Shown here piece after piece: positions 1-64,000 of a stretch of DNA of 64,000 nt. The translations under genes were made by a program, and so were the position numbers. Source of the stretch: a virus (taxonomy: Duplodnaviria; Heunggongvirae; Uroviricota; Caudoviricetes). The stretch is from positions 1 through 64,000 of the IMG/VR virus record IMGVR_UViG_3300002834_000024; one strand, 5' to 3'. Numbering within the stretch: position 1 is the first letter of the stretch; the number at the start of each line of letters is the position of its first letter. Below the pieces are notes generated by a model. The model ran no database searches. It saw only the letters and a list, made by a program, of their open reading frames with translations, and was not told the origin of the DNA.

Positions 1-79
1 TGCTGCAAGAAGTGCAACACATACTCAAGGTTGCCATCATTGCAACCAACATCAAACTGTAAACTAAATTTTTCTTCAT
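1..79 (-). CDS. partial lipoprotein (N-terminal signal peptide only; gene continues beyond the window start)
   Basis: Reverse complement of 1-79 reads ATG MKKNLVYSLMLVAMMATLSMCCTSCS, a hydrophobic signal peptide with a lipobox-like LSMC. The conserved minus-strand promoter element at 128-174 lies immediately upstream. Confidence 0.4.
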   Translation of the reverse strand, partial: MKKNLVYSLMLVAMMATLSMCCTSCS

Positions 80-190
80 TGTGTTTAAATTTTTAAAATT
101 AATATTATTTGTTAATGAATTTCGATACAAAAATAGTTTTTTATTTTTATCTAATTTTATTCTGGATGTTAAAATTTATGTAATATTTAA

Positions 191-514
191 TTATGCCAAT
201 AGTGCAAATATTCCTATTACAATTGCGATTGCTATTCCCCATGTAATTATTTGGGTAATCCATTTACACGCTTTATCAGAGGCAAATCCCCAAATTCCTA
301 ATACACCCAGAATAATCCCTAAAAATATCATACCACAGAAAAAGAGGATTATTCCACCAATTATTAATACAACCAGTAAGAATACATCCCACATGTCTTC
401 TAAACTATCCCAACCTTCCTTTGAGTTGTTTACTACTACGTCCCCAAAACGGAACCAATCTTTTCCACTTCCACCAAAAACCATGTCTGGTAAATTATTC
501 TTGCTCATAGTCAT
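191..514 (-). CDS. small integral membrane protein (2-3 predicted TM helices)
   Basis: 107-aa ORF with long hydrophobic stretches (LLVVLIIGGIILFFCGMIFLGIILGVLGIWGF, WGIAIAIVIGIFALLA). Promoter element 551-598 points at it. The overlapping plus-strand ORF 81-548 translates to low-complexity junk. Confidence 0.55.
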   Translation of the reverse strand: MTMSKNNLPDMVFGGSGKDWFRFGDVVVNNSKEGWDSLEDMWDVFLLVVLIIGGIILFFCGMIFLGIILGVLGIWGFASDKACKWITQIITWGIAIAIVIGIFALLA

Positions 515-644
515 TTATTTTTATTTGTTTATAAATCATTTTATCTGATACAAAAATACAGATAAAATTAGATAAGATAAAGTTTCTGGATGTTAAAATA
601 TTTTTTTTTTGTATTTATCATATATTGAAATATCATTTTATTAT

Positions 645-3600
645 ATGACATTTGACGAATTACTTGATAAATTAACACCAGAAATAGAACTTTTAATTGA
701 TCAATCAAGAATACAAAACGAAATTCTTGTTGATCTTAATGCAGCCACCACTGAATTATTAGAAAAATATAAAGAAAGTGATGGGTTGATTGAACAAATT
801 ACTCTTTTGAAAGATAAATTAGTTGAAACAACTCAAAGTTTAACTGACTTAAATACCCCAATTACAAGTTTTTCCGATGCTTTAAAACAGGGGAAAACAG
901 ACATGGATGATTCTATGAGTAAATTAACATCCATGACTAAAAGTACAACCCAAAATTTTGGAAAATTTATTGGCGTTGCTGTTGCTGGTACAAATAAATT
1001 CAAAGAGTTAGCAACAGCAGCTGGAAAAGCTGGTACTGCACAAGATGATGCTGCTAAATCACTTAAAAAAGTGGGAGATGCTTCTGATAATTTAAAAGGT
1101 CGTCTTGATAGTAATCCTGGTGGTACAGGTGGTACTGGTAGTGGTAGACCAGGTTCTTCTGGTGCAGCCAAAGGTGGTAAATTACAAAAAATTGGTCAAA
1201 TTGCAATAGATGTTGTTAAAGGCGGATGGGAACAAATGACAAAACTTGAAGAAGCATTTAGACCATTGAATAGACAAATGGGATTGAGTGCTGAAAATCA
1301 AGTTAAGTTTATGGGGGCAATGAATAAAGTTGCCATTGATACAACAAGAAAATTTGGTATAGCAGCAAAAGATCTTGGTGAAATTCAAGGTAAATTATTT
1401 GCTGAAACTGGTAGGATACAAGTAATGTCAGCAAAACAAGCTGAAAAAGTTGCTGGAATTGCCAAAGTAATGGGTAATCAAGCTGGCGCACAATTTGTTG
1501 CAGATATGGATAAAATTGGAGTATCCACAGATAAGGCAGCAAAAAGTTGGAGCGAGATAAGGTCTATTGCTGGTAAAGCTGGCGTTGATATGGTTAAAGC
1601 AACCAGTCTAGTTCAATCAAATATACAAAAAGCACAATCATACGCATTTAAAGATGGTGTTAATTCGTTAGCACAAATGGCAACAAAATCTTTGCAAATG
1701 AGAATGAATATGGAACAAGTATTCAAATTTTCAGAAGCAAACAGAAGTGTTGAGGGGGCTGTTACACAGGCTGCTCAAACACAAGTATTGGGAGGCGCAT
1801 TTTCATCTTTTGCTAATCCATTAGAAAATTTATATAATTCTTTGTATGATCAAGAAGCATCACAAGATAGATTATTAGGTCTTGGGTCGGATGTGATGAC
1901 ATTTGATAAAAAGTCAGGAACAATGAAATATAAATCTGCTGCTGATCAATTAAGAGCTGAAGCATTTGCTAAAAGTTCAGGGTTAGATATTGGTGAACTT
2001 CAAAGTGGTTGGACAAGAGCAGGAATAGGTCAACAAATAGATAAAGAATTGGGGACTCAATTTGGTGTTGGATTAGATAAAGATCAAAGAGATTTGGCAA
2101 AATCACAAGCTAGTTGGAATGAAGATATGAAGGCTTGGACTGTATCTGTTAGAGAAAAGGATAGTGAGGGGAATTATACTTATAAAGATAAAGAATTAGA
2201 TCAATTAACATCACAAGACCTTGCATCAATACAGGCTGACGATAGTCAAAATATAGATGAAATTGCGAGAACAACAATGACCATTAAAGATAAACTTGTT
2301 GCGATTCTTGATGCTGCAAAAACTGCATTTGGTGGGTGGGTTTTTAAAAATCTAGGCCCATTTCTTGCAGATATGGTTGAAAAAATAGGTGGCTTTTTTG
2401 GGGGATTATCAACTGGAATGAAAGCACTTGTTGGGGGTGCTGCTGTTGCTGCTGGACCCATTGGAAGTTTAGCATTAGGCGGTGTAAAAAAACTAGGTAA
2501 AAATGCCTTAGGCGCATTTGGAAAAGTCGCAAAATTAGCAAAAGTTGACAAAGTAGCTGGATTAGGTAGAGGAACAATAATGAAAAATGCTGGTAAAAAT
2601 ATGTTGAAATTAGGTAAAGGTAGTGGTATTGCAGCTGGTCTTATTTCAGCAGGAGTTGAAGGTTTTGATCAATGGCAAGCTGGTAACTTTAAGAAAAGTA
2701 GTGGAAATCAAGGAAAAGCAATTGGTTCAACTGCTGGCGCTGGTGTTGGTGGCGGTCTTGGCGCATGGGGTGGAGCTGCTGCTGGAGCAGCAATTGGTAG
2801 TGTTGTACCTGGCATTGGAACTGCAATTGGAGGCGTTTTAGGTGCTATTGTTGGTGGTCTTGCTGGAAGTAAATTTGGTAAAAACATTGGTAATGCCATT
2901 GGTAAATACTTTGATGAAGGTGGGGGAAAAGCAATTAAAGAAGCATCAAAAAAAGTTTGGGGTGCTGTTTCTTCAACTGCATCAAATGTTTGGGGGGCAA
3001 TGAAAGAAAAGGGTGGTCAAATTGGATCAGCTGTTGGAAAAATATGGGATAATTTAAGTGTTAAAGGTAAACAACTTGGCGGTGGATTTTCAGCATTATT
3101 TAAAGGCGATTTCAAGGGTGCTGCTACCAATTTTACATTATTAACAAAAAATGTAATTGGGGATGTAGTTAATATTAGTAAAAAATTTGGTGAAATTGGA
3201 AAAGAATTTGGTGGATGGATTTCAGATGCTTTTGGAAAAATAACAAGTAAAGAATGGTGGGGTGAAAAGTTGAGTAATATATGGGAAAGTATTACTGGGT
3301 TCTTCGGACCTATTGGAGATTTTTTCAAAGAAAAGTTTGGTGCAATTGGTGATTGGTTCACGGAGAAATTTGGTGCAATTGGTGATTGGTTCACAACTGC
3401 TTTTTCAAATATAACATCAGCTGAATGGTGGGGTGAACGAATTTCAAATATAAAAGATGCTATTATAGGCAAATTTACATCAATTGTTGATTGGGTTAGT
3501 GAAAATTTAAGTCCAAGTGCAATATTTAATAAGGCTAAAAATGCTGTTGTTGGAGTTGCTAACAAGGTAATTGGTAAAGGTAAAGAAATACTCTCTGATG

Positions 3601-4019
3601 TACAAAGTGGTGTTTCAGAAGCACAAACTATGGATGCTAAAACTGATTATGTTAGCGATATGATTAAAACCCCACAGGGAAAAATAATGACAGATCCAAA
3701 TGATGTTATTATGGCTGTTAAACCTGGTGGTTCACTTTCAACTTTCTTTTCAAATAGTGTTTTACCAAATCCATCTGTTGGTGGTGGAGGATCGGGTGGT
3801 AACATTCAAATACCCCCAATAACAATTAACATATCAGGTTCACTAAGATTAGATGGTGCAAGTGAAACAATAAATCTTAATTCACTGGCAACCAACCGAC
3901 AATTTGTTGGGGCAATAACACAAGCTGTTGCTGATGGTATCAATAGAAATATGAACAGTGGAAGAATGAATAACAGTCAAGGACAATCATTTGGAAATTT
4001 CAATCGTGGAATGTTTTAA
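645..4019 (+). CDS. tail tape-measure-like giant protein (Gly-rich, coiled-coil N-terminus)
   Basis: 1136-aa ORF (track start 609; the more likely start is ATG 645, downstream of the TATTTAT motif at 612-618). N-terminal coiled-coil-like region, long Gly/Ala-rich hydrophobic segments (GGAAVAAGPIGSLALGG..., GAGVGGGLGAWGGAAAGAAIGSVVPGIGTAIGGVLGAIVGG) and amphipathic FGxIG repeats typical of tape-measure/ejection proteins. Immediately followed by a lysozyme gene. Confidence 0.45.
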   Translation: MTFDELLDKLTPEIELLIDQSRIQNEILVDLNAATTELLEKYKESDGLIEQITLLKDKLVETTQSLTDLNTPITSFSDALKQGKTDMDDSMSKLTSMTKSTTQNFGKFIGVAVAGTNKFKELATAAGKAGTAQDDAAKSLKKVGDASDNLKGRLDSNPGGTGGTGSGRPGSSGAAKGGKLQKIGQIAIDVVKGGWEQMTKLEEAFRPLNRQMGLSAENQVKFMGAMNKVAIDTTRKFGIAAKDLGEIQGKLFAETGRIQVMSAKQAEKVAGIAKVMGNQAGAQFVADMDKIGVSTDKAAKSWSEIRSIAGKAGVDMVKATSLVQSNIQKAQSYAFKDGVNSLAQMATKSLQMRMNMEQVFKFSEANRSVEGAVTQAAQTQVLGGAFSSFANPLENLYNSLYDQEASQDRLLGLGSDVMTFDKKSGTMKYKSAADQLRAEAFAKSSGLDIGELQSGWTRAGIGQQIDKELGTQFGVGLDKDQRDLAKSQASWNEDMKAWTVSVREKDSEGNYTYKDKELDQLTSQDLASIQADDSQNIDEIARTTMTIKDKLVAILDAAKTAFGGWVFKNLGPFLADMVEKIGGFFGGLSTGMKALVGGAAVAAGPIGSLALGGVKKLGKNALGAFGKVAKLAKVDKVAGLGRGTIMKNAGKNMLKLGKGSGIAAGLISAGVEGFDQWQAGNFKKSSGNQGKAIGSTAGAGVGGGLGAWGGAAAGAAIGSVVPGIGTAIGGVLGAIVGGLAGSKFGKNIGNAIGKYFDEGGGKAIKEASKKVWGAVSSTASNVWGAMKEKGGQIGSAVGKIWDNLSVKGKQLGGGFSALFKGDFKGAATNFTLLTKNVIGDVVNISKKFGEIGKEFGGWISDAFGKITSKEWWGEKLSNIWESITGFFGPIGDFFKEKFGAIGDWFTEKFGAIGDWFTTAFSNITSAEWWGERISNIKDAIIGKFTSIVDWVSENLSPSAIFNKAKNAVVGVANKVIGKGKEILSDVQSGVSEAQTMDAKTDYVSDMIKTPQGKIMTDPNDVIMAVKPGGSLSTFFSNSVLPNPSVGGGGSGGNIQIPPITINISGSLRLDGASETINLNSLATNRQFVGAITQAVADGINRNMNSGRMNNSQGQSFGNFNRGMF
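3336..3394 (+). repeat. perfect 26-nt direct repeat with 33-nt period (encodes KFGAIGDWFTE x2)
   Basis: tttggtgcaattggtgattggttcac occurs at 3336-3361 and 3369-3394. Confidence 0.9.
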
Positions 4020-4030
4020 TATAAAATAAT

Positions 4031-4834
4031 ATGACAGAATCAGAAAAATCAGAAATTATAAACAAAACACTTAAACATGAGGGTGGTTTTGGAATAGATA
4101 ATAATGGTGCGTGGGTTTATTGTGGAATAAATTCAAATTCAAATCCAACTTGGCCAGGTTGGGATAGAGTTTCACAATTAGTTAATCACTCAAAATTCAA
4201 TCATTTCTCACCAAAATCAGAAGGCGTTTATAATAAAATTTGGGATGATCCAAGATTAAAACAACAAGTATCCGATTTAGCATCAGGTAGTTATTATTGG
4301 AATGGTAATAGTTTTGAAGATTACAACGATAAACGTGTTGCATCTAACTTGTTTGATCAGAGATATGCTGGTGGTATGGAAACAGTTATGAATTGTGCAT
4401 TTGGTACAACTAATAAAAAACAGGCTGCCCAAGTTGCAAACAGTATGGGCGAAAGAGCATTGCCGAAAGTTATTGAATGTAGAGAACAATATGTAAATAG
4501 TATAAACTTTGGGCAACAAACGCCTGATGGAGATCCGCCTGGTTGTTCACAGCCTGGTAGTGGTTGTAAATGTAAAACACGAACAAATAGTAGTGGTAAG
4601 ACCTACACAGAATATGGGTGGAACTTTTACAGAAAAGCCCACTTAAAAAGAATTAAAGATCACAATGCTGATTGGATGGCTGGCGGATCATCTTCATATT
4701 ATCCAAATACAGGAAATAATAATGAAGAATTTCACAGTAATACTATTGTGGTTGATAAATTCCTAGACCCAAGAGAAGGAAATTGGTTTTTAGAACATTT
4801 AGGAAAAGAAGATTCTATATTTGATGCAAATTAA
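4031..4834 (+). CDS. GH108-family lysozyme (N-acetylmuramidase-like), likely tail-associated or endolysin
   Basis: N-terminus TLKHEGGFGIDNNGAW..YCGINSNSNPTWPGW matches the GH108 EGG(Y/F) catalytic region. C-terminal Cys/Gly-rich region. Directly downstream of the tape-measure-like gene. Confidence 0.55.
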   Translation: MTESEKSEIINKTLKHEGGFGIDNNGAWVYCGINSNSNPTWPGWDRVSQLVNHSKFNHFSPKSEGVYNKIWDDPRLKQQVSDLASGSYYWNGNSFEDYNDKRVASNLFDQRYAGGMETVMNCAFGTTNKKQAAQVANSMGERALPKVIECREQYVNSINFGQQTPDGDPPGCSQPGSGCKCKTRTNSSGKTYTEYGWNFYRKAHLKRIKDHNADWMAGGSSSYYPNTGNNNEEFHSNTIVVDKFLDPREGNWFLEHLGKEDSIFDAN

Positions 4835-4850
4835 AGAATTATTTCTTTAA
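4831..4850. terminator. bidirectional hairpin terminator between convergent genes
   Basis: TTAAAGAA TTAT TTCTTTAA, a perfect 8-bp stem with 4-nt loop, overlaps the stop codons of 4031-4834 (+) and 4839-5306 (-). Confidence 0.5.
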
Positions 4851-5306
4851 ACTATCTATATAATCTTTATAAATATAATCAATATAAGAGTTTCCCCCAA
4901 GACTTTTATATTTATCATATAATTCACTGATTTGTTTTATATCAGCAACATCATGAATCATTTGAAGAATTTCTAATCTTATTGTAGATTTTTGTAATTC
5001 ATTAAATGAATAATCACCATCTATAAGTCTATCTTCTATGTGATGAAGTGTTGATTGAATGTTTTCAAAATTATCCTTTATAACTCCAATATCAGATTTT
5101 ATAATTTCAATATTTTCTGAATTAACATGTGATAAATTGATTGCAGCAGAAGCATAACATGCTGGGGATGTTGAATCAATTTGTTTAAACAAAGTGTCTG
5201 CAATTTTCTTTCTAATTTTTTTACTGATTCCAATAATAATACCTGAAATAACAGTTAAGGATACAATAATATCCAATATTACTTTGTAGTTTGTTAAATC
5301 CATCAT
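4839..5306 (-). CDS. hypothetical membrane-anchored protein (single N-terminal TM)
   Basis: 155-aa ORF. N-terminal hydrophobic helix ILDIIVSLTVISGIIIGI followed by a basic stretch KKIRKK. No recognisable catalytic motifs. Confidence 0.45.
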   Translation of the reverse strand: MMDLTNYKVILDIIVSLTVISGIIIGISKKIRKKIADTLFKQIDSTSPACYASAAINLSHVNSENIEIIKSDIGVIKDNFENIQSTLHHIEDRLIDGDYSFNELQKSTIRLEILQMIHDVADIKQISELYDKYKSLGGNSYIDYIYKDYIDSLKK

Positions 5307-5424
5307 ACTTTAATATTTTTTTTTAAAAATAAATAGAATAGTTAAAAAAAAATGAACTACTTATATGATGAGGTTTCCCCCTATGTTTTAAAATTATTTG
5401 AATAAAATAAACAATTCCCAATGA

Positions 5425-6618
5425 TTAAGACATCATCAGGAATTGTTTTCTCATATCAATAAGAATATCATTAAAGAAGTCAATATCAACTTGATCTGGT
5501 AATGAACAGGTATTGATATTTTGTTCAATATAAGATTTCTTTTCTTCAGCAATCTTCATTATTTTGTCATAATCCCATTCACCTTTTTTTACGGATAAGA
5601 TGAAATCTCTGTCAATATCAGTTCTATCAATGAGGAAACCTTTACCATTAACAAGTTCTTCACCCATTGTTAAAAGCCGAATACAATGTGAAATGTTTTT
5701 GACATCATAATTTCGTTGGCTTTCAATATTGATTTTAAATCTTTCAGGATTTCTTTTTTTCTTCCAGTCTTGGTAATTTTTATAATCAACACAAAATTTT
5801 GAGTATCCTGATTTGTTATATGTCATATAACAAATTGGTAAAATCTCTTTTTCAACAGAGGATAATCTCACTTCATTACTATCATCACCAACAATACCAC
5901 GATAATTAGTTTCATTGATTGTATTAATAACTATGTTTAATGGTTCTAAATTTAAGAAAGAACATGCCATTCGATAAGAATTATTAATTAATTTTAATAA
6001 AATATATTCTTCTTCATCTGTGTTAATTTCAAAAAACTTTTCATTGTAATGTTTTTTGAAATCATAATATAAACCATAAACATCGTGCATATGTGGAATA
6101 TTTACCAACCCACAGTATTCTTGATATAAACTATTTTGTTTAAGATAATCTTTAATGGGTATTGAACCCTGTTCTTTGAATGTATAACAAAAGTCAAGAA
6201 CATCTTTCTTTTCTTCAATTGGATTAACAATTGCTTTATTTAACCCACGTGCCTTTTGAATTTGAGAATGGGCATATTGGGTTAATATCTTTGCTAATTC
6301 TTTTGTCAAAAATTTATTTCCATTTTCAAAAATAGGGGTTAAAATTTTGTGAGGCTTGGTTAACATTTTATCCTTCGGAACAAAAACACCCTCGATCATA
6401 TTTGGATTTCCTTTAATAAGGAGTTCAACCCATCTACCAAGTTCGTAAAACACAACATCATTACCATCAACATTCATTTGTTCTTGATAATTTTGTCTTA
6501 ATCCAAGAATATCATTGATATTTTGGACAAAAACACCAGATTTATCAAGATCACTATTTTCTGTTGCTAATCCATACAGTTGTGAACCACGAATATATTC
6601 ATAAATTATATTTTGCAT
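5425..6618 (-). CDS. Pol-beta superfamily nucleotidyltransferase (RlaP/PF10127-like predicted NTase)
   Basis: N-terminal motif IRGSQLYGLATENSDLDKSGVFV is the hG[GS]x(9-13)Dh[DE]h nucleotidyltransferase signature. The size (397 aa) and following helical region resemble the RNA-repair-associated NTase family. Family assignment is from memory of the motif style, not a search. Confidence 0.5.
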   Translation of the reverse strand: MQNIIYEYIRGSQLYGLATENSDLDKSGVFVQNINDILGLRQNYQEQMNVDGNDVVFYELGRWVELLIKGNPNMIEGVFVPKDKMLTKPHKILTPIFENGNKFLTKELAKILTQYAHSQIQKARGLNKAIVNPIEEKKDVLDFCYTFKEQGSIPIKDYLKQNSLYQEYCGLVNIPHMHDVYGLYYDFKKHYNEKFFEINTDEEEYILLKLINNSYRMACSFLNLEPLNIVINTINETNYRGIVGDDSNEVRLSSVEKEILPICYMTYNKSGYSKFCVDYKNYQDWKKKRNPERFKINIESQRNYDVKNISHCIRLLTMGEELVNGKGFLIDRTDIDRDFILSVKKGEWDYDKIMKIAEEKKSYIEQNINTCSLPDQVDIDFFNDILIDMRKQFLMMS

Positions 6619-6620
6619 AA

Positions 6621-6881
6621 TTAAACTATTTCACTTACTATTTGTTTAAATAATTCTGGATTATTACGGCAATCAATACGACCACCAATAACATGTTCAT
6701 GTGATGTATATTCAGTTAGAAACATATTGTTAAATGTGCCATATGCACCACACTTACTTGTAAATAAATTATCACCTTTGTTATCATAAACTGGAGATAA
6801 TCTGTAACCATTTTGTTCTAACCATTCAATCATTTCGGTAGTATTCTCAATGATTGCTGCTTGTTTGTAAAGATATTCCAT
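6621..6881 (-). CDS. hypothetical protein
   Basis: 86-aa ORF tightly abutting the upstream gene (3-nt gap). Promoter element 6906-6952 upstream. Confidence 0.45.
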   Translation of the reverse strand: MEYLYKQAAIIENTTEMIEWLEQNGYRLSPVYDNKGDNLFTSKCGAYGTFNNMFLTEYTSHEHVIGGRIDCRNNPELFKQIVSEIV

Positions 6882-6905
6882 TTTTTTAATTATATAAATT
6901 TATTA

Positions 6906-6952
6906 CAAAAGTATTAAATCTTATATAATATTTAATGTACTGGATGTTAAAA
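6906..6952 (-). promoter_or_regulatory. conserved bipartite minus-strand promoter element (TTTTAACATCCAG-N26-TAcTTTTG)
   Basis: Plus strand shows CAAAAGTA at 6906-6913 and CTGGATGTTAAAA at 6940-6952. Same 26-bp spacing as five other copies. About 27 nt upstream of the ATG of 6621-6881. Confidence 0.6.
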
Positions 6953-7294
6953 TGGGATATTTTTTTCTAATTGTTTTTTAAATTCTTCGATGGTTTCAAT
7001 ACCAAAGTTTTTTCGTTCTTGGTCTGTTAAATCTCTTATATCCCCACAAACTTTACATTCCATTTTTGAAAAACATCTTGGTTGAGTAGATGTTAGATAA
7101 TATTCATGTAAACCATCTTCATTTAAACAGTCTGCTTTTTCAACATTATAATCAAAACTTATTTGTGTTGTATATACAAACATTTTTTCACATCCACAAC
7201 ATTGTTGTGAATATATTTCATCTTCTTCATAACCATAACCATCATCATGGTTTATGTATTGTTCTTTTCCGCAATAGGGGCAATTTATACTCAT
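6947..7294 (-). CDS. Cys-rich zinc-ribbon protein
   Basis: 115-aa ORF with CPYCG...CCGCE...CKVCG cysteine pairs. Stop codon lies inside the promoter-element 13-mer. Confidence 0.5.
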   Translation of the reverse strand: MSINCPYCGKEQYINHDDGYGYEEDEIYSQQCCGCEKMFVYTTQISFDYNVEKADCLNEDGLHEYYLTSTQPRCFSKMECKVCGDIRDLTDQERKNFGIETIEEFKKQLEKNIPF

Positions 7295-7626
7295 TTTCTA
7301 TATGTTATATCAAAGTTATATAATTTACATATCTGGTACAATATGTTATCTTCATCTGGATATTTTTCAAATTCATTGTAATTCATAGTTAATTCTTCAC
7401 CAATTTCAATATCTTTTATTGCAAAATCCCCAATTGGATCAACACCAATGTTTGGATTATATGAATGATTGATATATCTACCGCCATCCATTGGCATAAT
7501 ATATAAACCTGAAAATATATCTTTATATGCGTGTTCAACTATGTCAAGTTGAATTTGTTCTGGTGCATATAATATTGCTTCTTCATCTAATATTTGGTCC
7601 AATCCATGAATAAATCTTGCAACCAT
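7291..7626 (-). CDS. SET-domain protein (putative lysine methyltransferase); N-terminus ambiguous
   Basis: Contains YINHSYNPN (the SET NHSCxPN motif with C to Y) and ELTMNYN (the ELxxxY post-SET region). The GxG motif (NAYGLGVYADEFIPNGT) is encoded in frame immediately upstream of the first ATG (7627-7677), but a TAA at 7678-7680 and no canonical start codon precede it. Confidence 0.5.
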   Translation of the reverse strand: MVARFIHGLDQILDEEAILYAPEQIQLDIVEHAYKDIFSGLYIMPMDGGRYINHSYNPNIGVDPIGDFAIKDIEIGEELTMNYNEFEKYPDEDNILYQICKLYNFDITYRK

Positions 7627-7707
7627 AGTCCCATTTGGTATAAATTCATCAGCATATACACCAAGACCATAAGCATTTTATTTTACCTTATGTTTAATTA
7701 ATAACAT

Positions 7708-8229
7708 TTAGTTGTCTCCTTCTCTAACTGTAATTATTTTTGTATCATCATTAATAACATCAATAAACTCATCAAGAATTTTGAGTTGTTCGGGTAATTC
7801 TACATTACTATATATTAATTTTTCCATATCTATGTCAAGTTTACCCCTATCTTCGTCACAACTTAAACGATAATTACCATCATTTTTTATGATAGTATAT
7901 CCCAATATTTCTTTTACATAATCTGTAAAATATTTTTTATGGACTTCATCTATAGCCCAAGATTCTTCATTTAGATACAAAAATAATAATGCAGCCTTTT
8001 CATGTCTTGTAAAAGCGTTCCAAACAGTTCCATTACTATAATCATTATATTCGCCTCCTGTATAAGGATCGCTTGTATATCCTTCACCTTTATGGTAAAA
8101 CTTATCTAAATCCAATACATTGTTATTATATATCTCTTTATCAGATACAGATTTACTTTTAACTGTTAATGTATGGACACTACTTGAATTGGTTTCAAAA
8201 ACACATTCTCTAATTTTTATCATAATCAA
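7708..8229 (-). CDS. hypothetical protein
   Basis: 173-aa ORF with no recognisable motif. Confidence 0.45.
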   Translation of the reverse strand: MIMIKIRECVFETNSSSVHTLTVKSKSVSDKEIYNNNVLDLDKFYHKGEGYTSDPYTGGEYNDYSNGTVWNAFTRHEKAALLFLYLNEESWAIDEVHKKYFTDYVKEILGYTIIKNDGNYRLSCDEDRGKLDIDMEKLIYSNVELPEQLKILDEFIDVINDDTKIITVREGDN

Positions 8230-8275
8230 TATTATTTATTGTTGTAAATATATTTAATTTTTTATTCAAAGTAAA

Positions 8276-8512
8276 ATGCAAGATTATAAAATAAATCAAA
8301 AGGTACAATTTGAATATGCTTTAAGAGATACAGGTGAAATTGTTAAAGGATATGGTTTGGTAACATTTGTAACAAAATTTTTTAGAGAGGATTATGTAGA
8401 TAAATTATCAACATTTTATTTTGTTAAAATTGATTATGCTGAAAATGCCCCACCAAATCAAACAATATTATTTTTACATGAGGATTTGGTAAGACCATTT
8501 CGTGTATCATAA
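8276..8512 (+). CDS. hypothetical small protein
   Basis: 78-aa ORF between two minus-strand blocks. Confidence 0.3.
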   Translation: MQDYKINQKVQFEYALRDTGEIVKGYGLVTFVTKFFREDYVDKLSTFYFVKIDYAENAPPNQTILFLHEDLVRPFRVS

Positions 8513-8514
8513 GA

Positions 8515-10362
8515 TTATTTTTTTTGCTCATCAATAATAACAGTATCAATTGTTAGTAATTTCCGAACAAGTGTATTCCAAACATATTCTGAATAAGTAT
8601 CATTAAATAATTGAAAATAAATTAAACAATCTTTTTGTTGACTTATGCGGTGGATTCGATCAAAGAACTGACTATTATTACCTGGAACCCAATCATAATT
8701 ATTAAAGATGCAAACATTGGCAGATGTTAATGTTAATCCAACACCAGCTGCTTGTATATTTCCAATGAAAATTTTTCTATCATTATCCCTTGTAAATAAC
8801 TCAACAGATTTATCTTTTTCTTTTTGGGACATTTTACCATTGTAAATAACACACTTATCACCAAAATGTTTTTGTAGTTCATACAATTCACTATCATAAC
8901 AACATGCAATAATAATTTTACATTCTGGATCATTTTCCCAACACTCATTACACAATTCAATTGTTCTTGAAATCATAGTATTTGATAACCATTGACGTAA
9001 GAGTGTTCCCTCAACTAATTGTCTGTTTCTATCATCCAATGTATTAACATCAACATCATCTAATTCAGCCTTTTTATCTTGGTATTCATTCCAAACATTA
9101 TTATAATCTAATCTTTCTTTTGGTGTTAAATCATAATACAACTCTTTTATAATCTTATCAGGTAAATCTTTTAATTCAGATTTCAAACGTCTTAAATAAA
9201 TGTTTTTAATTCGTTCCTGTAATTCTTCGATATGAGTATCATCTTTTGGTATAAGAACTTCACGACCTGTTTTAAGTTTCATTCTTTTAGCACCACAATA
9301 TCGTATCATAAAATAATCATAATCTGATACAATTTCTGAATCTATAAGTGATAAAATATTATATAAGTTTTTTGTGTTATTTGAAATTGGTGTGCCAGTC
9401 AGCATATAGATATTATCTATTCCAGATTTTTGAAAAAAGTCATTGATTGCTTTATATCTATTTGATGTTCTATTAGATAATTTATGTGCTTCATCCATTA
9501 TAACTAAATCAAATTCAGCTAATATCAAGGGATTTTTACTATTTAATTCAGCAATTAATTGTTTATTATTAGAACGAACCTTTTTAATTTTACCAGAAAA
9601 TTCATCAACAACTTCCCTATATGCAACTTCATGGGCATGTTTATCAAATATATCATAATTTATTATGGTATATTTTTTAGACATATCCCATTTATCTCTA
9701 TCAGTTCCTTGTATAATAGAAACAGAATCTTCCCCAAAAAATGATATTTCTTTTTTCCATGTTGTTTTAAGAGATGCAGGACAAATGATTAATATTTTTT
9801 GAAATAAACCACAATAACTTGATGTTAATGAACTTACACTTTTCCCCAACCCCATGTCATCTGCAAGAATACACTTTTTAGAAGCAAGTAAAAATCGTGC
9901 TGCATCACCTTGATGTTCTTTTAATTTTCTTCCACTTTTTTCCAATAAACGATTAATATTATCTATATCTAATGGGTAATTTTGCCAATTAATATCAATA
10001 AGTGGTGTTAATAATGCTTTTTTTGGAATAAACAAACTAATCCAATCTATTTGATTTTTTGAATGTTTACACCAAACATGATATATAGAAGATGTTTCAC
10101 CAGCAAGAGTAAACACATGTAATTTTTCTGGGATAAATTGAAGCTGAAATTGTTTCTGTAATTTTGTTCCATAAAAATCCGCAATTCTAACAATTTTATC
10201 AACAAGTATTGGTTCATTTCTCATGTGATTCATGAGAACATATTCACAGTCCAAATCCTTTAATTTATTTTTTCTTTGTAACCTTAATATTTCCGAATTT
10301 CGACCATTATATGTTTTTAGAATTTCTTCTGTTTCCTTGAACTTCTTTTGTGTTATCTTCAT
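8515..10362 (-). CDS. SNF2-family (SF2) helicase/ATPase
   Basis: Walker A LADDMGLGKSVSS, DEAH box VIMDEAHKLSN, and C-terminal helicase motifs IQAAGVGLTLTSANVCIF and QFFDRIHRISQ are typical of SNF2/RAD54-like proteins. Confidence 0.8.
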   Translation of the reverse strand: MKITQKKFKETEEILKTYNGRNSEILRLQRKNKLKDLDCEYVLMNHMRNEPILVDKIVRIADFYGTKLQKQFQLQFIPEKLHVFTLAGETSSIYHVWCKHSKNQIDWISLFIPKKALLTPLIDINWQNYPLDIDNINRLLEKSGRKLKEHQGDAARFLLASKKCILADDMGLGKSVSSLTSSYCGLFQKILIICPASLKTTWKKEISFFGEDSVSIIQGTDRDKWDMSKKYTIINYDIFDKHAHEVAYREVVDEFSGKIKKVRSNNKQLIAELNSKNPLILAEFDLVIMDEAHKLSNRTSNRYKAINDFFQKSGIDNIYMLTGTPISNNTKNLYNILSLIDSEIVSDYDYFMIRYCGAKRMKLKTGREVLIPKDDTHIEELQERIKNIYLRRLKSELKDLPDKIIKELYYDLTPKERLDYNNVWNEYQDKKAELDDVDVNTLDDRNRQLVEGTLLRQWLSNTMISRTIELCNECWENDPECKIIIACCYDSELYELQKHFGDKCVIYNGKMSQKEKDKSVELFTRDNDRKIFIGNIQAAGVGLTLTSANVCIFNNYDWVPGNNSQFFDRIHRISQQKDCLIYFQLFNDTYSEYVWNTLVRKLLTIDTVIIDEQKK

Positions 10363-10365
10363 ACT

Positions 10366-11076
10366 TTATCCCCCATAATATATCATTTGATTTTTTTTCC
10401 AATTAAAGGCTTTATAGATTCTAACTAATTCAAATATCGCATATTCATATTTCCAACTCATTGTAATTTCAGGGTTAGTTTCATCTAAATCATATGGTTT
10501 ATAATTCCATTCATTTATCATTTCATGAAAATGGTTAATCATACAACCTAATGCGTTAGATTCATTTCTTGTTATTTTTGAAAAATCAAAAGAATACATT
10601 CTATCAAAATCAGAGTTGTAATCAGTATAAGAAATCGTTTTACTTTTTACAAATTCACTATCAACATCTTTTATGAATGGTTGAAATATAGTATTATAAT
10701 ACTTTTTAACTTTTTGTGTATAGTGATCAATAATATACAAAAGAAAATCCTTTGTTACAACATACAATTCAATATCATCACCCACATATGCTTTTTGCAT
10801 ATCTTTATTTTTAAAAAAAGGTTTGATTGATTTTTTCGGAGGATCAAATTCAGTATATTTTCCAAATTCATGTAAACGTGTACATAGATCACTAATATCG
10901 AAATCACCAACACATTCAACATTAAATTCTTCTATAAATTCATCAATAGTTAAATCATATATCCATTTGTATTGTGCTTTTGAAATATATGATATTCCTG
11001 TTCTGTATCCCATATAAATATAATTTTGATTACATTCAAATATAATCATTTTAATTGAATACTTCAAAAAATACAT
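10366..11076 (-). CDS. hypothetical protein
   Basis: 236-aa ORF, 3 nt downstream of the SNF2 gene (operonic). Confidence 0.45.
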   Translation of the reverse strand: MYFLKYSIKMIIFECNQNYIYMGYRTGISYISKAQYKWIYDLTIDEFIEEFNVECVGDFDISDLCTRLHEFGKYTEFDPPKKSIKPFFKNKDMQKAYVGDDIELYVVTKDFLLYIIDHYTQKVKKYYNTIFQPFIKDVDSEFVKSKTISYTDYNSDFDRMYSFDFSKITRNESNALGCMINHFHEMINEWNYKPYDLDETNPEITMSWKYEYAIFELVRIYKAFNWKKNQMIYYGG

Positions 11077-11109
11077 TGATTTGTATTTATTTTATATTAT
11101 TCATTTCAA

Positions 11110-11763
11110 ATGGTATTAAAGGAAAGTTTGATAAAAAAGATAATTCGAGAAATAATTGAAGATTTTATGGATGAAGCAAATTATCCATCAAATTTCAACA
11201 TGGAAGAATTTAAAAATTTGAAAAGTTTTGCTGCCAGATTGAGATATTGTAAAGAAAACTTACAACCAATTGCATCTGGTAGCGGTAGATATGTTTTTGG
11301 TATTGATGCTGATACTGTGTTAAAACTAGCAAAAAATAAAAAAGGTGTTGCACAAAATGAAACTGAATATAAATTTGCCAATGATTCTTACATAACAATA
11401 GTTGCAGAAGTATTTGATGTTGATGAAAACTTTTTATGGATTGAAATGGAAAGATTGAATAAATGTACATGGAAAAAATTTGAAAATATTACTGGTATTG
11501 ATAGTTCAGATTTCAATTTAGCATTAATATATTATTATTATAAACATTTATCTAGAAATAATTATTTTAATCAAAAACCTGATACATATGATGAAATTGT
11601 TGAAAACGAATTTTTCCAAGATGTGGTTGATTTGATGGCAAATTATGATATGCCACCTGGTGATTTGACTAAATTATCAAGTTGGGGTATAACAAAAACT
11701 GGTGAAATAAAATTAATTGATGCTGGATTAAGTCAGCAAGTATATGATACTTATTATAAATAA
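11110..11763 (+). CDS. small protein-kinase-like fold protein (putative)
   Basis: Gly-rich loop IASGSGRYVFG followed by VLKLAK (candidate beta3 Lys), later DMPPGDLTKLSSWG and IKLIDAGLS (catalytic-loop and DFG-like). Shares the G.G..Y....D..VLKL block with the kinase-like region of 52991-56137. Confidence 0.3.
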   Translation: MVLKESLIKKIIREIIEDFMDEANYPSNFNMEEFKNLKSFAARLRYCKENLQPIASGSGRYVFGIDADTVLKLAKNKKGVAQNETEYKFANDSYITIVAEVFDVDENFLWIEMERLNKCTWKKFENITGIDSSDFNLALIYYYYKHLSRNNYFNQKPDTYDEIVENEFFQDVVDLMANYDMPPGDLTKLSSWGITKTGEIKLIDAGLSQQVYDTYYK

Positions 11764-11768
11764 AGGTT

Positions 11769-12917
11769 ATGATTACACAAGAACAGGAAGAAATTTTTGA
11801 ATGGATTAGAATGTCATTAGGTGCGCCAATTGTACCAGTCCAATTAACAGATGACCAATTATGTTCATTAATGGTATTTGTTGTAAAAGAATATCAAAAA
11901 CATATGCAACAATTTTTAATTTTGCAAAATTGGACCCAGTTGTATGGAAAACAATTAGTTAATCTGAATGAAATGGCATGGTCTATTACTATGAGGAACT
12001 TTGATTATACAAAACAATTTTCTTATTTCTTTTCAAAAGAGGTTGGCTTACAACAACAAGGACCATGGGAATTGAAAAAAGATTATGTAATAATTGAAAG
12101 GGGAAAACAAAATTATATTGTACCAGCTGGTAGAACAATTAATTCTGTCTTATTTGTAACACCCAATACAACAGATCCAGCACTATGGGCTGGTATGGGT
12201 GGTTTCGGTGGTGCGCAATTAGGATTTGGTTCGACTGGAACAGCTGGTGGAATGATGGGTTGGGGCGGTGGTGCTTTTGGTTCTGCTTTTGGTGGAATGT
12301 ATGTTATGCCAGCCTATGATGTCAGTTTGTTGTCTGCTGATTTGAACTATAAGCAAAAATTACTTGGTGGTGAATTAGTGTACAAAGTAACAGCTGGACC
12401 AGAGGGTACACATATTATACATTTATTAAGTACACCAGGTTCAAAATTCAGTTTTAATCATTCAGGAAACACCAATGGAATTTTCGGGGGGGTTGGTTGT
12501 GCTGTATGGTACACATACTATGATACGGTTCAAGGTGGTTCTGATGCTTGTGCTAAAAAAAATACAGATGTTCTTTTAACACCCGATCAATTTCCAATAT
12601 CAGTACAGGCTTTTGAATTTATGAATCAACAAGCCAAACAAACAATACAAAATTTATTGTTAGCAAAGGCTAAAATGACTTTGGGATATATTCGTGGTTA
12701 TGCTTCGGGCGAAGTACAAATTCCAAGTGCTACTATGAAACTTGATTATAATATGTTAATACAAGATGGTAGAGATGAATGGAAATATGAATTAGATATT
12801 TTCACAAAATGGTTGGATATGCTTAGACCACATAATCAGTTACAATTCCAGAGAGATATGATTAGTTCAATGTATGATATTTTAGCTGCAATTCCAAATA
12901 AAATTTATGTATATTAA
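11769..12917 (+). CDS. hypothetical structural protein (position upstream of tail tube is compatible with a sheath/neck role)
   Basis: 382-aa ORF 5 nt after the preceding gene. Gly-rich segment GMGGFGGAQLGFGSTGTAGGMMGWGGGAFG. No diagnostic motif; the role is inferred only from neighbourhood. Confidence 0.25.
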   Translation: MITQEQEEIFEWIRMSLGAPIVPVQLTDDQLCSLMVFVVKEYQKHMQQFLILQNWTQLYGKQLVNLNEMAWSITMRNFDYTKQFSYFFSKEVGLQQQGPWELKKDYVIIERGKQNYIVPAGRTINSVLFVTPNTTDPALWAGMGGFGGAQLGFGSTGTAGGMMGWGGGAFGSAFGGMYVMPAYDVSLLSADLNYKQKLLGGELVYKVTAGPEGTHIIHLLSTPGSKFSFNHSGNTNGIFGGVGCAVWYTYYDTVQGGSDACAKKNTDVLLTPDQFPISVQAFEFMNQQAKQTIQNLLLAKAKMTLGYIRGYASGEVQIPSATMKLDYNMLIQDGRDEWKYELDIFTKWLDMLRPHNQLQFQRDMISSMYDILAAIPNKIYVY

Positions 12918-12980
12918 AAAAAATATATTAGATAGTATTTATTTACAAAATAAGATAGTAAAAAATTAAAAAATAATATT

Positions 12981-13463
12981 ATGCCAGTATTACCTAATGG
13001 ACAAACTTGCTTGGAGAATATTGGTCTGCAAATGAGACCTGTTCTTTTGGCTAAAAACCCATACCAAAGTTCATTTTATTCAAAAAATGAATTAACTGAA
13101 TATTCTGTACGTCACCCTAACGCATTATGGGATCCGCTTGATGGACGTGGGTTTGGAACTGGTCATGGTGGTCATACCCACTATACACCAGATTGTAACA
13201 AAGCTGTTATGATTGGGGAACATATGCAATCTCCAATTGATTATAGTAACTTCGATACATACAACGGTGGAGATTGTATTGCAGTAAATGGAAAACCAGG
13301 ATTATCATTTTCTGGTAGAGGAGGGAACACAGGTATTAACAATTATTCTTACTATGGAATACATTATGGCCAGGAATATGTAAATACCAGTCAAAACGTT
13401 GAAGATGGACAATTCGTTGTTGGATATAATAACAAAACAGAAATTATTTGCAATCCCGCATAA
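12981..13463 (+). CDS. hypothetical protein
   Basis: 160-aa ORF preceded by a TATTTAT motif at 12936-12942. Confidence 0.4.
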   Translation: MPVLPNGQTCLENIGLQMRPVLLAKNPYQSSFYSKNELTEYSVRHPNALWDPLDGRGFGTGHGGHTHYTPDCNKAVMIGEHMQSPIDYSNFDTYNGGDCIAVNGKPGLSFSGRGGNTGINNYSYYGIHYGQEYVNTSQNVEDGQFVVGYNNKTEIICNPA

Positions 13464-13485
13464 TTAATTGGAAATTAAATCTACG

Positions 13486-13507
13486 ATTATTTATATTAAA
13501 AAATAAA
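13486..13507 (+). promoter_or_regulatory. candidate late promoter motif ATTATTTATATTAAAAAATAAA
   Basis: Near-identical about 20-nt motif also at 42233-42253 and 61681-61700, each 20-40 nt upstream of a structural gene ATG. Confidence 0.45.
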
Positions 13508-13527
13508 CTTAAAAATATTATAAAGAT

Positions 13528-14019
13528 ATGTCAGACTTGCTTATAAAAATGCCATTAGTATACGAACCATTAAGGAAAAACCGTTTTCTATTCAGATTTC
13601 CTAGTGATTTGGGGGTACAAGAATGGTGGGTAGCGACTGGTTCAAGACCTGTCATTAATCAAACCGAAACAGAAATTCCATTTTTAAATACATCAACATG
13701 GGTTGTTGGTAGATATATTTGGGATGCAACACAATTAGTTATGAGGGACCCAATTGGTCCATCAGCATCACAAGCTATGATGGAATGGGTACGTTTACAT
13801 TCGGAATCTGTTACTGGTCGTCAAGGTTACGCTGCTGGTTACAAACGAAACGTTGAGTTAGAAATGCTTGATCCAACAGGTGTTGTTGTGTCAAAATGGA
13901 TTCTTGTTAACACAATGCTTTCTCAACAAGCATCATTTGGAGATTTGGATTATAACAGTTCAGACCTTGCAACAATTACAGTAAATTTACGTTTTGATTA
14001 TGCTGTACTTGCATATTAA
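13528..14019 (+). CDS. tail tube protein (T4 gp19-like)
   Basis: 163 aa. N-terminal KNRFLFRFPSDLG resembles the gp19 NLFQVEI start and C-terminal ITVNLRFDYAVL resembles the gp19 FEVTLALDYW end. Size matches gp19 (163 aa). Confidence 0.55.
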   Translation: MSDLLIKMPLVYEPLRKNRFLFRFPSDLGVQEWWVATGSRPVINQTETEIPFLNTSTWVVGRYIWDATQLVMRDPIGPSASQAMMEWVRLHSESVTGRQGYAAGYKRNVELEMLDPTGVVVSKWILVNTMLSQQASFGDLDYNSSDLATITVNLRFDYAVLAY

Positions 14020-14058
14020 TTCATCAAACTATTTATATACATAAAATACTTAAAAGAT

Positions 14059-14526
14059 ATGAAACTTACAGAGCAACAATTAAGAGAATATGTTAGAAAC
14101 GCTGTTGTAGAAAGTTTGAATGAGGCAGCACTTGATGAAGGATGGTTGGATAACATAAGAGCAGCTGGTGATATTGCTGGTGCTGGTTTAAGAAATGTGG
14201 GGAATAGAATAAAACAGGGTGTTCAAGATTTCCAACAACAAAGTAAAGCAAGGGGTGATATTTATCAACAACAAAGAGATGTTAAAAATTTCAATAAAAA
14301 ACTTACAAATGCACAAGGTAAGGCAACTGAAATAGTTGATAATAAAATTATGCCAATTTTGAATGGTATACCAGGTTATAGACAGTCAATACCACATATT
14401 GGTAAAATAAGAAATGCTTTAGTTAATTTAATTATGAAAGGATTTCCAGCTCAACAAGTAGCACCACAACAGCAACCATTAGGTGGTAATCAACAACCTC
14501 AACAACAATATGGGCAAACAGCTTAA
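14059..14526 (+). CDS. hypothetical protein (Gln/Pro-rich C-terminus)
   Basis: 155-aa ORF. TATTTAT motif upstream at 14030-14036. Confidence 0.4.
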   Translation: MKLTEQQLREYVRNAVVESLNEAALDEGWLDNIRAAGDIAGAGLRNVGNRIKQGVQDFQQQSKARGDIYQQQRDVKNFNKKLTNAQGKATEIVDNKIMPILNGIPGYRQSIPHIGKIRNALVNLIMKGFPAQQVAPQQQPLGGNQQPQQQYGQTA

Positions 14527-14557
14527 GTTTTTATTAAACTTAAAAAAATATTAAAAA

Positions 14558-14590
14558 AACATGTAGTTTCAATATTACATGTTTTTTTTT
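14558..14590. terminator. bidirectional rho-independent terminator
   Basis: AACATGTA gtttcaatat TACATGTT (8-bp stem) is followed by T9 on the plus strand and preceded by A7, so it is T-rich on both strands. Lies between convergent genes 14059-14526 (+) and 14589-15203 (-). Confidence 0.6.
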
Positions 14591-15203
14591 ATTCTTTAAT
14601 AATCTTATTTAAAAGAGGAATTAATGTTTTATCATCCCTTAACAATAAAATAATATCTTTTGGGATAAAATCTGTATTATAAAAAATTTGATTATTTGGG
14701 TTTTTATAAAACAGACTTAATAATTTATCTCCGGTGATTCCAATATATTCTGTATCATCTATATTAATCCCATAAACTATGTTTTGATGATATATATAGA
14801 TAAATGAATTATTTGCTACATAGATATAAGTTTTTTCATTTGATTTAATAATGTTCAATAAATTGGACAAATCTCTATATTTTGTTTGAAATATATTACA
14901 AAATTGATATTCATATTGAGATTTAAGGTTATCAAAAATATGAATATAAAATTTAATAATATCTTTTTCAAATTCATCTCTTTTTTCGGTTCTTGAAAAT
15001 GTCCAATGGGTTAGATTAGATAAGTTTTTATTCAATATTGATAATGCCGAAAAGGATGGGAATAAACTTTTCGTAAATTCCCACCCGATGATCAATGTTG
15101 GTCTTTTTGGTATTCCTTTATAAGAATTGAAATATTCTATAAAATCAACCTTTTTTAAAAACTTCTCATTCGGCTTTTCGATTACTATATTTGCAATTTT
15201 CAC
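14589..15203 (-). CDS. hypothetical protein
   Basis: 204-aa ORF, 3 nt downstream of the DUF932 gene. Confidence 0.45.
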   Translation of the reverse strand: MKIANIVIEKPNEKFLKKVDFIEYFNSYKGIPKRPTLIIGWEFTKSLFPSFSALSILNKNLSNLTHWTFSRTEKRDEFEKDIIKFYIHIFDNLKSQYEYQFCNIFQTKYRDLSNLLNIIKSNEKTYIYVANNSFIYIYHQNIVYGINIDDTEYIGITGDKLLSLFYKNPNNQIFYNTDFIPKDIILLLRDDKTLIPLLNKIIKE

Positions 15204-15206
15204 AAT

Positions 15207-16310
15207 TTACGCTGCAAGTGCATAGATACTATCGTGTGTCTTTTGCATTTTTTTGTACACATCCCCATCCATAATGGCGTTAAACTTATATTCATCACCT
15301 TTGTTGTAACTTCTGTGGTTTTGGAAGTATGTACTCATTCCATTGAGTACCCAAAGTGCGCTTCCCCTCCATCTTTCCTGACCAATCCCATTATCCAATG
15401 TATTCAATACATTTTCAATTGTGTTTCTTGATCTGGTAGAGATGTCAATGTGATTAAAATTGTAGTTTTCAAGTTGTAATTCTCTTACTTGGGATTGTTC
15501 AAGGAATACATCAGCAACAATTTTCTTAACGATATTGTCATCAACCTTTACATCAGCAAATCTGTTTAAAGTATCCTGTAAATTCTGAACATAAATTTTA
15601 TGCCCCCTTAAAATACTCAAAGCCATTTCTAGGTTTTCCTTTTGTTTCAGATTTACTTTTGAGTGAACGTTTTTGGTGTGTTTGAAGTACACCCGATTTT
15701 TACCCTCATGTAATGCCATGTTGAGAGTGTTATTACAAACTACACGTGTGGTACAGAATTGAGCGATTACTGCGCCAGTTCCATCATGGCTGTTAGTGAA
15801 AAGAATGTAATCTTCAATCACATCATCACTGTCTTTGATTTTGAATGGTTCGTTAAACCTTGCGGTTACAAACATTCTTTCGCCACCCCCAAGTACACCA
15901 GCTGTTTCAATAAAGGGGGCATCAAACTGTCCCGACACTCCGCTTAGAATGTCTTGTACAAACTCAAAGCCTTGCAAGTTTTGTACAACTTCATAACCAC
16001 TTCCAACAACACCTAAAATGTTGTCTAAATCACGTCTAACTGTACATTGATGACTTTTGATTATATCCTTTTGATTGAAAATTCTATCAAGAGGTAAACC
16101 CATTTTGATTTTTTCCAAATCTTCAGATGTGATGCGTATAAGCGCATCTTTTTCTACTTGATAATCAGCTCTACAAGCTGTTATCGCTTCATGAATGGTA
16201 ATTCTGGGATCATCAAATATAATTCCCAGTCCATGCCAAGGCTTATTTATTCTACCACCTGCTGTTACAAAACTACCTTTGTCGTCTCTCATTTCAATTT
16301 CGTGTGCCAT
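15207..16310 (-). CDS. DUF932-family (phage/plasmid-like, TIGR03299-type) protein
   Basis: N-terminus MAHEIEMRDDKGSFVTAGGRINKPWHGLG matches the characteristic MAH..E....F......pWHGLG start of DUF932 proteins. 367 aa. Confidence 0.55.
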   Translation of the reverse strand: MAHEIEMRDDKGSFVTAGGRINKPWHGLGIIFDDPRITIHEAITACRADYQVEKDALIRITSEDLEKIKMGLPLDRIFNQKDIIKSHQCTVRRDLDNILGVVGSGYEVVQNLQGFEFVQDILSGVSGQFDAPFIETAGVLGGGERMFVTARFNEPFKIKDSDDVIEDYILFTNSHDGTGAVIAQFCTTRVVCNNTLNMALHEGKNRVYFKHTKNVHSKVNLKQKENLEMALSILRGHKIYVQNLQDTLNRFADVKVDDNIVKKIVADVFLEQSQVRELQLENYNFNHIDISTRSRNTIENVLNTLDNGIGQERWRGSALWVLNGMSTYFQNHRSYNKGDEYKFNAIMDGDVYKKMQKTHDSIYALAA

Positions 16311-16355
16311 ATCTCTAAATTTTAAAAATTAATAATTTTGTTTAATATTATACCA

Positions 16356-16402
16356 CAAAGATACGAATAAAATTACATAAGATTTAATTCTGGATGTTAA
16401 AA
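16356..16402 (-). promoter_or_regulatory. conserved bipartite minus-strand promoter element (TTTTAACATCCAG-N26-TAtcTTTG), with overlapping hairpin
   Basis: Plus strand shows CAAAGATA at 16356-16363 and CTGGATGTTAAAA at 16390-16402. The 13-mer is part of an inverted repeat TCTGGAT gttaaaaaaa ATCCAGA. About 45 nt upstream of the DUF932 start. Confidence 0.6.
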
Positions 16403-16464
16403 AAAATCCAGAAAAACTTTTTTTGTGAGTTTTCTGGATTTTCAGTTTATGAAAAACTTGAATG

Positions 16465-17136
16465 TTAGAAAGGCAAGTTATCAGCATTACTTCCACCCGA
16501 ATAATACTGTTGATTATTTGGCTGCTGTCCTTGTTGTGGAGTAGCCTGATATTGCGGTTGTCCTTGTGGTTGTGGCTGATACTGTGGTTGCTGGTTTCCA
16601 CCCCTTTGTTGTGTCCCACCTTGTGGTGGGACTTGTTGGTATTGTTGAGGAGGCGGAGCTTGTTGATACTGCGGTTGTCCTTGTGGTGGAGCCTGATACT
16701 GCGGTTGAGGTGCTTGTTGCCATGTCTGTTGTTGATTCGGATTATAACCTTGTGCTTGTTCGTTGTAAGTATTTTGCTTTCCATTTCCATTAGGATTGCT
16801 ACCAGTTAAGGTTAACTCCCCACCATCTGCTGAATTAACAACAACTTCGGCGACTCTTACTTTTTCCCCATTATCTCTATCCCATTCTCTATATGTAAGT
16901 TCCCCCTTAATGGCAATTTGAGAACCTTTACTAACATATTCCTTTGCGACTTTTACAACAGAACCTCTGATAACAATCTGATGCCAAGATGTTTTTTCGG
17001 GAATTGTGCGACCATCTTGTGTTGTAAATCCTCTCTTTTTGGTGGCAAGACTAAATGTAACAATTTCGCCACCATTATCAAATGTTGTAACTTTTGGGTC
17101 TTGCCCAACATGACCAATTAAAATAACTGTATTCAT
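16465..17136 (-). CDS. ssb: single-stranded DNA-binding protein (bacterial OB-fold type)
   Basis: N-terminal OB fold MNTVILIGHVGQDPKV...ETSWHQIVIRG...IKGELTYREWDRDNGEKVRVAEVVVN. Low-complexity Q/P/G-rich linker and an acidic C-terminal tip ending DNLPF (like DDDIPF). Overlapping ORFs in this region are frame artefacts of the repetitive linker. Confidence 0.85.
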   Translation of the reverse strand: MNTVILIGHVGQDPKVTTFDNGGEIVTFSLATKKRGFTTQDGRTIPEKTSWHQIVIRGSVVKVAKEYVSKGSQIAIKGELTYREWDRDNGEKVRVAEVVVNSADGGELTLTGSNPNGNGKQNTYNEQAQGYNPNQQQTWQQAPQPQYQAPPQGQPQYQQAPPPQQYQQVPPQGGTQQRGGNQQPQYQPQPQGQPQYQATPQQGQQPNNQQYYSGGSNADNLPF

Positions 17137-17198
17137 AAAAAATATTTGTTAAAAAGTTAAATATATAATTAATTGTTTTAAATATATGTATTAAATAA

Positions 17199-18212
17199 TT
17201 ATTCAGCAAATCTTAATGGTTCTAAAAACTTTGCTAATTGATTTTCATAATAAAATACCAAATCTTTTTCAGTAAGTTCTTGACCAATTAATAATTTATA
17301 TACCTGTGAATAATAAGTTGTCGGACAACTTTTTATTTTAATTTTCCCATTTTCTGAATAAGGTACTTCACTTTTGATATAAACAACAAGTTTTCCATCA
17401 TTTGAATTAATAAATTTATGAGTACCCAATACAAATAATTCAAAGTTAAGAGAACGATCTGGATGAAATTCATTACTTATTTGGTTCATTTGCATCTCTA
17501 TTTCAGCAATAAGCATCTCTCTACTATATCCATTTTTATTATCCAAAATAACTTCATAAATTAATTCATCAGTATTATAGGAATATGGTTTGAAACATGT
17601 TATTTCATTGGTTTCCATAATATGTTTAATATGCCTATAAGTAAATTGCATAATATATTTTTGAATTGTAATATTTCTTGACATATTCAATTTACCAAAT
17701 ATAATTTGTCTTGTATATTTACTTTTTTGAAAGTATTTAACTAATCTATGATTTGCGCCCAGCATTTCGATAATAAAATCATCATAAGTGTTGCAATTGC
17801 GAACAATATTTTTATCATGATATTTTAATGTATTGAAGTTTGCTTGTTTCATATCAACAGATAAAAACAACTTTTCATCATTTGGTTCCAAATAGATTGA
17901 TGTTTTGGGAAGTTTCTTAAATTCTTCATCAGTAATAGCATATGCCGACATCTCACAAACATTGTATTTCTTGTAAGCATCTGAATTTTCAATACTTGTA
18001 ATGATATGATCCCTTGACTTATAATAATCTTCCAAGAAAAGACCTGGTTTACCATTATAATGCAACTTTATCATCTCATTTAACTCATTCCATTTAGTTT
18101 CTGAACCAAGATGATTTTCATACAATGATAAAAAATATTCAAAATACTCATCTTTGAGTACCTGAATAGGTAAAGCATAATCATCAACAAAACGTTGTTT
18201 AAGTTCTCTCAT
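17199..18212 (-). CDS. hypothetical protein
   Basis: 337-aa ORF with no recognisable motif. Confidence 0.45.
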   Translation of the reverse strand: MRELKQRFVDDYALPIQVLKDEYFEYFLSLYENHLGSETKWNELNEMIKLHYNGKPGLFLEDYYKSRDHIITSIENSDAYKKYNVCEMSAYAITDEEFKKLPKTSIYLEPNDEKLFLSVDMKQANFNTLKYHDKNIVRNCNTYDDFIIEMLGANHRLVKYFQKSKYTRQIIFGKLNMSRNITIQKYIMQFTYRHIKHIMETNEITCFKPYSYNTDELIYEVILDNKNGYSREMLIAEIEMQMNQISNEFHPDRSLNFELFVLGTHKFINSNDGKLVVYIKSEVPYSENGKIKIKSCPTTYYSQVYKLLIGQELTEKDLVFYYENQLAKFLEPLRFAE

Positions 18213-18235
18213 TTTTTTTTTTAATTTTATATTTG

Positions 18236-19000
18236 TTACTTACTTGTTGCCTGTTCTGTTCCAAAATATGCTTTCAGAAATACATCTTTAAATTCAGATT
18301 TATCAATATTTTCTTTTAACAAATAAATTGGCGTAAATAAAACATATTCTGTACTTTTATTAAATTCTTCTTCCAATTTTTCTCGTAAAACTTCATGTCC
18401 TGGTCTTAATGTTTTTGGATCAAGGGTTTCGATTGCTTCATTTATAACAAAACTTTGTACTCTCTTATAATCTTCTTCACTAAGTTTATCTATTAATGGT
18501 ATAAAACTACCAACACATGTTTCAAAAGATAATTCAACCCCAACTTCAATACCTCTTTTTAATATTAAGTAAATATAATAATAATCTTCATCACTTGTAC
18601 ATGCTGCAATAAGAAATTTTATATCATGTCCTGGTGTTGTTATTACATAAGTACCACCATATTTTTCTAATTCTTTTGTTATAATATCAAAATTTCCATT
18701 ACCACCAGAATTTTTTTGCATTGTTGCAACTTCGTTTTTGAGCGTATTTAATCTAAGTTGTTCAAACTCATTTATACTAATAAGTTCAAAATAATATTCG
18801 ACTGTTGTATCAACAAATTTCATAAAATAATCAACTAATTCACTAATTGAATATTCTTGATATTGTGAATATAAACAAGTATAAACTTGATATTTATCTT
18901 CATGTTTCAAAATAGCAGGAACATGAGTATTATTTTCAGTATATCTTGTTACAATAACAAGGTCATCAGTCAGTAAATTTATAGTATCAATTAAATTCAT
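18236..19000 (-). CDS. hypothetical protein
   Basis: 254-aa ORF. Confidence 0.45.
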   Translation of the reverse strand: MNLIDTINLLTDDLVIVTRYTENNTHVPAILKHEDKYQVYTCLYSQYQEYSISELVDYFMKFVDTTVEYYFELISINEFEQLRLNTLKNEVATMQKNSGGNGNFDIITKELEKYGGTYVITTPGHDIKFLIAACTSDEDYYYIYLILKRGIEVGVELSFETCVGSFIPLIDKLSEEDYKRVQSFVINEAIETLDPKTLRPGHEVLREKLEEEFNKSTEYVLFTPIYLLKENIDKSEFKDVFLKAYFGTEQATSK

Positions 19001-19812
19001 AATTCTGATGTTGTATCAAATGGTCCATCTTCACGATAAGAAAAATCATAATCATCCATATATGGTTGTTCTGGTTCGATTTTATATTTTAACCACACTC
19101 CATTTTGTTCTGGATATATTTTGTTTAAATCATATTCTGTGACTTTTGTATAACAATAAGAAGAATCATTATAATTCATTAAACGATATGTTTCTTCCCA
19201 TTGTTCTTTGGTATAACCATGTGCATCCGTAAATATATATGGTCCATCATCTTCACCTAAGTTTTCATTATCATAATCAAATGGTTCAAACTCATCTATG
19301 TATTGATTATAAATTTTATATGGAATTGATAATTTATTTAGAAAATTTCCTTGAATATCCCAATGTTCTTCTGCATGTTTTATAGCAGTATCCTTATCTA
19401 AAAAGATACCAACAGTATGTTGCCATGAATCTGACCATTCACCACCGAAATCTTCAATAATATAAACTTTATTCATCCTTTTTTCAGACAAAGATAAAAG
19501 TTGTTCATTTATTTTTGGTATGCTGGATGTTAATTTTTGAACATGTGAATTATATTTTTTAATAATTTTTGGTAATTCACTGTTTGGAATAGATTGTTTA
19601 CCTCCAAATGCTATGTATCCTGGATCTGTTGTTCGTATTACCTCGTATGGTCCACCTATATTAACATCAAAATTGTCTATTTTGTTACATTCATAAATGT
19701 AAACTGGACATTCGATTCCACTTGGTGATGCTTCATAATCAAGTAATGTTAATGTACCATCATCATTTCCCCAAACATTTGATCTCTTTGTTGATTTTAC
19801 TATAATTTCCAT
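18997..19812 (-). CDS. hypothetical protein
   Basis: 271-aa ORF with 4-nt overlap to the downstream gene. Contains an intragenic copy of the promoter element (19489-19535). Confidence 0.45.
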   Translation of the reverse strand: MEIIVKSTKRSNVWGNDDGTLTLLDYEASPSGIECPVYIYECNKIDNFDVNIGGPYEVIRTTDPGYIAFGGKQSIPNSELPKIIKKYNSHVQKLTSSIPKINEQLLSLSEKRMNKVYIIEDFGGEWSDSWQHTVGIFLDKDTAIKHAEEHWDIQGNFLNKLSIPYKIYNQYIDEFEPFDYDNENLGEDDGPYIFTDAHGYTKEQWEETYRLMNYNDSSYCYTKVTEYDLNKIYPEQNGVWLKYKIEPEQPYMDDYDFSYREDGPFDTTSEL

Positions 19813-19814
19813 TT

Positions 19815-20606
19815 TTATTTAATTAATTTTTCTTCTTTTAAAAATTTTGTAACCTTTTCTCTTAATGCTTCACTTTCAAGATTATTATAGCACCATTTTA
19901 GGTAAGGTAAGTCAATTTGTTTTACTTCTTGAAATGTTTTATCTCTGTATTTACCAAACCCTAATGTCATATCTTCTGTTTTAGGTGTGGTTTTTTGTAT
20001 TTCTTCTTGTGTAATCTCAATGCTGATAAATTTTTTAGATGCAAGATAATCACATACATGTAATAATTTATCAGGTTCAGTTGTTGGATATTGAACTGGT
20101 ACTGTATCTTTTTCACCCCACTCTCCCATATGTGTTTCGATAGGCATGATTAAATATTTATGTATATCATTTTCAGAATCCAAAAAATAATTATCAGTAT
20201 CAGGAAGAATATTAGAAATAATACAGTTTCTAATACATTTAATTACAAATGCAACAGCATATTCAGCATGATTTTTAACAGTATGCGCTGTTTTATTATC
20301 ACCCTTTTTAATCATATCATGTGACATGGCTGCTATTAATAATAAATCTTTTTGATTATCCGTAAATTCCCACATTTTAAGATTATATAAAGTTATCATT
20401 AGTTTTGCAACCATTTTGGTATGTCTAACTAAACCGCCATCCCCAAGACTTATTGCTGGATGATATTTTCCACTTGTTGATGCTGGTATTTCAAAAAAAT
20501 ATTGGGGGACATTTTCTAATATATTTTCTGCTAATAACTTGTATTGCGGATTTTTAATAAAAGACAATTCTTCTTTAAAAACATCTAATCTTTCTTGTTT
20601 ATTCAT
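19815..20606 (-). CDS. HD-domain phosphohydrolase
   Basis: Motifs GKYHPAISLGDGGLVRHTKMVAKL and AAMSHDMIKKGD give the H...HD...D metal-binding pattern of HD hydrolases. Confidence 0.6.
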   Translation of the reverse strand: MNKQERLDVFKEELSFIKNPQYKLLAENILENVPQYFFEIPASTSGKYHPAISLGDGGLVRHTKMVAKLMITLYNLKMWEFTDNQKDLLLIAAMSHDMIKKGDNKTAHTVKNHAEYAVAFVIKCIRNCIISNILPDTDNYFLDSENDIHKYLIMPIETHMGEWGEKDTVPVQYPTTEPDKLLHVCDYLASKKFISIEITQEEIQKTTPKTEDMTLGFGKYRDKTFQEVKQIDLPYLKWCYNNLESEALREKVTKFLKEEKLIK

Positions 20607-20705
20607 GTATAATCTGTTATTTTATTCTATCTAAAAATACATAAAAAAAATATAACCTACAACTTTACATTGTAGGTTATATTCAAAATGATTGAAAGAA
20701 TTATT

Positions 20706-22091
20706 CTATTCTTCTGTATCAGCATTAACTTCTTCAATAGATTCAATGTCCGCTTCGCCATTGTCTAATTCAATAGTTTCCATCAAGAAATGTGATTTGG
20801 TTTTAAGTTTCAAGGCTGGTGCTCCAGTTGAATCATTCCGAATAACAATTCCTTCATGTGGTACATCATTAAAACAGTCTGGGGAATTAACTTCCATATA
20901 AAACCGATTTTTATCTTTTGAAAGTTTATCAACAAAATTTGTGTGCCAGTGTTCTTCGATTGAAAGTTCGGGATATACATCTTTTGCTTTACCATAATAC
21001 AATTCCTTTACAGGTCTTATATTTCTTTCTTTACACCAGTTTTGAACTTGTTTTGCACTAAATTCAAAAACAATACCATCTTGATTTGTATAAGTTATCC
21101 GATACACATAGATTTCAAATTCACCTGATTTACATTTATAGTCATGGTTTTTTTGAATATATTTATCACTACCAGGTAAAAAACCACATATTTCTGCATA
21201 TATAGTCATACCCTTTTCCAAAAATGGTTTTAAACGTTCACCAGCTGCTGTCCAAACATCTACACTATAAAAACCAGATCCAACATCTTTGTTGATATAC
21301 CGATTTTTGATGACACCTCTTGACGAGTAAAGCACATCATATTCATTTGCAACTATTCTTGCACCAAAAAATTGTAATAACATCTCTGGCCATTTCAAAT
21401 TTCTATTTACTAAAACATCACTTACAATTAAACTTGTACCATGATATTTAGTTGTAATAGAAACAATATCATCTGGATCAATTTTGAACATATTATCAGC
21501 AAGTCTTGCGGTATCATAATGGAATGAAAATTGATTTTCGATCAATTTGTCAAACCGTTTCAATCTGTTGTTTCGTCTAACATTTTTTGACGTTCCAAGA
21601 TTTGGTTGTCTTGTTTGATGTATAACATACTTTTTGGAAAACAATTGATCATTGACGGTATCAAATGCAATATCAACATAATCAGCAATGTTTCTCAAAT
21701 CTAAATTTGGTTGCCATATTTTCAACCAATTAATTGGAAAGACGAATCCTGTTGATATAATTTTTTGCAGGTTTATTGCTTTTACACGACCTTTATTTTC
21801 AAAAAACCCAGTTTCATTTTTATCGTGAACTTTATTCATTGCAATATCTCTGAATTGGTTATTTTCTCTCAAAAATTCCATATTCAAAGTGCTTTCACAT
21901 GGACAATATACAACAATATCGCCTATTTCAATTGACCCTCTACCAACAATAATATCATTACCCAATATAGTAGTAATATCAAGTCGTGTCACCTTTGGAT
22001 CTGGGTGAGGTCTAACATTATCAATACGAATTATCTTTGTTAGATAGTTTTCGTTTGCTTTTTCACTTCTTGTAAATAATTTTGTATTCAT
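20706..22091 (-). CDS. ATP-dependent RNA ligase, DraRnl/Rnl5-like (N-terminal OB module plus nucleotidyltransferase)
   Basis: Covalent nucleotidyltransferase motifs are seen: motif I TTKYHGTS (the KxHG variant used by Rnl2/DraRnl ligases), motif IV HEGIVIR, and motif V ALKLKTK. An about 200-aa N-terminal extension precedes motif I, as in the DRB0094 family. Confidence 0.6.
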   Translation of the reverse strand: MNTKLFTRSEKANENYLTKIIRIDNVRPHPDPKVTRLDITTILGNDIIVGRGSIEIGDIVVYCPCESTLNMEFLRENNQFRDIAMNKVHDKNETGFFENKGRVKAINLQKIISTGFVFPINWLKIWQPNLDLRNIADYVDIAFDTVNDQLFSKKYVIHQTRQPNLGTSKNVRRNNRLKRFDKLIENQFSFHYDTARLADNMFKIDPDDIVSITTKYHGTSLIVSDVLVNRNLKWPEMLLQFFGARIVANEYDVLYSSRGVIKNRYINKDVGSGFYSVDVWTAAGERLKPFLEKGMTIYAEICGFLPGSDKYIQKNHDYKCKSGEFEIYVYRITYTNQDGIVFEFSAKQVQNWCKERNIRPVKELYYGKAKDVYPELSIEEHWHTNFVDKLSKDKNRFYMEVNSPDCFNDVPHEGIVIRNDSTGAPALKLKTKSHFLMETIELDNGEADIESIEEVNADTEE

Positions 22092-22096
22092 TGTTT

Positions 22097-23152
22097 TTAT
22101 TTTTTTAAAATTAGTGTATTAGTTGGATATGCAAATTCCAACTCATTAGCATTAAATGCTGATAAAATTTGTAAATTAACTTTTGACTGTATATCAAGAA
22201 TATTAACATTTTGTCTTATATGATATATCAATGTAATTTGAAGTGCAAAATCTGTATAATTATTAAAATACGCATGAATATCATGTTTAATTTCGGGTAT
22301 AAGATTGGGCAAATCTTTTAATATATTTAAAGCCAATTGCATTTTATCTGGTGTTGTATCATAAGTTAATCCCAATAAAAGTGTTATACGTCTTACGGGT
22401 TCACTTGTAATATTTTCAATAACCGAATCAACAACTTTGGAACAAGATATGGTTACTATACGTTTATTTAGTGTACGAATACGCACACTACGAATCCCAA
22501 TATCTTCAACAATACCATCAATACCATCAATTAAAACTCTATCACCAACTCTAAATGGTCTGTCAGTAAATAATACCACACCAGCAAAGATGTTTTTAAT
22601 TGTATCTTGTGATGCCAGTGCAAGTGCAACACCACCGATACCAAGACCAGTAAGTAATGTTGTAATATTAATGCCAATATATTTTAATGTTATTACAATC
22701 CCTACACACCAAACAAAAATGTTTACTGTTTTTTGTACTGTATGAACAAGTGAATAATTAAATTTTTTATTTTTATTATCAATAGAGTTATTCATGTATT
22801 CTTTAATAACCCCATCAAATACTCTTGCAAACAACCATGTGAGATTGATAATGAATAATATTTTATATGTATTATCAATATACAGACTGGTTTCGGGAGT
22901 AAAAATAAAAATTTTTAATGCTTTCCAAATTCCAAAAATAATAATACCATAAACTATAGGATTTTGAGATTTTTCAATTATGACATTATCATATGTCGTT
23001 TTTGTTTTACTTGCAATTTTAACAAAAACATTTCTGAAAATCCATTGAATACTTCTTTTAAGTAAAATAACTATGATTATAATACCTAATGAAATTAACC
23101 ATTGGGTTAATGAAGTATCGTATAGGAATGTGTTATTAAAAAAATCAAACAT
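22097..23152 (-). CDS. mechanosensitive ion channel, MscS family
   Basis: Multiple N-terminal TM helices, then the canonical MscS core GIGGVALALASQDTIKNIFAGVVLFTDRPFRVGDRVLIDGIDGIVEDIGIRSVRIRTLNKRIVTI. Confidence 0.8.
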   Translation of the reverse strand: MFDFFNNTFLYDTSLTQWLISLGIIIIVILLKRSIQWIFRNVFVKIASKTKTTYDNVIIEKSQNPIVYGIIIFGIWKALKIFIFTPETSLYIDNTYKILFIINLTWLFARVFDGVIKEYMNNSIDNKNKKFNYSLVHTVQKTVNIFVWCVGIVITLKYIGINITTLLTGLGIGGVALALASQDTIKNIFAGVVLFTDRPFRVGDRVLIDGIDGIVEDIGIRSVRIRTLNKRIVTISCSKVVDSVIENITSEPVRRITLLLGLTYDTTPDKMQLALNILKDLPNLIPEIKHDIHAYFNNYTDFALQITLIYHIRQNVNILDIQSKVNLQILSAFNANELEFAYPTNTLILKK

Positions 23153-23239
23153 AATTTATGTAAGTTTAAACTGATTATGCAAATTGGTCAAGTAGTTCAT
23201 ACCTGACCAAGATGCACATACAGTATTTAGTATTTTTGT

Positions 23240-24079
23240 TTATCTATTACGTCCAACTTGTAATACATTTTCGGCATTTGTACCAATCACTAAATTAATA
23301 TTCGCATTATCTTTTACCCTAATAATTTCGATTAATTCCTTATTATTATCTAATTGTTTTAATGCGATAAACTCATTTGGTGTTAATCCCAAATCCCTCA
23401 TATATGCCTTATCAGCCTTTGCTCTTGCGGATTCAGCCTTTTCTCTGGCTATTTCAGCTGCTTCTCGTTTATCCTGGGTTTCTTTCGCTTGGATTTGTGC
23501 TGCTGTTCTATCCATTTCTTCAATTACCGCATCATTTGGTCTTGCTCTACCTGTTATAACATCTATTAGTTTTATTGGTAATCCCTTTTCTTTGATTATT
23601 TTTTCAAGCGTAATTCGTAATTCACCATTAATTTCTTCATACACTGTTCTATCTGATGTTAATCTAAACATAGGATATTTCGATATTTGCGCTCTTACCA
23701 TTTCCCTATAAAGTGCTTGAATGTTATTTTCAAACCATTTTAAACCAAAATTTTTATACAATATAGGTGATTTACCACTTTCGATTTGTAATGATAATGT
23801 AACTTGTAAATTAACAGGTGTGTTATTTTGGGTAATCACATCATTAAATTCCTCGTCATATCTTAACGGTATCATATCAAAAATTTCGGTATCTGTGGAC
23901 CATGCTGGAAAATACCTATCACCACTACCTGGTTTATCGTGAACACCAGCGCCACCAAATAACCACGGCTTTCCAATAAACACAACCTCCTGTGTTTCAT
24001 CAACTGAAATGGAATAACATCCACTTAACATAAACACTGCAACAAACATTGTTGCCAACAAACTAAAAATCTTTCTCAT
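23240..24079 (-). CDS. SPFH/band-7 domain lipoprotein
   Basis: Signal peptide with lipobox MRKIFSLLATMFVAVFMLSGC. The C-terminal region resembles prohibitin/band-7 domains and is followed by a charged coiled-coil EEMDRTAAQIQAKETQDKREAAEIAREKAESARAKADKA. Confidence 0.55.
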   Translation of the reverse strand: MRKIFSLLATMFVAVFMLSGCYSISVDETQEVVFIGKPWLFGGAGVHDKPGSGDRYFPAWSTDTEIFDMIPLRYDEEFNDVITQNNTPVNLQVTLSLQIESGKSPILYKNFGLKWFENNIQALYREMVRAQISKYPMFRLTSDRTVYEEINGELRITLEKIIKEKGLPIKLIDVITGRARPNDAVIEEMDRTAAQIQAKETQDKREAAEIAREKAESARAKADKAYMRDLGLTPNEFIALKQLDNNKELIEIIRVKDNANINLVIGTNAENVLQVGRNR

Positions 24080-24092
24080 GTCTTTACAATTT

Positions 24093-24734
24093 TTAAATTA
24101 AACTTAAATTTATAATATTTTCTTCTTTTTGCTTATCTAATATTTGATTAACTTCCACTAATGAAATTGGTCTGTAATCATTACGTTCAACTGAAACATT
24201 ATATGAATTTATAGTTCCGATCTCATTGTTTTTTTCGTGGATATGACCATGTAAATGATAAACCCCATGATGTTTTCCCTCCCAGTTATATTGAGGAAAA
24301 TGGTCTAATATGTATCGCCTTTTTCCACATCTAACTTCCAAACGTTCTTTTACTGATAACAATTTTGTTACAATACTGGTTATTTGATTCGGAGTATAAT
24401 GTTTTTCAACTTTTTCAACACATTTTCTATCATCATGATTCCCAATAACAAGAATTTGAATACCATTTAGTTTATCGAGAAGTTTTATCCATTGATCAGA
24501 ACTTCCAGACCAACAAAAATCCCCTAAATTGAAAACATAATCGTTAGGTTGAACAACACTATTCCATTTTTCAATCAGTTTATCGGACATTTCTTGCATG
24601 TCAGAAAATGGTCTGTTACATAATCTGATTATATTTTTATGAAAAAAATGATGATCAGATGTAAACCAAACATTTTGTTCATCCTTTACATCAGTAAATT
24701 CGATGTATCCATATTTTGAAGATATTTTAATCAT
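24093..24734 (-). CDS. calcineurin-like metallophosphoesterase
   Basis: Metal-binding motifs in order: WFTSDHHFFH, FNLGDFC, VIGNHDD, HLHGHIHE. Confidence 0.75.
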   Translation of the reverse strand: MIKISSKYGYIEFTDVKDEQNVWFTSDHHFFHKNIIRLCNRPFSDMQEMSDKLIEKWNSVVQPNDYVFNLGDFCWSGSSDQWIKLLDKLNGIQILVIGNHDDRKCVEKVEKHYTPNQITSIVTKLLSVKERLEVRCGKRRYILDHFPQYNWEGKHHGVYHLHGHIHEKNNEIGTINSYNVSVERNDYRPISLVEVNQILDKQKEENIINLSLI

Positions 24735-24993
24735 ACCATTTTAATTTTTGACCACAATTTGGACAACGTTCTAAATTATATGCTCTTGTATAATATCCAT
24801 CATCACATGGTTCATAATCATGAAAATCTTCCAGACAAGTTGGACATTCGCTAGGACACCAATCACTTATCATTGGTTTAACTGGTGTGTTGAGTAATTC
24901 AAGTGCATCTCTAATGCCTGTTTCATAAAGGGGATAATTTCCCATGTTATTTTTCTCAACTAATTTTTCAACTATTCTATCTATAATTTCCAT
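24727..24993 (-). CDS. small Cys-rich (zinc-ribbon) protein
   Basis: 88 aa with CPSECPTC and CPNCGQK pairs. Overlaps the downstream gene by 8 nt. Confidence 0.45.
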   Translation of the reverse strand: MEIIDRIVEKLVEKNNMGNYPLYETGIRDALELLNTPVKPMISDWCPSECPTCLEDFHDYEPCDDGYYTRAYNLERCPNCGQKLKWYD

Positions 24994-25010
24994 TTTCTTT
25001 TAATTTGATA

Positions 25011-25058
25011 CAAAAGTACAAATAAAAATTGGATAAGGGAAATTACTGGATGTTAAAA
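25011..25058 (-). promoter_or_regulatory. conserved bipartite minus-strand promoter element (TTTTAACATCCAG-N27-TAcTTTTG)
   Basis: Plus strand shows CAAAAGTA at 25011-25018 and CTGGATGTTAAAA at 25046-25058. About 20 nt upstream of the ATG of 24727-24993. The stop codon of the upstream gene abuts the 13-mer. Confidence 0.6.
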
Positions 25059-26168
25059 TTATTTTGGCCCAGTATTGGTTGTTGTCCTGTTTGGGGAATA
25101 AGATTGTGTTTGATATGATGGTTGAACATAGTTTTCTTTTAAAACCAATTTATCACCAACATAATTTGCAACAACAAAAAAATCATTGTTAGGGAATAGT
25201 TTAAGATTTTCCTGATATGTTATACCTAATACTTTACAATCATTTCTAGATAAATCTATATAATTTTTATCAATGAATTTTACAACCCAACCATCATATT
25301 CAATATTCCTAATTGTATTTATTTTATAAATGATTTCTATTTCTTTTTTTCTACTTTGTAAATCATTGAAATCATTAATAAAATATTTTAAATCAGATGT
25401 TGTATTATTAGATAATTTAGATAATTCATTATATGAAAAATTAGATTTATGCCAACTCTGAACTTCAGGTACTAATACTACTTTTTGTGTACTATTTGGT
25501 AACTTTTTAATTTTTGCATGAAAAAAATGTGGGGGACTAATTTTTTCAACTTCAAGCATATAAAAGTTATCAAATTTTTCTGTTTCAACTGTTTCAGATG
25601 TAATGTAATCAAATAAATTAGATTTATATTCTGGACTATCAATCATAAATACCATAGAACCAACTTGTAATTCTTGGTTTTCAACTAAAGGGGTTACTTT
25701 TGATAGGAAACAAACTTTAGTCTCCCCAACAGAACGTGCAACACATGATTCAGTAGAATAAAATCTATTGTGTTTCCAACTTGGAGTAGTTAAAGCATAA
25801 GTAATATCATATTTAATAACATTACCGTCCCCATTATCATTATAATTGGATATTAAAGAGTTGAGATTTTTTACTGGTTCTAATTGAGGCTTGTATCTGG
25901 ATGGTAAACGCAAAACATTACCATCCCCATTAAATATTAGGGAAAATGGCTTATTGATTTCAAATATGCAAAGCACATTTTTATCTCCATTTATAATAAT
26001 ACGTGGAGATGCTTTGTCATAGTATACAGCAATTTTATTTCTATCACCATTTACAACTAAATTATCTGCCTTATCACTTGTAAATACTAATTCTTGTTTA
26101 TCACCATTTACCGTTTTACTCATTTGATTACTTTTTATTATTTTCCTCTTGTTGTTGCCACGCTTCAA
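25059..26168 (-). CDS. repeat protein with five NGD-x-N beta-strand-like repeats (possible beta-helix/polymer-forming fold)
   Basis: N-terminal region has five repeats spaced about 15 aa apart: VNGDKQELVF, VNGDRNKIAVYY, INGDKNVLCIF, FNGDGNVLRL, DNGDGNVIKY. An alternative start at an internal Met (26123) would remove the 41-nt overlap with the upstream gene. Confidence 0.4.
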   Translation of the reverse strand: MKRGNNKRKIIKSNQMSKTVNGDKQELVFTSDKADNLVVNGDRNKIAVYYDKASPRIIINGDKNVLCIFEINKPFSLIFNGDGNVLRLPSRYKPQLEPVKNLNSLISNYNDNGDGNVIKYDITYALTTPSWKHNRFYSTESCVARSVGETKVCFLSKVTPLVENQELQVGSMVFMIDSPEYKSNLFDYITSETVETEKFDNFYMLEVEKISPPHFFHAKIKKLPNSTQKVVLVPEVQSWHKSNFSYNELSKLSNNTTSDLKYFINDFNDLQSRKKEIEIIYKINTIRNIEYDGWVVKFIDKNYIDLSRNDCKVLGITYQENLKLFPNNDFFVVANYVGDKLVLKENYVQPSYQTQSYSPNRTTTNTGPK

Positions 26169-27282
26169 GTTCAGAATTTGATAGTGTTGGTATCAAAGAA
26201 ATTTTATTATTTAATGTTAATAAACTTTTTTCAAGATCCCTTCTTTTTGTTATTGCATCATTATTAATTTGTTTTGATTCAATTAACATATGAATAATAT
26301 CATTTGTGCTTGATTCAAGTGCTTCCAATGCAACTACTGAATTTTGATTTTCAGTATTAATTTCTTTCATTTGTATTCTAATATTTTTTGCATTTTTCTT
26401 GATTGTCTCATTAGTTGTTTTACTAAGTGCTTTATGACTTTCTAAAACTTTTTTCTGATTATATAATGCAAGAGAATTTGCGAGAGCATTTTTAAATATA
26501 GGAATAGTTATGGTTGAAATAGTATCCGAATTGTTCATTAATTTTACATTCCCATATTGAATGGCACGTTTTTCTGTTAAACCATTTTGTAATGTATATC
26601 TGGCTACTAACCAATCCGTAACTCTTTTATCAAAAATATTTATATATTCAGTTAAATTGTAAATTTCATGATCGTCATAATTATCTGGGTTTTGGTTCAT
26701 ATCATCTAATTTTGTTTGTAAAATTTCGAGTTGTAATTTTCCCCCAATAATCATAGTTTCCAATTCAGCAATGGAATCCTTATCATTATCATACATTGTT
26801 TGAAGCGTATTGTTATCACCAGCTAATTTTAATTTACCAGCAGCAATTTGGTTGGATATTTCGGTGACACTATTTGAAATAGTATCATATTTTTTAACAA
26901 TTTTATTTAATTTTTTGAAATATTTTCCAATTATTGGCGTTTTTGAAAATTTTACAAGAAATTTATTAGGTAAAGACTTAATTTCATCTGGATCAATTAA
27001 TTCCAATTGCATTTGTAACTCTGTTAATAGATTACCAATTTCACCAGCATTATCTATTTTACAGTGATTAAAAAAATTTGATGAGTTTGTGGAAATTTTT
27101 TGACCAACATCAGTCCCAAATTGAACAATATCCCCAATATTTTCTCCGTCAAATTGTTTTACTTTTTCAAGATATTTTGTTTTTTCTTCGTCCGATAAAA
27201 TAGATAAGTTAATGCTGTTATCTTTTGCAATAATCGCTAACATGTTCCCATCCTTTCTTTGATTTTCACCTGAATTTTTCAT
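26128..27282 (-). CDS. TelA/KlaA-like (toxic-anion-resistance family) protein
   Basis: About 380 aa and largely helical. Architecture and segments such as DIVQFGTDVGQKIS...AGEIGNLLTELQMQLELIDP resemble TelA family proteins. Assignment is from recollection of the family, not a search. Confidence 0.4.
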   Translation of the reverse strand: MKNSGENQRKDGNMLAIIAKDNSINLSILSDEEKTKYLEKVKQFDGENIGDIVQFGTDVGQKISTNSSNFFNHCKIDNAGEIGNLLTELQMQLELIDPDEIKSLPNKFLVKFSKTPIIGKYFKKLNKIVKKYDTISNSVTEISNQIAAGKLKLAGDNNTLQTMYDNDKDSIAELETMIIGGKLQLEILQTKLDDMNQNPDNYDDHEIYNLTEYINIFDKRVTDWLVARYTLQNGLTEKRAIQYGNVKLMNNSDTISTITIPIFKNALANSLALYNQKKVLESHKALSKTTNETIKKNAKNIRIQMKEINTENQNSVVALEALESSTNDIIHMLIESKQINNDAITKRRDLEKSLLTLNNKISLIPTLSNSELEAWQQQEENNKK

Positions 27283-27312
27283 TTTTATTGTATTTTTAAA
27301 ATTTTAATAATC

Positions 27313-27699
27313 TCAATTGCAAAAATAACTACTTTTCAATTGATTTGAAAGATATTTGTTCTCAATATATTTTTTTATTATATCCCCATGACATGATAAA
27401 GGTTTACAAAAACAACCTAAATATACATTTTTACCATTAGTATATAGAGTATAGATTTCGTTAATCTTATTCTGTAACATTTGGTTTATTTCAATTTCCG
27501 AATGGAAATAATTTCGATATTTTTCAATAGAATCCTCTCTGTTTTCAACTATGAATTTGGCTAATGTATTTTTATCCTTTATACTTGTGAATGGATTTGA
27601 TAATACATTACCATATCTATCTCTACCTATATAAAAATAAGGTTCTCCACTTGGTGGAAACTCTTTTTTTATATTTATTACATATATTTCGCCACACAT
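27313..27699 (-). CDS. DUF4326-family protein
   Basis: The block FYIGRDRYGNVLSNPF matches the YIGR...NPF signature of DUF4326. Confidence 0.5.
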   Translation of the reverse strand: MCGEIYVINIKKEFPPSGEPYFYIGRDRYGNVLSNPFTSIKDKNTLAKFIVENREDSIEKYRNYFHSEIEINQMLQNKINEIYTLYTNGKNVYLGCFCKPLSCHGDIIKKYIENKYLSNQLKSSYFCN

Positions 27700-27884
27700 T
27701 ATGAATGTATTAATTTAAAATTATCACAAGCCAGATCACGAAGTCTTACATTGTAATATTCTTTACCACTTAAAATTTGATTTGAACATTCCAAACATTT
27801 GTGTCTTACTCGTTTGCCGATTGTATATCTTTTTATATGCTGGCAATCTTTACATCTTGCTGAATATAGTATTTCAATAATCAT
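27699..27884 (-). CDS. small C4 zinc-finger protein
   Basis: 61 aa with CKDCQH...CLECSNQ. Confidence 0.35.
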   Translation of the reverse strand: MIIEILYSARCKDCQHIKRYTIGKRVRHKCLECSNQILSGKEYYNVRLRDLACDNFKLIHS

Positions 27885-28075
27885 TTATATATGGTGTATT
27901 TTCTTTTATAAAAATGTAATTTTTCCATTGCATACTTTTGGGATACTTCTTTACTTCTACCCTCATAAATGGCTTGTTTAAAATGGTTCATGTAAATTCT
28001 GATGTATATTCTACAACATCCCCACAAATAACCAATAGCATATGCTATAATTCCAACTAAAATTAATTCTTTCAT
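27881..28075 (-). CDS. small membrane protein
   Basis: 64 aa. N-terminal hydrophobic helix LILVGIIAYAIGYLWG followed by a basic tail. Confidence 0.35.
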   Translation of the reverse strand: MKELILVGIIAYAIGYLWGCCRIYIRIYMNHFKQAIYEGRSKEVSQKYAMEKLHFYKRKYTIYK

Positions 28076-28093
28076 TTCTATTTCTTTTTTTTG

Positions 28094-30037
28094 TTAATAA
28101 AATCCTTCTACAGAAACAACTCTACCACCATTTAAATGAACATTTATTCTATCTGATTTTAAATCAGCTGTAATGGGACAATTAATATCATCGTATTGAG
28201 TAACCCTAATGTCATTTGTTATTCCAAGATCATTGAATATATCATAACATTCGTCAATTGTCTTATTTAACATAATTTTTTCAAAATTTTTCACTCTTTT
28301 GTCTATTGTTTCAACAACAGCACTTTGTCTTGTTTGTTGTCCTATTGACTTATCTTCTGGTTCCATATTAACTTTTTTTAATGGTAATTTAAAAATTTTT
28401 GTTGGTTCTGATGGTTCATCATATTCAACTTCTTTGTTATATATTTGTTTTAAACAGCCACTTATAACCATTAAATGGGTTACAGTTTCATTTATATCCC
28501 TACTTCCTTGTGGAGGTGGAAAATCTTTTTCACAAATTGTTGAAAATTCATTTTTTGTTCTTGTATATATTACATAAAGTAAATTCTGTTCGGCTTCAAT
28601 TTCCCAATCTTTTTTTGCTAAACCACTTGGGACAAGAGATGGACATAACAGATATACATGTTCGTGTTCTAATCCTTTTGCTTTGTGTGCTGTAATTAAA
28701 CAAATACCATTTTCATCTTGTTTAGCTAAAAATATTTTTTTTATTCTTTGAATTAGTTCAAATGTATTGTTAATATCATTTGATAATGCTTTAATGGTGT
28801 TGATAATTTCCATTTGTTGTATGATACTTCTATCAGATGTTGCATCATATACATCCAATCCCCTTTTAACCATTAGCTTTTCTCTAGCTTCAAGTAAGTT
28901 TTTGTATAATATTGGAATTAACCCATCTTTTTTCATATCAAGTGAAATGTATGGGGTATTAATTCGTTCAATAATGTCAAGTAAATTACTTCCAATATCA
29001 ATTCCTTTAATATAACATTTGATATTACGTTGAATTAATTTCAAATACAACTCAACTAATGGGGCTGTATTTCTACAAATCACCATTGAGTTAGGTTTAA
29101 TGTCTTTTATTTTGGTATCAAATGTAATTTTACCATCTGGAGCATTTTCACGTAATTGAAATTGTGGAACAAATCTTTTTGCTAATGGTAAAACAACCTG
29201 TGGGCATCGGTAATTGATTGATAAATCTAATTTGCTTGTATTTGGTATCTTCAAGATTTTTTCAAATGCCTCATTGTCCGCCCCACTGAAGCACATGATT
29301 GCCTGTTTTCGATCACCAACAGCAACAAATCTACCATCTTTTTTGAGACAACGTTGAAATAATTGTTGCATTGCAATATTTTGGTCTTGACACTCATCTA
29401 AAAGTACCCAATCATATTTTAATGAATTTAAAATGAGATTAAAATAGTTGGGTAAACATATCATATCAGTGAAATCAACAAAATCAAGATTTTCTTTACC
29501 CCATTCAATCAAATGTTTAATTATTTTCACATGATCATTTGTAATCATGTATCCATATTTATCTGCAATTTTAGCAATATCATCAGATGTTTCACATAGA
29601 TAAACTCTACATATATCTATTAATGTAAGTATGGTATCTTTGAACTCATCCCTCTCACATGTTGAAGTAAATTCAATACCTTCACACAATTCACTAAAAT
29701 TTTTCTTGAAATATGTTCGATATTTGTATTCATCAACTTCAAGCCCTGGTATGACTGTTTGATATTTAAAGTGTGTCCGTAACATTAGATAACCAAGTGA
29801 ATGACTTGTCCTAATAGTTACATTACTTTGTTTGATTTTATCTTGTAATTCATTGACTGTTGATTTATTAAATGCAAGAAACATTATTCTCTTTTTTTCT
29901 GGAATAAACTTCAACGCATGTGTTATGGAAAATGATTTGCCGGAACCTGCGATTGCTTCAACAACCGCATTTCCCTTACCATTTGTTATCCAGTCAAACA
30001 ATTTTTCCTGATATGTACTATATTTTATTTCTGACAT
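28094..30037 (-). CDS. UvrD/PcrA-like superfamily 1 DNA helicase
   Basis: Walker A VVEAIAGSGKSFSITHAL, motif Ia TSHS, motif II VLLDECQDQN, and further UvrD-like blocks. 647 aa. Confidence 0.75.
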   Translation of the reverse strand: MSEIKYSTYQEKLFDWITNGKGNAVVEAIAGSGKSFSITHALKFIPEKKRIMFLAFNKSTVNELQDKIKQSNVTIRTSHSLGYLMLRTHFKYQTVIPGLEVDEYKYRTYFKKNFSELCEGIEFTSTCERDEFKDTILTLIDICRVYLCETSDDIAKIADKYGYMITNDHVKIIKHLIEWGKENLDFVDFTDMICLPNYFNLILNSLKYDWVLLDECQDQNIAMQQLFQRCLKKDGRFVAVGDRKQAIMCFSGADNEAFEKILKIPNTSKLDLSINYRCPQVVLPLAKRFVPQFQLRENAPDGKITFDTKIKDIKPNSMVICRNTAPLVELYLKLIQRNIKCYIKGIDIGSNLLDIIERINTPYISLDMKKDGLIPILYKNLLEAREKLMVKRGLDVYDATSDRSIIQQMEIINTIKALSNDINNTFELIQRIKKIFLAKQDENGICLITAHKAKGLEHEHVYLLCPSLVPSGLAKKDWEIEAEQNLLYVIYTRTKNEFSTICEKDFPPPQGSRDINETVTHLMVISGCLKQIYNKEVEYDEPSEPTKIFKLPLKKVNMEPEDKSIGQQTRQSAVVETIDKRVKNFEKIMLNKTIDECYDIFNDLGITNDIRVTQYDDINCPITADLKSDRINVHLNGGRVVSVEGFY

Positions 30038-30056
30038 CTTATCTTATTTTTAACAA

Positions 30057-30103
30057 CAAAGGTAATTATTTTTGTGGATAATTACCTTTACTGGATGTTA
30101 AAT
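30057..30103 (-). promoter_or_regulatory. conserved bipartite minus-strand promoter element (TTTAACATCCAG-N26-TAccTTTG) with internal 9-bp hairpin
   Basis: Plus strand shows CAAAGGTA at 30057-30064 and CTGGATGTTAAAT at 30091-30103. A hairpin GGTAATTAT ttttgtgg ATAATTACC (30061-30086) lies between the boxes. About 20 nt upstream of the UvrD-like helicase ATG. The stop codon of 30098-30601 lies inside the 13-mer. Confidence 0.6.
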
Positions 30104-30601
30104 TATTGTTTTTACCTTTGAATTAACTTCTTTAAGTTTATCTAATATGAGATATGGAAAAACATATTTAGTTTTTAACACATAAGGGTAGTAGTCTACT
30201 TCTATTTTATCTTCATTTTTTCCACTTAATCGAAGCCAAGTCAAACTTAATTTTTCAAACAACTGGTTTAATCGAACTGGCGTGCTTGCATTTTTATCGG
30301 TTTTATTTCGATAATTCCACCAGGCATCCCAATATTCCCTTTCACAATTTATTGCTGTATTTGGAACTATATCAATTACAAATTGTTTTCCAAATAATGT
30401 AATTGCTAATCGTGGAGGAAAATCATACCGTAAAAAATCATCTGGCCATTTAATACTATATCCTAAAGGACAATAATGAATACCCCATTTTATGTTATAT
30501 GGAGTTCCATAAATTGCATCGCCAAAATAAAATTGTAATTTTAATCCTTTGAATGGTGATTTTAATACAGTTAAATATTCTAATGATTCAAGTATTTTCA
30601 T
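30098..30601 (-). CDS. hypothetical protein, translationally coupled to the FKBP gene
   Basis: 167-aa ORF whose start overlaps the FKBP gene stop by 4 nt (ATGA). Confidence 0.45.
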   Translation of the reverse strand: MKILESLEYLTVLKSPFKGLKLQFYFGDAIYGTPYNIKWGIHYCPLGYSIKWPDDFLRYDFPPRLAITLFGKQFVIDIVPNTAINCEREYWDAWWNYRNKTDKNASTPVRLNQLFEKLSLTWLRLSGKNEDKIEVDYYPYVLKTKYVFPYLILDKLKEVNSKVKTII

Positions 30602-30936
30602 TTAATTTCTAATAATTCTACATCAAATGTTAAATCTTCATTTGGTCCAATTACATTACCAGCACCTCTTGTACCATAAGCCATAGCAGATGGTATGTTG
30701 AGTGTTCTTTTTCCCCCAACTTTCATTCCAACAATGCCAACATCCCAACCTCGTATTACTCTTTGAACTCCAATCATAGTTTCAAAAGGTTCGTTTCTTT
30801 TGTATGATGAATCAAATTCCTTACCATTGGATAATAATTTTCCTGAATAGTGCATTACGCATACATTACCAGGTTTCACTGTTTCACCTTCACCAACAAC
30901 AGTGTCAATAATTTGTAAATTGTTTAATTTTCCCAT
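30598..30936 (-). CDS. FKBP-type peptidyl-prolyl cis-trans isomerase
   Basis: VKPGNVCVMHYSGKLLSNGKEFDSS...MIGVQRVIRGWDVGIVGMKVGGKRTLNIPSAMAYG...LTFDVELLEI is the canonical FKBP domain. Confidence 0.8.
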   Translation of the reverse strand: MGKLNNLQIIDTVVGEGETVKPGNVCVMHYSGKLLSNGKEFDSSYKRNEPFETMIGVQRVIRGWDVGIVGMKVGGKRTLNIPSAMAYGTRGAGNVIGPNEDLTFDVELLEIK

Positions 30937-31004
30937 TTTAAAATATATTTATTCTTTCCAAAAATACAGATTAAAATATTTATATACAAATGTGATTAAT
31001 AAAC

Positions 31005-31775
31005 ATGGGAAAATTAAGTGAAATATTAAATAGTAGTATTCTAAAAGGGATTTTTAGTTTTGTTAAAAGTTATTGGAAAGAAATATTGGTAATTATATTA
31101 CTTCTAATATGTTTCTTATCAATTCGGAGTTGTAATGAAAATAAAAGAGAAATTGAAAGACAAGTACATAATGTTGCAGTATCATTAGATAGTGTTCGAT
31201 ATTACAAAGATAAGAATGGTGAGATGTATGGGGAAATGTTATCCTACATTGCTACCCAAAAAGAATTGGAAAAATTAAATTCTGAATTATTTGAAAATGT
31301 TAATGCCTTGAAGAAACAAATATTGGCAGGTGTCAATACTCTTATTGTTATACGTGATACAATTGAAGTTAGAGATACATTATATATAAACAATGAAGTT
31401 CCATTACAAAGTTTCTTAATTCCAATTAAAGATGACATTCTGTCAGCCAATCTTGGTTTAACATATAATAAAAATAATAATTTACCATTTTTAGAAATAA
31501 AACGTTTTGATTATACATTAGAGTTACCTGTTGAAGTATATTTTACAAAAGATTATTCTGTAATTTTAAAAACTGGTAAAGATAATGTAAGATTCAGTAA
31601 TGTTGCCTCATTTATTGATCCAGTTTTTTATAGACCACAAAAACCAAAACGATATGGTATAGGATTTAGTGGTGGAATTGGAGTTTCACCATATAATCTT
31701 GTTAATGGAAAATGGGGCGTATATGCTTTTCCATATGTTGGATTATCTTTTAATTATAACTTGATAAGTTTTTAA
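31005..31775 (+). CDS. hypothetical membrane-anchored protein
   Basis: 256 aa. N-terminal TM helix EILVIILLLICFLSI. TATTTAT motif upstream at 30976-30982. Confidence 0.4.
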   Translation: MGKLSEILNSSILKGIFSFVKSYWKEILVIILLLICFLSIRSCNENKREIERQVHNVAVSLDSVRYYKDKNGEMYGEMLSYIATQKELEKLNSELFENVNALKKQILAGVNTLIVIRDTIEVRDTLYINNEVPLQSFLIPIKDDILSANLGLTYNKNNNLPFLEIKRFDYTLELPVEVYFTKDYSVILKTGKDNVRFSNVASFIDPVFYRPQKPKRYGIGFSGGIGVSPYNLVNGKWGVYAFPYVGLSFNYNLISF

Positions 31776-31993
31776 TTAAAAAAATTAGGTGTTTCTTTTA
31801 ATATTCTTTCTACAATTGGTTTAACAATTCTTTTAATAGATTCATTGGCAAAATATCCTCTTAATCCAGCTTCTGCATCGGATTTGGAATCATATTCCGC
31901 ATCCCATAATTTACCAGTTTTACCAGAGCGAACTCTCCATTTATTTCCAACTTTTTCTATACAAGAACCATTACATTTATTTTCAGTTGTCAT
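31772..31993 (-). CDS. hypothetical small protein
   Basis: 73-aa ORF convergent with 31005-31775. Confidence 0.3.
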   Translation of the reverse strand: MTTENKCNGSCIEKVGNKWRVRSGKTGKLWDAEYDSKSDAEAGLRGYFANESIKRIVKPIVERILKETPNFFN

Positions 31994-32124
31994 GACAAAT
32001 AATAATTTATTATAAATACAATGTAATATAATTCCAATCAGGACAAAAATTTAATAAAAAATATGGGAAATATTTTCATATAACCCATATTTTCACATCA
32101 TTAAAAATTGAAATCAGGACACAA

Positions 32125-32439
32125 TCAGGACAAATTTTCTTGATTAAATTCTTCATCTACATAATCCAACGTAAATTCGACTGTTGGATTTTTATTTTCA
32201 ACAGCAACAACCCAATATATTTCATCTTCCTCATTTATATCTTTGATTGGTTCTGTTGCTCTCTCTGTACACATATAAATAGTCCAGTTTGGTAATACCA
32301 TAGGTGCGCCCCATTGTTCATTTATATGTGGAGGGTCATCACTAAAAATGACTTCCATGTTATTATCTGGGGTTTCAAACATTTGTTTGACTTGTTCTTT
32401 TGTTAATGGTTGCCCATTATATTGAAATTCATCTTTCAT
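32125..32439 (-). CDS. hypothetical protein
   Basis: 104-aa ORF downstream of the RNR gene. Confidence 0.4.
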   Translation of the reverse strand: MKDEFQYNGQPLTKEQVKQMFETPDNNMEVIFSDDPPHINEQWGAPMVLPNWTIYMCTERATEPIKDINEEDEIYWVVAVENKNPTVEFTLDYVDEEFNQENLS

Positions 32440-32454
32440 TTTATATAAATTTTA

Positions 32455-35091
32455 TTAGTTACAAGCTGAATATCCACATGTGCAGTGTTTACAACCATTT
32501 TCATTAATTAGTTTTAACCCACAATCTGGACATAATTCTTCTTTTAATTCGTTTTCTTTAACATATTTCATTAATATTCTTGCAGCTACCGATGAAAAAC
32601 TCGAAATGTCACCATCAAAACGTTTTATGGTATCTACAATGTATTGTTTTGGAGTACCTTGTCGCATCATCAATGATATATTAATTGATAATTGTTTTTC
32701 AGATATTGAATTGTGTTCCCCAAGATTAGGTATTTTTATAAATTCAGATTCAAAAGAATAAAGTCCGCTTTTAATTTTTATTCTTTTTCCACTATGATCC
32801 CCAATTTTTCTAAAAGGTACTTTTACATCTATATTATCTAATGTAGGTTTAAAACAAAACATTTCAACAGGAAAATCACATTTAGGGTGAATACCAACAA
32901 TGATTACATAAGTTTCGCCTTTATATTTTATTTTATAAAAATCCCCTTTAAGTTCTTTTGGAAGTTTTGGTACATGTCTTTCATAAAATTCTTTACAATC
33001 ATCATCCTTTTTATCAGTAATGAGTACCCCGCCTTTTGATCCATCTCTGTAGCAGGTTATACCTTTACAACCATTTCGATATGCACTATTATAAACATTT
33101 GCCATATCATCAACTGTTGCATTATTAGGCAAATTAACTGTACTACTTATTGAAGAACATGTGTATTTATTGATTAAACTTTGTGTTTTTGTTCTTACAT
33201 CAATGGGTAAATCATTTGCAATTTGTTGATAATAAGGTGAACATTCATATATTCGTTGCCAATCTTCTTCTTTACAATTTTCAACAAGTTTTTCATAAGT
33301 AAAATTACCCAATTCTAACCATTCACGTAATTTGTGATGAACAACATAATTTTCTTTGAATTTTTGACCATCAACATCAACAACATCATAAGGTTCATTA
33401 TCTTTAAAAACTTTAACACGTCTTTTGTAGAATGGGGCAAATAAAGGTTCTATTCCAGATGTTAATTGTGTTATTACACCAAGCGTTCCTGTGGGTGCAA
33501 TACAAGACCATGTAACGTTTCTTCTTCCATAAGCAATCATTCTCATAACTTGTGGCTGATAGTTAGTCACAAGGAAATTATACCAACTATTAGCAGGGTT
33601 TTTAAATTCACCAATATATTCTTTATTGGTATCATACAATCCAAAACTCCCCCGAATAATTGCCAAATCTATTGTTGCATCTAATTCAGCCTGTAATTTA
33701 ACTTTCATTAATTTTTCTGTAATTTCAAGATCGCCATAGGGTAATCCTAATGCAGCATACATATCACCCAATCCAAGAAATCCACAGCCAAGTTTTCTTC
33801 CTTGAATTAATTTTTGTTTAACTGTTAACCATGTTAAATATTCGTCATCAATATCTTTATCATTATTGATACAATCCAGTTTATATTGTTTGTTTGTGAT
33901 ATATGGGTTAACATCTGGTTCTATTTTTTGTAATATTTTATCTAATTGCTCTAACTCTAAATCAATATAATCATCACCAATACAAATGGCTTCATAAAAC
34001 ACTTGATATGCTTTTTCAAAATCAATTTCAGATACATATTTTTCTTCAAAATTATTATATTTGAATGGGTTTTTAACAAGATTATATAAATTAGATGCAA
34101 CTAATATACATGATTGTAATTCAGCTAATGGTAATTCGCCACAAAGGTTTGGGGATGATGGTTTTAGGTATGGATAAACTGTTGAACCATCATGTTCAAG
34201 CGAATAATCCCAAAATAAACAGCCAGGGTCCCCACAATCATGATTTGATATTAAAAATTCATTCCAAATATGTTTTGCTTTTACTTTCTTTACATATTTT
34301 TTTTCTGAATTGTTAATTTGTGTTAAAACATTATATTCAAGTTTTTCGGTATCTACATCTTTTACATCTAAATCAATAGGAAATCTTAAAATAAAATCTT
34401 TATTATCAGAAACAGCATCAAAAAATTCTTTTGAAAATTTTAAACTTATATTAGTATTTGTTAATGCAGTTTTATCTCGTTTTGCTTTTATAAATTGTAA
34501 TACATCAGGATGTTCAACATATAAAGATAAGAGTGTACCCGATTGTCTTCCAAGTTGCCCAATCTCTTGACTAATTGAATTATAAATTCTCATCCAAGAT
34601 AAAATTCCACCACTCTCTCTTGAAGCATTATGAACTGCTGCACCAGCTGGCCTTAAATAAGATACATCAACAGACGTACCACCACGTCTTTTAGCGATGT
34701 TTGCAATTTCTTTACCAGAATCAATGATTGAATTTATAGTATCTTTTGGGTCTGTATTCTTATAACAATTGGAATATGAACCGTTTTTATCAGTTCCAAT
34801 ACCTTCTAATCCAGATCCCCCAGAAATAATGTATTTAAAATTTTCTAAAAACTGATATAGATGGTTTTCCCAGTTACCAGCTCTATATCTATCTTTTCCA
34901 TATTCACTTAATTTTTCATAATCTTCTGGTTTAACAGAATATTTTTTTTCAATTCTCGCAAATTCATTTGTTAATCTTTTACAAACATCTTGTGGGGTTT
35001 CTTCTTTTTCGTAGGAATATTTTTTTAAAAACACACCTGCTGCCATGTCATCACCGTTAAAGAAGTCTAAAATCTTATTATACATATACAT
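32455..35091 (-). CDS. nrdJ: ribonucleotide reductase catalytic subunit, class II-like (B12-dependent type) with C-terminal zinc ribbon
   Basis: Active-site blocks SPNLCGELPL (N-x-C-x-E) and SCIAPTGTLG, plus loop RPAGAAVHNASRESGG. The C-terminus CPDCGLKLINENGCKHCTCGYSAC is a CxxC-x10-CxxC finger of the kind described for class II RNRs. No small (R2) subunit gene is visible in the window. The class call is inference from these motifs. Confidence 0.6.
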   Translation of the reverse strand: MYMYNKILDFFNGDDMAAGVFLKKYSYEKEETPQDVCKRLTNEFARIEKKYSVKPEDYEKLSEYGKDRYRAGNWENHLYQFLENFKYIISGGSGLEGIGTDKNGSYSNCYKNTDPKDTINSIIDSGKEIANIAKRRGGTSVDVSYLRPAGAAVHNASRESGGILSWMRIYNSISQEIGQLGRQSGTLLSLYVEHPDVLQFIKAKRDKTALTNTNISLKFSKEFFDAVSDNKDFILRFPIDLDVKDVDTEKLEYNVLTQINNSEKKYVKKVKAKHIWNEFLISNHDCGDPGCLFWDYSLEHDGSTVYPYLKPSSPNLCGELPLAELQSCILVASNLYNLVKNPFKYNNFEEKYVSEIDFEKAYQVFYEAICIGDDYIDLELEQLDKILQKIEPDVNPYITNKQYKLDCINNDKDIDDEYLTWLTVKQKLIQGRKLGCGFLGLGDMYAALGLPYGDLEITEKLMKVKLQAELDATIDLAIIRGSFGLYDTNKEYIGEFKNPANSWYNFLVTNYQPQVMRMIAYGRRNVTWSCIAPTGTLGVITQLTSGIEPLFAPFYKRRVKVFKDNEPYDVVDVDGQKFKENYVVHHKLREWLELGNFTYEKLVENCKEEDWQRIYECSPYYQQIANDLPIDVRTKTQSLINKYTCSSISSTVNLPNNATVDDMANVYNSAYRNGCKGITCYRDGSKGGVLITDKKDDDCKEFYERHVPKLPKELKGDFYKIKYKGETYVIIVGIHPKCDFPVEMFCFKPTLDNIDVKVPFRKIGDHSGKRIKIKSGLYSFESEFIKIPNLGEHNSISEKQLSINISLMMRQGTPKQYIVDTIKRFDGDISSFSSVAARILMKYVKENELKEELCPDCGLKLINENGCKHCTCGYSACN

Positions 35092-35178
35092 TTAAAATTA
35101 ATTATTCAATTATATTAGACATAACATTCCTATCTTATTCAATTATAAGAAAAAAATATAAATAATACAAATCTTGTA

Positions 35179-35589
35179 TTAAATAGATAAATTTTTAGAT
35201 AGGTTTCCAGTAGATAAGTCAGCATAACCATTCCACCAATCAATGATATTTTGTTTTAAAAACAATGTTCTTTTATCACTCTTGTTAATTTTGGATTTGA
35301 ACTCATCTTCCAAGCGATAAAATAGATCCATTGGGGTAATATTTGTAACAACTTCTTCTTTGTTATTCTTTCCCCTTGTCTTTACACCAACAACCTTTTT
35401 ATTGGTAAACTTTCCATCTGGTGATATTTCGGTTTGTACACCTACTTCGTAACCATTATTCAAAAATCTTTGAATGTCTTTTACTAAACTTATCTGTGTA
35501 TCTTCTTTGATAATCATTGGATTACCAAAGTTATATTCTGTAAGTTCAATAAACTTATTTAGTGTTTCTTTTAAAATATTTTCTTTCAT
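35179..35589 (-). CDS. hypothetical protein
   Basis: 136-aa ORF. Confidence 0.4.
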   Translation of the reverse strand: MKENILKETLNKFIELTEYNFGNPMIIKEDTQISLVKDIQRFLNNGYEVGVQTEISPDGKFTNKKVVGVKTRGKNNKEEVVTNITPMDLFYRLEDEFKSKINKSDKRTLFLKQNIIDWWNGYADLSTGNLSKNLSI

Positions 35590-35640
35590 AGTGTATATAA
35601 ATAATCGTTATTTTGGATTTTTTACATACATATTAGTTCC

Positions 35641-36231
35641 TCAAACAGATTCTTGGTCTAAACTATTATAATATTCAAGTTCCAACTTATGGGCTTTATC
35701 AAATACTTCTTGACCATACCATTCGATTAACTCGTCATCAGTAACATTGCCATTAATCATTTTAGAATAACAATCCATAACTTTATCTTTAAAAGCCATT
35801 TGTTCAATCTTTTTAATTTCATCCAATTGCCAGTATTTATTTCTAAATTTTTCTAATTCATCTAAATTAGTGTCTAACATTTTATCAAATGGATAAATTT
35901 TAATAAATTTATTAAAGGCTTTTCCTGATGATTTATGATCTTCTCTATTGAGATGTTCAATAAATGCCACATAATCATGTATAGGAACATTTTTATATAG
36001 GTATGTTGCACCTCTATTAAAAACAATTTTAACATCAACAGCCTTACCCATTAGTCCTTCAACTCCACTTTCATTCAAAGTAACAGACCTACCAGTCAAA
36101 TCAACTTCGGAATGATGAACGTTTGTGCTGTGAAACCAGCAATACTCTTTATTATCAACCTGTGTTTTATAAATTAACATAACTACTATTGTATTTTTGG
36201 TAAAAATGCTTATATTGTTTTTTATAAACAA
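35641..36231 (-). CDS. KTSC-domain-like protein
   Basis: The segment RSVTL..SGVEGLMGKAVDVKIVFNRGATYLYKNVPIHDYVAFIEHLNREDHKSSGKAFNKFIK resembles the KTSC fold pattern (L.V.F..G..Y.Y..VP...Y..F.....SKG..FN). Confidence 0.35.
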   Translation of the reverse strand: MFIKNNISIFTKNTIVVMLIYKTQVDNKEYCWFHSTNVHHSEVDLTGRSVTLNESGVEGLMGKAVDVKIVFNRGATYLYKNVPIHDYVAFIEHLNREDHKSSGKAFNKFIKIYPFDKMLDTNLDELEKFRNKYWQLDEIKKIEQMAFKDKVMDCYSKMINGNVTDDELIEWYGQEVFDKAHKLELEYYNSLDQESV

Positions 36232-36240
36232 ATATTTTTA

Positions 36241-38754
36241 ATGAAGAAGCAAGAACTGTTGTCCTTTTCAAAAGAGTTAAATAATATCGTAAAACTTGTT
36301 GATGATGAAATTATTAAACAATTTCCAACATATAATATAAGTATAGAATACATCATTTATGGTATTCTATGTTCTAATAAATCAATTGGTTATCAAACAT
36401 TGGAAGATTTAACATTGAGTAGTAACATTGAGATGATGCAAACGATGTTATCCTCTCTACTTAATACAAAATGTTTAGCCAATAATTGTCATATTATAAG
36501 TCCAAGAAAAAAGGTTGTATTCGATGATGAAACTTTAACCACATTTAACAAAGCTGATGAAGAAAGAAAATTATTAAAAGATGAGGAACTTACAAGTGAA
36601 CATGTTTTATTAAATATTTTGAAATCAGAACATGACATTAAAAAATCTTTTAATAACATTGGAATAACATATGATATTTTCAAAGGTAGAGTTATTACCA
36701 AACGAAATGAAGAAACTAATCCTGTTGAAGAAAAACCAATAGAACAACAACCAAAACCAGTTTTAATTGCACAACCAGGATGTCCTATGGTAATGGTTCC
36801 ACAATTACCTAAAAGAACCAAAAATGGGAATATTGAAAAACACACCATAAACTTAAATCTATTATACCAACAAAACAAATTAGATAAAGTTATTGGCAGG
36901 GAAAAAGAAGTTAATACAGTTATGAAGACATTATTAAAACGAAATAAAAATAATGTGATTTTAACTGGTAATAGTGGGTGTGGTATTACATCCATAGTTA
37001 ATTTATTGGTTGAAAAATTAGTCATTGGAAATTGTCCCACACCTTTAGTAAACAAAGAAGTTTTAAAACTTAATATTAATTCAATGATTGAGAGTAGTCA
37101 ATATAAGGGGATATTTGAACAACGGACAATTGATTTAATGAAAGAGATAAAAGAATATAAAGGTAAATACATTCTATTATTAGATGACATTCATGTTGAT
37201 TTGATGAAAGATAACAACAATGATGTATTAACATTTCTAAATACATTATTGACTGATGATGATATAAAAGTAATCGTAACCATACCTTTACAGTCATATA
37301 AAAAAAATATTGAAAAATATGGATTTATTGAAAAAAGATTAAATAAGATTATTGTTGATAACATGAATATGGATGATACTATCAAAGTATTGCAAACAAA
37401 TAAACATTATTATGAAGATTTTCATAATGTCTTTTTTTCAGATGATTTAATCGAACAAATTGTAAAATTATGTGAAAGATATATTTCAGATAAAGCATTG
37501 CCATCATCAGCAATTGAAATAATTGACATACTTGGTAGTAATTCTCGTTTAAAAAATGAAAGTGTAAATGAAATTATTCAAGTAAAAAATGAGATTAGTG
37601 TTATGCAAAACCGAATGGATGCTGCAATCCAAGCAGAACAATATGAGGTAGCTGATACATGTAAATTAAATCTAAATAAACTTAATACAAAATTAAAAAA
37701 TTTAACGGAAAGTAATATTAATAAAAAAGAAATTAGTGAAATAACTGAAAATGATTTACTTTCTATTGTTAGTGAATTATCTAAAATACCATTAACAACA
37801 CTTTCAACCAATGAGTTAAAACATATTGGAAAATTATCTGACATTATTAAAGAAAATGTTATTGGACAAGATGAAGCAGTAGATAAGGTTGTGAAAACTA
37901 TTCAGAAAAATAGACTTAATTTGAAAAGTAATGTTAAAAAACCATCAGTGTTCTTTTTTCTTGGCAATTCTGGGGTGGGTAAAACACTATTGGCAAAACA
38001 ATTAAGTAAAACTGTGTATGGTGATGAAAAAAATATGCTAAGAATAGATTGTTCGGAATTATCTGAAAGTCATAGTATTAGTAAATTACTTGGAAGTCCA
38101 GCGGGGTATATCAGTCATGGAAATTCAACTATATTAGATAAAGTAAAACATAACCCATATACAGTTGTACTTATTGATGAGATTGAAAAGGCACATGATA
38201 ACATTTACAATTTATTTCTTCAATTGTTTGATGATGGTAGAATAACAGATTCAACTGGTGTTACTATTGATTTTAGTAATACGATAATAATAATGACTTC
38301 TAATGTTGGAACAAAAATTTCAAATGATTATAAACCTGTTGGATTTGGTACTATTGATGATGATACATTATTAAAAAATCGGGAGGATATTATTAAAAAA
38401 CAGATGAATAAAAAGTTTACACCTGAATTTTTAAATAGAATTAACTCTATTATCTATTTCAAACCATTAACAGAAAAAAATATTAAAGATATTATTGAAT
38501 TAAATTTGAATACATTTAATTCCATTTTAAATGATAAAAATGAAAAATACAGTATAAAATGGACAGAAGAAGTTATTGAATTTATTTTTTCTAAAATAAG
38601 CGAAGATGATAAAAAATTAGGGGCAAGACCAGTTCTTCGGTTAATCGAAACTCACATAGAAGAAAAAATCACCGAATTATTAATTGAAAATTCATATTCT
38701 GATAACTATATATTTTCCATAAGTATTATTGATGATGAAACAAATATTATTTGA
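36241..38754 (+). CDS. ClpC/ClpA-like AAA+ unfoldase with degenerate first ATPase domain
   Basis: Two Clp_N-like repeats at the N-terminus. D1 Walker A is GNSGCGITS (Lys replaced by Ile) and Walker B is ILLLDDIH (DE to DD). UVR-like motif QAEQYEVADTCKLNLNKL. D2 is canonical: FLGNSGVGKTLLAKQL, VVLIDEIEKAH, and sensor region GRITDSTGVTIDFSNTIIIMTSNVG. Confidence 0.8.
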   Translation: MKKQELLSFSKELNNIVKLVDDEIIKQFPTYNISIEYIIYGILCSNKSIGYQTLEDLTLSSNIEMMQTMLSSLLNTKCLANNCHIISPRKKVVFDDETLTTFNKADEERKLLKDEELTSEHVLLNILKSEHDIKKSFNNIGITYDIFKGRVITKRNEETNPVEEKPIEQQPKPVLIAQPGCPMVMVPQLPKRTKNGNIEKHTINLNLLYQQNKLDKVIGREKEVNTVMKTLLKRNKNNVILTGNSGCGITSIVNLLVEKLVIGNCPTPLVNKEVLKLNINSMIESSQYKGIFEQRTIDLMKEIKEYKGKYILLLDDIHVDLMKDNNNDVLTFLNTLLTDDDIKVIVTIPLQSYKKNIEKYGFIEKRLNKIIVDNMNMDDTIKVLQTNKHYYEDFHNVFFSDDLIEQIVKLCERYISDKALPSSAIEIIDILGSNSRLKNESVNEIIQVKNEISVMQNRMDAAIQAEQYEVADTCKLNLNKLNTKLKNLTESNINKKEISEITENDLLSIVSELSKIPLTTLSTNELKHIGKLSDIIKENVIGQDEAVDKVVKTIQKNRLNLKSNVKKPSVFFFLGNSGVGKTLLAKQLSKTVYGDEKNMLRIDCSELSESHSISKLLGSPAGYISHGNSTILDKVKHNPYTVVLIDEIEKAHDNIYNLFLQLFDDGRITDSTGVTIDFSNTIIIMTSNVGTKISNDYKPVGFGTIDDDTLLKNREDIIKKQMNKKFTPEFLNRINSIIYFKPLTEKNIKDIIELNLNTFNSILNDKNEKYSIKWTEEVIEFIFSKISEDDKKLGARPVLRLIETHIEEKITELLIENSYSDNYIFSISIIDDETNII

Positions 38755-38784
38755 TAGGTATTTATAACAAAATAATAGTTTCAG

Positions 38785-40572
38785 ATGAACTTAAAGGAAT
38801 TAAATAGTTTTATAAACAAATTAACAGAGAATGTTATAAATAGGATAAATGAGGAAAAATTACCAAATGGTAATTGGAAATACAATAATTTAATCATTGA
38901 ACCAGACGAACTTGAGAACACTGCATTGAATTGGGCAGAAAACTATTGGTATGATAAGAAAAATGGTCAAAGAACAACCAGCGCAATGAGAGAGTTTTAT
39001 GATAATTTTGGAGAAACTGATAGTGATCCAATGGAATATGAGGGATTATTTTCTGAATATTTATCTCTTTGCGAAAAATATAAAAATGATCCTGAAATTC
39101 AAGCAAAGTATGAGGAAGATTATGAAGAAGATGAAAAATTAGAAATTTTTAGTAATCCTGAAAGTACAAAAAAAGAAATTGAAATTGAATATAATTTAAA
39201 ACCAGGTGATGTTCAAAGGGTTATTAATGTAACTAAAAGTTACATGAATTGGGACGATAATGAAATGTTAAATAGAATAAAGTATACATTTGGTAATATG
39301 GAAAAATCAGAAGTAAAAGAGTGGATTGAAAATTATATAAGAATGTATGGTAAAAATGAATCAAGAAAACTTACCAGTGAAGTCATAAAAGAAACAATTA
39401 TTAAACCAATAGTTGAACGTTATCTACTTGAAGCTGAAATGGATTTTGCTGATGATGATAATATTGTTATTGTAAATAATAATGAAGATGAAATTGAAGA
39501 AGCAACCACTACATCAGGAGTTGGAAATTTTGCTTATGATGCACCAGCCTTTGGAGCTGATCAGGAAACAAAAAGACGTGATTTTTTTAGTGGGGGTATG
39601 AGAAAAGAAAGTCAAGAAAGACTTCATGCTTCTATCAAACAACTTGTTGAAAATCGTTTAAAAAAAAAAGTAACCATTAATGAAGCATCTCTTGGAAAAG
39701 AATTGATGAGTCATTTTCAAAAAGCATTAACCAATCCAGATTTATTTAATGATCCAGCATGGATAAGTCGTCATGAAGAAATTCAAGATGATAATAGTAA
39801 TCCTATTAAAATAACTAATAGTCAATTATTAACTAAAATAATTCCTAAATATACAAATATAAACCCTGATTTAGTTAAAAATGTGGGGTATCAAAGGGCT
39901 TTGATGCTTATGAAAGGAAATAAACATCGTAATGATTATGCAGTAAAGCTTACACAACAATTAGTTGATATGGATAAAGAATTACAACAAAATCCATCAT
40001 TAGCCAATGATTCCACATTTATGACAAAATATAATGACTTAAATGATAAGTATGGTAATCGTGTTGCATTAGGAGGAAAAGCAAGTAAACGAAATGCAGG
40101 TATTGAAAAAGATACTGTACAGCTTGTATCTGGAATTGTTACAAGAGCATTTAACTTTATAGCAAATATATATAAAAGCGTTGGGTTAATATTTAACAAA
40201 GAATATCTATGGATTAATAGTAAAACAGGAAAATTGACCAATAAAAGACCTGAACAAGATTGGAACTCATTGCGAGTTGATATATATGAAAAACTTGGAT
40301 TTGAAGATCATATGGGAAAATTAACACGTATTCCAGGTATGCGTAATGATGCAGAAGTTGAGGAAGTTTATAATATTGAAAATGATAGTGAATTTTTAAG
40401 AAAACTTGCTGAAATATTACCAACTTGGGATGAATCTGAATTAAATGCAGATGAAATTTTATCCCAAGCCGAAGATTTCAAAGAAAGAACTGAATATGCT
40501 TCAAAAAAACGTGCAAATGCGAATTTAGAAGGTATGGGTGATATAGAAATGCAATATAACACTGGTGGATAA
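38785..40572 (+). CDS. hypothetical protein sharing a ~120-aa domain with the polyvalent protein 52991-56137
   Basis: Residues about 310-430 (FQKALTNPDLFNDPAWISRHEEIQDD...NPDLVKNVGYQRALMLM...YGNRVAL) align with FTDALNNPKLFNEPNWIQKHKEIQDN...NPELMSNMGIENAINLL...YGNRVNL in 52991-56137. Confidence 0.5.
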   Translation: MNLKELNSFINKLTENVINRINEEKLPNGNWKYNNLIIEPDELENTALNWAENYWYDKKNGQRTTSAMREFYDNFGETDSDPMEYEGLFSEYLSLCEKYKNDPEIQAKYEEDYEEDEKLEIFSNPESTKKEIEIEYNLKPGDVQRVINVTKSYMNWDDNEMLNRIKYTFGNMEKSEVKEWIENYIRMYGKNESRKLTSEVIKETIIKPIVERYLLEAEMDFADDDNIVIVNNNEDEIEEATTTSGVGNFAYDAPAFGADQETKRRDFFSGGMRKESQERLHASIKQLVENRLKKKVTINEASLGKELMSHFQKALTNPDLFNDPAWISRHEEIQDDNSNPIKITNSQLLTKIIPKYTNINPDLVKNVGYQRALMLMKGNKHRNDYAVKLTQQLVDMDKELQQNPSLANDSTFMTKYNDLNDKYGNRVALGGKASKRNAGIEKDTVQLVSGIVTRAFNFIANIYKSVGLIFNKEYLWINSKTGKLTNKRPEQDWNSLRVDIYEKLGFEDHMGKLTRIPGMRNDAEVEEVYNIENDSEFLRKLAEILPTWDESELNADEILSQAEDFKERTEYASKKRANANLEGMGDIEMQYNTGG

Positions 40573-40574
40573 CA

Positions 40575-41363
40575 ATGAAAATTAAACCAAAATTAAACGA
40601 GGATACAGTACAATTCAATAACTGGATATACCCTGATGATAGTGATCTTGCATTAGAATATCGTATTGAATATATTGGGCATGATGCAGATCCATTTGAA
40701 ACATTTAGTACATCAGATGAATTTGTTGATGCTGTTCATAATTCTAAATCATATAAGATAACACAACAAACTGATAATCGAATTGACTATAGAAGTCATA
40801 CCATTGATCAAGATGACTTATTAGATATGATTAGAACATATCGTTCATATCCAGAATTTAGAAATGAAGATACAGTACAAGCAATTTATGATGGATTTAG
40901 AAATAATTCACCAATGAAGATGCCAATTCTTCTTCAATTTCCAAATGGTAGAGTAAGAATATTAAGTGGTAATTCAAGAGCAGATATTGCAATACAATTA
41001 TTGGGATATTATCAGGCAATATTATTAAAAATACCTAAACCAGAACAAAACGAAAATATAACTAAAATCATTCCAATAATTAAAGAAGATAGCGATTATA
41101 CATATCTTAAAAAAGATACTGGAAATTATAGAGATATGATTGATAGCGATATTACAACCACAGAACCAGTTGAAGATACGCTTGCTGGAACGAAAAGCCC
41201 AACATCTGATGAAATTGGAAATATTAGAACAAGAAATAATTATTGGTGGTCAAGAACAACTGGTAGTAAAAATATGAATTGTAATAAAATTATCTTAAAA
41301 AAAGATTTAAAAGAACATTATAGTAAACTTATTGACGGATATGCAACATTTTTTCATAAATAA
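40575..41363 (+). CDS. hypothetical protein (weak ParB/Srx-like block)
   Basis: 262-aa ORF, 3 nt after the preceding gene. GRVRILSGNSRADIAIQLLG loosely resembles the ParB DGHHR region but lacks the catalytic residues. Confidence 0.4.
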   Translation: MKIKPKLNEDTVQFNNWIYPDDSDLALEYRIEYIGHDADPFETFSTSDEFVDAVHNSKSYKITQQTDNRIDYRSHTIDQDDLLDMIRTYRSYPEFRNEDTVQAIYDGFRNNSPMKMPILLQFPNGRVRILSGNSRADIAIQLLGYYQAILLKIPKPEQNENITKIIPIIKEDSDYTYLKKDTGNYRDMIDSDITTTEPVEDTLAGTKSPTSDEIGNIRTRNNYWWSRTTGSKNMNCNKIILKKDLKEHYSKLIDGYATFFHK

Positions 41364-41733
41364 AAATAGTGAATTACCAATTTTAGAAATGCGGTTAATT
41401 GAGAATGGTAGATATGGAAGTATTGATCACGAAACTTTTTATATAGCCATCCAAAACGCAAATCTTTTTTTTACAATGATAGATGTTGATACTGGGGTTA
41501 CAAGAATTGCTCATCAACCAGCTGGTTTATTAGAAAATCTTGATTGTCCTGGTACATATAATATATATTATCAATTTAGAAAAAGAGATACACAAAGAGT
41601 TGGAAGATATAGAGGTCAATTTGAAATTGTATTTGGATTAGATGTTAAAAATGAATTTACTTCAAGAACATTAATAGTTCCAATACATGATGAATTGATT
41701 GTAAATGTTATGGATGGTTCAATTAAAAAATAA
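41332..41733 (+). CDS. hypothetical protein
   Basis: 133-aa ORF overlapping the previous gene by 32 nt. The true start may be an internal Met. Confidence 0.35.
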   Translation: MTDMQHFFINKNSELPILEMRLIENGRYGSIDHETFYIAIQNANLFFTMIDVDTGVTRIAHQPAGLLENLDCPGTYNIYYQFRKRDTQRVGRYRGQFEIVFGLDVKNEFTSRTLIVPIHDELIVNVMDGSIKK

Positions 41734-41905
41734 TTAAAATAACATTTTATAATCATGGTCAGAAAAGTAATTTATCACAAGGAAAACGAAGCTTACTACA
41801 CAGAAGTAGTCGGACTTGTTCCATCTTTAGCAAGTAGGGGATTTTTTGTATTTCCTCCATTGCCATAAAATAAACACATCTATTTATTAATAAAATAAAT
41901 ATATT

Positions 41906-42217
41906 ATGGCGACATTAGTCAATAATATGCCATATCCCGATGGCATAGATTTTAGTACAAAACCCCTGGAACAGGTTGATCCATATCATGGACAGTCTTA
42001 TTTAAACTCATCAAATGAACATTTACATAATATATTTTCATCAAGTGGGCAAAATGTAGAGGATGGAACTGGTCAAAATGGACAAAATCTTTGGCAAACC
42101 AGAGATGATTTACAATTGGCTGGTAGTTATAACTTTGGTAGTTTCAGCGATTATAATAATTTCAATATATTAAAATGGGGGAAATTTTTAACACCCAATT
42201 TTGCTAGCTATCTTTAA
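41906..42217 (+). CDS. hypothetical protein
   Basis: 103-aa ORF preceded by CTATTTATT at 41880-41888. Confidence 0.4.
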   Translation: MATLVNNMPYPDGIDFSTKPLEQVDPYHGQSYLNSSNEHLHNIFSSSGQNVEDGTGQNGQNLWQTRDDLQLAGSYNFGSFSDYNNFNILKWGKFLTPNFASYL

Positions 42218-42232
42218 AATTTTTATCTTATT

Positions 42233-42253
42233 CTATTTATATTAAAAAATAAA
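42233..42253 (+). promoter_or_regulatory. candidate late promoter motif CTATTTATATTAAAAAATAAA
   Basis: Near-identical to the motifs at 13486-13507 and 61681-61700. 12 nt upstream of the tail fibre ATG. Confidence 0.45.
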
Positions 42254-42264
42254 ATTATTCTATT

Positions 42265-45200
42265 ATGAGTTCAAATAATATTGGAATACCAAGACAAAGA
42301 GTCCCTTTTAGGGGATATATTTTCAGATTAATGGAAAATAATGGGATACCAAACCCTGCGGGTGGTCAAACAAGGGAAGAACTTTGGGGCTACTTCATTG
42401 AAGAAATGAGCAAAAAGGGTGGTAGTACTATTATAACTAATTTGAGTGCTACTGGTGGTTCTCTTGTAAGTGAATTAACAGCATCATTATCAGGTAATAC
42501 ATTAACTGTTAATAAAAAAGACACAAACATTGATACAGGTGTATCAGTTGATACATCATTACCAATTATAGCTGGTCAGAATGTAGTGTTTAGCGGTTCT
42601 GTACCAGGTGGAGTTACAATTAGTGTACCAAGTATTGGTGTACAATCAAGATTCACATCAACAGAAAATGGTTCTGGTGCTGTTGGTTCAGTACTTCCAC
42701 TTACAATATCAGCAACAACACCATTTAACGCTGGCGATATATTGGCAGTTGGTTCAATTGTTTATTTAGCAAATAACTTTACTGTTGAAGTTACAACGAT
42801 AAATACTTTAATGGATAGTTATGATGGTGTTGTAATCGAAGTTAGTAATACACAAGTTCAATCTGACTGGAATGAAACAAATTCCGCATCAGATGCTTAT
42901 ATTCTAAATAAACCAGATTTTACTGGTCTTAGTACAGATGTAACAAATATTACAAATACACTTAATGATATAATTGGTCAATTTGGTGATGGTTACTTTG
43001 TAAAAGAATTGGTTGCCAATGTAGATACAACATTAAAAACAGTTGAAATTGTAAAAACACATGTACCTATTGATCCATTGTTACCAACAAACATTTATCC
43101 TTTTACATTACAGGTAGGTTCTGCTTTAACTTTGGCTGCATCAGTTGATATAAATGGTGATCCTGTTGTTACAATTGATGCCGATTTGACATCTCCAGGA
43201 AGCCCAATTACAAATATAATCAATGATATTACAAGTATTAATACAGATATTACAAATATTAATACTAACATCACAAATATCCAACAAGATATAATTGACA
43301 TTCAGGGTGATATTACAAATATTAATACTGACATCACAAATATCCAACAAGATATTACAGATTTACAAGTTGATGTTAGTAACAAGGTTGATAAAATATC
43401 TGGTAAAGGATTAAGTACAGAGGATTATACAACAGCTGAAAAAACAAAATTAGCAAGTATTGAACCAGGCGCACAAGTAAATGTGCAATCTGATTGGAAT
43501 CAAACAAATACTGCTGCTGATGATTATATCAAAAATAAACCTACATCATTAAGTGCAACTTGGGGTAGTATCACAGGTACATTGAGTAATCAAACTGACT
43601 TACAATCTGAATTAGATGATAAAGTTGATAAAGTTAGATTTGGTGATGGTTATTTCGTTAAAGAATTGGTTGCCAATGTTGATACAACATTAAAAACTAT
43701 CGAAATTATAAAAACTCATCAATCAGTTAATGCTTCTGATCCAACAATGGTTTATCCATTAACAATTGAAGCTGGTTCTGGGTTGTCAATGGCTGCATCA
43801 GTTGATATAAATGGCGATCCAGTATTAACACTTGATGTTGATACAACAGCACCAGGAAGCCCAATTACAAACATTGTTAATGATATAACAAACATTACAA
43901 ATAATATTAATGATATAATTGGTCAATTTGGTGATGGTTACTTTGTAAAAGAGCTTGTTGCTAATGTTGATGATATTAATAATGAAATTGTTGTTGTTAA
44001 AACACATGTTTCAATTGATCCGTTAGATCCAACAATGGTTTATCCATTAACCATTAAAGCTGGTACAGGATTAGATTTAGTTGCAAGTGTAGATGGTGGT
44101 GGTCATCCTGTTGTTACAATCAATTCAACTGTTAGTTCAAATGTAACATATTGGAAAACTGTAAATACTCCAAGTGGAATTGTGGTTGGTAGCGTTGTTA
44201 CTGATGATTTTACAGATTTAACTAAAATCTCTGGTCCAAATGCAACACCAGATGAACAAGATCATATATTTGGTGTGGATGCTGCTGGAAATTCATTTGA
44301 ATCTCTTGTTACAGGTGTTAGTGGAACAACTGTTACATCACAAGTTATTATTGTAAACGTTGTAATAAGCACAGTTTGGGGTGGAATAACTGGTAACATA
44401 ATGAATCAACCTGAATTTACTCCATTTGGCGATGGTTATATTGTAAAAGAATTGGTTGCTAATGTAGATATATCAACAAAAAGTATTGAAATCGTAAAAA
44501 CACATACATCATTAATACCAGCCAATCCAACAATGGTTTATCCATTAACAATTGAAGCTGGTTCTGGGTTGTCAATGGCTGCAAGTGTTGATATAAATGG
44601 TGATCCTGTTGTTACGATTGATGTTGATTTGACATCTCCAGGAAGTCCAATTACAAATATCATCAATGACATAACAACAATTCAAGGTGATATAACAACA
44701 ATTAACAATACATTAACAAGTCATAATACAGCAATTACAAATATTCAAAATGATATTACAAATATTAATACAGATATTACTAATATCAATACGGATATAA
44801 CAAATATTAACACTGACATTACAAACATCCAAACTGACATAACTAATTTGGATAATAGGGTTACTACTGTTGAAGGTGATATTACAACAATCAATAATAC
44901 AATTACTGATATAACAGGTCAATTTGGCGATGGTTACTTTGTAAAAGAGCTTGTTGCCAATGTTGATACTGTAAATGATGAAATAGTTGTTATCAAAACA
45001 CATGTATCAATAAACCCATCTGATCCAACAATGGTTTATCCATTAACTCTTAAATGCGGTAATGGTTTATCATTAGCAACAAGTACAGATACAAATGGTG
45101 ATCCTGTTGTTACTATTAATTCATCAGCACAAAGTGCAAATAGAATGAGTTTTAATGGAAACGGAACTTCTAATACAATAACATTACCAAGTACCATTAA

Positions 45201-45339
45201 TTCTGTTGGTGCTGATGTGTTTTTAAATGGGTTATTGCTTGGTTATAGCGAATATACATTAACAAATATTGTATTTACATTTAGTGGTTCATGGACTTTA
45301 GATCCAGCTGATGACATTATAATCAAATGGTATAATTAA
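42265..45339 (+). CDS. modular tail fibre protein (5 copies of a ~100-aa FGDGYFVKELVANVD module plus DITNINT heptad repeats)
   Basis: 1024 aa. Module starts at aa about 233, 455, 553, 712 and 885, each with FGDGY(F/I)VKELVANVD...KTH...DP..PT.VYPLT...G.GL..AASVD.NGDPV.T. Heptad repeats TDITNINTNITNIQQDIIDIQGDITNINTDITNIQQDITDLQ. N-terminus VPFRGYIFRLMEN...EELWGYFIEEM is shared with 50334-52859. Confidence 0.7.
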   Translation: MSSNNIGIPRQRVPFRGYIFRLMENNGIPNPAGGQTREELWGYFIEEMSKKGGSTIITNLSATGGSLVSELTASLSGNTLTVNKKDTNIDTGVSVDTSLPIIAGQNVVFSGSVPGGVTISVPSIGVQSRFTSTENGSGAVGSVLPLTISATTPFNAGDILAVGSIVYLANNFTVEVTTINTLMDSYDGVVIEVSNTQVQSDWNETNSASDAYILNKPDFTGLSTDVTNITNTLNDIIGQFGDGYFVKELVANVDTTLKTVEIVKTHVPIDPLLPTNIYPFTLQVGSALTLAASVDINGDPVVTIDADLTSPGSPITNIINDITSINTDITNINTNITNIQQDIIDIQGDITNINTDITNIQQDITDLQVDVSNKVDKISGKGLSTEDYTTAEKTKLASIEPGAQVNVQSDWNQTNTAADDYIKNKPTSLSATWGSITGTLSNQTDLQSELDDKVDKVRFGDGYFVKELVANVDTTLKTIEIIKTHQSVNASDPTMVYPLTIEAGSGLSMAASVDINGDPVLTLDVDTTAPGSPITNIVNDITNITNNINDIIGQFGDGYFVKELVANVDDINNEIVVVKTHVSIDPLDPTMVYPLTIKAGTGLDLVASVDGGGHPVVTINSTVSSNVTYWKTVNTPSGIVVGSVVTDDFTDLTKISGPNATPDEQDHIFGVDAAGNSFESLVTGVSGTTVTSQVIIVNVVISTVWGGITGNIMNQPEFTPFGDGYIVKELVANVDISTKSIEIVKTHTSLIPANPTMVYPLTIEAGSGLSMAASVDINGDPVVTIDVDLTSPGSPITNIINDITTIQGDITTINNTLTSHNTAITNIQNDITNINTDITNINTDITNINTDITNIQTDITNLDNRVTTVEGDITTINNTITDITGQFGDGYFVKELVANVDTVNDEIVVIKTHVSINPSDPTMVYPLTLKCGNGLSLATSTDTNGDPVVTINSSAQSANRMSFNGNGTSNTITLPSTINSVGADVFLNGLLLGYSEYTLTNIVFTFSGSWTLDPADDIIIKWYN
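43222..43365 (+). repeat. 21-nt-period coding repeats (gatattacaaatattaatact-like) encoding DITNINT heptads
   Basis: Repeated units are seen directly at 43222-43365. A second array is at about 44690-44910 within the same gene. Confidence 0.8.
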
Positions 45340-45359
45340 AAAAAAAATAAGATATAGAT

Positions 45360-45701
45360 ATGGCAACACAAATCAGAATAGGACAACTTCATGACGAAGT
45401 TTTTAAAGTAATATCTGGAAAAGGTGTATATGACGTTGATGTTGAAATTCCATTGACATCTGGTTTCTACGATATAGATACAGCTATTGCTGCAACATCT
45501 GGGGAAGACCCAGAACCAACTTTTATAAAGTTTTCGATAGATTCGACAACTACAGAAGTATGGTATTTTAATCTTGAAAAACCTTTTACAACAACAGATT
45601 ATTTAGATTCAGATAATTGGATAAGGGTTTTAGTATTAAGTGATAGACCTAATTATTTTACACCAGTAGATGATGGTGTATTATGGTGGGATACTGAATA
45701 A
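45360..45701 (+). CDS. hypothetical protein (tail fibre module accessory)
   Basis: 113-aa ORF between tail fibre genes. Confidence 0.4.
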   Translation: MATQIRIGQLHDEVFKVISGKGVYDVDVEIPLTSGFYDIDTAIAATSGEDPEPTFIKFSIDSTTTEVWYFNLEKPFTTTDYLDSDNWIRVLVLSDRPNYFTPVDDGVLWWDTE

Positions 45702-45745
45702 AAAAAAATTTTAATTAACGCAAATAATAAAAAAAAAATTAAATC

Positions 45746-48028
45746 ATGGCATTAAAAATTAAAGACAATGCGGGAACTGTCGTAAAAGTTCCGTCAATGA
45801 AAGAAGTAAACGACAGGATAACAACAAGATTTCAAGCTCCTGGTGAGTTTAAAACGGTCAATGGCTCTGTTATCTATGGTAGTGGAAACTTTTCTCTTGA
45901 ACCAGCAATTAGTGCTGGGACTGCTGGGCAATATTGGGAAGGTACAAAAACATGGGAAACACCAGATAGTACACCAACTGCTTCAAGCACAAAATTGATA
46001 ACATCTGGTGGTGTTTATACTGCAATTCAAAATATTATTTCTGGAAGTTTACAGTTTGATACAACTATCTATGATGATATGGGTTCTGGTAATACAAATG
46101 CACCATTAACACAGGCTGTTTATGATGACGTTTTAGCACCATTGAACACTCACATTGCTAATACAACTATTCACGTAACATCTACTGATAAAACAACTTG
46201 GAATGGTAAACAAAATCAAATCAATGTTAGTGGTATATTAAAAGGAGATGGTACTGGTGGTGTTACATCTGCTGTTGCTGGTACTGATTATCAAGCCCCA
46301 TTAAGTTCATTTTCGGCAAATACACTTAATTTGTATAACATTGCAACAAACACATATGGTCAAGTAACCAATGCTGTTGCTGTTACGGCTGCTGATATTG
46401 CTGCATTAGGTGTTGATATAACAGATACAACTTATAACTTGGCTGATGGTGGAACTGATGGTACGGACGGAGAAGATGGTTTGATGTCAATGGGAGATAA
46501 GTTTAAATTGGATAACATGGAAGACAACTCACAAGAAAATGTTATTGAAAGCATTAGTATTGGTGGTGTTGCACAAACTGTTGATTCAAGTAAAAACGTA
46601 AATTTACCTGCTTACCCAACTGTATCAAACGCAACAATTACAATTAATTCGTCAAATACAACTGCACAAGCAACTTCGCCAGCTGACACATTTACATTAA
46701 ATGGTAGCGCAACTACAATTGATTTCCATAGAATTGCTAAAACTGGTAATTATGCTCATTTATTGAACACACCCGATTTAACAGTTTATATCGAAAAAAT
46801 CAATCCTGTTATTGCAATTGGTAATTTTCCAGCGATTCTTTCAGATGGAAGTTTAGAAGATAGTGGTTTTAGTGATGCAGATTTTGATGCTGCTGGCGCT
46901 GCTGCTACTGTTCAAGGTAACTTAACAACTCATATCAGTAATACAAGTAACCCTCATAGCACAACATTATCACAAGCTGCAATTGCACAAGGTTCTGCAT
47001 TAACTGTTGTACCAGCTGCTGGTATATATGAAGGTACTGATACAAGTGCAACCACAAAAAACACGAAATATCAAACAAAATCAGAAGTTGAATCAATCGC
47101 TCAAGCTTATGCACAAGGAACTGCTAAATATCTTGGTCAGTTGAAATATGGTTCTTGGGATGTTACTGATATGACAGCAATTAACTCATTTGGAGTTGTT
47201 GTTGGGGACAGATGTGGGGATTATACTACACAAATTATATATGAATATACCGCAGGTTCTCCTGTTGGCCCAAATGATGTTGCAAGTATAAATCCAGGAT
47301 TTTATTGGGCTGCATTACCAGTAACTGGAAATGAAGAAATTGGGCAATATTATGATATTGTATTCTGGTTTGGTACATGGTATGATGGTATAACATATGG
47401 CGGACAAGTTTCAGCAACAATGACTATATCCGATTTAACTAATCCTGCTGCACCTATTTGGGATCTTATTGTATATTCAAGTGCTATGCCTGATGGTGCA
47501 GTAACAGATGCGAAAATTGGTAACAGAGGACCACTTATTGATGTAATGGCTGTTCCCGCTGGCGATTATTCTGCTAAAAACTTAACAGCATGGTTACAAC
47601 AATTCTATTCAAATGTTGAATATTTGGAAGATGCAAAAGCTGACAAAGTAGCTGGCGCAACTGCTGGTAACTTCGCTGGATTAGACGCAAATGGTAATTT
47701 GGTTGATAGTGGATACACTGATACTGATTTCATTGCTGCAAGTGCATTGAACGCTGGCACACTTTCTTCTTCAAGTACAGTAAGTGTACCAAGTGAAAAA
47801 ACGGTTTATGATGCAATTCAATCTGTTAATACATCTATTACAGGATCAATCGGAAATGGTCAATTAACTCTTACATTAGCACCTGCTGATGGATCAACAA
47901 CAAGTGTAAGTAACTTTACTGCTAACCAAGCAACTGCTTCCCCAGTTTCGGTTACAATAGATGTACCTGCTGCTTATGTGATTGGTTCTGATTTTGGGGG
48001 CGATGCTGAACAAGATTGGACAACCTAA
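45746..48028 (+). CDS. tail fibre protein (paralogue family B)
   Basis: 760 aa. N-terminus MALKIKDNAGTVVKVPSMKEVNDRITTRF is homologous to the N-terminus of 48918-50216. C-terminal block QYYDIVFWFGTWYDGITYGG...IWDLIVYS is homologous to a block in 50334-52859. Ser/Thr/Gly-rich fibrous composition. Confidence 0.6.
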   Translation: MALKIKDNAGTVVKVPSMKEVNDRITTRFQAPGEFKTVNGSVIYGSGNFSLEPAISAGTAGQYWEGTKTWETPDSTPTASSTKLITSGGVYTAIQNIISGSLQFDTTIYDDMGSGNTNAPLTQAVYDDVLAPLNTHIANTTIHVTSTDKTTWNGKQNQINVSGILKGDGTGGVTSAVAGTDYQAPLSSFSANTLNLYNIATNTYGQVTNAVAVTAADIAALGVDITDTTYNLADGGTDGTDGEDGLMSMGDKFKLDNMEDNSQENVIESISIGGVAQTVDSSKNVNLPAYPTVSNATITINSSNTTAQATSPADTFTLNGSATTIDFHRIAKTGNYAHLLNTPDLTVYIEKINPVIAIGNFPAILSDGSLEDSGFSDADFDAAGAAATVQGNLTTHISNTSNPHSTTLSQAAIAQGSALTVVPAAGIYEGTDTSATTKNTKYQTKSEVESIAQAYAQGTAKYLGQLKYGSWDVTDMTAINSFGVVVGDRCGDYTTQIIYEYTAGSPVGPNDVASINPGFYWAALPVTGNEEIGQYYDIVFWFGTWYDGITYGGQVSATMTISDLTNPAAPIWDLIVYSSAMPDGAVTDAKIGNRGPLIDVMAVPAGDYSAKNLTAWLQQFYSNVEYLEDAKADKVAGATAGNFAGLDANGNLVDSGYTDTDFIAASALNAGTLSSSSTVSVPSEKTVYDAIQSVNTSITGSIGNGQLTLTLAPADGSTTSVSNFTANQATASPVSVTIDVPAAYVIGSDFGGDAEQDWTT

Positions 48029-48060
48029 TCTTACTAAAAAAAACATAAAAAGTTTTAAAA

Positions 48061-48092
48061 AACGGTTTAGAAATAAACCGTTTTTTTTTTTT
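48061..48092 (+). terminator. rho-independent terminator
   Basis: AACGGTTTA gaaa TAAACCGTT (9-bp stem) followed by T12, directly after tail fibre gene 45746-48028. Confidence 0.75.
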
Positions 48093-48109
48093 GAAAAATA
48101 TTTATTGAC

Positions 48110-48796
48110 ATGAAATATGAAGGAGTATTTGTAAGAAAAAGACCATTTAGTAGTTTACTTCATTTATGGGAGTTCAATGGTAATGCTATTGATATAGTTA
48201 ATGGGTTAAATTTATCAACCAGTAGCACTGGTAGTGTGTCATATATTGCAGGTAAAATTAAAAATTCAGTTTACTTTAATAGGGGGCATTTGATTGGTCC
48301 ATCAGGGCGTAATCTTAATATAAACAATAACCAGTGGACAATTTCCTATTGGACAAATATTGTTACATTTGGAAATGCCGCTACTGACCCTATTGTTGGA
48401 ATACTAAATAGATCTGTTGGTAGCACAAATTTTGGAACACGTTTAATTTTTTCAACACCCAATGTTTTTTATGTAAATTATTGTAACAGTAATACACAAT
48501 TAAATTCAACTGTTACATTTGGACCAAATATATGGGTACATATTGCATTGAAACCACCAAACATATTTTTTATCAATGGCACAAGAAATGCACCAACTGG
48601 AAATACAATGACAACATTAAACATTGGAAATCCTGTGTATGTTGGATTAGATAATTATACGGCTATTAGAACCATGCAGGGTCAAATGGAACAATTAGCT
48701 GTATGGACTAGACAATTAACTGATGCTGAAATATTATCCATATATAATAGTGGAAATGGTTTAGATTTTAATTTATGGGGAAATAATTTAAAATAA
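48110..48796 (+). CDS. concanavalin-A-like/LamG-like lectin-fold protein (putative fibre-associated)
   Basis: 228 aa. Beta-rich composition and motifs like W.ISYWTN...LNIGNPVYVGLDNY...MEQLAVW resemble LamG/pentraxin-like domains. Low-confidence fold guess. Confidence 0.3.
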   Translation: MKYEGVFVRKRPFSSLLHLWEFNGNAIDIVNGLNLSTSSTGSVSYIAGKIKNSVYFNRGHLIGPSGRNLNINNNQWTISYWTNIVTFGNAATDPIVGILNRSVGSTNFGTRLIFSTPNVFYVNYCNSNTQLNSTVTFGPNIWVHIALKPPNIFFINGTRNAPTGNTMTTLNIGNPVYVGLDNYTAIRTMQGQMEQLAVWTRQLTDAEILSIYNSGNGLDFNLWGNNLK

Positions 48797-48917
48797 TTAG
48801 TTTATGCCATTTATTGTGGGTATTTAGATTTATTTTTAAAACTATTTATAATAAAAATAATTCATATACCAACTTTGGTATATCATTAAAAATAACATTT
48901 TAATTAATTAAAAATCT

Positions 48918-50216
48918 ATGGCATTAAAAGTAAAAGATGCACAAGGAAATGTGCAAAAATTGGCAAATTTGGCAGAAGTAAATGGTAGAATTTCAACCAG
49001 AATTGCAACAAAACAGGATACATTAGTATCAGGTACAAACATTAAAACAATCAATCTTGGAACCATATTAGGATCTGGTAATATTGATTTACAAACACCA
49101 TTAATTGCTGGAACAGATTATGCAACACCATCACAATTGGCATTAAAAGAAGATGCTATTACTGCCGGAACAACCGCCCAATATTGGAGAGGCGATAAAA
49201 CATGGCAAACATTTCCATCAATACCTGCTGCTGCAAATAATGGTTTATTGAATATTATAACAACTTCTTCAACTAATGCAGTATACGCATCTGCAACATT
49301 ATTAACAAGTATGGACTCTGGAAGTAATGTAACTTTAACATTACATGATGTTGCAAGAACTGGTAATTATTCGGATTTAATTGGGGCTCCAACACTTGCA
49401 AATATTATAATGAGTGGAACATCAGCTGGTGGTGATTTAACTGGTACATATCCAAATCCACAATTAGCAAATGTTTCTACTTTAACCGCAGGTAATTATG
49501 GGCAAAATTCAAACGTAAATGTACCAACAACTGGTGGAAGTTTTAGTGTACCATATATTACATTTGATACAAAAGGTCGTGCGACTCATGCTGCTAATTA
49601 TACAATTACTATTCCAGCCTATCCAACAAGTTTACCGCCAAGTGGTACTATTTTGGGTGATTTGGCTGGTTCAACCTGGCCAACTCTTGATTTGGCAGCA
49701 ATAACAACCGCAGGTACTCATGGTTCAACAACCGCACAAAGTCCCGCATTTGGTGGTTCATTCACAGTTCCTTATGTAACAGTTGATGCAAAGGGTAGAG
49801 TAACAGCTGGCGGAACAGCACAAGTTAATTTGCCAACGCCTCCATCTCCAACTTATGGTACTTTAACATTACAAGTTGAAGGTGCAGCCTTATCTCCTAC
49901 ATTTACAGCAAATGCAAATGCAACTATTAATTTTACAGGTGTAAAAAATAAACCAAGATTGGACGATGTTTGGTGGAATAGTACTACTGGTGTTATTACA
50001 ATATCATTTAGTGATGCAGTTGCAAGTTCAACAAGAATTTATATACACAAGGGTGATAGTACAAACTTAGCTGGAAACATTGGGGGTACAGGTGGCACAG
50101 GCGCAATGTCAACAAGTGGTGTTCTTTTAACACAAGCAACTTCTACTGGATTAACATTCACTCCAACAACAGCAACCGAAGTTACAAATGGTGATTGGGT
50201 AATTAGTATTAGATAA
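48918..50216 (+). CDS. tail fibre protein (paralogue family B, short)
   Basis: 432 aa. N-terminus MALKVKDAQGNVQKLANLAEVNGRISTRI is paralogous to 45746-48028. TGNY..L block (HDVARTGNYSDLIGAPTL versus HRIAKTGNYAHLLNTPDL). Confidence 0.55.
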   Translation: MALKVKDAQGNVQKLANLAEVNGRISTRIATKQDTLVSGTNIKTINLGTILGSGNIDLQTPLIAGTDYATPSQLALKEDAITAGTTAQYWRGDKTWQTFPSIPAAANNGLLNIITTSSTNAVYASATLLTSMDSGSNVTLTLHDVARTGNYSDLIGAPTLANIIMSGTSAGGDLTGTYPNPQLANVSTLTAGNYGQNSNVNVPTTGGSFSVPYITFDTKGRATHAANYTITIPAYPTSLPPSGTILGDLAGSTWPTLDLAAITTAGTHGSTTAQSPAFGGSFTVPYVTVDAKGRVTAGGTAQVNLPTPPSPTYGTLTLQVEGAALSPTFTANANATINFTGVKNKPRLDDVWWNSTTGVITISFSDAVASSTRIYIHKGDSTNLAGNIGGTGGTGAMSTSGVLLTQATSTGLTFTPTTATEVTNGDWVISIR

Positions 50217-50242
50217 GATTTTTATCTAAAATAAAATTATAT

Positions 50243-50283
50243 AAAACTATATTCTTGTTTATGGGGATATAGTTTTATTTTTT
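50243..50283 (+). terminator. rho-independent terminator
   Basis: AAAACTATAT (14-nt loop) ATATAGTTTT, a 10-bp stem, followed by ATTTTTT. Directly after 48918-50216. Confidence 0.6.
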
Positions 50284-50333
50284 AATGACAAAAAGAATTA
50301 AAGCAAATATTTATAAATAAAAATAAAAGAATT

Positions 50334-52859
50334 ATGGCTAAAGACATCGTAAGTCAATACTCAAAAAGAGTTCCTTTCAGGGCATATATATTTTTTCTTT
50401 TAGAAAAACACCATATTCCGTTACCACCACGTGATTCCACAATCAACACAAATGAGGAGTTGTGGGGATATTTCATTGAAATGATGTATCATAGATGTGT
50501 GAAAAAAATAACATTTTTACCAACAAATGGATATGCGGTTGGTGATATTAATACTCAACTTATTAATAAAAGTTTTATTTTTACTGCAAAATACTTAAAT
50601 GTTTTCAATAATAATCAATTTACAAGGGATTTTACAATTTCAACAAAAGGAACAGCAAGTATTTCAGGTACAAATCATTCAGTTGTATTATCAGTTGAAT
50701 TAAGGGATAAATTTTATACAAATCAAGCTGGTGTTGGTGGTCTTGTTGGTTCAATTGATCATTATAATACATATGATTTACCAATTGTTTCAATATTAGG
50801 ATCATATGGTTTTAACCCAGATGAAGCACCAAAAGTTGGGAGTACGGTTTTCCATATGAATGGTTATCAAACTGAAATTGTAAGTATAAACACGTTAAAT
50901 AATACGTTTGTTGGTAGAACAATATCAATGAATAGTACAGATATTTGGTTCTATATGCACGATACAAGAAGTAATCTTATCAGTCATATGAACAACTTTA
51001 ATAATCCCCATAGAGTTACATTAACACAAGCTGAATATTATCAAGGTACAACACCATTAGTAGTAAATCATAATGTATATCTTAATAGTCAAAACTCAAA
51101 CAATAGATTTATAACATATGCCGAAGCATTAAATCTTGTTGCATCAGGTGGTATTGGTTTAGCTGGTAAATTCCATACAAGTGAATATGGACAAGGAAGT
51201 GTTGGTAGTTATAACACATATACAACTGCTCTGGCAGTTCCTTATGTTGTTGGTGAAACATTATCTGTTGGTGCAACAGTTTTCCACGCAAATCGCTTCC
51301 AAACAGTTGTAACAGCAATCTATGGATCTACATTCCAAGCTCAAACTGTATCAACAAATTCAATTGATATTGCATACTTGATTTGGGACATGCAATTATC
51401 AATTGATAATTTAACAAATTTATACAATACATTGAACTCAAACAAGATGGACAAAGTACCAAGTGCTGTTGTCAATAACTTTGCCAATTTTGTTTCAGGC
51501 GGAAATACAAAAGATAGTGGATATAATCCATCAAGTTTTGATCCAGCTGGTTCTGCTGCTGCTGTTCAATCTAATTTAAACGCTCATACATCTGCAAATA
51601 ATCCTCATAACATTTCACTTACAGTTGCCGAAGCTGCACAAGGTGGAAATAATTTAACGGTTATGCACGATATATTTAGATTAACCGAAACACCTAATAA
51701 TCGTTATATAACATATGCCGAAGCTGTAAATATTGCATCAAATATTGTTCAAGGAACCCCACAATATATGGGACAGATTAAATTTGGTGCTGATACTGTT
51801 TCCAGAATGAATACAATACAAAATTATTTTACAATAGCGTTAAATGATTTATGTATTGTTCAACCTATTAATTCACCATCAACCAATGCTGCATATAGAT
51901 GGAATGGAACTACATGGGTTCTAACATCATTAACTGCTGCAACATTAGGACAATTCTATGATATTGTATTCTGGTTTGGTACATGGTTAGATGGAATATT
52001 GTATAATGGTACAGTTTCAGGTAGAATAACTTGTTCAGATTCAGCAACCCCAATGTGGGATTTAATTGTTCACACTGATGTTGTTGTGGATGGTTCTATT
52101 ACAACCCAAAAATTGGCTAATGGTGCTGTTACAAATGTTAAAATGGCTAATATGCCAGCAATGACACTTAAAGGAAATGACACAAGTTCACCAGCAACTC
52201 CAATGGATTTAACAAAAGCACAATTAAAAGTGATGTTGAATTTTATTGAACCAGGTGATGTTCCTACTTACCAAAGTGTTGGAGATAGAACTATAACTAT
52301 ATCAAAAAACAATGTAACAATAGATTCATTTACAACAAATGAAAGTGGTGCTATACCAAAATATATTAATATTCCCGTTCCAACTGTACCGAATAGTACA
52401 GCAATGATGAAGGGTGATGGTATGGGTAATTTGATTGCTGCAACACCTGGAAGTGATTATCTAACAACCGCTTCACTACCAACTGTTAATGATGCTGCAA
52501 TTAGAATAATTAGTTCTTCAACTGCATTGACTGCACCAACAACCGCAACTAATATTGCAACTGTTAATCAAACAAGTGCTACAACTTTAACATTACATAA
52601 AGTTGCATGGACTGGTGATGCTGGTGATTTGACTGGTGGAACAGGAATGTCACATGCTTATATGACAAACTTGTCTTGGAATAGTACAACTGGTGTTGTG
52701 AGTGTTACAACTAATCAAGCACCAACAACACGTAGAGCTCAAACAACAAGTGGTACAACAATACCTGGTAATTGGAGTGCAAACGGAACATCATTTACAT
52801 TTACGCCAACAACGGTTACTGATATAACTGTAAGCGAGTTCATCCTGATTATATACTAA
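50334..52859 (+). CDS. tail fibre protein (N-terminus paralogous to 42265-45339, C-terminal block paralogous to 45746-48028)
   Basis: 841 aa. VPFRAYIFFLLEKHHIPLPP...EELWGYFIEMM at the N-terminus. QFYDIVFWFGTWLDGILYNG...MWDLIVHT near the C-terminus. Confidence 0.6.
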   Translation: MAKDIVSQYSKRVPFRAYIFFLLEKHHIPLPPRDSTINTNEELWGYFIEMMYHRCVKKITFLPTNGYAVGDINTQLINKSFIFTAKYLNVFNNNQFTRDFTISTKGTASISGTNHSVVLSVELRDKFYTNQAGVGGLVGSIDHYNTYDLPIVSILGSYGFNPDEAPKVGSTVFHMNGYQTEIVSINTLNNTFVGRTISMNSTDIWFYMHDTRSNLISHMNNFNNPHRVTLTQAEYYQGTTPLVVNHNVYLNSQNSNNRFITYAEALNLVASGGIGLAGKFHTSEYGQGSVGSYNTYTTALAVPYVVGETLSVGATVFHANRFQTVVTAIYGSTFQAQTVSTNSIDIAYLIWDMQLSIDNLTNLYNTLNSNKMDKVPSAVVNNFANFVSGGNTKDSGYNPSSFDPAGSAAAVQSNLNAHTSANNPHNISLTVAEAAQGGNNLTVMHDIFRLTETPNNRYITYAEAVNIASNIVQGTPQYMGQIKFGADTVSRMNTIQNYFTIALNDLCIVQPINSPSTNAAYRWNGTTWVLTSLTAATLGQFYDIVFWFGTWLDGILYNGTVSGRITCSDSATPMWDLIVHTDVVVDGSITTQKLANGAVTNVKMANMPAMTLKGNDTSSPATPMDLTKAQLKVMLNFIEPGDVPTYQSVGDRTITISKNNVTIDSFTTNESGAIPKYINIPVPTVPNSTAMMKGDGMGNLIAATPGSDYLTTASLPTVNDAAIRIISSSTALTAPTTATNIATVNQTSATTLTLHKVAWTGDAGDLTGGTGMSHAYMTNLSWNSTTGVVSVTTNQAPTTRRAQTTSGTTIPGNWSANGTSFTFTPTTVTDITVSEFILIIY

Positions 52860-52897
52860 AATTCATATATACAAAAGTGTATATATACAAAAATGTA

Positions 52898-52941
52898 TAT
52901 CAGTGGTTATCTAAAATAAATTGGTAGCCACTGATTTTTTT
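52898..52941 (+). terminator. hairpin plus T-run terminator
   Basis: ATCAGTGG...CCACTGAT (8-bp stem, long loop) followed by TTTTTTT, directly after 50334-52859. Confidence 0.5.
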
Positions 52942-52990
52942 ATTGTTTTGTTGAAAATGATATTTATATTATATAATAATGTCTTAAAAA

Positions 52991-55900
52991 TTGGATTTAC
53001 AAAATATCATAGAACAAACCATTAAACAGGCTTTAAGAAGTGCTGAAAAGACTGTTGATACCAACCCATCTGAAAAAGAGATAAAAGCTGGAAATTACAA
53101 GAAAGGACATATCAATATTCTTGGATTTGATATTACCATTGAAAATCCAAAAGGTTCTTATCGAAGTGGAAAAGATCGTGATGGTAAAGAATGGAAAACT
53201 AAAATGTATAACACTTATGGTTATTTTAAAAACAGTGTTGGATATGATGGGGACCATGTTGATGTATTTTTAGGAAACAATTTAGAATCAAACAAAATAT
53301 TTGGAATAGACCAATTTATAAAAGGGAAGTTTGATGAAACTAAATTTATGATGGGATTTGATAGTGAAGAAGAAGCCAAAAAAGCATATTTATCCAATTA
53401 TGATAAAGATTGGAAAGGTTTCAAGTATATACGTGAAACTGATGTTGAAACATTTAAAAAATGGTTATATAGAGGTAAAAAACAAAGATTACCATTCCAT
53501 GATTATGTTACATTATCTGAAAGTATATTGAATGAGTTGTCAATAGGTAGGGTATTATTATCCCATTTCACAGATGCTTTAAATAACCCAAAACTGTTTA
53601 ATGAACCAAATTGGATACAAAAACATAAAGAAATTCAAGATAATCATGGTGATAATTTTAATATTACTAAAATTAATAGTGAGATATTAAATAAATTAAT
53701 ACCACAATATACATCTAAAAATCCAGAATTAATGAGTAATATGGGTATTGAAAATGCTATTAACTTATTAACTAAAAATAAATATCGTAGTGATCAAGCA
53801 GTAAATTTAACAAAAGAATTATTATCCTTACATAATGAACTGAAAGAAAATCCAGAATTAATTAATAATGGGAATTTTATGGATAGGTACAATCATTTAA
53901 AAAAATTATATGGTAATAGAGTTAACCTTGATAAACCATATAAAAAAAGTGATCGTAGAGACACAAATGGTAATTTAATAAATAATAAAGAAGATATACC
54001 TTTACAAAAAAAACCTATTGAAACAAAATCTAATATAAATAAAAAATCTTTGAAACAAGAGCCTCTTGTAATTGGTTGGGAAATGATTGAATCGAAAGAA
54101 ACAAATATTATAAGGATTAATAATCGTGGTTCATGGTTAGAAGATTTTTGTGAAAAAATTAAAAAATATACAGATAAATTTGAAATACTATATGACTGTG
54201 CTTATGATAAACATAATAAGACTGGACAAAAATATGGTATTGAAAGTAAAGAATATCCTGGTATTGGGCAATTTGATTATGTAATGATTTATTCTGATGT
54301 TTCGGTTGAAGATAAAGAAAAATATAAATATTTAAGAAATGATGGCGAATATGAAATCACATGTCGAGGAATAAAAACCAAAGAGATACTCAAGGATATA
54401 TTAAAAAGATTAGGTCAAAATGGGAATAGTGGTCATACATTTGCTTTCAAAATTAAATCTTTAAATGGAAACAAAGAAGATACATTACAATATGATGGCG
54501 ATGGACATGATTTTGTTGAATTATTAGATGATAAAAAGAATGAAACAATTAATGAATCCACAGAAAATATTGAACAAGAAGAAAGCAAAAAAATGATTAA
54601 AAATTATTTTGGTATTCAACTGATGGATGATTGGGACAAACTACGACTTGGCGGTGGTGGATCTGGGGTTGCATATTTAACATTGGATGGTTATGTATTA
54701 AAGCTAACAACATCACCAAATGAATTTCGGACAGCACAACGAATGAAAGGAAAAACATTTAAACATTTAGTTAATGTATATAATGTATTGGATTTTGAAC
54801 AAGAAAATATTCCGCCTTATGGTTATTGGAAAAAAGGTAAATGGGTGAGATGTTTTTATGGTATTCTTGAGGAATATGTTGATTCTAATTTACAGTATAA
54901 CCAATTTATGCACAAATATATTATGGATGTATTATTCAATGATAATATCATGAATGGAATAGTTGGTACAAAAGCATCTCATAATAACCGTTATATTATG
55001 TTAGAGTATCTTATATCAGAAGAAAATGTTAATACTATTATTTCACGAATTGAAAGTTATGATAAATTTAATGAAGATCAAAAAAATGTTTATATAGATG
55101 CAACACAACAGTTACATGAAGCCGTTCTGGAAATGGAAAGTGTTCCAGGTCTTGAATTAGATAGTTTTTTGGGGGGTTCAAATTTTGGCTTTGATGATAA
55201 TGGTGTTATAAAAGCATTTGATTTGGAGGGTATTATGACTGAAAACACATTATATGAACGTGATATGCGTTTCTATAATGACAACAATGAAGAAATGGAT
55301 ATTACAGATTATCTGGATACTTCATCTGAAATGAAAATAGATACTGCAATCAATATTATCAATACCAAATTAAGACAACCACAAGCAAGACATCAAGTAT
55401 TAAAATATATTTTGAAAAATATTAATAAATCGAACATGTCTGGACAAATGAAAATGGATTTAAGAGATCAAGTCATGGAAGATTTATCTAACAAAGTTAC
55501 AAAACTTATTATACCAACCATGTTTAAAGATGGTGAACAACAAAGAGTTGATGTTGATACACATTTAGAAGACTTAAATGAGGAAAATAAAAGATTATTA
55601 TCGCACAAATTTCAAATACCAACAGAATTATTTCAAACACTATCTAATAGATTTAACAAAATAAAGGGTAATCAAAATTTTACAAGTAGAGATGGGTATA
55701 AAAGACTTCAAAATCTTGTTAATTCAAATGGTGAAATAGGTTACTTATGGATGAATAGATTAAAAAATTTCTGGAAATATTTCGATGGAGATGCTGATAA
55801 TGATATTGAAGCGTGGTTAAATGGGGGGGGCGAAATGCGAGATTGGGTTAATAAAGCATTGGATGAAGCAGAAAAATCACTTGAAATGTCTAAAATGACT

Positions 55901-56137
55901 TCAAAAGATGCTGGTATTAAAAATGCCTTTATCCAACATCACTATAAGAACAATAATCAAATAAATGTCAATTCTGATGCTGTATCATTTGGAAAAGTAA
56001 AAAATAATATGGGGGAAAGTTTGGTGTATTGGCATGTTGATGGTGATGCTTCCCCTGACAGTGATAGTTATGAAATTGGTCCAGAAGAACCAATTACAAT
56101 TAAAAATGTTGTTGAACAAATAATTAAAAATATATAA
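52991..56137 (+). CDS. large multidomain (polyvalent-like) protein with a kinase-like domain
   Basis: 1048 aa starting at TTG (TAA in frame 2 codons upstream; no ATG until about residue 70). The N-terminal block YGYFKNSVGYDGDHVDVFLG...KGKFDETKFMMGFDSEEEAKKAY resembles inorganic pyrophosphatase signature regions (YGYI...DGDPVDVLV; KGKWVKVEGWENAEAAK). The middle domain is shared with 38785-40572. Kinase-like region LGGGGSGVAYLTLDGYVLKLTT...LDSFLGGSNFGFDDNGVIKAFDLEG. Followed by a cell-wall amidase gene. Confidence 0.55.
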   Translation: MDLQNIIEQTIKQALRSAEKTVDTNPSEKEIKAGNYKKGHINILGFDITIENPKGSYRSGKDRDGKEWKTKMYNTYGYFKNSVGYDGDHVDVFLGNNLESNKIFGIDQFIKGKFDETKFMMGFDSEEEAKKAYLSNYDKDWKGFKYIRETDVETFKKWLYRGKKQRLPFHDYVTLSESILNELSIGRVLLSHFTDALNNPKLFNEPNWIQKHKEIQDNHGDNFNITKINSEILNKLIPQYTSKNPELMSNMGIENAINLLTKNKYRSDQAVNLTKELLSLHNELKENPELINNGNFMDRYNHLKKLYGNRVNLDKPYKKSDRRDTNGNLINNKEDIPLQKKPIETKSNINKKSLKQEPLVIGWEMIESKETNIIRINNRGSWLEDFCEKIKKYTDKFEILYDCAYDKHNKTGQKYGIESKEYPGIGQFDYVMIYSDVSVEDKEKYKYLRNDGEYEITCRGIKTKEILKDILKRLGQNGNSGHTFAFKIKSLNGNKEDTLQYDGDGHDFVELLDDKKNETINESTENIEQEESKKMIKNYFGIQLMDDWDKLRLGGGGSGVAYLTLDGYVLKLTTSPNEFRTAQRMKGKTFKHLVNVYNVLDFEQENIPPYGYWKKGKWVRCFYGILEEYVDSNLQYNQFMHKYIMDVLFNDNIMNGIVGTKASHNNRYIMLEYLISEENVNTIISRIESYDKFNEDQKNVYIDATQQLHEAVLEMESVPGLELDSFLGGSNFGFDDNGVIKAFDLEGIMTENTLYERDMRFYNDNNEEMDITDYLDTSSEMKIDTAINIINTKLRQPQARHQVLKYILKNINKSNMSGQMKMDLRDQVMEDLSNKVTKLIIPTMFKDGEQQRVDVDTHLEDLNEENKRLLSHKFQIPTELFQTLSNRFNKIKGNQNFTSRDGYKRLQNLVNSNGEIGYLWMNRLKNFWKYFDGDADNDIEAWLNGGGEMRDWVNKALDEAEKSLEMSKMTSKDAGIKNAFIQHHYKNNNQINVNSDAVSFGKVKNNMGESLVYWHVDGDASPDSDSYEIGPEEPITIKNVVEQIIKNI

Positions 56138-56138
56138 T

Positions 56139-56849
56139 ATGTGGTGTTTAAAAAACTTTTTTGAAAAGAAAATAGCAATAAAAGAACCAGAAATAAGTGT
56201 ACCTATATCTGAAATCGTACCTGAATTAGAGAATGATATTGAAGATATTTATGAGAAAGTATATAATAATATGTTGACAGTAATATTAGATAATGGTCAT
56301 GGCGAAAATACACCAGGAAAACGTTCACCTGTATGGGATGATGGTTCACAATTATTTGAATATGAATTTAATCGGGATATTGTGTTAAGAATATATCAAC
56401 AATTATTTGAATTAAATATTCCATGTATAATATTAGTTCCAGAATTAAATGATATATCATTAACCGAAAGATGTAAAAGGGTTAATAAAATATATGATGA
56501 AACAGAAAAAAAATGTTTTTTATTTTCAATTCATGCCAATGCTGGTGGTGGAACTGGTTGGGAATGTCATATATATTCCGAAAAAACCAAATCAAAAGAT
56601 TATGCAACAATTTTGGCACAGGAGGCAAAAAATGAATTTGGAACTGAATGGAAAGTTAGACAACCACTTCCTAATCAATTATATTGGGTAAGTAATTTTC
56701 AAATAATACGTGATAGTAAATGTCCAGCTGTACTAACAGAAAACTTTTTTATGGATAAAGAAGAAGATTGCCGTTTTATAATGAGTGAAGAAGGTAGAGA
56801 TAGGATTGCTAAAATACATGTAGAAACAATTAAAAAAATAATATCGTAA
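56139..56849 (+). CDS. N-acetylmuramoyl-L-alanine amidase (Amidase_3-like) or related peptidoglycan hydrolase
   Basis: VILDNGHGENTPGKRSP (amidase Zn-ligand region) and FLFSIHANAGGG (SIHADA-type motif). Confidence 0.6.
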   Translation: MWCLKNFFEKKIAIKEPEISVPISEIVPELENDIEDIYEKVYNNMLTVILDNGHGENTPGKRSPVWDDGSQLFEYEFNRDIVLRIYQQLFELNIPCIILVPELNDISLTERCKRVNKIYDETEKKCFLFSIHANAGGGTGWECHIYSEKTKSKDYATILAQEAKNEFGTEWKVRQPLPNQLYWVSNFQIIRDSKCPAVLTENFFMDKEEDCRFIMSEEGRDRIAKIHVETIKKIIS

Positions 56850-56860
56850 AAATAAAGAAA

Positions 56861-57136
56861 ATGTATAAAATAGATTTAAAATTATTTGAATTAGAACTTT
56901 GGTTTAGACGTTTATTTGGACAAAAATATCTTGTTAATCTAAATCCAAAGAGCAAAGAAATACATCGAATTTATGGGAAAAATCGTTGTAAATTTCTCCC
57001 ATCTATTACACATAAAAAATATGTGGGAATAAACGGAATGAAAGAAATATTAGATGACAAACCAGGTGGGTATAATGGATGTTACTTGTGTTTAAGAGAA
57101 TTTGATATGGATAAAAGAACAATGGACAAAAAATGA
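56861..57136 (+). CDS. hypothetical small protein
   Basis: 91-aa ORF overlapping the next gene by 4 nt. Confidence 0.35.
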   Translation: MYKIDLKLFELELWFRRLFGQKYLVNLNPKSKEIHRIYGKNRCKFLPSITHKKYVGINGMKEILDDKPGGYNGCYLCLREFDMDKRTMDKK

Positions 57137-57900
57137 TAAATGATTTACAATTGGAAATAAAACCAGAGCAAATCAATCTTAAATCATTTGACCAAAAAGA
57201 ACAATTAAACCCAAAATTTTTCCCAAATGGGTATAAATTGAATCCAAAGGTTAGATTGAGATTGCTTGATATTGCTGATGATTTTGTGGAATATCTTAAT
57301 ATTCCATTCGCAAAACCATTAGATATTGTTTTGGTTGGTTCCATTGTTTCTTATCAATGGTCAAGATATTCAGATATTGACTTACATATTATATATAATT
57401 TTTATGATATTTCCGATAAAACTGACTTTGTTAGAGAATATGTTGATGCAAAGAAAAATTTGTGGAATGAAGAACGCAAAATAAAAATTTATGGTTTTGA
57501 TGTTGAATTATATGTAGAAGATGAAAATCATCCATCAACAAGTAATGGTAGATACAGTATTGAAAGAAATGATTGGGTACATGAACCATCAAGAGAACCA
57601 TCTTTTCAATATGAAAAAAGTTATATAAAAGAAAAGTCTGCAAAACTTATGGATTTAATAGATAGGTATGAAGAAAATTTTGAATGTAACAAAGATGATG
57701 AAGTTTATTTAATGGAATTAACAAATAAAGTAAATAAACTTTGGAGTAAAATAAAAGCAATTCGTAAAGATAGTATTGAAAAGTATGGCGAAATGTCTAC
57801 TGGTAATATAATTTTCAAAGTTTTAAGAAGAAGTAAATATTTACAAAAATTATATGAATTAAAGACAAAATTATATACATTCAATAAAAGCATACGATAA
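57133..57900 (+). CDS. minimal Pol-beta-type nucleotidyltransferase
   Basis: IVLVGSIVSYQWSRYSDIDLHIIY carries the GS...D.D nucleotidyltransferase signature. 255 aa. Confidence 0.5.
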   Translation: MINDLQLEIKPEQINLKSFDQKEQLNPKFFPNGYKLNPKVRLRLLDIADDFVEYLNIPFAKPLDIVLVGSIVSYQWSRYSDIDLHIIYNFYDISDKTDFVREYVDAKKNLWNEERKIKIYGFDVELYVEDENHPSTSNGRYSIERNDWVHEPSREPSFQYEKSYIKEKSAKLMDLIDRYEENFECNKDDEVYLMELTNKVNKLWSKIKAIRKDSIEKYGEMSTGNIIFKVLRRSKYLQKLYELKTKLYTFNKSIR

Positions 57901-57981
57901 TTTGTTGTTTTTAATTAATACACTATTTATTATAAAATAATTATTCTTTAAAAGAAGTAAATAAAAAAATTAACACATATT

Positions 57982-59301
57982 ATGGCTATTAATAACTATA
58001 ACAGAGGAAGTGTACAAGAACAAGTTGATAGAGTACAATTTTTGATGGGAATTAATAAACCCCAAACAAACGAAAACAAAAAAGTGGCTCCATTAGGTAT
58101 TATTGAAAAGACTGAAATTGGTGCTGATGGTAATTGTTATGCAATTATCAAAGAAAACAGTAGGTATTATTTGAAAAAATCACCAGACACAAAAGATATA
58201 AAATTAGATAATTTTGAATATCTTGGTGGCTCTCATAGATACAAACATTTATATGAATATAATTCATATAATCAAGCTGAAAAAGTATTAAGTGGGGAAT
58301 TATTCAATGTTTCAAAAGATGTTAAGAAACAATCTGTATTAGCCGAACAAACAGCCAAAGTAGATATGAATCTTGCACAAACTGTTACCTCAAAAGAAAT
58401 GCGTGAAGAAATTGAACGCCAACGTCAAATTATGACAAATGCTTCTTCAATTTTAAATGAAGATGCTGGTATCAAAAATCCCGAAAAAACTGAACCTGTA
58501 AATGAAGCAAAAGGAAATATCAATGAATTATCCATTGATGATGATGAACAAATTTTGACTGATAATGGCGATAGTGACATAGATGCTGATGAAGTTATTT
58601 CATTAGATGATGATAGTGATAGCGATTTAGATGCACAAGATGTTCAACTTGATCAACAACTTGTTACTTTAATTCCTGATTTGTTAGCCAAAATGGATCA
58701 ACTTAATGACCAGCTTTCAAGATTAACTGATGATGATGGCGAATTTGATGAATTTGAGGTCGAAGAATTGGGTGAAAATGTGGTTAGTGAGGGTTCTGAA
58801 TCTTCTGACCAAAAAACAAACGATCATGGTATGAGTACAATTGCTTCAACCATTACGAATAGTCAATTCGATTATAATTATGCACAAGAAGATCCAAGAG
58901 GAAGAAATAATTTACCTTCATATAATAAAGATACCAAAAATGGTATAGACGGAAATATTGGGCCACAAAACATACATAAAGATACACTTGATGATGTTGA
59001 TGATGTTATTGACAGAAGTAATACGAGATGGAATAAAGACGATGAAGTAATTGATGTTGTTGAAAATGCCAATGTTGGTAGAGGTAAAGAATTTTACATT
59101 GTTGAACGTGATGGAACAGTAATGGCTACTATTAAAGAAAGCGATTTTCAATCTATGTTAAACGCAGGAAAACCAAAAAATTCAAAAGATCCATCAAAAT
59201 CCTTGAAAACATCAAGACCATTCAGTGATAAAGTACAACAATTAACTGATAACATTTTCAAAGAATGTGTTGCAAGTGGAATTTTTAAAATTAAAAAATA
59301 A
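57982..59301 (+). CDS. highly acidic hypothetical protein
   Basis: 439 aa with a long Asp/Glu-rich central region (DDDEQILTDNGDSDIDADEVISLDDDSDSDLDAQD...). CTATTTATT upstream at 57923-57931. Confidence 0.45.
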   Translation: MAINNYNRGSVQEQVDRVQFLMGINKPQTNENKKVAPLGIIEKTEIGADGNCYAIIKENSRYYLKKSPDTKDIKLDNFEYLGGSHRYKHLYEYNSYNQAEKVLSGELFNVSKDVKKQSVLAEQTAKVDMNLAQTVTSKEMREEIERQRQIMTNASSILNEDAGIKNPEKTEPVNEAKGNINELSIDDDEQILTDNGDSDIDADEVISLDDDSDSDLDAQDVQLDQQLVTLIPDLLAKMDQLNDQLSRLTDDDGEFDEFEVEELGENVVSEGSESSDQKTNDHGMSTIASTITNSQFDYNYAQEDPRGRNNLPSYNKDTKNGIDGNIGPQNIHKDTLDDVDDVIDRSNTRWNKDDEVIDVVENANVGRGKEFYIVERDGTVMATIKESDFQSMLNAGKPKNSKDPSKSLKTSRPFSDKVQQLTDNIFKECVASGIFKIKK

Positions 59302-59353
59302 AATTGTATATTTAAAAAGAGTGCATCTATCATTTGAAAGAAGGCAATCGAAA

Positions 59354-59383
59354 AACCCAATTACTTGAATAATTGGGTTTTTT
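59354..59383. terminator. bidirectional hairpin terminator between convergent genes
   Basis: AACCCAATTA cttgaa TAATTGGGTT (perfect 10-bp stem), flanked by AAAAA upstream and TTTT downstream. Confidence 0.65.
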
Positions 59384-59426
59384 GCTTATATATGGATAAT
59401 GAGTTGGGTAATGACCTATTTGATTA

Positions 59427-60128
59427 TTATTTGAATTTTTTTAATGTACTTGGTACTAAAATAAAACAATGTTCTTCATCAATAATATATAAAATCTGTC
59501 CTTTCTTATTTTGTTTAATAATTCCCTCAAATTTATTTCCATCAATTGTTAATGGGGTTGATTTGGATGAATTATCATTTGAACCAACTAATTTACTTAA
59601 AATATTTACACTTTCTGCTAATTTTGCCAAAGCATCATTGTTTGTGTTATTACAACATTCAGATTGTTGTTGAGAATGTCCTATTTTTTGTTGTGATTGA
59701 TTTTTATTTCCATGTAATAAATCCATTCTAACATTTTCTTGTAAATATTGTTGTGTGGTATTACTTACAGAATTAGTTAAAAATGATGGAAGTGGTTCAT
59801 CTTTTTTTCTTTGAATACTTTCGATAATTTCTGGCGGTAAAACACCTGTTAATGGTACTCTTTTTTGTGGTAAGTTTGGATTGTTATATACTTGTTGTGG
59901 TGGTTGTACTGGTGGTATATAATCTTCTTGTAATGGTTGGATTCTTTTACCAACAGAATTAGCGACTTTTACATCTATTTCACCATCTTCACGATCAATA
60001 TTATCAACATCAGTAGAAAAGTCTAATGATTTATTAAATTGTTCAACAAATGTTTGAGTTGGATTTCTACCATTAAACAAAGCACTTATCATATTTTCAT
60101 CTACTCTATCAAATTCACTTACATACAT
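59427..60128 (-). CDS. hypothetical protein
   Basis: 233-aa ORF with Gln/Pro-rich segments. Confidence 0.4.
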   Translation of the reverse strand: MYVSEFDRVDENMISALFNGRNPTQTFVEQFNKSLDFSTDVDNIDREDGEIDVKVANSVGKRIQPLQEDYIPPVQPPQQVYNNPNLPQKRVPLTGVLPPEIIESIQRKKDEPLPSFLTNSVSNTTQQYLQENVRMDLLHGNKNQSQQKIGHSQQQSECCNNTNNDALAKLAESVNILSKLVGSNDNSSKSTPLTIDGNKFEGIIKQNKKGQILYIIDEEHCFILVPSTLKKFK

Positions 60129-60170
60129 GTGTATTCTTATTTATTATTAATATAAATCTTTTTCCAACTT

Positions 60171-60866
60171 TTACAAGTTTTGTTTCTCTTTTCTATATCC
60201 AGAAAGATACTGGTTAGCCAATCTTTGAATTTCAAGATATTTTTGTTTAGCAATTTCAGCATTTCTTTTATCACCAGTTCTTTCAATTTTTTTCCATAAT
60301 GACAATGCTCTATTGGAAATAGCTTTAACTTCCTTAAATCTTTCGGTTTGTGTTCTTGATTGACCAGTAACATCAACTTTTTGAGGTTGTCTATTTTGTT
60401 GTAAATCTCTTTCGGTATCAGTTTTATATAACTCTGGTTCAATTTCTTGTTTTCTATATTTTTCCTGTGGTACAAATTTTTTCCATCTAGCCACTTCAAT
60501 TGTTCTTTTCATCCACTTATCTTCATTGGGATTGAACAATGAGGGGGCTTCTTTTACAACATTAGGTAGTATTCTAAAAACTTGTATATCTTTTAAATAG
60601 AGGATTTTATAATCAGAAACTTTACCAGCTGAAACACGTGGATTTGTTTGATATACCCTTATACAAGGTAAATCCATATATCTACCAATACCATATGCTA
60701 ATATTACACAATACCTGCTACCACTTTCAACAGGATAACCTGGCACATTTGATTCATATGTAATAAAACATAAATTTCGACCTCTCAAAGCTTTTAAAAC
60801 CTGTGCTTCCGAAGCCGATTCATTCAGTAATAATTGATTAAATATTTCACAGATATTTATCATCAA
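60171..60866 (-). CDS. hypothetical protein
   Basis: 231-aa ORF. The overlapping shorter ORF 60137-60499 in another frame is rejected. Confidence 0.4.
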   Translation of the reverse strand: MMINICEIFNQLLLNESASEAQVLKALRGRNLCFITYESNVPGYPVESGSRYCVILAYGIGRYMDLPCIRVYQTNPRVSAGKVSDYKILYLKDIQVFRILPNVVKEAPSLFNPNEDKWMKRTIEVARWKKFVPQEKYRKQEIEPELYKTDTERDLQQNRQPQKVDVTGQSRTQTERFKEVKAISNRALSLWKKIERTGDKRNAEIAKQKYLEIQRLANQYLSGYRKEKQNL

Positions 60867-60944
60867 AACACAATTTCTTTGTAATAAATAGTTATTATCA
60901 AAAATATATTTAAAACGATATTTATTTAAAAATAATCCTTTAAA

Positions 60945-61655
60945 ATGATTTTAAAAGAATTAAGGAAAGGTGAAACAGGTTTAGGTTATCTTATTGAAAG
61001 AGATGGATACATTGATATTAATGATCCAAACAATATGAAATTAAATGAGGATGTAAACAATAATAGTAATTGGTTTATACCACATCCATTCATTGTACAT
61101 GCTGTATTCCAAAAATCTGACACCCCAAATGCTAATGGGAGAATTTATCCAAGACATATATTAGAAAGAGAAGTTGAAAAATATACTCAAAAAATATTAG
61201 ATAGACGAGCTTATGGACAACCAGATCATCCTGCTGATACTGTAATTTCTGTTAAAGAATTATCACATAATATTTTAAAACTTTGGTGGGAGGGTAAAAC
61301 TGTTGTTGGTAATATGGAATTGATATTAACACCTGGATATATTAAATATGGAATTGTTTCAAGTGTTGGTGATAGTATTGCTAATTCTATTTATTTTAAT
61401 AAATTAAAATTAGGTGTTTCTTCACGTGGAGTTGGTTCGGTTGAAAATAAAAATGGTACTGCAATAGTTCAAGATGATTTTGAATTGCTATGTTGGGATA
61501 TTGTATCAGATCCATCAACCCCAAATGCTTACATGGCTTTAGAACCAGAAAACTTACAACCATATATTGAAAATACTGAAATAAAAGATAAAAATAAAAT
61601 ATATATAATCGAAAAGATTGATAAATTATTAAATAAACCAATGTTATTCACATAA
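60945..61655 (+). CDS. prohead protease (T4 gp21-like position and size)
   Basis: 236 aa. Lies immediately upstream of an acidic scaffold-like gene and the gp23-like capsid gene, i.e. the T4 gp21-gp22-gp23 order. The block HAVFQKSDTPNANGRIYPRHILEREVEKY is compatible with prohead protease N-terminal regions. GATATTTATTT motif upstream. Confidence 0.45.
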   Translation: MILKELRKGETGLGYLIERDGYIDINDPNNMKLNEDVNNNSNWFIPHPFIVHAVFQKSDTPNANGRIYPRHILEREVEKYTQKILDRRAYGQPDHPADTVISVKELSHNILKLWWEGKTVVGNMELILTPGYIKYGIVSSVGDSIANSIYFNKLKLGVSSRGVGSVENKNGTAIVQDDFELLCWDIVSDPSTPNAYMALEPENLQPYIENTEIKDKNKIYIIEKIDKLLNKPMLFT

Positions 61656-61680
61656 TATATATTAATTTTTTTTATTATGA

Positions 61681-61700
61681 CTATTTATTAAAAAAATAAA
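61681..61700 (+). promoter_or_regulatory. candidate late promoter motif CTATTTATTAAAAAAATAAA
   Basis: Near-identical to 13486-13507 and 42233-42253. About 20 nt upstream of the scaffold gene ATG. Confidence 0.45.
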
Positions 61701-61720
61701 CTCAAAATATAGTTTACACC

Positions 61721-62917
61721 ATGAGTAAAAAAATAGACAATCCAATATTGGATGCAAAAGAAATTCAGGAAATGGTTAAGTTAAATACTGAATCAATTCT
61801 TAAGAATATTATGGAAGAAAGTATAAAAACAAACATGAGAAACATGATAAAAGAATCTGATGACGAAGATTATGAAGAAGAAGTAGAAGTCGAAGAAACA
61901 CCAGTAGAAGTCGAAGTTAATGTAGATGCAGATAATGATGGTGGCGAAGGGGAAGATGATTTTTCCGAATTTGAAGTAGATGATGATACTTTAGACCTAA
62001 CAGATGCTAGCGATGAAGATCTAATTAAAGTATTTAAAAAGGTACAAGGCGATACAGAAGTTGAGGTAACGAAAACTGATAGTGGTGTGGAAATTAACGA
62101 TAACGAAACTGGCGCTGAATACATCATTGATTTGGATGAGTTGGATGAAGCCAATCTTGGTTATACAACAAAATACCAAAGACCAACAGGGATTAACATC
62201 CCATCTGGTACAGGTTTTCAAGGGAATAAGCCCTTAGGGGATAAAAATTCACCAAATACTGATTCAGGTGCAAGAAATTATGGACAAAGAATTGGCGATG
62301 GCGCACCATTTAATGAAAATGAAGAAGTTGATTTAGATGAAAGTAGCGATGAAGTTGGAGAAGGAAAAGCACGTACAATGAATAGACGTTACAGAGCTGG
62401 TGTATTACAACAGCAAGTTCCAGATCAAACATGGAGAACAGGTAATTATGTTCGACATGGCGGTCAATTAGAACCAACATTGTCAGCCAATGAATCCAAA
62501 ATTTCTAAAATTGAAAAGGAATTAAAACAATTAAAGGAAGAAAATATTATTTTAAAAGAGTGTGTAAGACAATTTAAAGAATCTGCACAAACATATTATG
62601 TCACTTCACGTGAAGTAGCAATGACAAATTGTAGACTTGCAAAAGCTGTAAATTTATTTACTGAAAATGCAACCACTCTTGAAGAAAAGAAAACAATCCT
62701 TGAAAGACTACAAAATTGTAAAACCGAAAAAGAAATCAATTCTTTACATGAAACTATCAAATCTGAATTGAAAAACAAACAACCTTTACAAGAAAATATT
62801 ATTGATAAAGGCTTTGAAGCACAGGAAAAAACTGTTGTAGATAAACCGATATTTATAAATGAGGATGTTCAAAAATCATTAGGATTAATGAATAGAGTTT
62901 TGAGTGTTAGAAACTAA
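61721..62917 (+). CDS. prohead scaffolding protein (gp22-like: acidic N-terminus, coiled-coil C-terminus)
   Basis: 398 aa. Extremely acidic region DDEDYEEEVEVEETPVEVEVNVDADNDGGEGEDDFSEFEVDDD. C-terminal heptad-like region KISKIEKELKQLKEENIILKE. Sits between the protease and the capsid gene. Confidence 0.55.
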   Translation: MSKKIDNPILDAKEIQEMVKLNTESILKNIMEESIKTNMRNMIKESDDEDYEEEVEVEETPVEVEVNVDADNDGGEGEDDFSEFEVDDDTLDLTDASDEDLIKVFKKVQGDTEVEVTKTDSGVEINDNETGAEYIIDLDELDEANLGYTTKYQRPTGINIPSGTGFQGNKPLGDKNSPNTDSGARNYGQRIGDGAPFNENEEVDLDESSDEVGEGKARTMNRRYRAGVLQQQVPDQTWRTGNYVRHGGQLEPTLSANESKISKIEKELKQLKEENIILKECVRQFKESAQTYYVTSREVAMTNCRLAKAVNLFTENATTLEEKKTILERLQNCKTEKEINSLHETIKSELKNKQPLQENIIDKGFEAQEKTVVDKPIFINEDVQKSLGLMNRVLSVRN

Positions 62918-62940
62918 ATTAAAAATAATTAAAAAACTAT

Positions 62941-64000
62941 AAAGAAAATGAAAGAGTTCTTAAAATCAGGCGTTGTTGGTAACATTGAATATGACCAATT
63001 ACGTGAAAACAGAAAGAGAATATCTGAAACTTGGGAAAAACTTGGCTTTACTCAAGGTCTTGTTGGTGTACAAAAAGAAAACATTGCAACTCTTTTTGAA
63101 AACACAGCAAAACAATTAATCAACGAAGCAACCGATTCTTCTAATTCAGGATCGTTTGAAACTGTTGTATTCCCAATTGTTCGTAGAGTATTCTCGAAAT
63201 TGCTTGCTAATGATATTGTATCTGTACAAGCGTTGAATTTACCAATCGGTAAATTGTTCTATATTAAACCTGTAACAAGTGAAAGACAATGGGAAGGTTT
63301 AGATGCTAATGGTAATATCCAAGATGGTTCGTCAGCGAAACATACTGGAATGATGGGCTACGAAAGAGATGACCGTAACTGGCAAAACACAGGTAAAGGT
63401 AATCAGGGTGCTTTTGCAAACCGTTACTACTTGCCCGATGATGTAATTGTTACAAACGCTTCTCAAAAGCCTGTTCCTACATTTGATGCTGTTGATCCTG
63501 TAACTGGTCAACCATTACCAACTGCTGTACGTCATACTCCAGTCGTCACTCAATTTATGAAAACATCTCTTTACGATTTGTTCTACAACGATTTCTTGTA
63601 TGATAATAGTAAAGGTAGAATTTGGATTAAAGTTGCACAAGCTGCTACCCCAGTTATTTTAACTGCACAACGTGATTTCCAACCACCTACGACACCGACT
63701 TATCCGCCTTCAAGAAATGATGGTACTATTCGTAACGTTATATTAGAAGTAACTGGTTTCAATAACTATAATGCTGGTAAATTGATTGGTCCTGATGGAA
63801 ATGAAATGGATAGCGAAGCATTTTTAGCTTCATTGAGAGTTCTTGCTGCAAATGCAATTCCCGATGCTACAAATAAAGGTTATACAACATTCTTACAATT
63901 TGAAAACGTTCCTTATCGTGTTATGACACAAAAATATGGAAAAGCTATCGTTGAAAGAGAAAATATATGTGATGCCGAAGGTAAAATTTACTTGGAACTT
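62941..64000 (+). CDS. major capsid protein, T4 gp23-like (partial, continues beyond the window)
   Basis: No stop codon to the end of the window. The segment VVFPIVRRVFSKLLANDIVSVQALNLPIGKLFYIKP matches the conserved gp23 block (PAVMGMVRRAIPNLIAFDICGVQPMNSPTGQVFALR). Confidence 0.65.

Follow-up and report, generated by a model that had tools for sequence, protein, structure and literature searches.

The 64-kb stretch of DNA that we analyzed, which is referred to here as the window, came from a T4-like jumbo phage contig of 347 kb. The phage is uncultured, and the sequence read consisted of the window and about 8 kb of flanking DNA (about 6 kb on the left and about 2 kb on the right). Genes for a Gp23 major capsid protein and Portal_T4 were located just to the right of the window, and the window itself contained a Peptidase_S77 prohead protease gene, as well as weak gp19 tail-tube and gp13-like matches that were below the Pfam cut-offs. 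The host is probably a member of the Bacteroidales. A scan for σ70-type promoters yielded 136 matches versus 133 expected and was uninformative, in keeping with a host of the Bacteroidales type.

A repeated bipartite element in the window

A previous sequence-only reading of this DNA described six sites that shared a 13-mer. Our scan of the 64-kb window yielded the same sites: CTGGATGTTAAAW was present in exactly six exact copies, all on the plus strand, versus a mean of 0.02 copies in shuffled sequence. A search for the bipartite pattern TTAACATCCAG-N24-30-TANNTTTG yielded seven matches in the window versus 0.00 expected, and all seven window occurrences of the 8-mer ACATCCAG belonged to these bipartite sites. 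The seventh copy, which was absent from the earlier list, was located at 19489-19535 and carried AATTAACATCCAG; the match to the bipartite pattern spanned 19489-19533. The contig had two further exact copies shortly before the left end of the window (L036 5543 and L036 1488, both on the minus strand), which gave a total of nine sites in about 70 kb of contig. On its own, TANNTTTGT occurred in the window about as often as expected (41 versus 42), which indicated that the signal was the combination with the 13-mer.

All seven window copies were minus-strand elements, and the rigid 26- to 27-bp distance between the 13-mer and the −7 box that had been proposed held at every one of them. Specifically, the spacer was 26 bp in the copies with 13-mers starting at 162, 6940, 16390, 19523, and 30091, and 27 bp in those with 13-mers starting at 586 and 25046. 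Copy 1 (128..174) contained 13-mer TTTTAACATCCAG at 162-174 and −7 box TATTTTTG at 128-135; with a predicted start at about 123, it would drive a 142-aa gene that has its ATG at 79 and runs off the window. Copy 2 (551..598) had its 13-mer at 586-598, box TATTTTTG at 551-558, and a predicted start at about 546, and its putative target was a 107-aa gene at 191-514. In the case of copy 3 (6906..6952), the 13-mer at 6940-6952 and box TACTTTTG at 6906-6913 preceded an 86-aa gene at 6621-6881, which was followed by a nucleotidyltransferase (RlaP) gene at 5425-6618. The TAA in this 13-mer was the stop codon of the ORF at 6947-7294.

Copy 4 (16356..16402), with its 13-mer at 16390-16402 and box TATCTTTG at 16356-16363, was located upstream of a DUF932 gene (15207-16310), and the orthologous promoter was kept in the relative L139. 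Copy 5 (19489..19535), with AATTAACATCCAG at 19523-19535 and box TATCTTTG at 19489-19496, was located within the minus-strand ORF at 18997-19812, and an in-frame ATG was present downstream at 19476. The 13-mer of copy 6 (25011..25058) was at 25046-25058 and its box, TACTTTTG, at 25011-25018. The putative target was an 88-aa gene (24727-24993); next on that strand came a metallophosphatase gene with a 4- to 8-nt overlap and, after short gaps of at most 87 nt, Band_7, MscS, and RNA-ligase genes. Finally, copy 7 (30057..30103) carried ATTTAACATCCAG at 30091-30103 and box TACCTTTG at 30057-30064 upstream of a UvrD-like helicase gene (28094-30037), and the TAA in ATTTAACATCCAG was the stop codon of the ORF at 30098-30601.

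Some details of the sequence-only reading had to be revised. The distance from the box end to the ATG was 17-48 nt in the window copies rather than 20-45 nt, and the 13-mer overlapped a stop codon in two cases (the ORFs ending at 6947 and 30098) rather than three, as the stop codon at 25059 only abutted the 13-mer. The claim of a single orientation held: no copy was found in the wrong orientation, and all nine sites on the contig were co-directional with the next gene. The lone in-gene copy, at 19489-19535, still bore the complete bipartite element. Near-matches at 25846 and 25897 were dropped, as they were in coding DNA and had no box at the proper distance.

Six of the ten σA-type boxes located at most 70 nt upstream of window genes carried the 13-mer, and the 13-mer cassette is the predominant σA-type promoter of the region. 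The window had a single canonical host-type promoter, at 30959..30990 on the minus strand, upstream of an FKBP gene (30598-30936). It had the form TTTG-N20-TATTTTTG and no 13-mer, which indicated that standard promoters are also in use in the phage.

Hairpins near the copies

An inverted repeat had been noted at the copy at 16390, and it was real; the most fitting reading was a terminator-like hairpin immediately ahead of the box. This hairpin (16403..16443, minus strand; AAAATCCAGAAAA…TTTTCTGGATTTT) was located downstream of the SSB gene at 16465-17136, and the T-run at its end merged into the copy 4 13-mer. Its RNA fold had an energy of −14.4 kcal/mol (z −4.7), and the hairpin was found again in a DNA fold of a longer stretch (−12.8 kcal/mol, z −2.6). 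A stronger hairpin with a different sequence was located in the same place in L139 (z −9.6). In the case of the copy at 30057-30103, the reported hairpin was a 12-bp perfect palindrome (AAAGGTAATTAT/ATAATTACCTTT; −11.2 kcal/mol, z −4.4). Across 48 copies of the element (see below), upstream folds with z < −2 were found at 7, and the mean z was −0.6. The strong terminator-like hairpins numbered three: the one at 16403-16443 in the window, the one in L139, and one in L026. With only three such hairpins and only two stop-codon overlaps, we rejected the idea that the 13-mer was a mere terminator T-run or a product of coding constraint.

Conservation and anatomy of the cassette

About 48 non-redundant copies of the element were recovered from low-GC metagenomic phage contigs, with up to about 11 copies per 8 kb. 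Multi-copy contigs included L054, which had 8 + 3 sites in 8 kb, a 71.8-kb contig with at least 7 sites, and L124 with 5 sites. In stretches with a GC content above 0.32, which served as a control, the spacers of the matches were scattered in length and T was not favored after the box. The promoter role proposed in the sequence-only reading gained weight from relatives of the phage, in which the element was found with a fixed spacing and a free spacer sequence. In L026/L027 (helicase 72% identical), it had the form TTTTAACATCCAG-N27-TATTTTTG, and in L028 (helicase 59% identical), TTTAACATCCGG-N25/26-TAnnTTTG was present three times, with CCGG in all three copies and CCAG in none. The box was absent from the more distant relatives L029-L032 (helicase 51-52% identical) and is thus clade-restricted. 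A candidate in a distant helicase relative, L024, was discarded; ATAACATCCAA was in coding DNA and lacked a −7 box.

In one example, a promoter that was downstream of a 167-aa gene in the window was upstream of the 75%-identical homolog in L026. Cassettes in L054 were near-identical over about 100 bp (e.g., the copies at 1592 and 5450), and additional TTTTAACAT/ATGTTAAAA half-sites were located upstream in L054, L070, and L124.

A megablast search with 25 kb of the sequence yielded no match to isolate phages, and the exact bipartite pattern had 23 single matches in IMG/VR, which was at chance level, none of them multi-copy. Among bacterial genomes, two of the Bacteroidales-like kind (L074/L125/L225 and L237) had the same box ahead of a host rpoD operon. 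The possibility that the box belongs to the promoter of host rpoD was not borne out in one Paludibacteraceae genome and one Fermentimonas genome, whose rpoD upstream regions lacked it. The other bacterial genome matches were single, mostly coding-like, and without family context, and resembled chance occurrences, with the exception of low-GC phage-like contigs that had been binned into a 'Mycoplasmataceae' MAG. An excess of 26- to 27-bp spacers was observed among the genome matches listed; it may be an artefact and was given no weight.

The conservation figures that follow are for the 48 non-redundant family copies, in which the −7 box TANNTTTG (refined TAHHTTTG) was present by construction of the search. 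The cassette was about 47 bp long and was extended by a conserved A-rich leader. Its downstream half was a Bacteroidota primary-sigma-type −7 element, TAYYTTTG (T−12 to G−5), and its upstream half was an invariant box, (W)TTTTAACATCC(A/G)G, at about −51 to −39, upstream of the position of the −33 TTTG. The spacer was 26 bp in 38 copies and 27 bp in the remaining 10, and its sequence was weakly conserved. This fixed spacing could partly stem from the common descent of duplicated cassettes. Several positions that were free in the search were conserved nonetheless: W at box −1/−2 and A after CCAGN. The two free positions of the −7 box were T/C and C/T (Y-Y), with G in 0 of 47 copies. Downstream, the counts among 47 copies were 43 for T at +8, 44 for a purine at +12, and 41 for A at +14.

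A conserved purine followed the G of the −7 box by 4 nt (44/47), with a T before it in 35 of 47 copies, and we predicted from this pattern that transcription starts at the purine. In Flavobacterium johnsoniae, the −7 consensus is reported to be TAHHTTTG and the start to be located 4-5 nt downstream (PMC6847099); the conserved −7 positions and the distance to the purine agreed with both. Only 2 of the 48 copies had a TTTG at the canonical −33 distance of 18-21 bp, and 3 had a TTG there, in line with the earlier remark that this element was missing. The missing −33 element is not unusual by itself, because the element is weak in F. johnsoniae host promoters (PMC6847099). An ORF of at least 30 aa followed 41 of the 48 copies. 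Among these 41, the ATG was 17-49 nt past the box in 39 and 4 and 12 nt past it in the other two, the median distance was about 29 nt, and the median downstream ORF was about 107 aa. The cassette preceded many non-structural genes, including helicase, DUF932, and nucleotidyltransferase genes, a CCA-adding-enzyme operon, and many small ORFs. tRNA genes were also considered as targets of some copies, and ARAGORN and Rfam searches found none.

These observations established the sequence anatomy, copy number, orientation, spacing constraint, and conservation of the cassette across relatives. We infer from them promoter activity, a start site, a trans-acting reader, and a temporal class. The sequence-only reading had suggested a distinct class of promoters with a Bacteroidota −7 box and the 13-mer in place of the −33 TTTG, and the in silico specificity, orientation, and conservation agreed with that suggestion. 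Thus, the sequence data supported a putative promoter class composed of a host-σA-type −7 element and a clade-specific box at −51 to −39 that replaces the −33 TTTG.

Comparison with known promoter systems

Like canonical σABfr promoters (−33 TTTG/−7 TANNTTTG; PMC6847099), the cassette had the −7 element without G at −10/−9, a purine at the expected start, an A/T-rich region at about −27 to −15, and an A-rich leader without a Shine-Dalgarno sequence. It differed in that 46 of 48 copies had no −33 TTTG and an extra invariant 13-bp box was located upstream.

In its logic, the cassette resembles T4 middle promoters and PeSL/PmSL promoters, although the resemblance does not extend to sequence or geometry. 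T4 middle promoters, which work through sigma appropriation by MotA/AsiA, are similar in that a fine host element at −10 (−7 here) is retained, the one at −35 (−33 here) is missing, and a short, non-palindromic phage box is found at a fixed distance (PMC2988021, PMC6755090). In both cases, the genes served belong to DNA metabolism and other pre-replicative processes of a T4-like phage. However, the MotA box, (a/t)(a/t)(a/t)TGCTTtA, is centred at −30 and located 12±1 bp from the −10 element (PMC2988021), whereas the box here was the unrelated TTTTAACATCCRG, 26-27 bp away and centred at about −45, and the cassette had no TGCTT core at 12±1 bp. MotA boxes are also degenerate, unlike the invariant box described here, and scans of the 64-kb window revealed no homolog of MotA or AsiA.

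The PeSL/PmSL promoters (Arbiol et al. 2010, PMC2839356; Comeau et al. 2014, PMC4122927) form a conserved cassette that is repeated in a T4-like genome, mostly before small non-structural ORFs. The same was true here: Gp23, Portal_T4, and Peptidase_S77 marked the genome as T4-like, and many intergenic copies preceded small ORFs (9 in about 70 kb here and 11 in 8 kb of L054). A further similarity was that, as in the PmSL subtype, a box specific to the phage is paired with the host element at −10 (−7 here). The putative stem-loop terminator just upstream of some copies and the relocation of one promoter between close relatives (the window and L026) may be additional points of likeness. In contrast to PeSL/PmSL, the host grammar was the Bacteroidota TAnnTTTG rather than that of σ70, the box had a different sequence and a different position (26-27 bp ahead of the −7 element, compared with −35 or −30), and clear upstream stem-loops were present in only about 7 of 48 copies.

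The box shared its position with UP elements (−40 to −60), and its strict helical phasing to the core promoter was of the kind needed for contact by α-CTD or σ region 4, as at UP and activator sites. UP elements are degenerate and A/T-rich, whereas the box has an invariant CATCCRG half and invariant G or C at 5 of its 13 positions. Class I/II activator sites are typically dyads, whereas the box is asymmetric. Literature searches found no such upstream element described for Bacteroidota RNA polymerase, and searches on the motif or on Bacteroidetes jumbo-phage promoters yielded nothing relevant.

The putative reader of the upstream box

The reading that we favor, with reasonable confidence, is that the cassette is a repeated predicted promoter with a host −7 box and a 13-bp box at about −45 that most likely recruits RNA polymerase via a reader protein. 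In this model, the box would be a docking site for a sequence-specific protein that touches RNA polymerase on one helix face; the bound protein would compensate for the absent −33 contact, and the outcome would be a promoter class of the phage's own for pre-replicative genes. The reader is probably phage-encoded or phage-delivered, and the promoters may depend on an activator or a phage sigma factor. As a more specific and tentative version, the box may be read by a hitherto undescribed phage-encoded or virion-delivered factor that is unrelated to MotA/AsiA and re-programs the σABfr holoenzyme from −45.

Pfam/PHROG scans or precomputed Pfam results for nearly all of the approximately 64 window ORFs revealed no sigma factor, MotA, AsiA, or HTH regulator, and there were no MotA_activ, MotCF, or AsiA matches among the window proteins scanned or precomputed. 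A tblastn search with three phage sigma factors found no sigma homolog in the DNA read of the phage, and a protein search with a 231-aa sigma factor found nothing in this phage. When the σA paralog of L028 was used as the query, the matches were host RpoD proteins, and none from the 347-kb contig was among the 120 matches listed.

An alternative that we consider unlikely is that the cassettes are true early promoters for unmodified host RNA polymerase and that the 13-mer is a specific UP-like or extended element for α-CTD, σA, or a host factor, in which case a phage protein would be unneeded. The box at −51 to −39 does fall in the α-CTD UP-element zone of −40 to −60 (PMC2988021), and its 5' half, WWTTTTAA, is A/T-rich, but the other half, the invariant CATCC(A/G)G, does not resemble an UP element. 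As a predominant σA-type promoter, the cassette is located before strings of small ORFs like T4 early promoters and PeSLs (PMC4122927). The same box ahead of the L074/L125/L225 and L237 rpoD operons also fits a host reader, but the Paludibacteraceae and Fermentimonas rpoD regions and the solitary, mostly coding-like nature of the other bacterial matches do not. The concerted change from CCAG to CCGG in L028 suits a lineage-specific reader better, although a host-specific factor would also fit.

We regard it as improbable that the 13-mer is the −35-equivalent of a phage sigma factor (a σA paralog like that of L028, or another one with its gene beyond the window), with region 2 reading TAnnTTTG and an altered region 4 or linker reading the box. 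Relatives carry sigma factor genes next to the helicase region, and jumbo phages with gp23 capsids generally encode sigma factors, some of them RpoD-like (PMC7824862). The σA paralog of L028 shares 52% identity with Bacteroidales RpoD and has the same region 2.4, and its gene is located behind two promoter copies, so autoregulation would be possible. However, the region 4.2 recognition helix, LTRER(I/V)RQI, is the same in this paralog and host RpoD, and the 26- to 27-bp gap is 6-8 bp beyond the region 4-region 2 geometry. In addition, no sigma factor was encoded in the window or the approximately 8 kb of flanks, and the 231-aa sigma factor belongs to a clade without the box.

Dispersed asymmetric operators exist in phages (e.g., P1 C1). 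This precedent, the near-identical cassettes of L054, the promoter relocated relative to the 75%-identical gene in L026, and the extra half-sites in L054, L070, and L124 would suit a 13-mer that is a repressor or shut-off operator, or that serves chiefly for recombination as a mobile cassette of the PeSL type, with no recruitment of RNA polymerase, but we find this very improbable: a repressor site needs no ±1-bp spacer outside the core promoter, and here the length is kept while the spacer sequence drifts; recombination alone leaves unexplained a 12- to 13-bp invariance across phages with 59-72% identical helicases; and shuffling and promoter function are mutually compatible.

Implications

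Bacteroidota promoters are recognized in a manner that departs from the E. coli paradigm, the region upstream of −33 has been poorly mapped, and we know of nothing on transcription scheduling in large lytic Bacteroidota phages. With the cassette, more than 50 natural sequences of a single putative promoter class can be compared in alignment, all with the invariant box upstream and strictly kept spacing, and the identity of a −45 reader in the Bacteroidota becomes directly testable. The motif marks putative pre-replicative transcription units in uncultured jumbo phages, and the cassette could give orthogonal, factor-dependent promoters for engineering Bacteroides and relatives. If the box is indeed read by a phage factor that re-programs the σABfr holoenzyme, T4-like jumbo phages of the Bacteroidales would represent an independent invention of sigma/RNA polymerase appropriation, in which the box would be co-evolving with its reader, as in the CCAG and CCGG lineages.

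Occurrence of the element in the window

The 13-mer CTGGATGTTAAAW had six exact matches in the window, compared to a mean of 0.02 in shuffled sequence, and all six were on the plus strand at the sites listed in the sequence-only reading (128-174, 551-598, 6906-6952, 16356-16402, 25011-25058, and 30057-30103). A search of the minus strand with the bipartite pattern TTAACATCCAG-N24-30-TANNTTTG yielded seven matches versus 0.00 expected. The additional match, at 19489-19535, carried AATTAACATCCAG and was located within ORF 18997-19812(−), which has an in-frame ATG at 19476. Every occurrence of the 8-mer ACATCCAG in the window fell in such a bipartite site, and five sites had a 26-bp spacer and two a 27-bp spacer, in agreement with the constant 26-27 bp spacing originally described. 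The −7-like box on its own showed no enrichment in the window; thus, the signal was the combination of this box with the 13-mer. Ten window genes had a TAHHTTTG box no more than 70 nt upstream, and six of them (five wholly within the window and a 142-aa gene running off its left end) had the 13-mer, while only one had a canonical −33 element.

Two earlier details were revised. Of three 13-mers said to overlap the upstream stop codon, two overlapped it and one abutted it, and the distance to the ATG, given as 20-45 nt, was 17-48 nt when measured from the −7 box. The two structures noted earlier, an inverted repeat at the 16390-16402 copy and a hairpin in the 30057-30103 copy, proved real by folding. 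In the case of the latter, the helicase promoter, positions 30057-30090 contained a perfect 12-bp palindrome (AAAGGTAATTAT/ATAATTACCTTT) that ran across the spacer and halfway into the −7 box; its DNA fold had an energy of −11.2 kcal/mol and a z of −4.4. This palindrome was absent in all other copies and may be a gene-specific operator. The copy at 19489-19535, a complete promoter within a 271-aa ORF, is followed 12 nt past the box by an in-frame ATG; this suggests either that two genes are fused or that an internal promoter gives rise to a C-terminal isoform of 159 aa.

Two more exact copies were found on the same contig within 6 kb to the left of the window; one preceded a gene of 48 aa, after which came a CCA-adding-enzyme gene, and the other preceded a 252-aa gene. 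In total, there were nine copies per ~70 kb, each co-oriented with the next gene.

The phage and its probable host

The helicase downstream of the 30057-30103 copy matched, at 100% identity, a protein encoded on an ENA metagenome contig of 347,076 bp, and flank look-ups placed the window at ~281,081-345,080 of ERZ27257346:k141_3250306. Gene content marks the phage as T4-like: genes for Gp23 capsid and Portal_T4 were located immediately to the right, and the window itself encoded a Peptidase_S77 prohead protease and had weak matches to tail-tube gp19 and a gp13-like protein. A minus-strand block at ~4.8-36 kb contained replication, nucleotide-metabolism, and accessory genes (UvrD-like helicase, SNF2 helicase, SSB, ribonucleotide reductase, RNA ligase, DUF932, and nucleotidyltransferases). 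A plus-strand block began at 36 kb with a ClpB-like ATPase, and its later identifiable genes were structural. The host probably belongs to the Bacteroidales because the closest isolate helicases belonged to phages of Bacteroides, Chryseobacterium, and Flavobacterium, the leaders were A-rich and had no Shine-Dalgarno sequence, and the related phage contig L028 encoded a σA paralog ~52% identical to Bacteroidales RpoD.

ORF 609-4019(+) (1124-1136 aa), flanked by the 551-598 promoter copy and a lysozyme-like gene (4031-4834), had a glycine-zipper match, and positions 2001-4000 had a GC skew (0.36) and GC content (0.37) that were unusually high relative to their neighbors; the ORF probably encodes a structural protein, tape-measure-like or of another kind. 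A second motif, (C)TATTTAT(A/T), was found 11-45 nt before the ATG in the sense orientation in 18 of 64 genes and in the antisense orientation in 7 (upstream of 12981, 13528, 14059, 41906, 42265, 50334, 52991, 60945, and 61721, among others). The genes concerned were mostly on the plus strand, in structural blocks. This candidate late-promoter motif recalls the T4 late promoter TATAAATA.

Distribution in relatives and metagenomes

The element was also present in related phages, which had been proposed as a check. In L026/L027, relatives with a 72% identical helicase, TTTTAACATCCAG-N27-TATTTTTG was located behind a terminator hairpin. L028 (helicase 59% identical) had no CCAG copies and carried the variant TTTAACATCCGG-N25/26-TAnnTTTG at three sites, two in tandem before a σA-like gene and the third on the opposite strand before another gene. 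The box was absent in L029-L032, which are more distant (helicase 51-52% identical) and encoded a different sigma of 231 aa. In L029 (12219-12320), ACATCGGAWTAATATT-N-ATTTTATATTAG occurred twice in tandem before a SAM synthetase gene, and this may be the promoter motif of the clade that has no 13-mer.

JGI/ENA metagenome contigs were scanned once. Many single, chance-like matches were in medium- or high-GC DNA, and multi-copy matches were in phage-like contigs of low GC content (0.25-0.31), such as L054 (8 + 3 copies in 8 kb), a 71.8-kb contig (at least 7), L124 (5), and L129 (2); L139 had the orthologous DUF932 promoter. For matches at a GC content of ≤0.32, the spacer was 26 bp in 32/42 and the box was followed by T in 33/42. 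At >0.32, spacers of 24-28 bp were spread (15/13/19/23/10) and the bias in the following base was much smaller (T 28, A 23, C 21, G 8). Three low-GC contigs from GenBank JAIRTE01, 'Mycoplasmataceae bacterium Ct408_bin7' (L164, L200, and L228), had 3 + 1 + 1 cassette copies and look like phage contigs of this promoter family mis-binned into a bacterial MAG by composition.

Anatomy of the promoter family

We aligned 48 non-redundant copies. The box was (W)(W)TTTTAACATCCAG(W)A, with the core imposed by the search and the flanking-base preferences not imposed. The spacer was 26 bp in 38/48 copies and 27 bp in 10/48; it was A/T-rich and weakly conserved, with a loose TTAnRTAAnWTTT at about −27 to −15. 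The −7 box was TA(T/C)(C/T)TTTG, with G never at the free positions, and was followed by T (43/47), A, n, T (35/47), R (44/47), n, and A (41/47). Baez et al. number the element T−12 … G−5, with the start 4-5 nt beyond it (PMC6847099); on this scale, the conserved purine is +1, the predicted start, and the 13-mer spans −51 to −39. The reported lack of a −33 TTTG extended to the family, as the canonical TTTG was 18-21 bp before the −7 box in just 2 of 48 copies.

ORFs of ≥30 aa followed 41/48 copies, with the ATG 17-49 nt past the box in 39 of the 41 (4 and 12 nt in the other two). The median ORF size was ~107 aa, the maximum was the 647-aa helicase, and AACAATTAAAA was frequent in leaders. Six ORF-less promoters were followed by GC-richer DNA instead (L130 560-800(−); L109 1688+; L054 6286+ and 1219−; L070 2744+; L124 1679+), which may encode small RNAs or intron-containing tRNAs. 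Downstream of the L130 copy, the DNA resembled tRNA halves split by a ~130-nt insert; ARAGORN and Rfam (gathering threshold) gave no matches downstream of ORF-less copies. A seventh, L124 3428, ran off the contig end. In many relatives' copies, extra half-sites TTTTTTAACAT … ATGTTAAAATATGTAT were located 15-45 nt upstream of the 13-mer (e.g., L054 1560-1600, 3190-3240, and 5420-5460; L070 600-660; L124 2090-2140). They formed weak hairpins or are possibly additional binding sites.

How the promoters may be read

In every respect testable in sequence, the downstream half is, as had been suggested for TAnnTTTG, a −7 element of the Bacteroidota primary-sigma type, and the predicted start is properly spaced. 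The upstream half is an element of specific sequence that keeps a single helical phase as the DNA between the two halves changes, a signature of protein-RNA polymerase contact rather than simple repeat ancestry. Its position is the zone of action for α-CTDs and class I/II activators, and the 13-mer would take over from the −33 contact. The CCAG-to-CCGG change was concerted at all three L028 sites, which argues for a lineage-specific trans-acting reader. We therefore favor a dedicated DNA-binding factor, probably phage encoded or phage delivered. Such a factor would recruit holoenzyme containing host σA; in some relatives, the recruited holoenzyme would instead contain a phage σA paralog.

It is possible, though unlikely, that the host reads these as early promoters carrying a specific upstream element. 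UP elements are located between −40 and −60 (PMC2988021), and the box position and class predominance fit this idea, as does the box preceding rpoD operons in two Bacteroidales-like genomes. However, the box before rpoD was not general (it was not found there in one Paludibacteraceae and one Fermentimonas genome), bacterial genome matches showed no multi-copy use, and the invariant half contains G/C, unlike an UP element. TTTAACATCCGG-N25/28-TAnnTTTG was seen before rpoD or a pnp-like/rpoD operon at L074 2026-2073 (also L125 and L225) and L237 4538-4582, and the L074 site belonged to an inverted repeat, CCTGGATGT…ACATCCGGG.

That a phage sigma reads the box is improbable, even though relatives encode sigmas and jumbo phages whose capsids are of the gp23 type typically do so (PMC7824862). 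The 279-aa L028 paralog (9162-10001) was ~52% identical to Bacteroidales RpoD (286 aa, from Prevotella, Paludibacteraceae, and Rikenellaceae), with region 2.4 identical and the region 4.2 helix almost unchanged from that of the host. Moreover, the box-to-−7 spacing exceeds what regions 2 and 4 of a sigma can span, and the window and flanking DNA searched yielded no sigma. An operator or pure recombination cassette is very improbable as a full account; it is partly compatible with the dedicated-factor reading and fits the strict spacing more poorly.

Relation to known phage promoters

In T4 middle promoters, an excellent −10 element is paired with a MotA box at a distance of 12±1 bp, and there is no −35 (PMC2988021). 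The family described here shares this logic of a phage box plus a host −10/−7 element with no −35/−33, but box sequence and distance both differ, and neither MotA nor AsiA was detectable among the window proteins scanned. PeSL/PmSL cassettes of T4-like phages (PMC4122927) are similar in that many cassettes are located ahead of small ORFs, copies are nearly identical inside one genome, and, in one instance, a promoter has moved relative to a 75%-identical gene (window versus L026). Upstream terminators were occasional here, and a minority of copies had the stem-loop of PeSL/PmSL. Both kinds of arrangement are already known; we found no description of a comparable system in the Bacteroidota host phylum in the literature. 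The distinct promoter class first proposed is, as judged from sequence, a real promoter family, conserved and with unambiguous statistics, and on this basis it deserves experimental follow-up.

Follow-up and report, generated by a model that had tools for sequence, protein, structure and literature searches.

A premature ochre codon in a small SET-domain gene of an uncultured jumbo phage, probably a recent null allele

Small SET-domain proteins of prokaryotes and phages (PF00856) are about 120–150 aa long and begin with an N-terminus of the form MLLVKTxxxxSxIHGxGxF. Their GxG motif (motif I) contacts AdoMet together with motif III (RFINHxCxPN) and motif IV (ELxFDY, with the catalytic Tyr) (PMC3585878). 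A SET ORF was annotated previously in a phage, as ORF62 of phage Ps15 (PMC9025141). The vSET protein (A612L of Paramecium bursaria chlorella virus 1; PDB 3KMA, 1N3J) is a minimal viral SET enzyme of about 120 aa, which methylates histone H3K27. In bacteria and phages, translation is well known to restart behind early nonsense codons, as in the restart polypeptides of lacI and T4 rIIB. Stop codons are also reassigned in some phages (code 15, TAG to Gln; code 4, TGA to Trp), among them Lak, crAss-like, and other jumbo phages. Recoded phage clades were described solely for TAG and TGA (bioRxiv 10.1101/2021.08.26.457843), and among 10,754 surveyed jumbo phage genomes there were cases of TAG and of TGA recoding but none of TAA recoding (PMC13037316).

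The locus discussed here resembles each of these systems in part. It lies in a stretch of 64,000 nucleotides, hereafter the window, of an uncultured phage. Its SET gene has the length, the N-terminal start, and motifs I, III, and IV of the small prokaryotic and phage SET proteins, but in the window copy alone a stop codon is present at codon 10, where the relatives have Glu or another sense residue. Like vSET it consists of a SET domain only. Its identity with vSET is about 22%, vSET comes from a eukaryotic virus and targets histones, and the window copy is interrupted. As in the restart alleles of lacI and T4 rIIB, a stop within the first codons is followed by an in-frame AUG from which an N-terminally truncated protein could begin; in the window locus, competing out-of-frame AUGs intervene. 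Like the recoded phages, the window phage is large and AT-rich, uses TAG hardly at all as a terminator, and has an in-frame stop inside a conserved domain. In contrast to them, the codon involved is TAA, its main terminator; the case is single in 64 kb, and the window holds no suppressor tRNA.

The SET gene comprises 138 codons on the minus strand (7707–7291), and translation of this frame showed one internal TAA (7680–7678) and a terminal TGA (7293–7291). The frame reads MLLIKHKVK-TAA-NAYGLGVYADEF..., and translation of the minus strand from 7722 to 7288 gave ...EGDN-stop, MLLIKHKVK-stop, NAYGLGVYADEFIPNGT, and MVARF...ITYRK-stop. The ATG at 7707–7705, the probable ancestral start, stands directly 3′ of the TAA (7710–7708) of an upstream minus-strand gene (7708–8229), which encodes a 173-aa protein of unknown function with no match in PHROGs or Pfam. 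Behind the TAA at codon 10, 17 codons (7677–7627, NAYGLGVYADEFIPNGT) carry SET motif I (GxG, G14-L-G16, 7668–7660). Though encoded in the DNA, these codons fall between the stop and the next in-frame start. That start is the ATG of Met28 (7626–7624), the first in-frame ATG 3′ of the TAA, from which the gene caller began a 111-aa ORF (P0001). Further along the minus strand are motif III, RYINHSYNPN (7479–7450), with the invariant N80-H81-S82, and motif IV, EELTMNY (7398–7378), with the conserved E104, E105, and Y110. The next gene downstream (6947–7294, minus strand) encodes a Cys-rich protein of 115 aa, and its ATG (7294–7292) overlaps the SET terminator as ATGA.

The original prediction described a SET gene whose GxG motif lies upstream of its first ATG. 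What it had read directly from the letters held: the ORF from ATG 7626 to TGA 7291 (111 aa, minus strand) encodes YINHSYNPN and ELTMNYN, the GxG stretch is in frame behind the TAA, no ATG, GTG, or TTG occurs among the 17 codons between the TAA and ATG 7626, and an ATG one nucleotide out of frame is present near the GxG, at 7676–7674. The placement of the GxG upstream of the first ATG did not hold, as ATG 7707 lies in frame nine codons 5′ of the TAA. Judged by homology, the TAA is an internal premature stop at codon 10 and not the 5′ boundary of the gene, and it is this codon, between ATG 7707 and the GxG motif, that breaks the frame leading from the start codon into the SET domain.

The nine codons 5′ of the TAA (MLLIKHKVK) are homologous to the N-termini of relatives. 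An initiator Met occupied the column of ATG 7707 in 55 of 60 aligned relatives, with the consensus MLLVKTxxxxSxIHGxGLF, and nine metagenomic relatives aligned from query residue 1, with N-termini MLLVKTYLDRSPIHGLGVYADEFI or MMLVRTYVSPSIIDGLGVYADEFIP. An exhaustive HMMER search with the post-stop sequence as query gave 1264 relatives at E ≤ 0.001, and nearly all of these alignments began at residue 12–16 of the relative. A natural start at the equivalent of Met28 was seen in 3 of the top 150 relatives, all of them apparent truncated calls. An AAGGAG sequence located 7 nt upstream of ATG 7707 was considered as Shine–Dalgarno support and dropped; it carries no weight because Shine–Dalgarno-like motifs precede only 1 of 47 long ORFs, below the 6% background. 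Shine–Dalgarno-led initiation is not used by this phage, and what identifies ATG 7707 as the likely start is homology alone. The near-absence of such motifs, observed for the 47 long ATG ORFs of the whole window, suggests a host with Shine–Dalgarno-independent initiation, such as Bacteroidota.

With the stop read as X, the full-length protein matched the whole Pfam SET profile (PF00856, positions 1–105 of 105) with 45.2 bits (cut-off 22.4), whereas the Met28 product covered only positions 62–105, with 33 bits. In the family alignment both glycines of motif I (G14, G16) were invariant, as were N80, H81, S82, N86, G103, E104, and E105; Y110 was nearly so. RYINHSYNPN and EELTMNY agree with the definitions of motifs III and IV. 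An AF2 model of residues 11–138 showed a confident SET fold (pLDDT 93.6, pTM 0.83). All 50 matches listed by Foldseek against the PDB were SET domains, the first 42 at E ≤ 0.001, and included SUV420H1, ASH1L, MLL4, vSET, and Set7. Superposed on vSET, the model gave a TM score of 0.63 (normalised to vSET) and an rmsd of 3.3 Å over 102 columns, together with a weak sequence match. Sequence, motifs, and predicted fold all assign the protein to the SET-domain family PF00856, as a predicted lysine methyltransferase. Its N-terminus and length place it in the large group of 120–150-aa single-domain prokaryotic and phage SET proteins that begin with MLLVKT....

Sequence searches of PHROGs and the PDB returned no close annotated relative, and the protein matched no PHROG family. 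Among 50,697 phage records a relative was present in one, the uncultured 636-kb huge phage LR756504.1. This unannotated record contains a distant SET homolog of 34.6% identity at positions 605179–605493 (3001–3315 of the extracted locus L013). The earlier remark that SET proteins are uncommon in phages was thus borne out, with the annotated Ps15 ORF as a precedent.

The closest ortholog, P0003 (140 aa, 53% identity), was found on contig L011 (ENA ERZ27257342 k141_2089640). Its N-terminus reads MLLIKYKLKENQYGIGVYADEFIPKGT, against MLLIKHKVK-stop-NAYGLGVYADEFIPNGT in the window, and the start of its gene, ATGTTATTAAT, is identical to the window in the first 11 bases. At the DNA level, ATG TTA TTA ATA AAA TAT AAA TTA AAA GAA AAC... 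in L011 stands against ATG TTA TTA ATT AAA CAT AAG GTA AAA TAA AAT... in the window. The alignment to a related SET gene that the original prediction had proposed as a check was gapless from the ATG through the whole domain, and a GAA codon (Glu) stands opposite the TAA, so that a single G-to-T substitution at 7680 separates the two. A second intact relative, P0004 (JGI 3300042636 Ga0466703_109989; 149 aa, 41% identity), also has Glu at the codon-10 position. P0003 and P0004 share with the window protein a spacing before the GxG that is shorter by one residue and a C-terminal ...DNIL..C....D..YRK tail. The best-conserved part of the protein is the stretch from the TAA to Met28, where 13 of 17 residues are identical to P0003.

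The gene order of L011 is also that of the window. The SET gene is followed by an 86-aa gene (52% identity to 6621–6881) and then by a nucleotidyltransferase gene (82% identity to 5425–6618). Because L011 is syntenic with the window, P0003 is a true ortholog of the window SET gene. The 115-aa gene at 6947–7294, which follows SET in the window, is missing between the SET and 86-aa genes of L011; comparison of the two loci points to an insertion in the window or a deletion in L011. P0004 lies on a 25.6-kb phage-like contig with a ClpB-like AAA protein, a Dam-type methylase, and a ribonucleotide reductase, a repertoire that resembles that of the window. At least three related large-phage contigs have a conserved, syntenic gene for a small SET methyltransferase. 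The gene is intact in both related contigs examined, which implies that it is normally useful to this phage group.

Some further features of the neighbouring genes were observed. The 115-aa protein is zinc-ribbon-like (CPYCG...CCGCE...CKVCG); it matched phrog_6504 (unknown function) weakly and nothing in Pfam. The gene at 5425–6618 (minus strand) encodes a 397-aa nucleotidyltransferase of the RlaP / RNA-repair-pathway Pol-beta family (PF10127, phrog_388), and its 82% identity to the partial L011 gene is far above that of the SET (53%) and 86-aa (52%) genes.

The most probable explanation of the locus is a genuine nonsense allele, a null allele of an accessory SET gene that arose very recently and is now a nascent pseudogene. 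One G-to-T change at 7680 would have turned codon 10 from GAA (Glu) into TAA in an otherwise full-length, single-domain SET gene of an AT-rich jumbo phage. Ribosomes starting at ATG 7707 would then make a peptide of nine residues and terminate at the TAA. Apart from this codon, the gene is intact: it shows no further stop and no frameshift, and all of the family-invariant residues are kept (G14, G16, N80, H81, S82, N86, G103, E104, and E105). The mutation would be recent because everything else is intact. A gene that is pristine save for its stop implies that the change is very recent, not real, or bypassed. High conservation between the TAA and Met28 would be expected if the mutation is very recent, and equally if translation continues. 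We infer that the TAA is present in the phage and is no error of the consensus, that it goes unsuppressed, and that the truncated product is inactive. Of the three options offered in the original prediction, a truncated inactive SET protein came closest; the cause that it gave has to be replaced, as the gene carries a nonsense codon after a normal ATG and does not lack a start. An early nonsense codon in an accessory gene is an ordinary phenomenon.

Of the other explanations, we consider it unlikely that the TAA is a substitution error of the consensus or sequencing, or a minority variant captured in the assembly, with GAA (Glu) in the dominant genotype and a normal 138-aa SET enzyme as its product. 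The stop is one base away from the sense codon of the ortholog, the remaining gene is intact and highly conserved, and the site lies in an A-rich stretch, GTAAAATAAAATGC, all of which would suit such an error. Nor did the databases provide an independent copy of the locus: exact look-ups of P0001 and of the 115-aa and 397-aa neighbours, stop-masked pattern scans of IMG/VR and the JGI metagenomes, megablast against the 50,697 phage records, and scans of viral contigs for peptide patterns taken from the window protein and from P0003 found none. Against an error, the gapless alignment requires a substitution and not a homopolymer indel, and the 64-kb window shows dense long ORFs, no other split genes, and none of the signs of a noisy assembly. 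Furthermore, the 111-aa product was listed from JGI, ENA, and Logan on two contigs, although those records may share the same reads, and an exact look-up among about 15 billion proteins with E, K, Q, Y, L, or S at codon 10 found no intact 138-aa allele. As a gene caller can predict the 111-aa product only when the stop is present, these records lend weak support to a real allele. Next to no probability was given to a homopolymer indel, programmed frameshifting, a non-canonical start codon, or use of the out-of-frame ATG 7676. The A-rich run and this ATG do adjoin the stop, and a sequencing indel or non-canonical initiation and frameshifting had been proposed on such grounds. However, the frame does not change across the TAA and the ortholog alignment has no gaps, so a frameshift or indel was rejected. 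Homology to the family N-termini extends over the nine codons 5′ of the stop, which makes an unusual start unnecessary, and ATG 7676 opens an unrelated 29-aa frame. A hop of tRNA-Lys from the AAA at 7683–7681 onto the downstream AAA triplets was also rejected, as by inspection it would land out of frame. Of the forms of recoding, only read-through of the stop could rescue the gene.

Such a rescue, in which an ochre suppressor tRNA of phage or host or leaky termination allows the full-length SET protein to be made, perhaps at one stage of infection, was regarded as very unlikely. In its favour, the region 3′ of the stop is perfectly preserved, the window is 64 kb of a 347-kb genome and a suppressor tRNA could be encoded in the other 283 kb, and jumbo phages are often rich in tRNAs, suppressors included, with gating by TAG or TGA stops already proposed (bioRxiv 10.1101/2021.08.26.457843, PMC13037316). 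Several results oppose it. TAA is the dominant terminator of this phage (56 of 76 long ORFs, 52 of 64 chosen genes), so that efficient suppression would extend most of its proteins. UAA is the least leaky stop codon in bacteria, which counts against suppression of a TAA. No other gene with an in-frame TAA was found in the 64 kb, and neither the window nor the loci of the relatives yielded a tRNA. The picture is also not that of programmed read-through: the stop is not conserved, with Glu in the two closest relatives and other sense residues elsewhere, no stable RNA structure was found at the stop (folding z = −1.3 against shuffled sequence), and the short product would have only nine residues. 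The absence of TAA recoding from the surveyed jumbo phages points the same way. The more specific proposal that codon 10 works as a gate, with an ochre-suppressing tRNA present at some stage of infection and the SET methyltransferase made only then, seems more improbable still. If true, it would be the first TAA-based translational gating in a phage that otherwise terminates mainly with TAA. Also highly improbable, though not quite to the degree of the gate, is a 111-aa product that arises by reinitiation at Met28 and serves a separate function, for instance in substrate binding or as a dominant negative, without methyltransferase activity. An in-frame ATG does lie 17 codons past the stop, lacI and T4 rIIB set a precedent for restart after early nonsense codons, and the downstream gene with its ATGA overlap would gain from a flow of ribosomes through the ORF. 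However, seven out-of-frame starts (five ATG, one TTG, and one GTG) lie between the TAA and ATG 7626, and all of them open one dead-end frame of 29 aa that ends at 7587. ATG 7626 is not a favoured restart site because this frame runs past it. Restart at Met28 would give a 111-aa fragment without residues 1–27, and the fragment should be catalytically dead, because the AdoMet-binding GxG and the first β-strands of a compact single-domain fold are missing. The locus is one mutation away from an ortholog-like gene and shows no sign of adaptation, and the truncated calls among the top 150 relatives give a start at Met28 no natural counterpart. A read-through product would read HKVK-x-NAYGLGVYADEFIPNGTMVAR across codon 10 and would include the stretch YGLGVYADEFIPNGT, which a product of restart at Met28 would lack.

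The recent null allele, as the preferred reading, has consequences for annotation. The 111-aa ‘SET protein’ P0001 that the gene caller started at Met28 is an artefact of the internal stop. The locus should be entered as a 138-codon SET gene with a premature TAA (pseudogene or null allele), neither as a new truncated variant nor as an example of unusual initiation. Few sequenced phages carry SET enzymes, and it is the intact orthologs P0003 and P0004, not the window copy, that are worth biochemical testing.

The phage uses the standard genetic code. TAG terminates 1 of 76 long ORFs, and among the 64 chosen genes one ends in TAG, compared with 52 in TAA and 11 in TGA; a TAG inside a gene was found nowhere in the window. 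An alternative code was rejected on the ORF statistics under TAA, TAG, or TGA read-through; the coverage under code 11 is already 93%, and no second split gene was found in the 64 kb. Four same-frame pairs were considered as split genes (13528–14526, 31005–32015, 8515–11076, and 14589–16790) and rejected, since their linkers looked non-coding or their starts were separate. The scarcity of TAG is in keeping with the low GC content and is similar to that in relatives of TAG-recoded phages that use the standard code (bioRxiv 10.1101/2021.08.26.457843).

The 111-aa product is on record in a contig of 347,076 bp, of which the window is 64 kb, and this size makes the phage an uncultured jumbo phage. 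Among the genes of the window are those for a tape-measure protein, a ribonucleotide reductase, helicases, an ATP-dependent protease, and virion proteins, and the GC content is 26–35%. Under code 11, stop-to-stop ORFs of 100 codons or more account for 93% of the window, seven intact ORFs of 760–1136 aa are present, and three coding gaps exceed 150 nt. Within these 64 kb, no gene other than SET was found to be split by an in-frame stop, and no Rfam family was matched. The largest coding gap is at 62918–63331, where 414 nt contain no ORF of at least 50 aa and gave no Rfam match at the gathering thresholds.

Two other parts of the window showed features of interest. The gene of a 615-aa SNF2-family helicase (8515–10362, minus strand; SNF2-rel_dom and Helicase_C) belongs to the minus-strand block of SET and lies two genes upstream of it. 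A 236-aa ORF (10366–11076, minus strand) precedes the helicase gene in frame, with only a TAA and one codon between them, and the two were judged to be separate genes. At 52991–56137 on the plus strand, a protein of 1048 aa is encoded whose N-terminal ~170 residues match a domain common to many very large phage proteins. This domain is variously annotated as DarB-like antirestriction, virion structural, minor head, or endolysin.

Follow-up and report, generated by a model that had tools for sequence, protein, structure and literature searches.

Does the gene neighbourhood of a putative phage RNA ligase amount to a single RNA-repair system, and which genes belong to it? The window, a stretch of 64,000 nt, is part of a 347-kb contig from a jumbo phage with T4-type structural genes. 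An earlier note had joined four of its ORFs, for a DraRnl-type RNA ligase, an HD-domain hydrolase, a calcineurin-like metallophosphoesterase (MPE) and a distant RlaP-like nucleotidyltransferase, into one RNA-repair gene set. HD and calcineurin-type phosphoesterases are end-healing modules in Runella slithyformis HD-Pnk and Clostridium thermocellum Pnkp, where the module, fused to a 5′-kinase, removes the 2′,3′-phosphate beside a ligase. In contrast to those systems, both hydrolases are here stand-alone proteins, a kinase is absent from the window and the HD domain most resembles YhaM.

All four ORFs are present (Table 1) and lie on the minus strand; translation of 5425-6618 on the plus strand gave 26 stops. 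Two membrane-protein genes, MscS and SPFH, lie inside the proposed set, and the RlaP gene is 14 kb from the rest of it, with opposite-strand genes intervening.

Table 1. Features of the locus and the basis of their assignment
Feature	Position	Strand	Basis or remark
RlaP-family Pol-beta nucleotidyltransferase, 397 aa	5425..6618	(-)	PF10127, phrog_388; G11-S12, D23-x-D25
DUF932 protein and SSB	15207..17136	(-)	replication-type genes downstream of the ligase block; show region type
YhaM-like HD-domain metalloenzyme with ExoX-like C-terminal domain (predicted)	19815..20606	(-)	profile, fold, homologue Pfam
Intrinsic-terminator-like hairpin	20648..20684	(-)	terminator scan: 16-bp stem, 5-nt loop, then U8
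Rnl5-family (DraRnl/NgrRnl-type) ATP-dependent RNA ligase, 461 aa (predicted)	20706..22091	(-)	motifs, Pfam, profile, predicted fold
MscS-type mechanosensitive channel	22097..23152	(-)	Pfam MS_channel_2nd E=3e-20; 5 nt upstream of ligase start
SPFH/Band-7 lipoprotein	23240..24079	(-)	Pfam Band_7 E=6e-15; phrog_200 'lipoprotein'
Calcineurin-like MPE, stand-alone, aq_1665 type, 213 aa	24093..24734	(-)	Pfam, PHROG, profile, motifs

The RNA ligase

The N-terminal OB domain of the ligase (about aa 18-160) is joined by a disordered linker (161-179) to a nucleotidyltransferase domain, after which comes only an acidic tail and no C-terminal domain. As the earlier note had read them, motif I is K215-Y-H-G-T, motif IV E413-G-I-V-I-R and motif V L-K428-L-K430, and we located motif Ia at S257-R258 and motif III at E300. 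In 28 homologues K215, H217, G218, S257, R258, E300, E413, G414, K428 and K430 were invariant. Pfam gave matches above cut-off to the PHA02142 OB-fold (aa 18-120, E=1.4e-8) and to RNA_ligase PF09414 (aa 210-422, E=2.4e-7), and the best PHROG match was phrog_968 'RNA ligase' (E=4e-46). When solved structures were searched by profile, Naegleria gruberi NgrRnl (PDB 5COT) was the sole match. In agreement with this, the best 13 Foldseek matches of the AF2 model (pLDDT 85) were all NgrRnl (E about 1e-13 to 2e-13, about 440 columns), covering both domains, whereas DNA ligases scored 1e-3 or worse; a placement with DNA ligases or capping enzymes was thus not found. The match to TIGR02306 (DRB0094) was at 2.8e-5 and 23 bits, far under the 151-bit equivalog cut-off. 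Motifs, Pfam, profile and fold agree with the proposed DraRnl/Rnl5 type, and these sequence and model data assign the protein to the Rnl5 family as a divergent RNA ligase and, by sequence, to the phage 'PHA02142'/phrog_968 subfamily.

Deinococcus radiodurans DraRnl (DRB0094) and NgrRnl have the same order of an N-terminal OB and an adenylyltransferase domain, likewise with no C-terminal domain. The phage protein also has motifs Ia, III, IV and V, and its KxHG variant of motif I agrees with the TEKLHG of DraRnl (PMC1807946). The phage protein differs in its length (461 aa against about 340), in a longer N-terminal region (K215 against K165/K170), in an insertion between motifs I and Ia and in the acidic tail, and its identity to NgrRnl is only about 13%. 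From DraRnl and NgrRnl we infer its reaction: Lys215 would attack ATP to form ligase-AMP, the AMP would be handed to a 5′-phosphate end, and the 3′-OH of an RNA strand would attack and seal the nick in a duplex. T4 Pnkp and Rnl1, which repair the tRNA anticodon loop, share with this locus the concept of a phage heal-and-seal system that undoes host tRNA cleavage, but the ligase here is of the Rnl5 type, a duplex nick sealer, rather than Rnl1.

RlaP, the CCA-adding enzyme and the search for a kinase

The Pol-beta nucleotidyltransferase proved to be a true RlaP, with matches to PF10127 (E=8e-16; 58.9 bits, cut-off 23) and phrog_388 (E=2e-48). It is predicted to add one or two NMPs to damaged RNA 3′-OH ends, where it would refill the one or two nucleotides lost; activity has been reported for members of the family (PMC12776372). 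Its best phage relatives are in the Lak megaphages, which carry both ligase and RlaP in 15 of 15 cases, and in another phage locus (L010) a RlaP gene lies 4.7 kb upstream of the ligase on the same strand. A CCA-adding enzyme with an HD domain (TIGR02692 E=1e-74, HDIG 1e-8), encoded on the same contig about 0.65 kb upstream of the window start, would be a third member of the toolkit; such an enzyme is also described in the RNA-repair systems of jumbo phages (surveyed in PMC7824862).

No polynucleotide 5′-kinase had been recognised from the sequence, and Pfam, Walker A and Pnkp/Pnk searches likewise found none in the window, which gave no matches with the Pnkp profile or with Pnk proteins. The kinase-like ORFs that had been proposed elsewhere in the window did not hold up: ORFs of at least 100 aa had no kinase Pfam match, and Walker A motifs occurred in ClpB-like and UvrD-like proteins and otherwise at one chance-like site. 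Neither a Pnk/Pnkp nor a Ro-like gene was found in the ~70 kb examined of the 347-kb genome, so that a Pnkp-type 5′-kinase would have to lie in the remaining ~283 kb or be missing from the phage. Searches of the window also gave no tRNA gene and no Rfam RNA; without these and the polynucleotide kinase, a full pathway of healing and sealing is not established. In other phages the healing enzyme near this ligase family, where present, is a T4-type kinase-phosphatase (Pnkp/Pnk), and four of the other lineages examined pair the family with one or the other. Gordonia phage Trax (genes 81-94), with the same RlaP family and a ligase 31% identical (gp83), has Pnk, one gene, the RNA ligase, then RlaP and a Ro-like protein. 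In Mycobacterium phage Bromden Pnk lies 4 kb upstream of the ligase gene, which an SSB gene abuts, and in L009 and MT835470 a DNA ligase, Rnl and Pnkp (AAA_33+HAD_PNKP) follow one another within 2.5 kb.

The two hydrolases and their neighbours

The HD protein consists of an HD part (aa 1 to ~197) and an ExoX-like C-terminal part (aa ~199-258). Pfam on the protein itself detected ExoX-like_C (aa 217-244) only, and NCBIfam an ExoX C-terminus (2e-7); the HD domain is evidenced indirectly, by homologues that bear PF01966+PF20600, and alignment showed H49, H62, H96-D97, H113, H159 and D186 to be conserved. YhaM/Cbf1 (PDB 9H3F, 9O7T) was the best match both by profile (E=3e-6) and by fold (model pLDDT 91; Foldseek 9h3f, E=8e-4), with the HD core and the GGL-x-x-H, HD, SH-x-G and D metal-ligand positions in common. 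Unlike YhaM/Cbf1, to which its identity is ~22%, the protein has no N-terminal OB domain, carries Met in place of the second His of the HH pair, has the additional conserved H49 and H113, and bears the ExoX-like domain instead. Its homologues occur beside ThyA/RNR, PolIII-alpha/PDDEXK/OGG and DnaB/PolIII genes and in the DNA polymerase/exonuclease/DNA ligase block of SPO1. Profile, fold and context make a nuclease or phosphodiesterase associated with replication probable, which speaks against the end-healing partner envisaged earlier.

Nor was its pairing with the ligase seen elsewhere. Among the ligase loci examined the adjacency is found in this genome only: the HD protein was absent from the 12 others within the 2-12 kb of flank covered, the gene is missing from this position in the nearest relatives, and in a related jumbo phage (L005) the homologue stands beside ClpB/KTSC/ThyA/RNR genes. 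Going by host genus, the ligase cannot occur in at least 30 of the 43 HD-bearing records of the phage collection. The terminator-like hairpin sits within the 99 nt that separate the stop codon of the ligase from the start codon of the HD gene; its folding energy of -18.8 kcal/mol (z=-6.3) was reached in 0 of 200 shuffles. L003, the nearest syntenic relative, has a different hairpin and then a U-rich tract downstream of its ligase gene. The HD gene would be read from a transcription unit of its own that begins past the terminator, and would belong with the phage replication genes.

The calcineurin-like nature of the MPE was corroborated by PF00149 (E=2.9e-7), by phrog_547 (E=4e-49) and by intact DxH, GD, GNHD and HxHGHxH motifs. 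Its best solved structure was Aquifex aeolicus aq_1665 (PDB 1XM7; 1xm7, E=5e-14), a full-length match of equal size and motif set. The aq_1665 protein comes from structural genomics and has been given no activity, so the match is silent on the MPE substrate. The MPE may be co-transcribed with the ligase as MPE-SPFH-MscS-ligase. MPE-SPFH-ligase order is preserved in L003, where the SPFH homologue adjoins that of the MPE and the MscS gene, which is unrelated to RNA repair, is absent.

Weighing the readings

We regard as probable that the Rnl5 ligase acts in a non-operonic RNA (tRNA) repair toolkit whose genes are dispersed, with the HD gene apart and the MPE at most a weak candidate for 3′-end healing; its most likely members are the ligase, RlaP and the CCA-adding enzyme. 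A toolkit of this kind is not new, being known from jumbo phages and actinophages, although the genes here are spread over ~22 kb among unrelated genes. It is reasonable to see in it a counter-defence, as already published for phage RNA repair (PMC7824862; PMC12776372). The tighter proposal, a single set in which the HD protein, the MPE or both heal 2′,3′-cyclic phosphate ends in place of T4 Pnkp, with the kinase absent or non-canonical, appears distinctly improbable. The HD gene does adjoin the ligase, the MPE lies two genes off on the same strand and L003 keeps the MPE-SPFH-ligase order. L009 and MT835470 also have MPE homologues of the aq_1665 type 6-10 kb from their Rnl and Pnkp genes, and Stenotrophomonas phage Moby has one next to a tRNA array and 0.9 kb from pseT; L010, L009 and Lak phages carry MPEs of other types at 2-3.5 kb from their ligase genes. 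Yet the terminator, the YhaM-like (exonuclease-type) HD family, the two intervening membrane-protein genes and the Pnkp or Pnk of the other lineages all argue against it. MPE contexts moreover vary, with Pth/NADAR/Nudix genes in XacN1, an SPFH lipoprotein gene in Tunturi_3 and uninformative neighbours in Comrade, and at least 270 of 296 ligase-bearing Mycobacterium phage records are without any MPE match. Of the gene set as first conceived, then, the ligase and RlaP stand while the HD protein appears to fall away as a repair partner, and no clustering of the four genes was seen that goes further than inherited synteny.

An alternative is that the ligase serves DNA replication or repair by sealing nicks with an RNA 3′ end, left by unremoved primers or polymerase ribo-patches, and that the HD/ExoX_C nuclease could trim 3′ ends. 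Rnl5 enzymes require a duplex nick with an RNA 3′-OH strand and can join this strand to 5′-phosphate DNA, and DraRnl deletion slows genome reassembly after irradiation (PMC1807946, PMC5397189); this, the only genetic result on Rnl5 ligases, points to DNA repair (PMC5397189). YhaM is a 3′ deoxyribonuclease on ssDNA (PMC12107432), which together with the replication clusters around HD homologues is in line with such a role. The ligase gene, besides following a DNA ligase gene in L009 and MT835470, overlaps or abuts PolB in L002 and L008 and follows a helicase in cyanophage B23, and it lies 3.5 kb from SSB/DUF932 both in the window and in L003, where the order of these two genes is the same. Genes for replication and for RNA repair are routinely intermingled in the early regions of phages, so we rate proximity to PolB or SSB as weak evidence. 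The tight linkage of the ligase family to Pnk, RlaP and Ro-like genes in actinophages, L009 and L010, and the uniqueness of the HD-ligase adjacency, weigh against this alternative, which we hold to be unlikely. Very doubtful in our estimate is that the MPE works with the SPFH lipoprotein and other membrane genes (MscS, TelA), or degrades nucleotide signals, its place near the ligase being inherited synteny only. In the window only 13 nt separate the MPE gene from the SPFH gene, and their homologues in the distant Tunturiibacter phage Tunturi_3 have 0.75 kb between them. TelA and SPFH homologues 3-10 kb from the ligase in Lak phages reveal an old synteny of clearly non-repair genes, and calcineurin-like phosphodiesterases of jumbo phages are predicted to act on cyclic nucleotide signals (PMC7824862). 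However, the MPE-SPFH pairing is seen in two independent lineages only, no signal peptide or membrane segment is evident in the MPE sequence, and aq_1665-type enzymes have no known activity. Returning to the dispersed toolkit, genomic context ties the MPE weakly to RNA repair, and a part for it there is conceivable, given that several lineages have MPEs of varied types at no more than 10 kb from the ligase.

The ligase and the phage that carries it

Motifs, Pfam, profile comparison and predicted fold agreed in placing the ligase (461 aa) with the DraRnl/Rnl5 type, as the earlier note had proposed from the sequence. Pfam detected the PHA02142 OB domain (PF21189, E=1.4e-8) and RNA_ligase, each over its cut-off, and the phage subfamily phrog_968, 'RNA ligase', matched the protein from end to end. 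The residues of motifs I (K215-Y-H-G, that is KxHG with K215, H217 and G218), Ia (S257-R258), III (E300), IV (E413-G414) and V (K428/K430) were invariant in an alignment of 28 homologues sharing 44-72% identity. DraRnl of Deinococcus radiodurans (DRB0094) carries TEKLHG as motif I, SK as Ia and EGVVV as IV, and stops shortly after motif V (PMC1807946). In the phage ligase just 31 residues follow K430, comprising one helix and a low-confidence acidic tail, and a C-terminal domain is absent. The N-terminal region of TIGR02306 matched the ligase at 2.8e-5, and the ligase-family profile found a single match among 177,635 solved sequences, namely NgrRnl of Naegleria gruberi, through the N-terminal OB domain (NgrRnl residues 12-119, E=1e-4). 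Direct phmmer searches with the ligase and RlaP against solved structures returned no match.

When the AlphaFold model of the ligase (pLDDT 85) was compared with the PDB using Foldseek, ranks 1-13 were all NgrRnl, with E values of 2e-13 to 2e-12 over about 440 columns covering both domains. Lower ranks went to REL1 and T4 Rnl2 (4e-8) and to Rnl3, Rnl1 and tRNA ligase (1e-6 to 1e-3). DNA ligases appeared only with E values of at least 1e-3, and we rejected a DNA ligase or capping enzyme identity, the outcome that the earlier note had named as refuting its reading. Judged by sequence and modelled fold, the ORF product is an Rnl5-family RNA ligase. It scored 23.1 bits against the DRB0094 equivalog TIGR02306, whose cut-off is 151, and thus belongs to a distant subfamily rather than being a DraRnl orthologue; it also differs from NgrRnl, with which it shares about 13% identity, in being 120 residues longer. 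The subfamily was present in 454 phage records (Mycobacterium 296, Pseudomonas 75, Microbacterium 27, Gordonia 22, all 15 of 15 Lak megaphages and a few others), and annotation, where present among the matches listed, was usually 'RNA ligase'. The protein is one more divergent member of a subfamily already given that name in hundreds of phages.

A search of viral contigs with the ligase found one relative only, and the nearest relatives of the ligase came from contigs of about 360 kb and MAGs labelled Bacteroidales. The exact ligase and HD proteins were found on a 347,076-bp metagenomic contig, and a second contig with identical genes runs on into T4-type major capsid and portal genes, which together indicate a jumbo phage with T4-type structural genes. 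The window is AT-rich (GC 26-37%) and also encodes SNF2 and UvrD helicases, ribonucleotide reductase, a ClpB-like ATPase, a T4-type prohead protease and tail-tube-like genes; tRNA and Rfam scans detected no tRNA genes or Rfam families in it. The ORFs from TelA to DUF932 form one co-directional minus-strand run.

Coordinates of the ligase region and of the dispersed nucleotidyltransferase genes, in transcription order from TelA to DUF932
Feature	Position	Strand	Basis or remark
TelA	26128-27282	minus	first in listed transcription order
Two unknown ORFs	between TelA and metallophosphoesterase	minus	
Metallophosphoesterase (MPE)	24093-24734	minus	Pfam/PHROG
SPFH/Band-7 lipoprotein	23240-24079	minus	Pfam/PHROG
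MscS channel	22097-23152	minus	Pfam
Ligase	20706-22091	minus	Pfam/PHROG
HD protein	19815-20606	minus	Pfam/PHROG
Three unknown ORFs	between HD protein and SSB	minus	
SSB	16465-17136	minus	
DUF932	15207-16310	minus	last in listed transcription order
RlaP	5425-6618	minus	Pfam/PHROG
Class II CCA-adding-type tRNA nucleotidyltransferase with HDIG domain, 469 aa	L025 (source contig):3918-5327, ~0.65-2 kb before window position 1		TIGR02692 E=1e-74

The HD protein and the metallophosphoesterase

The suggestion that the HD protein is the end-healing partner of the ligase was not supported: the protein is YhaM-like, its homologues lie in replication modules, its gene is absent from 12 of 12 other ligase loci (over the 2-12 kb of flanking sequence covered), and a terminator-like element lies between the two genes. 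In the window protein itself Pfam detected no domain other than the ExoX-like one at the C-terminus, and many of the 1,958 homologues carry PF01966 (HD) together with PF20600. Invariant in the family alignment were H49, H62, H96-D97, H113, H159 and D186. YhaM/Cbf1 was the best solved relative of the family profile (E=3e-6), and the structural model (pLDDT 91) best matched the YhaM cryo-EM structure (E=8e-4, 22% identity), with SAMHD1 a weak second. YhaM itself has an OB domain at its N-terminus and a two-metal site of the form H...HD...HH...D, and is a Mn-dependent 3' exonuclease with ssDNA and RNA as substrates (PMC12107432). In the comparison with the YhaM/Cbf1 motif, H62, H96-D97, H159 and D186 align, the second histidine of the HH pair is replaced by Met160, and H49 and H113 are additional conserved residues. 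Unlike YhaM/Cbf1, the HD protein has no N-terminal OB domain, being helical from residue 1 with the HD core starting at about residue 40, and it has the C-terminal ExoX-like domain instead. Because of the missing OB domain and the Met in place of the second His, we regard it as YhaM-like and not as a YhaM.

The genomic contexts of HD homologues were those of replication and nucleotide-metabolism genes. One of the three closest homologues (54% identity, L005) adjoins ClpB-like, KTSC and RNR genes, with ThyA in the module; PolIII-alpha, PDDEXK, OGG, guanylate kinase and RNR surround another (L006), and YorF, DnaB and PolIII-alpha a third, in an SPbeta-like prophage (L007). The SPO1 homologue, gp32.6, lies between the DNA polymerase gp31 and exonuclease and DNA ligase genes. 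The ligase was absent from the HD-homologue loci examined (L005, L006, L007 and SPO1); the SPO1 DNA ligase gp32.95 was discarded as a possible relative, since tblastn gave no match at E <=0.01. In the phage collection the HD family occurred in 43 records (Bacillus 28, Clostridium 12, Halogranum 2, Exiguobacterium 1), and its host range overlaps that of the ligase in at most a handful of Bacillus records. The closest syntenic relative (L003) keeps the order MPE-SPFH-ligase-...-SSB-DUF932, and there a 135-aa ORF fills the position of the HD gene.

The ligase and HD genes are 99 nt apart, and the gap contains a 16-bp hairpin followed by U8 (-18.8 kcal/mol, z=-6.3). This terminator-like structure suggests that the ligase is the last gene of its transcription unit; in L003 the corresponding place after the ligase has a hairpin of different sequence and a U-rich tract. 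In contrast to HD-Pnk-type end healing, the HD protein is neither fused to nor in an operon with a 5'-kinase and ligase, and the terminator intervenes. The HD protein is probably a replication-associated YhaM-like enzyme that lies beside the ligase by chance. It belongs to a separate uncharacterised family (YhaM-like HD plus ExoX_C, phrog_5889), which is seen repeatedly among the replication genes of SPO1-like, SPbeta-like and gut phages.

Some HD/ExoX_C homologues (P0147, P0159 and P0183) have long C-terminal extensions ending in DDLPF, which resembles the acidic tip of SSB, and the SSB of the window has a Q/P-rich linker of about 100 aa before its terminal DNLPF. These sequence features hint that the HD family might dock on the SSB interaction network.

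The calcineurin-type motifs of the MPE are complete (D27-H-H29, G71-D72, G98-N-H-D101 and H160-x-H-G-H-x-H166), and the protein scored 31.6 bits against PF00149 (cut-off 21.5). Its only solved relative was Aquifex aq_1665 (E=5e-14), itself without an assigned activity. The intergenic gaps from the MPE to the ligase are 13, 87 and 5 nt with no terminator predicted in them, so that co-transcription is possible. The MPE-SPFH-ligase order is kept in L003, along with everything else in that lineage, and in L009, MT835470 and Lak-C1 the distance between an MPE homologue and the ligase is 8.5-11 kb. In Stenotrophomonas phage Moby a homologue is found between a tRNA array and pseT. Further contexts lead in other directions, with Pth, NADAR and Nudix genes in XacN1 and Xoo-sp13, an SPFH lipoprotein in Tunturi_3 and a cAMP phosphodiesterase in a Vibrio phage; the context in Comrade was uninformative. 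Similarity of any extent to the MPE was found in 1,476 phage records and full-length similarity in 80, and the Mycobacterium phages that make up the bulk of ligase carriers were not among the MPE carriers. Other MPE families also occur near the ligase: L010 has an MPPED2-like one, and Lak phages and L009 have another type. This could reflect functional displacement or just early regions rich in such enzymes. We set aside as not relevant the Metallophos genes that L002 and L008 carry 7-8 kb upstream of the ligase; given a neighbouring uncharacterised protein of about 900 aa, they putatively encode an SbcD-type nuclease. For the window MPE, a role in RNA end healing is possible but unsupported, and it may instead be a bystander.

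The MPE gene of L003 (1708-3363) encodes 551 aa, and residues 1-114 and 85-212 of the window MPE match its two ends. The insertion of about 340 aa, near the GNHD motif, has a LAGLIDADG_3 match and looks like an intein from its sequence. SPFH lipoprotein and aq_1665-type MPE genes are adjacent in the window (23240-24734) and in L003, and in the distant Acidobacteriota phage Tunturi_3 of Tunturiibacter (L022:2445-4657) homologues of the two (SPFH, E=2e-23; MPE, E=4e-16) lie 0.75 kb apart, so that they may be a conserved gene pair.

Possible roles: RNA repair or sealing of RNA-ended nicks

The RlaP assignment was confirmed by PF10127 (58.9 bits, cut-off 23) and by the Pol-beta signature G11-S12 and D23-L-D25. 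Its linkage to the ligase was not: the two genes are 14 kb apart with opposite-strand genes between them, and do not share an operon here as they do in L010 and Trax. The best phage relatives of RlaP are in Lak megaphages, where the ligase is at least 95 kb away from it. Pseudomonas RlaP enzymes add 1-2 NMPs to damaged RNA 3'-OH ends (PMC12776372). The CCA-adding-type gene shares the strand of RlaP and is about 6 kb from it. In the E. coli CCA enzyme the HD domain acts as a 2',3'-cyclic phosphodiesterase and as a phosphatase, which makes this gene a more orthodox 3'-end-healing candidate than the HD protein beside the ligase. Pfam, a Walker A scan, tblastn and a Pnkp HMM found no Pnkp or kinase in the window, bearing out the reported lack of a 5'-kinase and leaving no kinase-like ORF elsewhere in the window to take its place, and the ~6 kb of source contig before the window start likewise contained no kinase. 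The window differs in this from T4-type heal-and-seal systems, in which a 5'-kinase/3'-phosphatase (Pnkp) accompanies the ligase.

The best-supported reading is that the ligase, RlaP and the CCA/HD enzyme constitute a dispersed RNA-repair toolkit of the published kind, in an accessory-gene-rich early region of a jumbo phage. Another 12 ligase loci, drawn from about eight lineages, were surveyed, and in four of these lineages the ligase had RNA-repair partners nearby. In Gordonia phage Trax a single gene separates Pnk from the ligase, RlaP comes four genes on, and a Ro-like protein follows; in Mycobacterium phage Bromden Pnk is 4 kb upstream of the ligase; the gut phages L009 and MT835470 (~170 kb) have, in this order, an ATP-dependent DNA ligase, Rnl and T4-type Pnkp within 2.5 kb; and in L010 RlaP lies 4.7 kb upstream, on the strand of the ligase. 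Where a healing enzyme accompanied the surveyed ligases, it was a kinase-phosphatase. The 360-kb relative L001, whose ligase is 59% identical, has SOD, an NMN-adenylyltransferase-like gene and NAD synthase as neighbours. Jumbo-phage RNA ligases, RlaP, CCA enzymes, kinases and phosphoesterases have been surveyed (PMC7824862); nothing here is categorically new, and our analysis adds a jumbo phage with the published RlaP/CCA-enzyme/ligase repertoire.

In the main rival reading the ligase would act on DNA, closing nicks that end in RNA. This reading is kept alive by DraRnl genetics (PMC5397189) and by the replication genes next to the ligase: a PolB gene directly abuts or overlaps it in two related lineages (L002:10001-14888 and L008:10001-14723), it follows an ATP-dependent DNA ligase gene after a gap of 1 nt in L009 (8803-11368), and its other neighbours include a helicase in cyanophage B23 and SSB in Bromden, L003 and the window. 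A more specific form, which we consider improbable, has the Rnl5-type ligase of this phage and related jumbo phages acting as a replication-fork or DNA-repair sealer of RNA-ended nicks (unremoved primers, ribo-patches), newly paired here with the YhaM-like HD/ExoX_C protein as a 3'-end trimming nuclease. Sealing of such nicks would explain why the ligase gene is found again and again directly beside genes for PolB, DNA ligase, helicase and SSB and, if true, would give Rnl5 ligases their first physiological role in viruses. Our results serve chiefly as a correction: that genes are neighbours in the early region of a jumbo phage does not amount to evidence of a pathway. They raise the questions of whether phage Rnl5 enzymes serve RNA repair or DNA replication, and of what aq_1665-type phosphoesterases do.

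Other cargo of the region

Membrane-stress-type genes (TelA, SPFH lipoprotein and MscS channel) are clustered round the ligase (22097-27282), an odd cargo for a phage. In the megaphages Lak-C1 (L015) and Lak-B5 (L017) the ligase has a TelA homologue within 3-5 kb, and in Lak-B5 also an SPFH homologue about 10 kb away, which suggests old shared synteny. Further unusual cargo comprises a SET-domain protein (7291-7626), an FKBP-type prolyl isomerase (30598-30936), a ClpB-like double-AAA chaperone (36241-38754) and a DUF4326/DUF488-N3a protein (27313-27699). The ORF at 57133-57900 matched PF01909 weakly (E=8e-4, under the cut-off) and phrog_36119, which has no assigned function, at E=2e-37; it is possibly a second Pol-beta-type nucleotidyltransferase. 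A 1048-aa protein (52991-56849) matches the inorganic pyrophosphatase domain InPase (PF18823, E=1.5e-49) with its residues 1-160 and has no assigned domain beyond them, and its gene is directly followed by one for an Amidase_3 cell-wall hydrolase.

Follow-up and report, generated by a model that had tools for sequence, protein, structure and literature searches.

Mechanosensitive channels are the emergency valves of bacteria. Among viruses, a 2018 survey of transport genes recorded them in giant eukaryotic viruses only, as an MscS-like protein in Aureococcus anophagefferens virus and MscL-like proteins in Tetraselmis virus and CroV; these proteins are short, their origin is unclear, and they have diverged strongly, sharing 25-29% identity with any cellular sequence (PMC6163359). 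Known SPFH proteins include the HflK/C and prohibitin cages (7VHQ, 7WI3, 9CZ2, 8RRH, 9O9Z), in whose subunits SPFH1/2 domains are joined to two helices, the first a long wall helix, and the role of SPFH proteins in phages has been described as 'poorly understood' (PMC7760394). Here, genes of both kinds stand side by side in a window of 64,000 nucleotides of phage DNA: an MscS-family channel gene (22097-23152, minus strand, 351 aa) and an SPFH/band-7 lipoprotein gene (23240-24079, minus strand, 279 aa). Like the giant-virus proteins (PMC6163359), the phage channel is a mechanosensitive channel homologue carried by a virus. Unlike them, it spans the full length of the family, can be traced to a donor lineage and comes from a bacteriophage. 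On balance, we lean towards reading the two as separate accessory membrane genes of a phage of ~347 kb that probably infects Bacteroidales, one being a host-derived YnaI-type channel and the other an SPFH lipoprotein scaffold.

The channel ORF contains the three MscS modules, each scoring above its Pfam gathering cut-off. These are the TM2/3 helices (MS_channel_1st, PF21088, 41.8 bits, cut-off 23.1), the beta-domain (MS_channel_2nd, PF00924, 72.6 bits, cut-off 20.2) and the C-terminal alpha-beta domain (MS_channel_3rd, PF21082, 30.2 bits, cut-off 21). An earlier note on this DNA had placed an MscS gene here and named a profile search as one of the results that could overturn it. The coordinates and minus strand proved exact, and the search puts 22097-23152 inside the family. 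In a PDB sequence search the ORF matched YnaI (E 3e-23) and E. coli MscS (E 1e-20). It scored below the NCBIfam equivalog cut-offs for E. coli or Helicobacter MscS (NF047602, 90.5 vs 400 bits; NF007662, 78 vs 321 bits), and is therefore a superfamily member and not an MscS orthologue. The same note had described a 'canonical MscS core'; the family holds, but the ORF is a complete protein and not a core, having five hydrophobic helices and homologues whose alignments begin at residue 1. Hydropathy segments at residues 12-40 and 65-85 precede the three core helices, and the AlphaFold2 (AF2) model (pLDDT 78) predicts helices at 15-49, 53-80, 86-125, 133-159, 163-180 and 182-197. A Foldseek search with this model returned YnaI on top, with about 345-350 columns aligned (E 4e-17). 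YnaI (5Y4O, 6URT, 9H95) is thus the best PDB match by sequence and by fold. It is of similar length (343 aa) and also has two additional N-terminal helices ahead of its TM1-TM3 core, although identity is only about 23-28% and the window protein is a predicted channel encoded by a phage. The two extra helices and the full-length structural match place the ORF in the YnaI-like five-helix subclass, with the membrane part followed by beta and alpha-beta cytoplasmic domains. Loops rich in K/R occur at residues 33-63 and 119-136, and all 45 invariant family columns are intact.

The window is phage DNA, with genes for a tape measure protein, tail tube, endolysin, head maturation protease, ribonucleotide reductase and helicases. 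Identical MscS and SPFH proteins are present on a 347-kb contig. The identical MscS protein occurs in the four contigs read; the one compared as DNA, a 3.8-kb ENA contig, keeps the gene order of the window, and a variant from another sample (L011, 86.7% nucleotide identity) has that order as well. Megablast of 20000-28000 against INPHARED gave no match, nor did tblastn of the putative capsid gene (61721-62917), the latter indicating a phage without a deposited close relative. The earlier remark that MscS channels are unusual in phage genomes was borne out. PHROGs holds no family matching the phage MscS, 3 of 50,697 INPHARED records match it, all weakly, and in IMG/VR one locus, L017, matched, a single-protein scan having given no match. 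Two of these hits, MT835758 and L017, were inspected and rejected as phage channels. The best INPHARED match, MT835758 (39% identity), has high GC and ORFs for Bacteroidales-type fimbrial lipoproteins, and so looks like bacterial DNA in a virome. In L017 the gene sits beside an integrase at the contig end and is therefore probably host flank next to a prophage. The remaining INPHARED matches are an E. coli 'phage' record that is a 1.8-kb fragment and a second unannotated faecal-virome scaffold (MT835819, 24.8% identity). No other convincing phage MscS was found in the phage and viral collections searched (PHROGs, INPHARED and IMG/VR).

Sequence comparison shows the channel gene to have been captured from a Bacteroidales chromosome. 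Its nearest relatives are chromosomal Bacteroidales genes (52-61% identity) neighboured by rpsP, def, ruvX, ffh, serS, leuA and T9SS-cargo genes. In a neighbour-joining tree the phage pair is sister to a clade of such proteins (P0003-P0011), with P0012 outside. Members of this clade, from MAGs labelled Prevotellaceae or Bacteroidales, align over the full length at 58-61% identity and share the domain set and every invariant column with the phage channel. Their surroundings are chromosomal and of housekeeping type, and their GC is 34-42%, whereas the phage copy has 26% GC and lies inside a phage operon. A scan of genome contigs gave, among the matches listed, relatives at 35-46% identity, which did not narrow the donor species further. 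The base composition of the gene (26.4% GC, GC3 14.5%) has drifted to the level of the phage (29.7% for the window). Comparison with L011 over 351 codons gave a dN/dS of 0.127 at a dS of 0.48, and the codon data show the gene to be kept under purifying selection, this being one pairwise comparison with only two phage copies known. Changes specific to the phage at conserved columns are conservative only. Nesting in a cellular clade, purifying selection, drifted composition and a position between phage genes together characterise the gene as a host-derived auxiliary gene. These data also bear on whether the gene could be bacterial DNA misassembled into a phage contig, or a neutral passenger of recent arrival without function in the phage, as might be suspected given that its closest relatives are all bacterial and that other apparent 'viral' matches proved to be bacterial or host-flank DNA. 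This is now largely refuted and highly improbable. Phage-family genes adjoin the gene on both sides, across spacers of 5 bp and 88 bp, and the arrangement recurs in contigs from separate samples. It is lower in GC than the phage and much lower than its bacterial homologues, and the reading frame is intact at a dN/dS of 0.13.

The pore-lining helix TM3a/TM3b was located at 22562-22666 (minus strand; residues 163-197, ITTLLTGLGIGGVALALASQDTIKNIFAGVVLF) by alignment to E. coli MscS and from the AF2 model. The reference sequence used for E. coli MscS has the expected L105, L109, G113 and G121. Against it, V175 and L179 of the phage channel align with the hydrophobic gate positions L105 and L109; the gate residues of YnaI are L154 and M158. 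Q182-D183 lie at Q112-G113, the site occupied by K161-D162 in YnaI, and G191 aligns with G121. The kink between TM3a and TM3b falls at about 181-183, with the AF2 helix break at 181 and Q182-D183 in the alignment. The GIGG motif and the columns of A176, A178 and A180 are invariant in the family alignment, and YnaI has in common with the phage channel the beta-domain, the alpha-beta domain and the pore motif GIGG-x-A-x-x-x-A-x-x-D. A Gly/Ala-rich TM3, two hydrophobic gate residues and a kink are the pore features of the MscS superfamily, and ORF 22097-23152 has them all. It could be asked whether such a pore is used offensively, as a leak or depolariser that shuts off the host, excludes superinfection or times lysis. 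Proteins that permeabilise membranes are common in phages, and substitutions at G113 alter inactivation in E. coli MscS; the phage channel has Asp at the equivalent position, as does YnaI. However, its pore and gate residues equal those of the chromosomal Bacteroidales homologues and the phage-specific changes are all conservative, so that nothing points to a gain-of-function pore. Moreover, the gene gave no PADLOC or lysis-family match and lies among replication and RNA-repair genes, far from the endolysin gene (56139-56849, opposite strand). We therefore regard offensive use as unlikely.

The SPFH gene matches Pfam Band_7 (PF01145, 56.2 bits, cut-off 23.6; E 5.9e-15) and phrog_200, annotated 'lipoprotein' (1.1e-21). 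Its product is predicted to carry a lipid anchor and SPFH1/2, followed by a coiled-coil helix of 48 residues, a further helix and a disordered tail. A signal peptide II with lipobox L18-S19-G20-C21 (24017-24079, minus strand) was read from the sequence and from conservation among homologues. The N-terminus, MRKIFSLLATMFVAVFMLSG followed by the Cys, opens with a basic n-region and runs through a hydrophobic core to an L-S-G-C lipobox, and as MRK-IFSLLATMFVAVFM-LSG-C21 it accords with the bacterial lipobox rule [LVI][ASTVI][GAS]C. Cys21 is invariant in 29/29 homologues, among which [LMF][STCAH][GSA]C is conserved, and there is no Asp at +2, the position that bears on sorting between inner and outer membrane. 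The protein is accordingly a predicted lipoprotein, and the earlier identification of a lipobox-bearing SPFH protein at 23240-24079 was correct to the nucleotide. By its sequence it belongs to an established and widespread phage family, phrog_200. Relatives occur in Xanthomonas phage X1, Stenotrophomonas phages DLP_3, DLP_5 and Siara, and Pseudomonas phage PaBG, as well as on gut jumbo-phage contigs of 364-409 kb. They are 28-54% identical to the window protein and equal in length, and they share its coiled coil at the C-terminus and its lipobox Cys, which is invariant; unlike the window gene, none has an MscS neighbour. The gene has a dN/dS of 0.035.

A PDB sequence search with the SPFH protein gave no match. 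The AF2 monomer (pLDDT 81; helices 183-230 and 234-255; C-terminal 22 residues of low confidence) is predicted to have all the elements of a cage subunit. Foldseek aligned it over the full length to prohibitin, HflK/C, stomatin and erlin (E 3e-13 to 1e-10), with a probability of 1.00 for these and for flotillin. The predicted model thus shows a prohibitin/HflK/C-like cage-subunit fold, full-length and with SPFH1/2, long wall helix and second helix. The predicted orientation, on the non-cytoplasmic membrane face, is also common to these cages. In contrast, the window protein has a lipid anchor where HflK/C and prohibitin have a transmembrane helix, and it is a single gene where HflK/C is a hetero-pair. 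It scored 24.9 bits against the HflK equivalog TIGR01933 (cut-off 159.4). No FtsH-like gene was found in the window; the only AAA+ protein nearby, an 'ATP-dependent protease' at 36241-38754, was considered as an FtsH partner and rejected, being a ClpB/ClpC-like AAA+ protein without an M41 peptidase domain. NfeD had no match among the ORFs neighbouring the SPFH gene, which is therefore not part of an SPFH-NfeD operon.

The RNA ligase gene (20706-22091, minus strand; Pfam RNA_ligase and PHA02142 OB-fold; phrog_968 at 4e-46) begins 5 bp past the MscS stop codon, an order kept in L011, and the two genes are probably co-transcribed. Their unit is closed by an intrinsic-terminator-like hairpin (20648-20684, minus strand) with a 14-16 bp stem followed by a T-run. 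A second, extended RNA hairpin (23170-23224, minus strand) occupies the 88-bp spacer between SPFH and MscS. It has an MFE of -27 kcal/mol (z = -5.8, 200 shuffles), is unique in the window and is conserved in L011, where a single compensatory change turns an A-U pair into G-C. Rfam gave no match for the whole window or for this hairpin, which is probably a terminator, an attenuator or an RNA processing or stability element. Sites resembling sigma-70 promoters were not above the shuffled expectation (94 vs 82.5 ± 8.9), and the Bacteroidetes-type motif TTTG...TAnnTTTG was below expectation (6 vs 9.3). Upstream of the SPFH gene by 13 bp is a metallophosphoesterase gene (24093-24734, minus strand; Pfam Metallophos; phrog_547 at 3.8e-49), and beyond it, in a tightly packed minus-strand array, a TelA-family gene (26128-27282, minus strand; Pfam TelA 1.2e-61; phrog_5890). 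A DUF4326 gene (27313-27699; Pfam) is in the same minus-strand block, so that the profile matches agree with the neighbours named previously. PADLOC gave no match for MscS, SPFH or TelA and one faint metallophosphoesterase match among the proteins of the block. The best phage relatives of the TelA protein are those of Prevotella Lak megaphages (30% identity), and this likeness, together with the donor lineage of the channel, indicates that the host is probably a member of the Bacteroidales.

The earlier note had further proposed that the channel and the SPFH protein may act together. This is not what the survey of gene neighbourhoods indicates. MscS was found in none of 83 metagenomic loci of SPFH homologues (tblastn and profile search; 1.04 Mb, 51 loci of at least 10 kb), where no window gene recurs as a neighbour of SPFH. 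The phage SPFH profile was likewise found in none of 87 bacterial MscS loci, and a Band_7 neighbour in none of the five bacterial MscS contexts inspected. Recurrent co-occurrence across independent lineages was thus not found in either set, adjacency being known only in this phage and L011, and a literature search found no paper on SPFH-MscS pairing in bacteria among the titles listed, nearly all of which concern mesenchymal stem cells or exosomes. Together with the conserved hairpin in the 88-bp spacer and the 5-bp distance of MscS from the RNA ligase gene, these counts point to two accessory membrane genes that probably lie side by side by chance, with coupling not indicated; a lineage-specific functional link may nevertheless exist. 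In animals, the stomatin-family proteins MEC-2 and STOML3 regulate the mechanosensitive channels MEC-4 and Piezo. By analogy, the two phage genes could form one functional module, in which the cage organises or stiffens the membrane patch of the channel and tunes its gating or shields it from proteolysis. Both known MscS-bearing phage variants keep the genes adjacent on the same strand, the SPFH model contains every predicted cage-forming element, and a stomatin cage bound to the membrane channel aquaporin-1 is among its fold matches (9zd2). However, the phage MscS copies are 87% identical, so the pair in the window and in L011 counts as one evolutionary event, against the absence of co-occurrence in the 83 and 87 loci. 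Moreover, a stable hairpin separates the genes, MscS is instead coupled to its RNA ligase neighbour, and the SPFH domain is expected on the periplasmic side, perhaps anchored in the outer membrane, while the bulk of MscS would be cytoplasmic. A single module is for these reasons improbable. Still more doubtful is a version in which the phage installs its own mechanosensory unit, the periplasmic SPFH cage defining a patch in which the captured MscS reads tension. If true, the phage would actively set host turgor during replication of its 347-kb genome, for example in the accommodation of swelling or the timing of release, and would provide a bacterial-virus counterpart of the stomatin-regulated mechanosensitive channels of animals.

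Returning to the preferred reading of two separate genes, the likeliest role of the channel would be that of an osmotic safety valve. It would insert in the host inner membrane with the N-terminus outside and the C-terminus inside, form a heptamer and open on rising membrane tension, venting K+, glutamate and other small solutes. The infected cell would thereby have a pressure-relief valve independent of host gene expression. This might be of use to a jumbo phage whose replication is long and DNA-heavy and takes place in a gut of variable osmolarity, and it would avert premature bursting. YnaI-type channels protect E. coli weakly unless overexpressed, so that 'safety valve' may overstate the effect. 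The gene is surrounded by genes for replication and RNA repair, with the RNA ligase gene following after 5 bp and then a strong terminator, a position that suggests early or middle expression, judged from gene neighbours only. Two uses put forward previously fit less well. Survival of osmotic shock during DNA injection is mechanistically awkward, since the channel can be made only after its gene has entered the cell, and a role in lysis timing is not favoured, as the endolysin gene lies on the opposite strand at a distance of 33 kb and the block is made up of genes for replication and nucleic-acid functions. The SPFH lipoprotein, for its part, would be exported, lipid-anchored on the periplasmic side and assembled into a cage that might organise a membrane patch or shield or regulate a client such as a protease.

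The SPFH-MscS case is a caution against taking adjacency for partnership. Predicted lipid-anchored SPFH cage subunits are a family widespread among large phages, and the phage MscS is a compact gene open to functional assay. Taken together, an intact channel gene with a traceable donor, under selection in a gut jumbo phage, suggests that very large phages can have a stake in controlling the turgor of their hosts.

The window carries an intact, selected and host-derived MscS-family gene together with a conserved SPFH lipoprotein gene. It is unmistakably phage DNA, since it contains genes for a tape measure protein (609-4019), tail tube (13528-14019), endolysin (56139-56849) and head maturation protease (60945-61655), as well as ribonucleotide reductase, helicases and SSB. 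The GC content is 29.7%. The MscS and SPFH proteins are both recorded, in identical form, on a 347,076-bp contig, and the source is therefore a jumbo phage. No close deposited relative was found by megablast of 20000-28000 against INPHARED or by tblastn of the putative capsid gene (61721-62917). ARAGORN found no tRNA or tmRNA genes in these 64 kb of jumbo-phage genome.

ORF, Pfam and PHROGs analyses revealed a dense run of genes on the minus strand from ~30100 to ~20650. A UvrD-type helicase (28094-30037) is followed by two small ORFs, DUF4326 (27313-27699), TelA (26128-27282), an unannotated protein of ~354 aa with NGD-x-N motifs repeated in its N-terminal third (25059-26123) and an 88-aa Cys-rich zinc-ribbon-like protein (24727-24993), which overlaps the metallophosphoesterase start (24093-24734) by 8 bp. 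The SPFH gene (23240-24079; Band_7, phrog_200), the MscS gene (22097-23152; three Pfam MscS modules) and, directly downstream, an RNA ligase gene with a PHA02142-type OB fold (20706-22091) complete the array, which ends at a strong terminator-like hairpin (20684-20648). The ~354-aa and 88-aa proteins had no match in Pfam, PHROGs, NCBIfam or PADLOC. The shared block with metallophosphoesterase, TelA and DUF4326 described in the earlier note is thus borne out. The nearest phage relatives of TelA are in Prevotella Lak megaphages (30% identity), in agreement with a Bacteroidales host. TelA is a recurrent accessory gene of large phages; it also turns up in RaK2-like jumbo phages of Erwinia, Yersinia, Cronobacter and Serratia, and in phages of Listeria and Lactobacillus (70 records). 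Perfect inverted repeats of 12 bp and 13 bp lie in the intergenic spacers at 30058-30089, upstream of the UvrD-helicase gene, and 14553-14588, between convergent genes; these are probably further transcription-unit boundaries.

In the 351-aa channel product, each of the three MscS modules scored above its Pfam cut-off, confirming the family assignment made earlier. Among solved structures the product is closest in sequence to E. coli YnaI (E 3e-23) and MscS (E 1e-20). Its scores do not come near the NCBIfam equivalog cut-offs for MscS itself and point to a superfamily member and not an MscS orthologue. Hydropathy predicts five membrane helices, in which the AlphaFold model (28 homologues as input, pLDDT 78) concurs, and this model aligns full-length with YnaI in Foldseek (E 4e-17). 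The Lys/Arg-rich loops at residues 33-63 and 119-136 fit an N-terminus-out, C-terminus-in topology. Against the E. coli MscS sequence, V175 and L179 align at gate positions L105 and L109, Q182-D183 at Q112-G113, where YnaI has K161-D162, and G191 at G121. All 45 columns invariant across 28 family members are kept, and the eight positions at which both phage copies differ from a residue shared by at least 85% of the bacterial sequences hold conservative substitutions. Neither the invariant columns nor these phage-specific changes show signs of a disabled or constitutively open pore, and an offensive leak channel is a less supported reading than a tension-gated valve.

MscS was said to be unusual in phages, and the searches agree. 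No PHROG family matched the channel and tblastn against 50,697 phage records gave three weak matches. The best of these, MT835758, was rejected for its bacterial-type content, and one of the other two is a fragment of 1.8 kb. Scanning 2.9 million IMG/VR contigs with two peptide motifs of the channel subfamily, which other MscS subfamilies could escape, gave one locus; there the gene adjoins an integrase at the contig end and is therefore probably host flank. When viral transport proteins were surveyed systematically, mechanosensitive channels were listed for giant eukaryotic viruses only (PMC6163359), and a recent virome study mentions MscL-type genes on viral contigs (PMC13288924).

Among 1,319 channel homologues a single other copy is phage-borne: P0002 (90% identity), whose 3-kb contig has Band_7, MscS and RNA ligase in the window's order. 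Next in similarity (52-61% identity) come genes embedded in ordinary stretches of Bacteroidales chromosome, with neighbours including rpsP, def, ruvX, ffh, T9SS-sorted proteins, serS and leucine-biosynthesis genes. In a neighbour-joining tree this chromosomal clade is sister to the phage pair, which Bacteroidota enclose. The bacterial genes have a GC content of 34-42%, the phage gene one of 26.4% (GC3 14.5%). Comparison of the two phage copies gave a dS of 0.48 and a dN/dS of 0.127 (neighbouring SPFH 0.035, RNA ligase 0.18). Together, the phage-like GC, dS and dN/dS argue for an old capture maintained by selection, leaving an artefact or neutral passenger as the less supported explanation.

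The 279-aa SPFH product exceeded the Pfam Band_7 cut-off, matched phrog_200 'lipoprotein' and has a canonical signal peptide II with Cys21 constant in 29 homologues, in keeping with its proposed identity. Relatives occur in cultured phages of Xanthomonas, Stenotrophomonas, Pseudomonas and Tunturiibacter. Metagenomic data contain them at 273 places in total, and the contigs that carry one, from gut and elsewhere, reach 409 kb. The AlphaFold model (pLDDT 81) has two helices in addition to the SPFH domains, one of them 48 residues long; its top PDB fold matches are full-length prohibitin, HflK/C, stomatin and erlin cage subunits (E 3e-13 to 1e-10). Lipid anchoring would put the SPFH domain on the periplasmic side, the same orientation as in HflK/C and prohibitin. 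The protein is not an HflK orthologue. No NfeD or FtsH gene was found among neighbouring ORFs in the window. An 837-aa ClpB/ClpA/ClpC-like double-AAA+ unfoldase is encoded at 36241-38754 (+) (Clp_N, AAA_lid_9, AAA_2, ClpB_D2-small), labelled 'ATP-dependent protease' in PHROGs yet without a peptidase domain. In the phage literature, what SPFH proteins do for phages is described as poorly understood (PMC7760394). Two metagenomic loci with SPFH homologues, L015 (95 kb) and L016 (364 kb), have sparse gene calls around the SPFH gene, with many gaps of 0.5-1.5 kb, and their SPFH proteins are also recorded on contigs up to 384 and 409 kb. Stop-codon recoding in such related gut jumbo phages would fit; the window reads cleanly in the standard code.

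The earlier note proposed that SPFH and MscS may act together on host membrane tension. Whilst the identities and rarity stand, the partnership does not, and a functional module is the less supported view of two genes 88 bp apart. By tblastn and channel profile HMM, MscS was near SPFH homologues in 0 of 83 loci (1.04 Mb), nor did any other window gene recur beside SPFH there. Reciprocally, 0 of 87 loci (0.70 Mb) around bacterial MscS homologues gave SPFH profile matches, with a phage-family-based profile that very distant band-7 proteins could evade. The spacer folds into an extended hairpin (23170-23224, minus strand; -27 kcal/mol, z = -5.8), conserved in the close variant phage L011, where a single A-U pair has become G-C in a compensatory change. 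It occurs once in the window, has no clean U-run after it and no Rfam match, and may be a terminator, attenuator or RNase processing site. A gap of 5 bp separates the MscS gene from the RNA ligase gene, beyond which lies the terminator. The simplest reading places MscS with the RNA ligase unit past a boundary element, by insertion or at least by expression, SPFH being part of the upstream unit. The analysis gave no support for SPFH and MscS as a pair.

The two genes are flanked by the metallophosphoesterase and RNA ligase. These, together with an RlaP 'RNA repair pathway' nucleotidyltransferase (5425-6618, minus strand) and a phrog_5889 protein with an ExoX-like C-terminal domain (19815-20606, minus strand), suggest an RNA healing-and-sealing (tRNA repair) toolkit. 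Immediately upstream of the endolysin gene, 52991-56137 (+) encodes a 1048-aa protein whose N-terminal ~160-230 residues match many PHROG families, variously annotated as DarB-like antirestriction, virion structural, minor head protein and endolysin; it may be a virion-associated lytic or ejected protein.

Both families are already known and the system is not of a new kind; it is the carrier that is unusual. The SPFH lipoprotein probably assembles into a periplasmic cage with a client. The channel would be produced in the infected cell, inserted into the inner membrane and opened by high membrane tension, releasing solutes and so keeping the cell from bursting too early for the phage. Such a valve would be useful in the osmotically variable gut, with host stress responses off and DNA and counter-ions accumulating as a 347-kb genome replicates.
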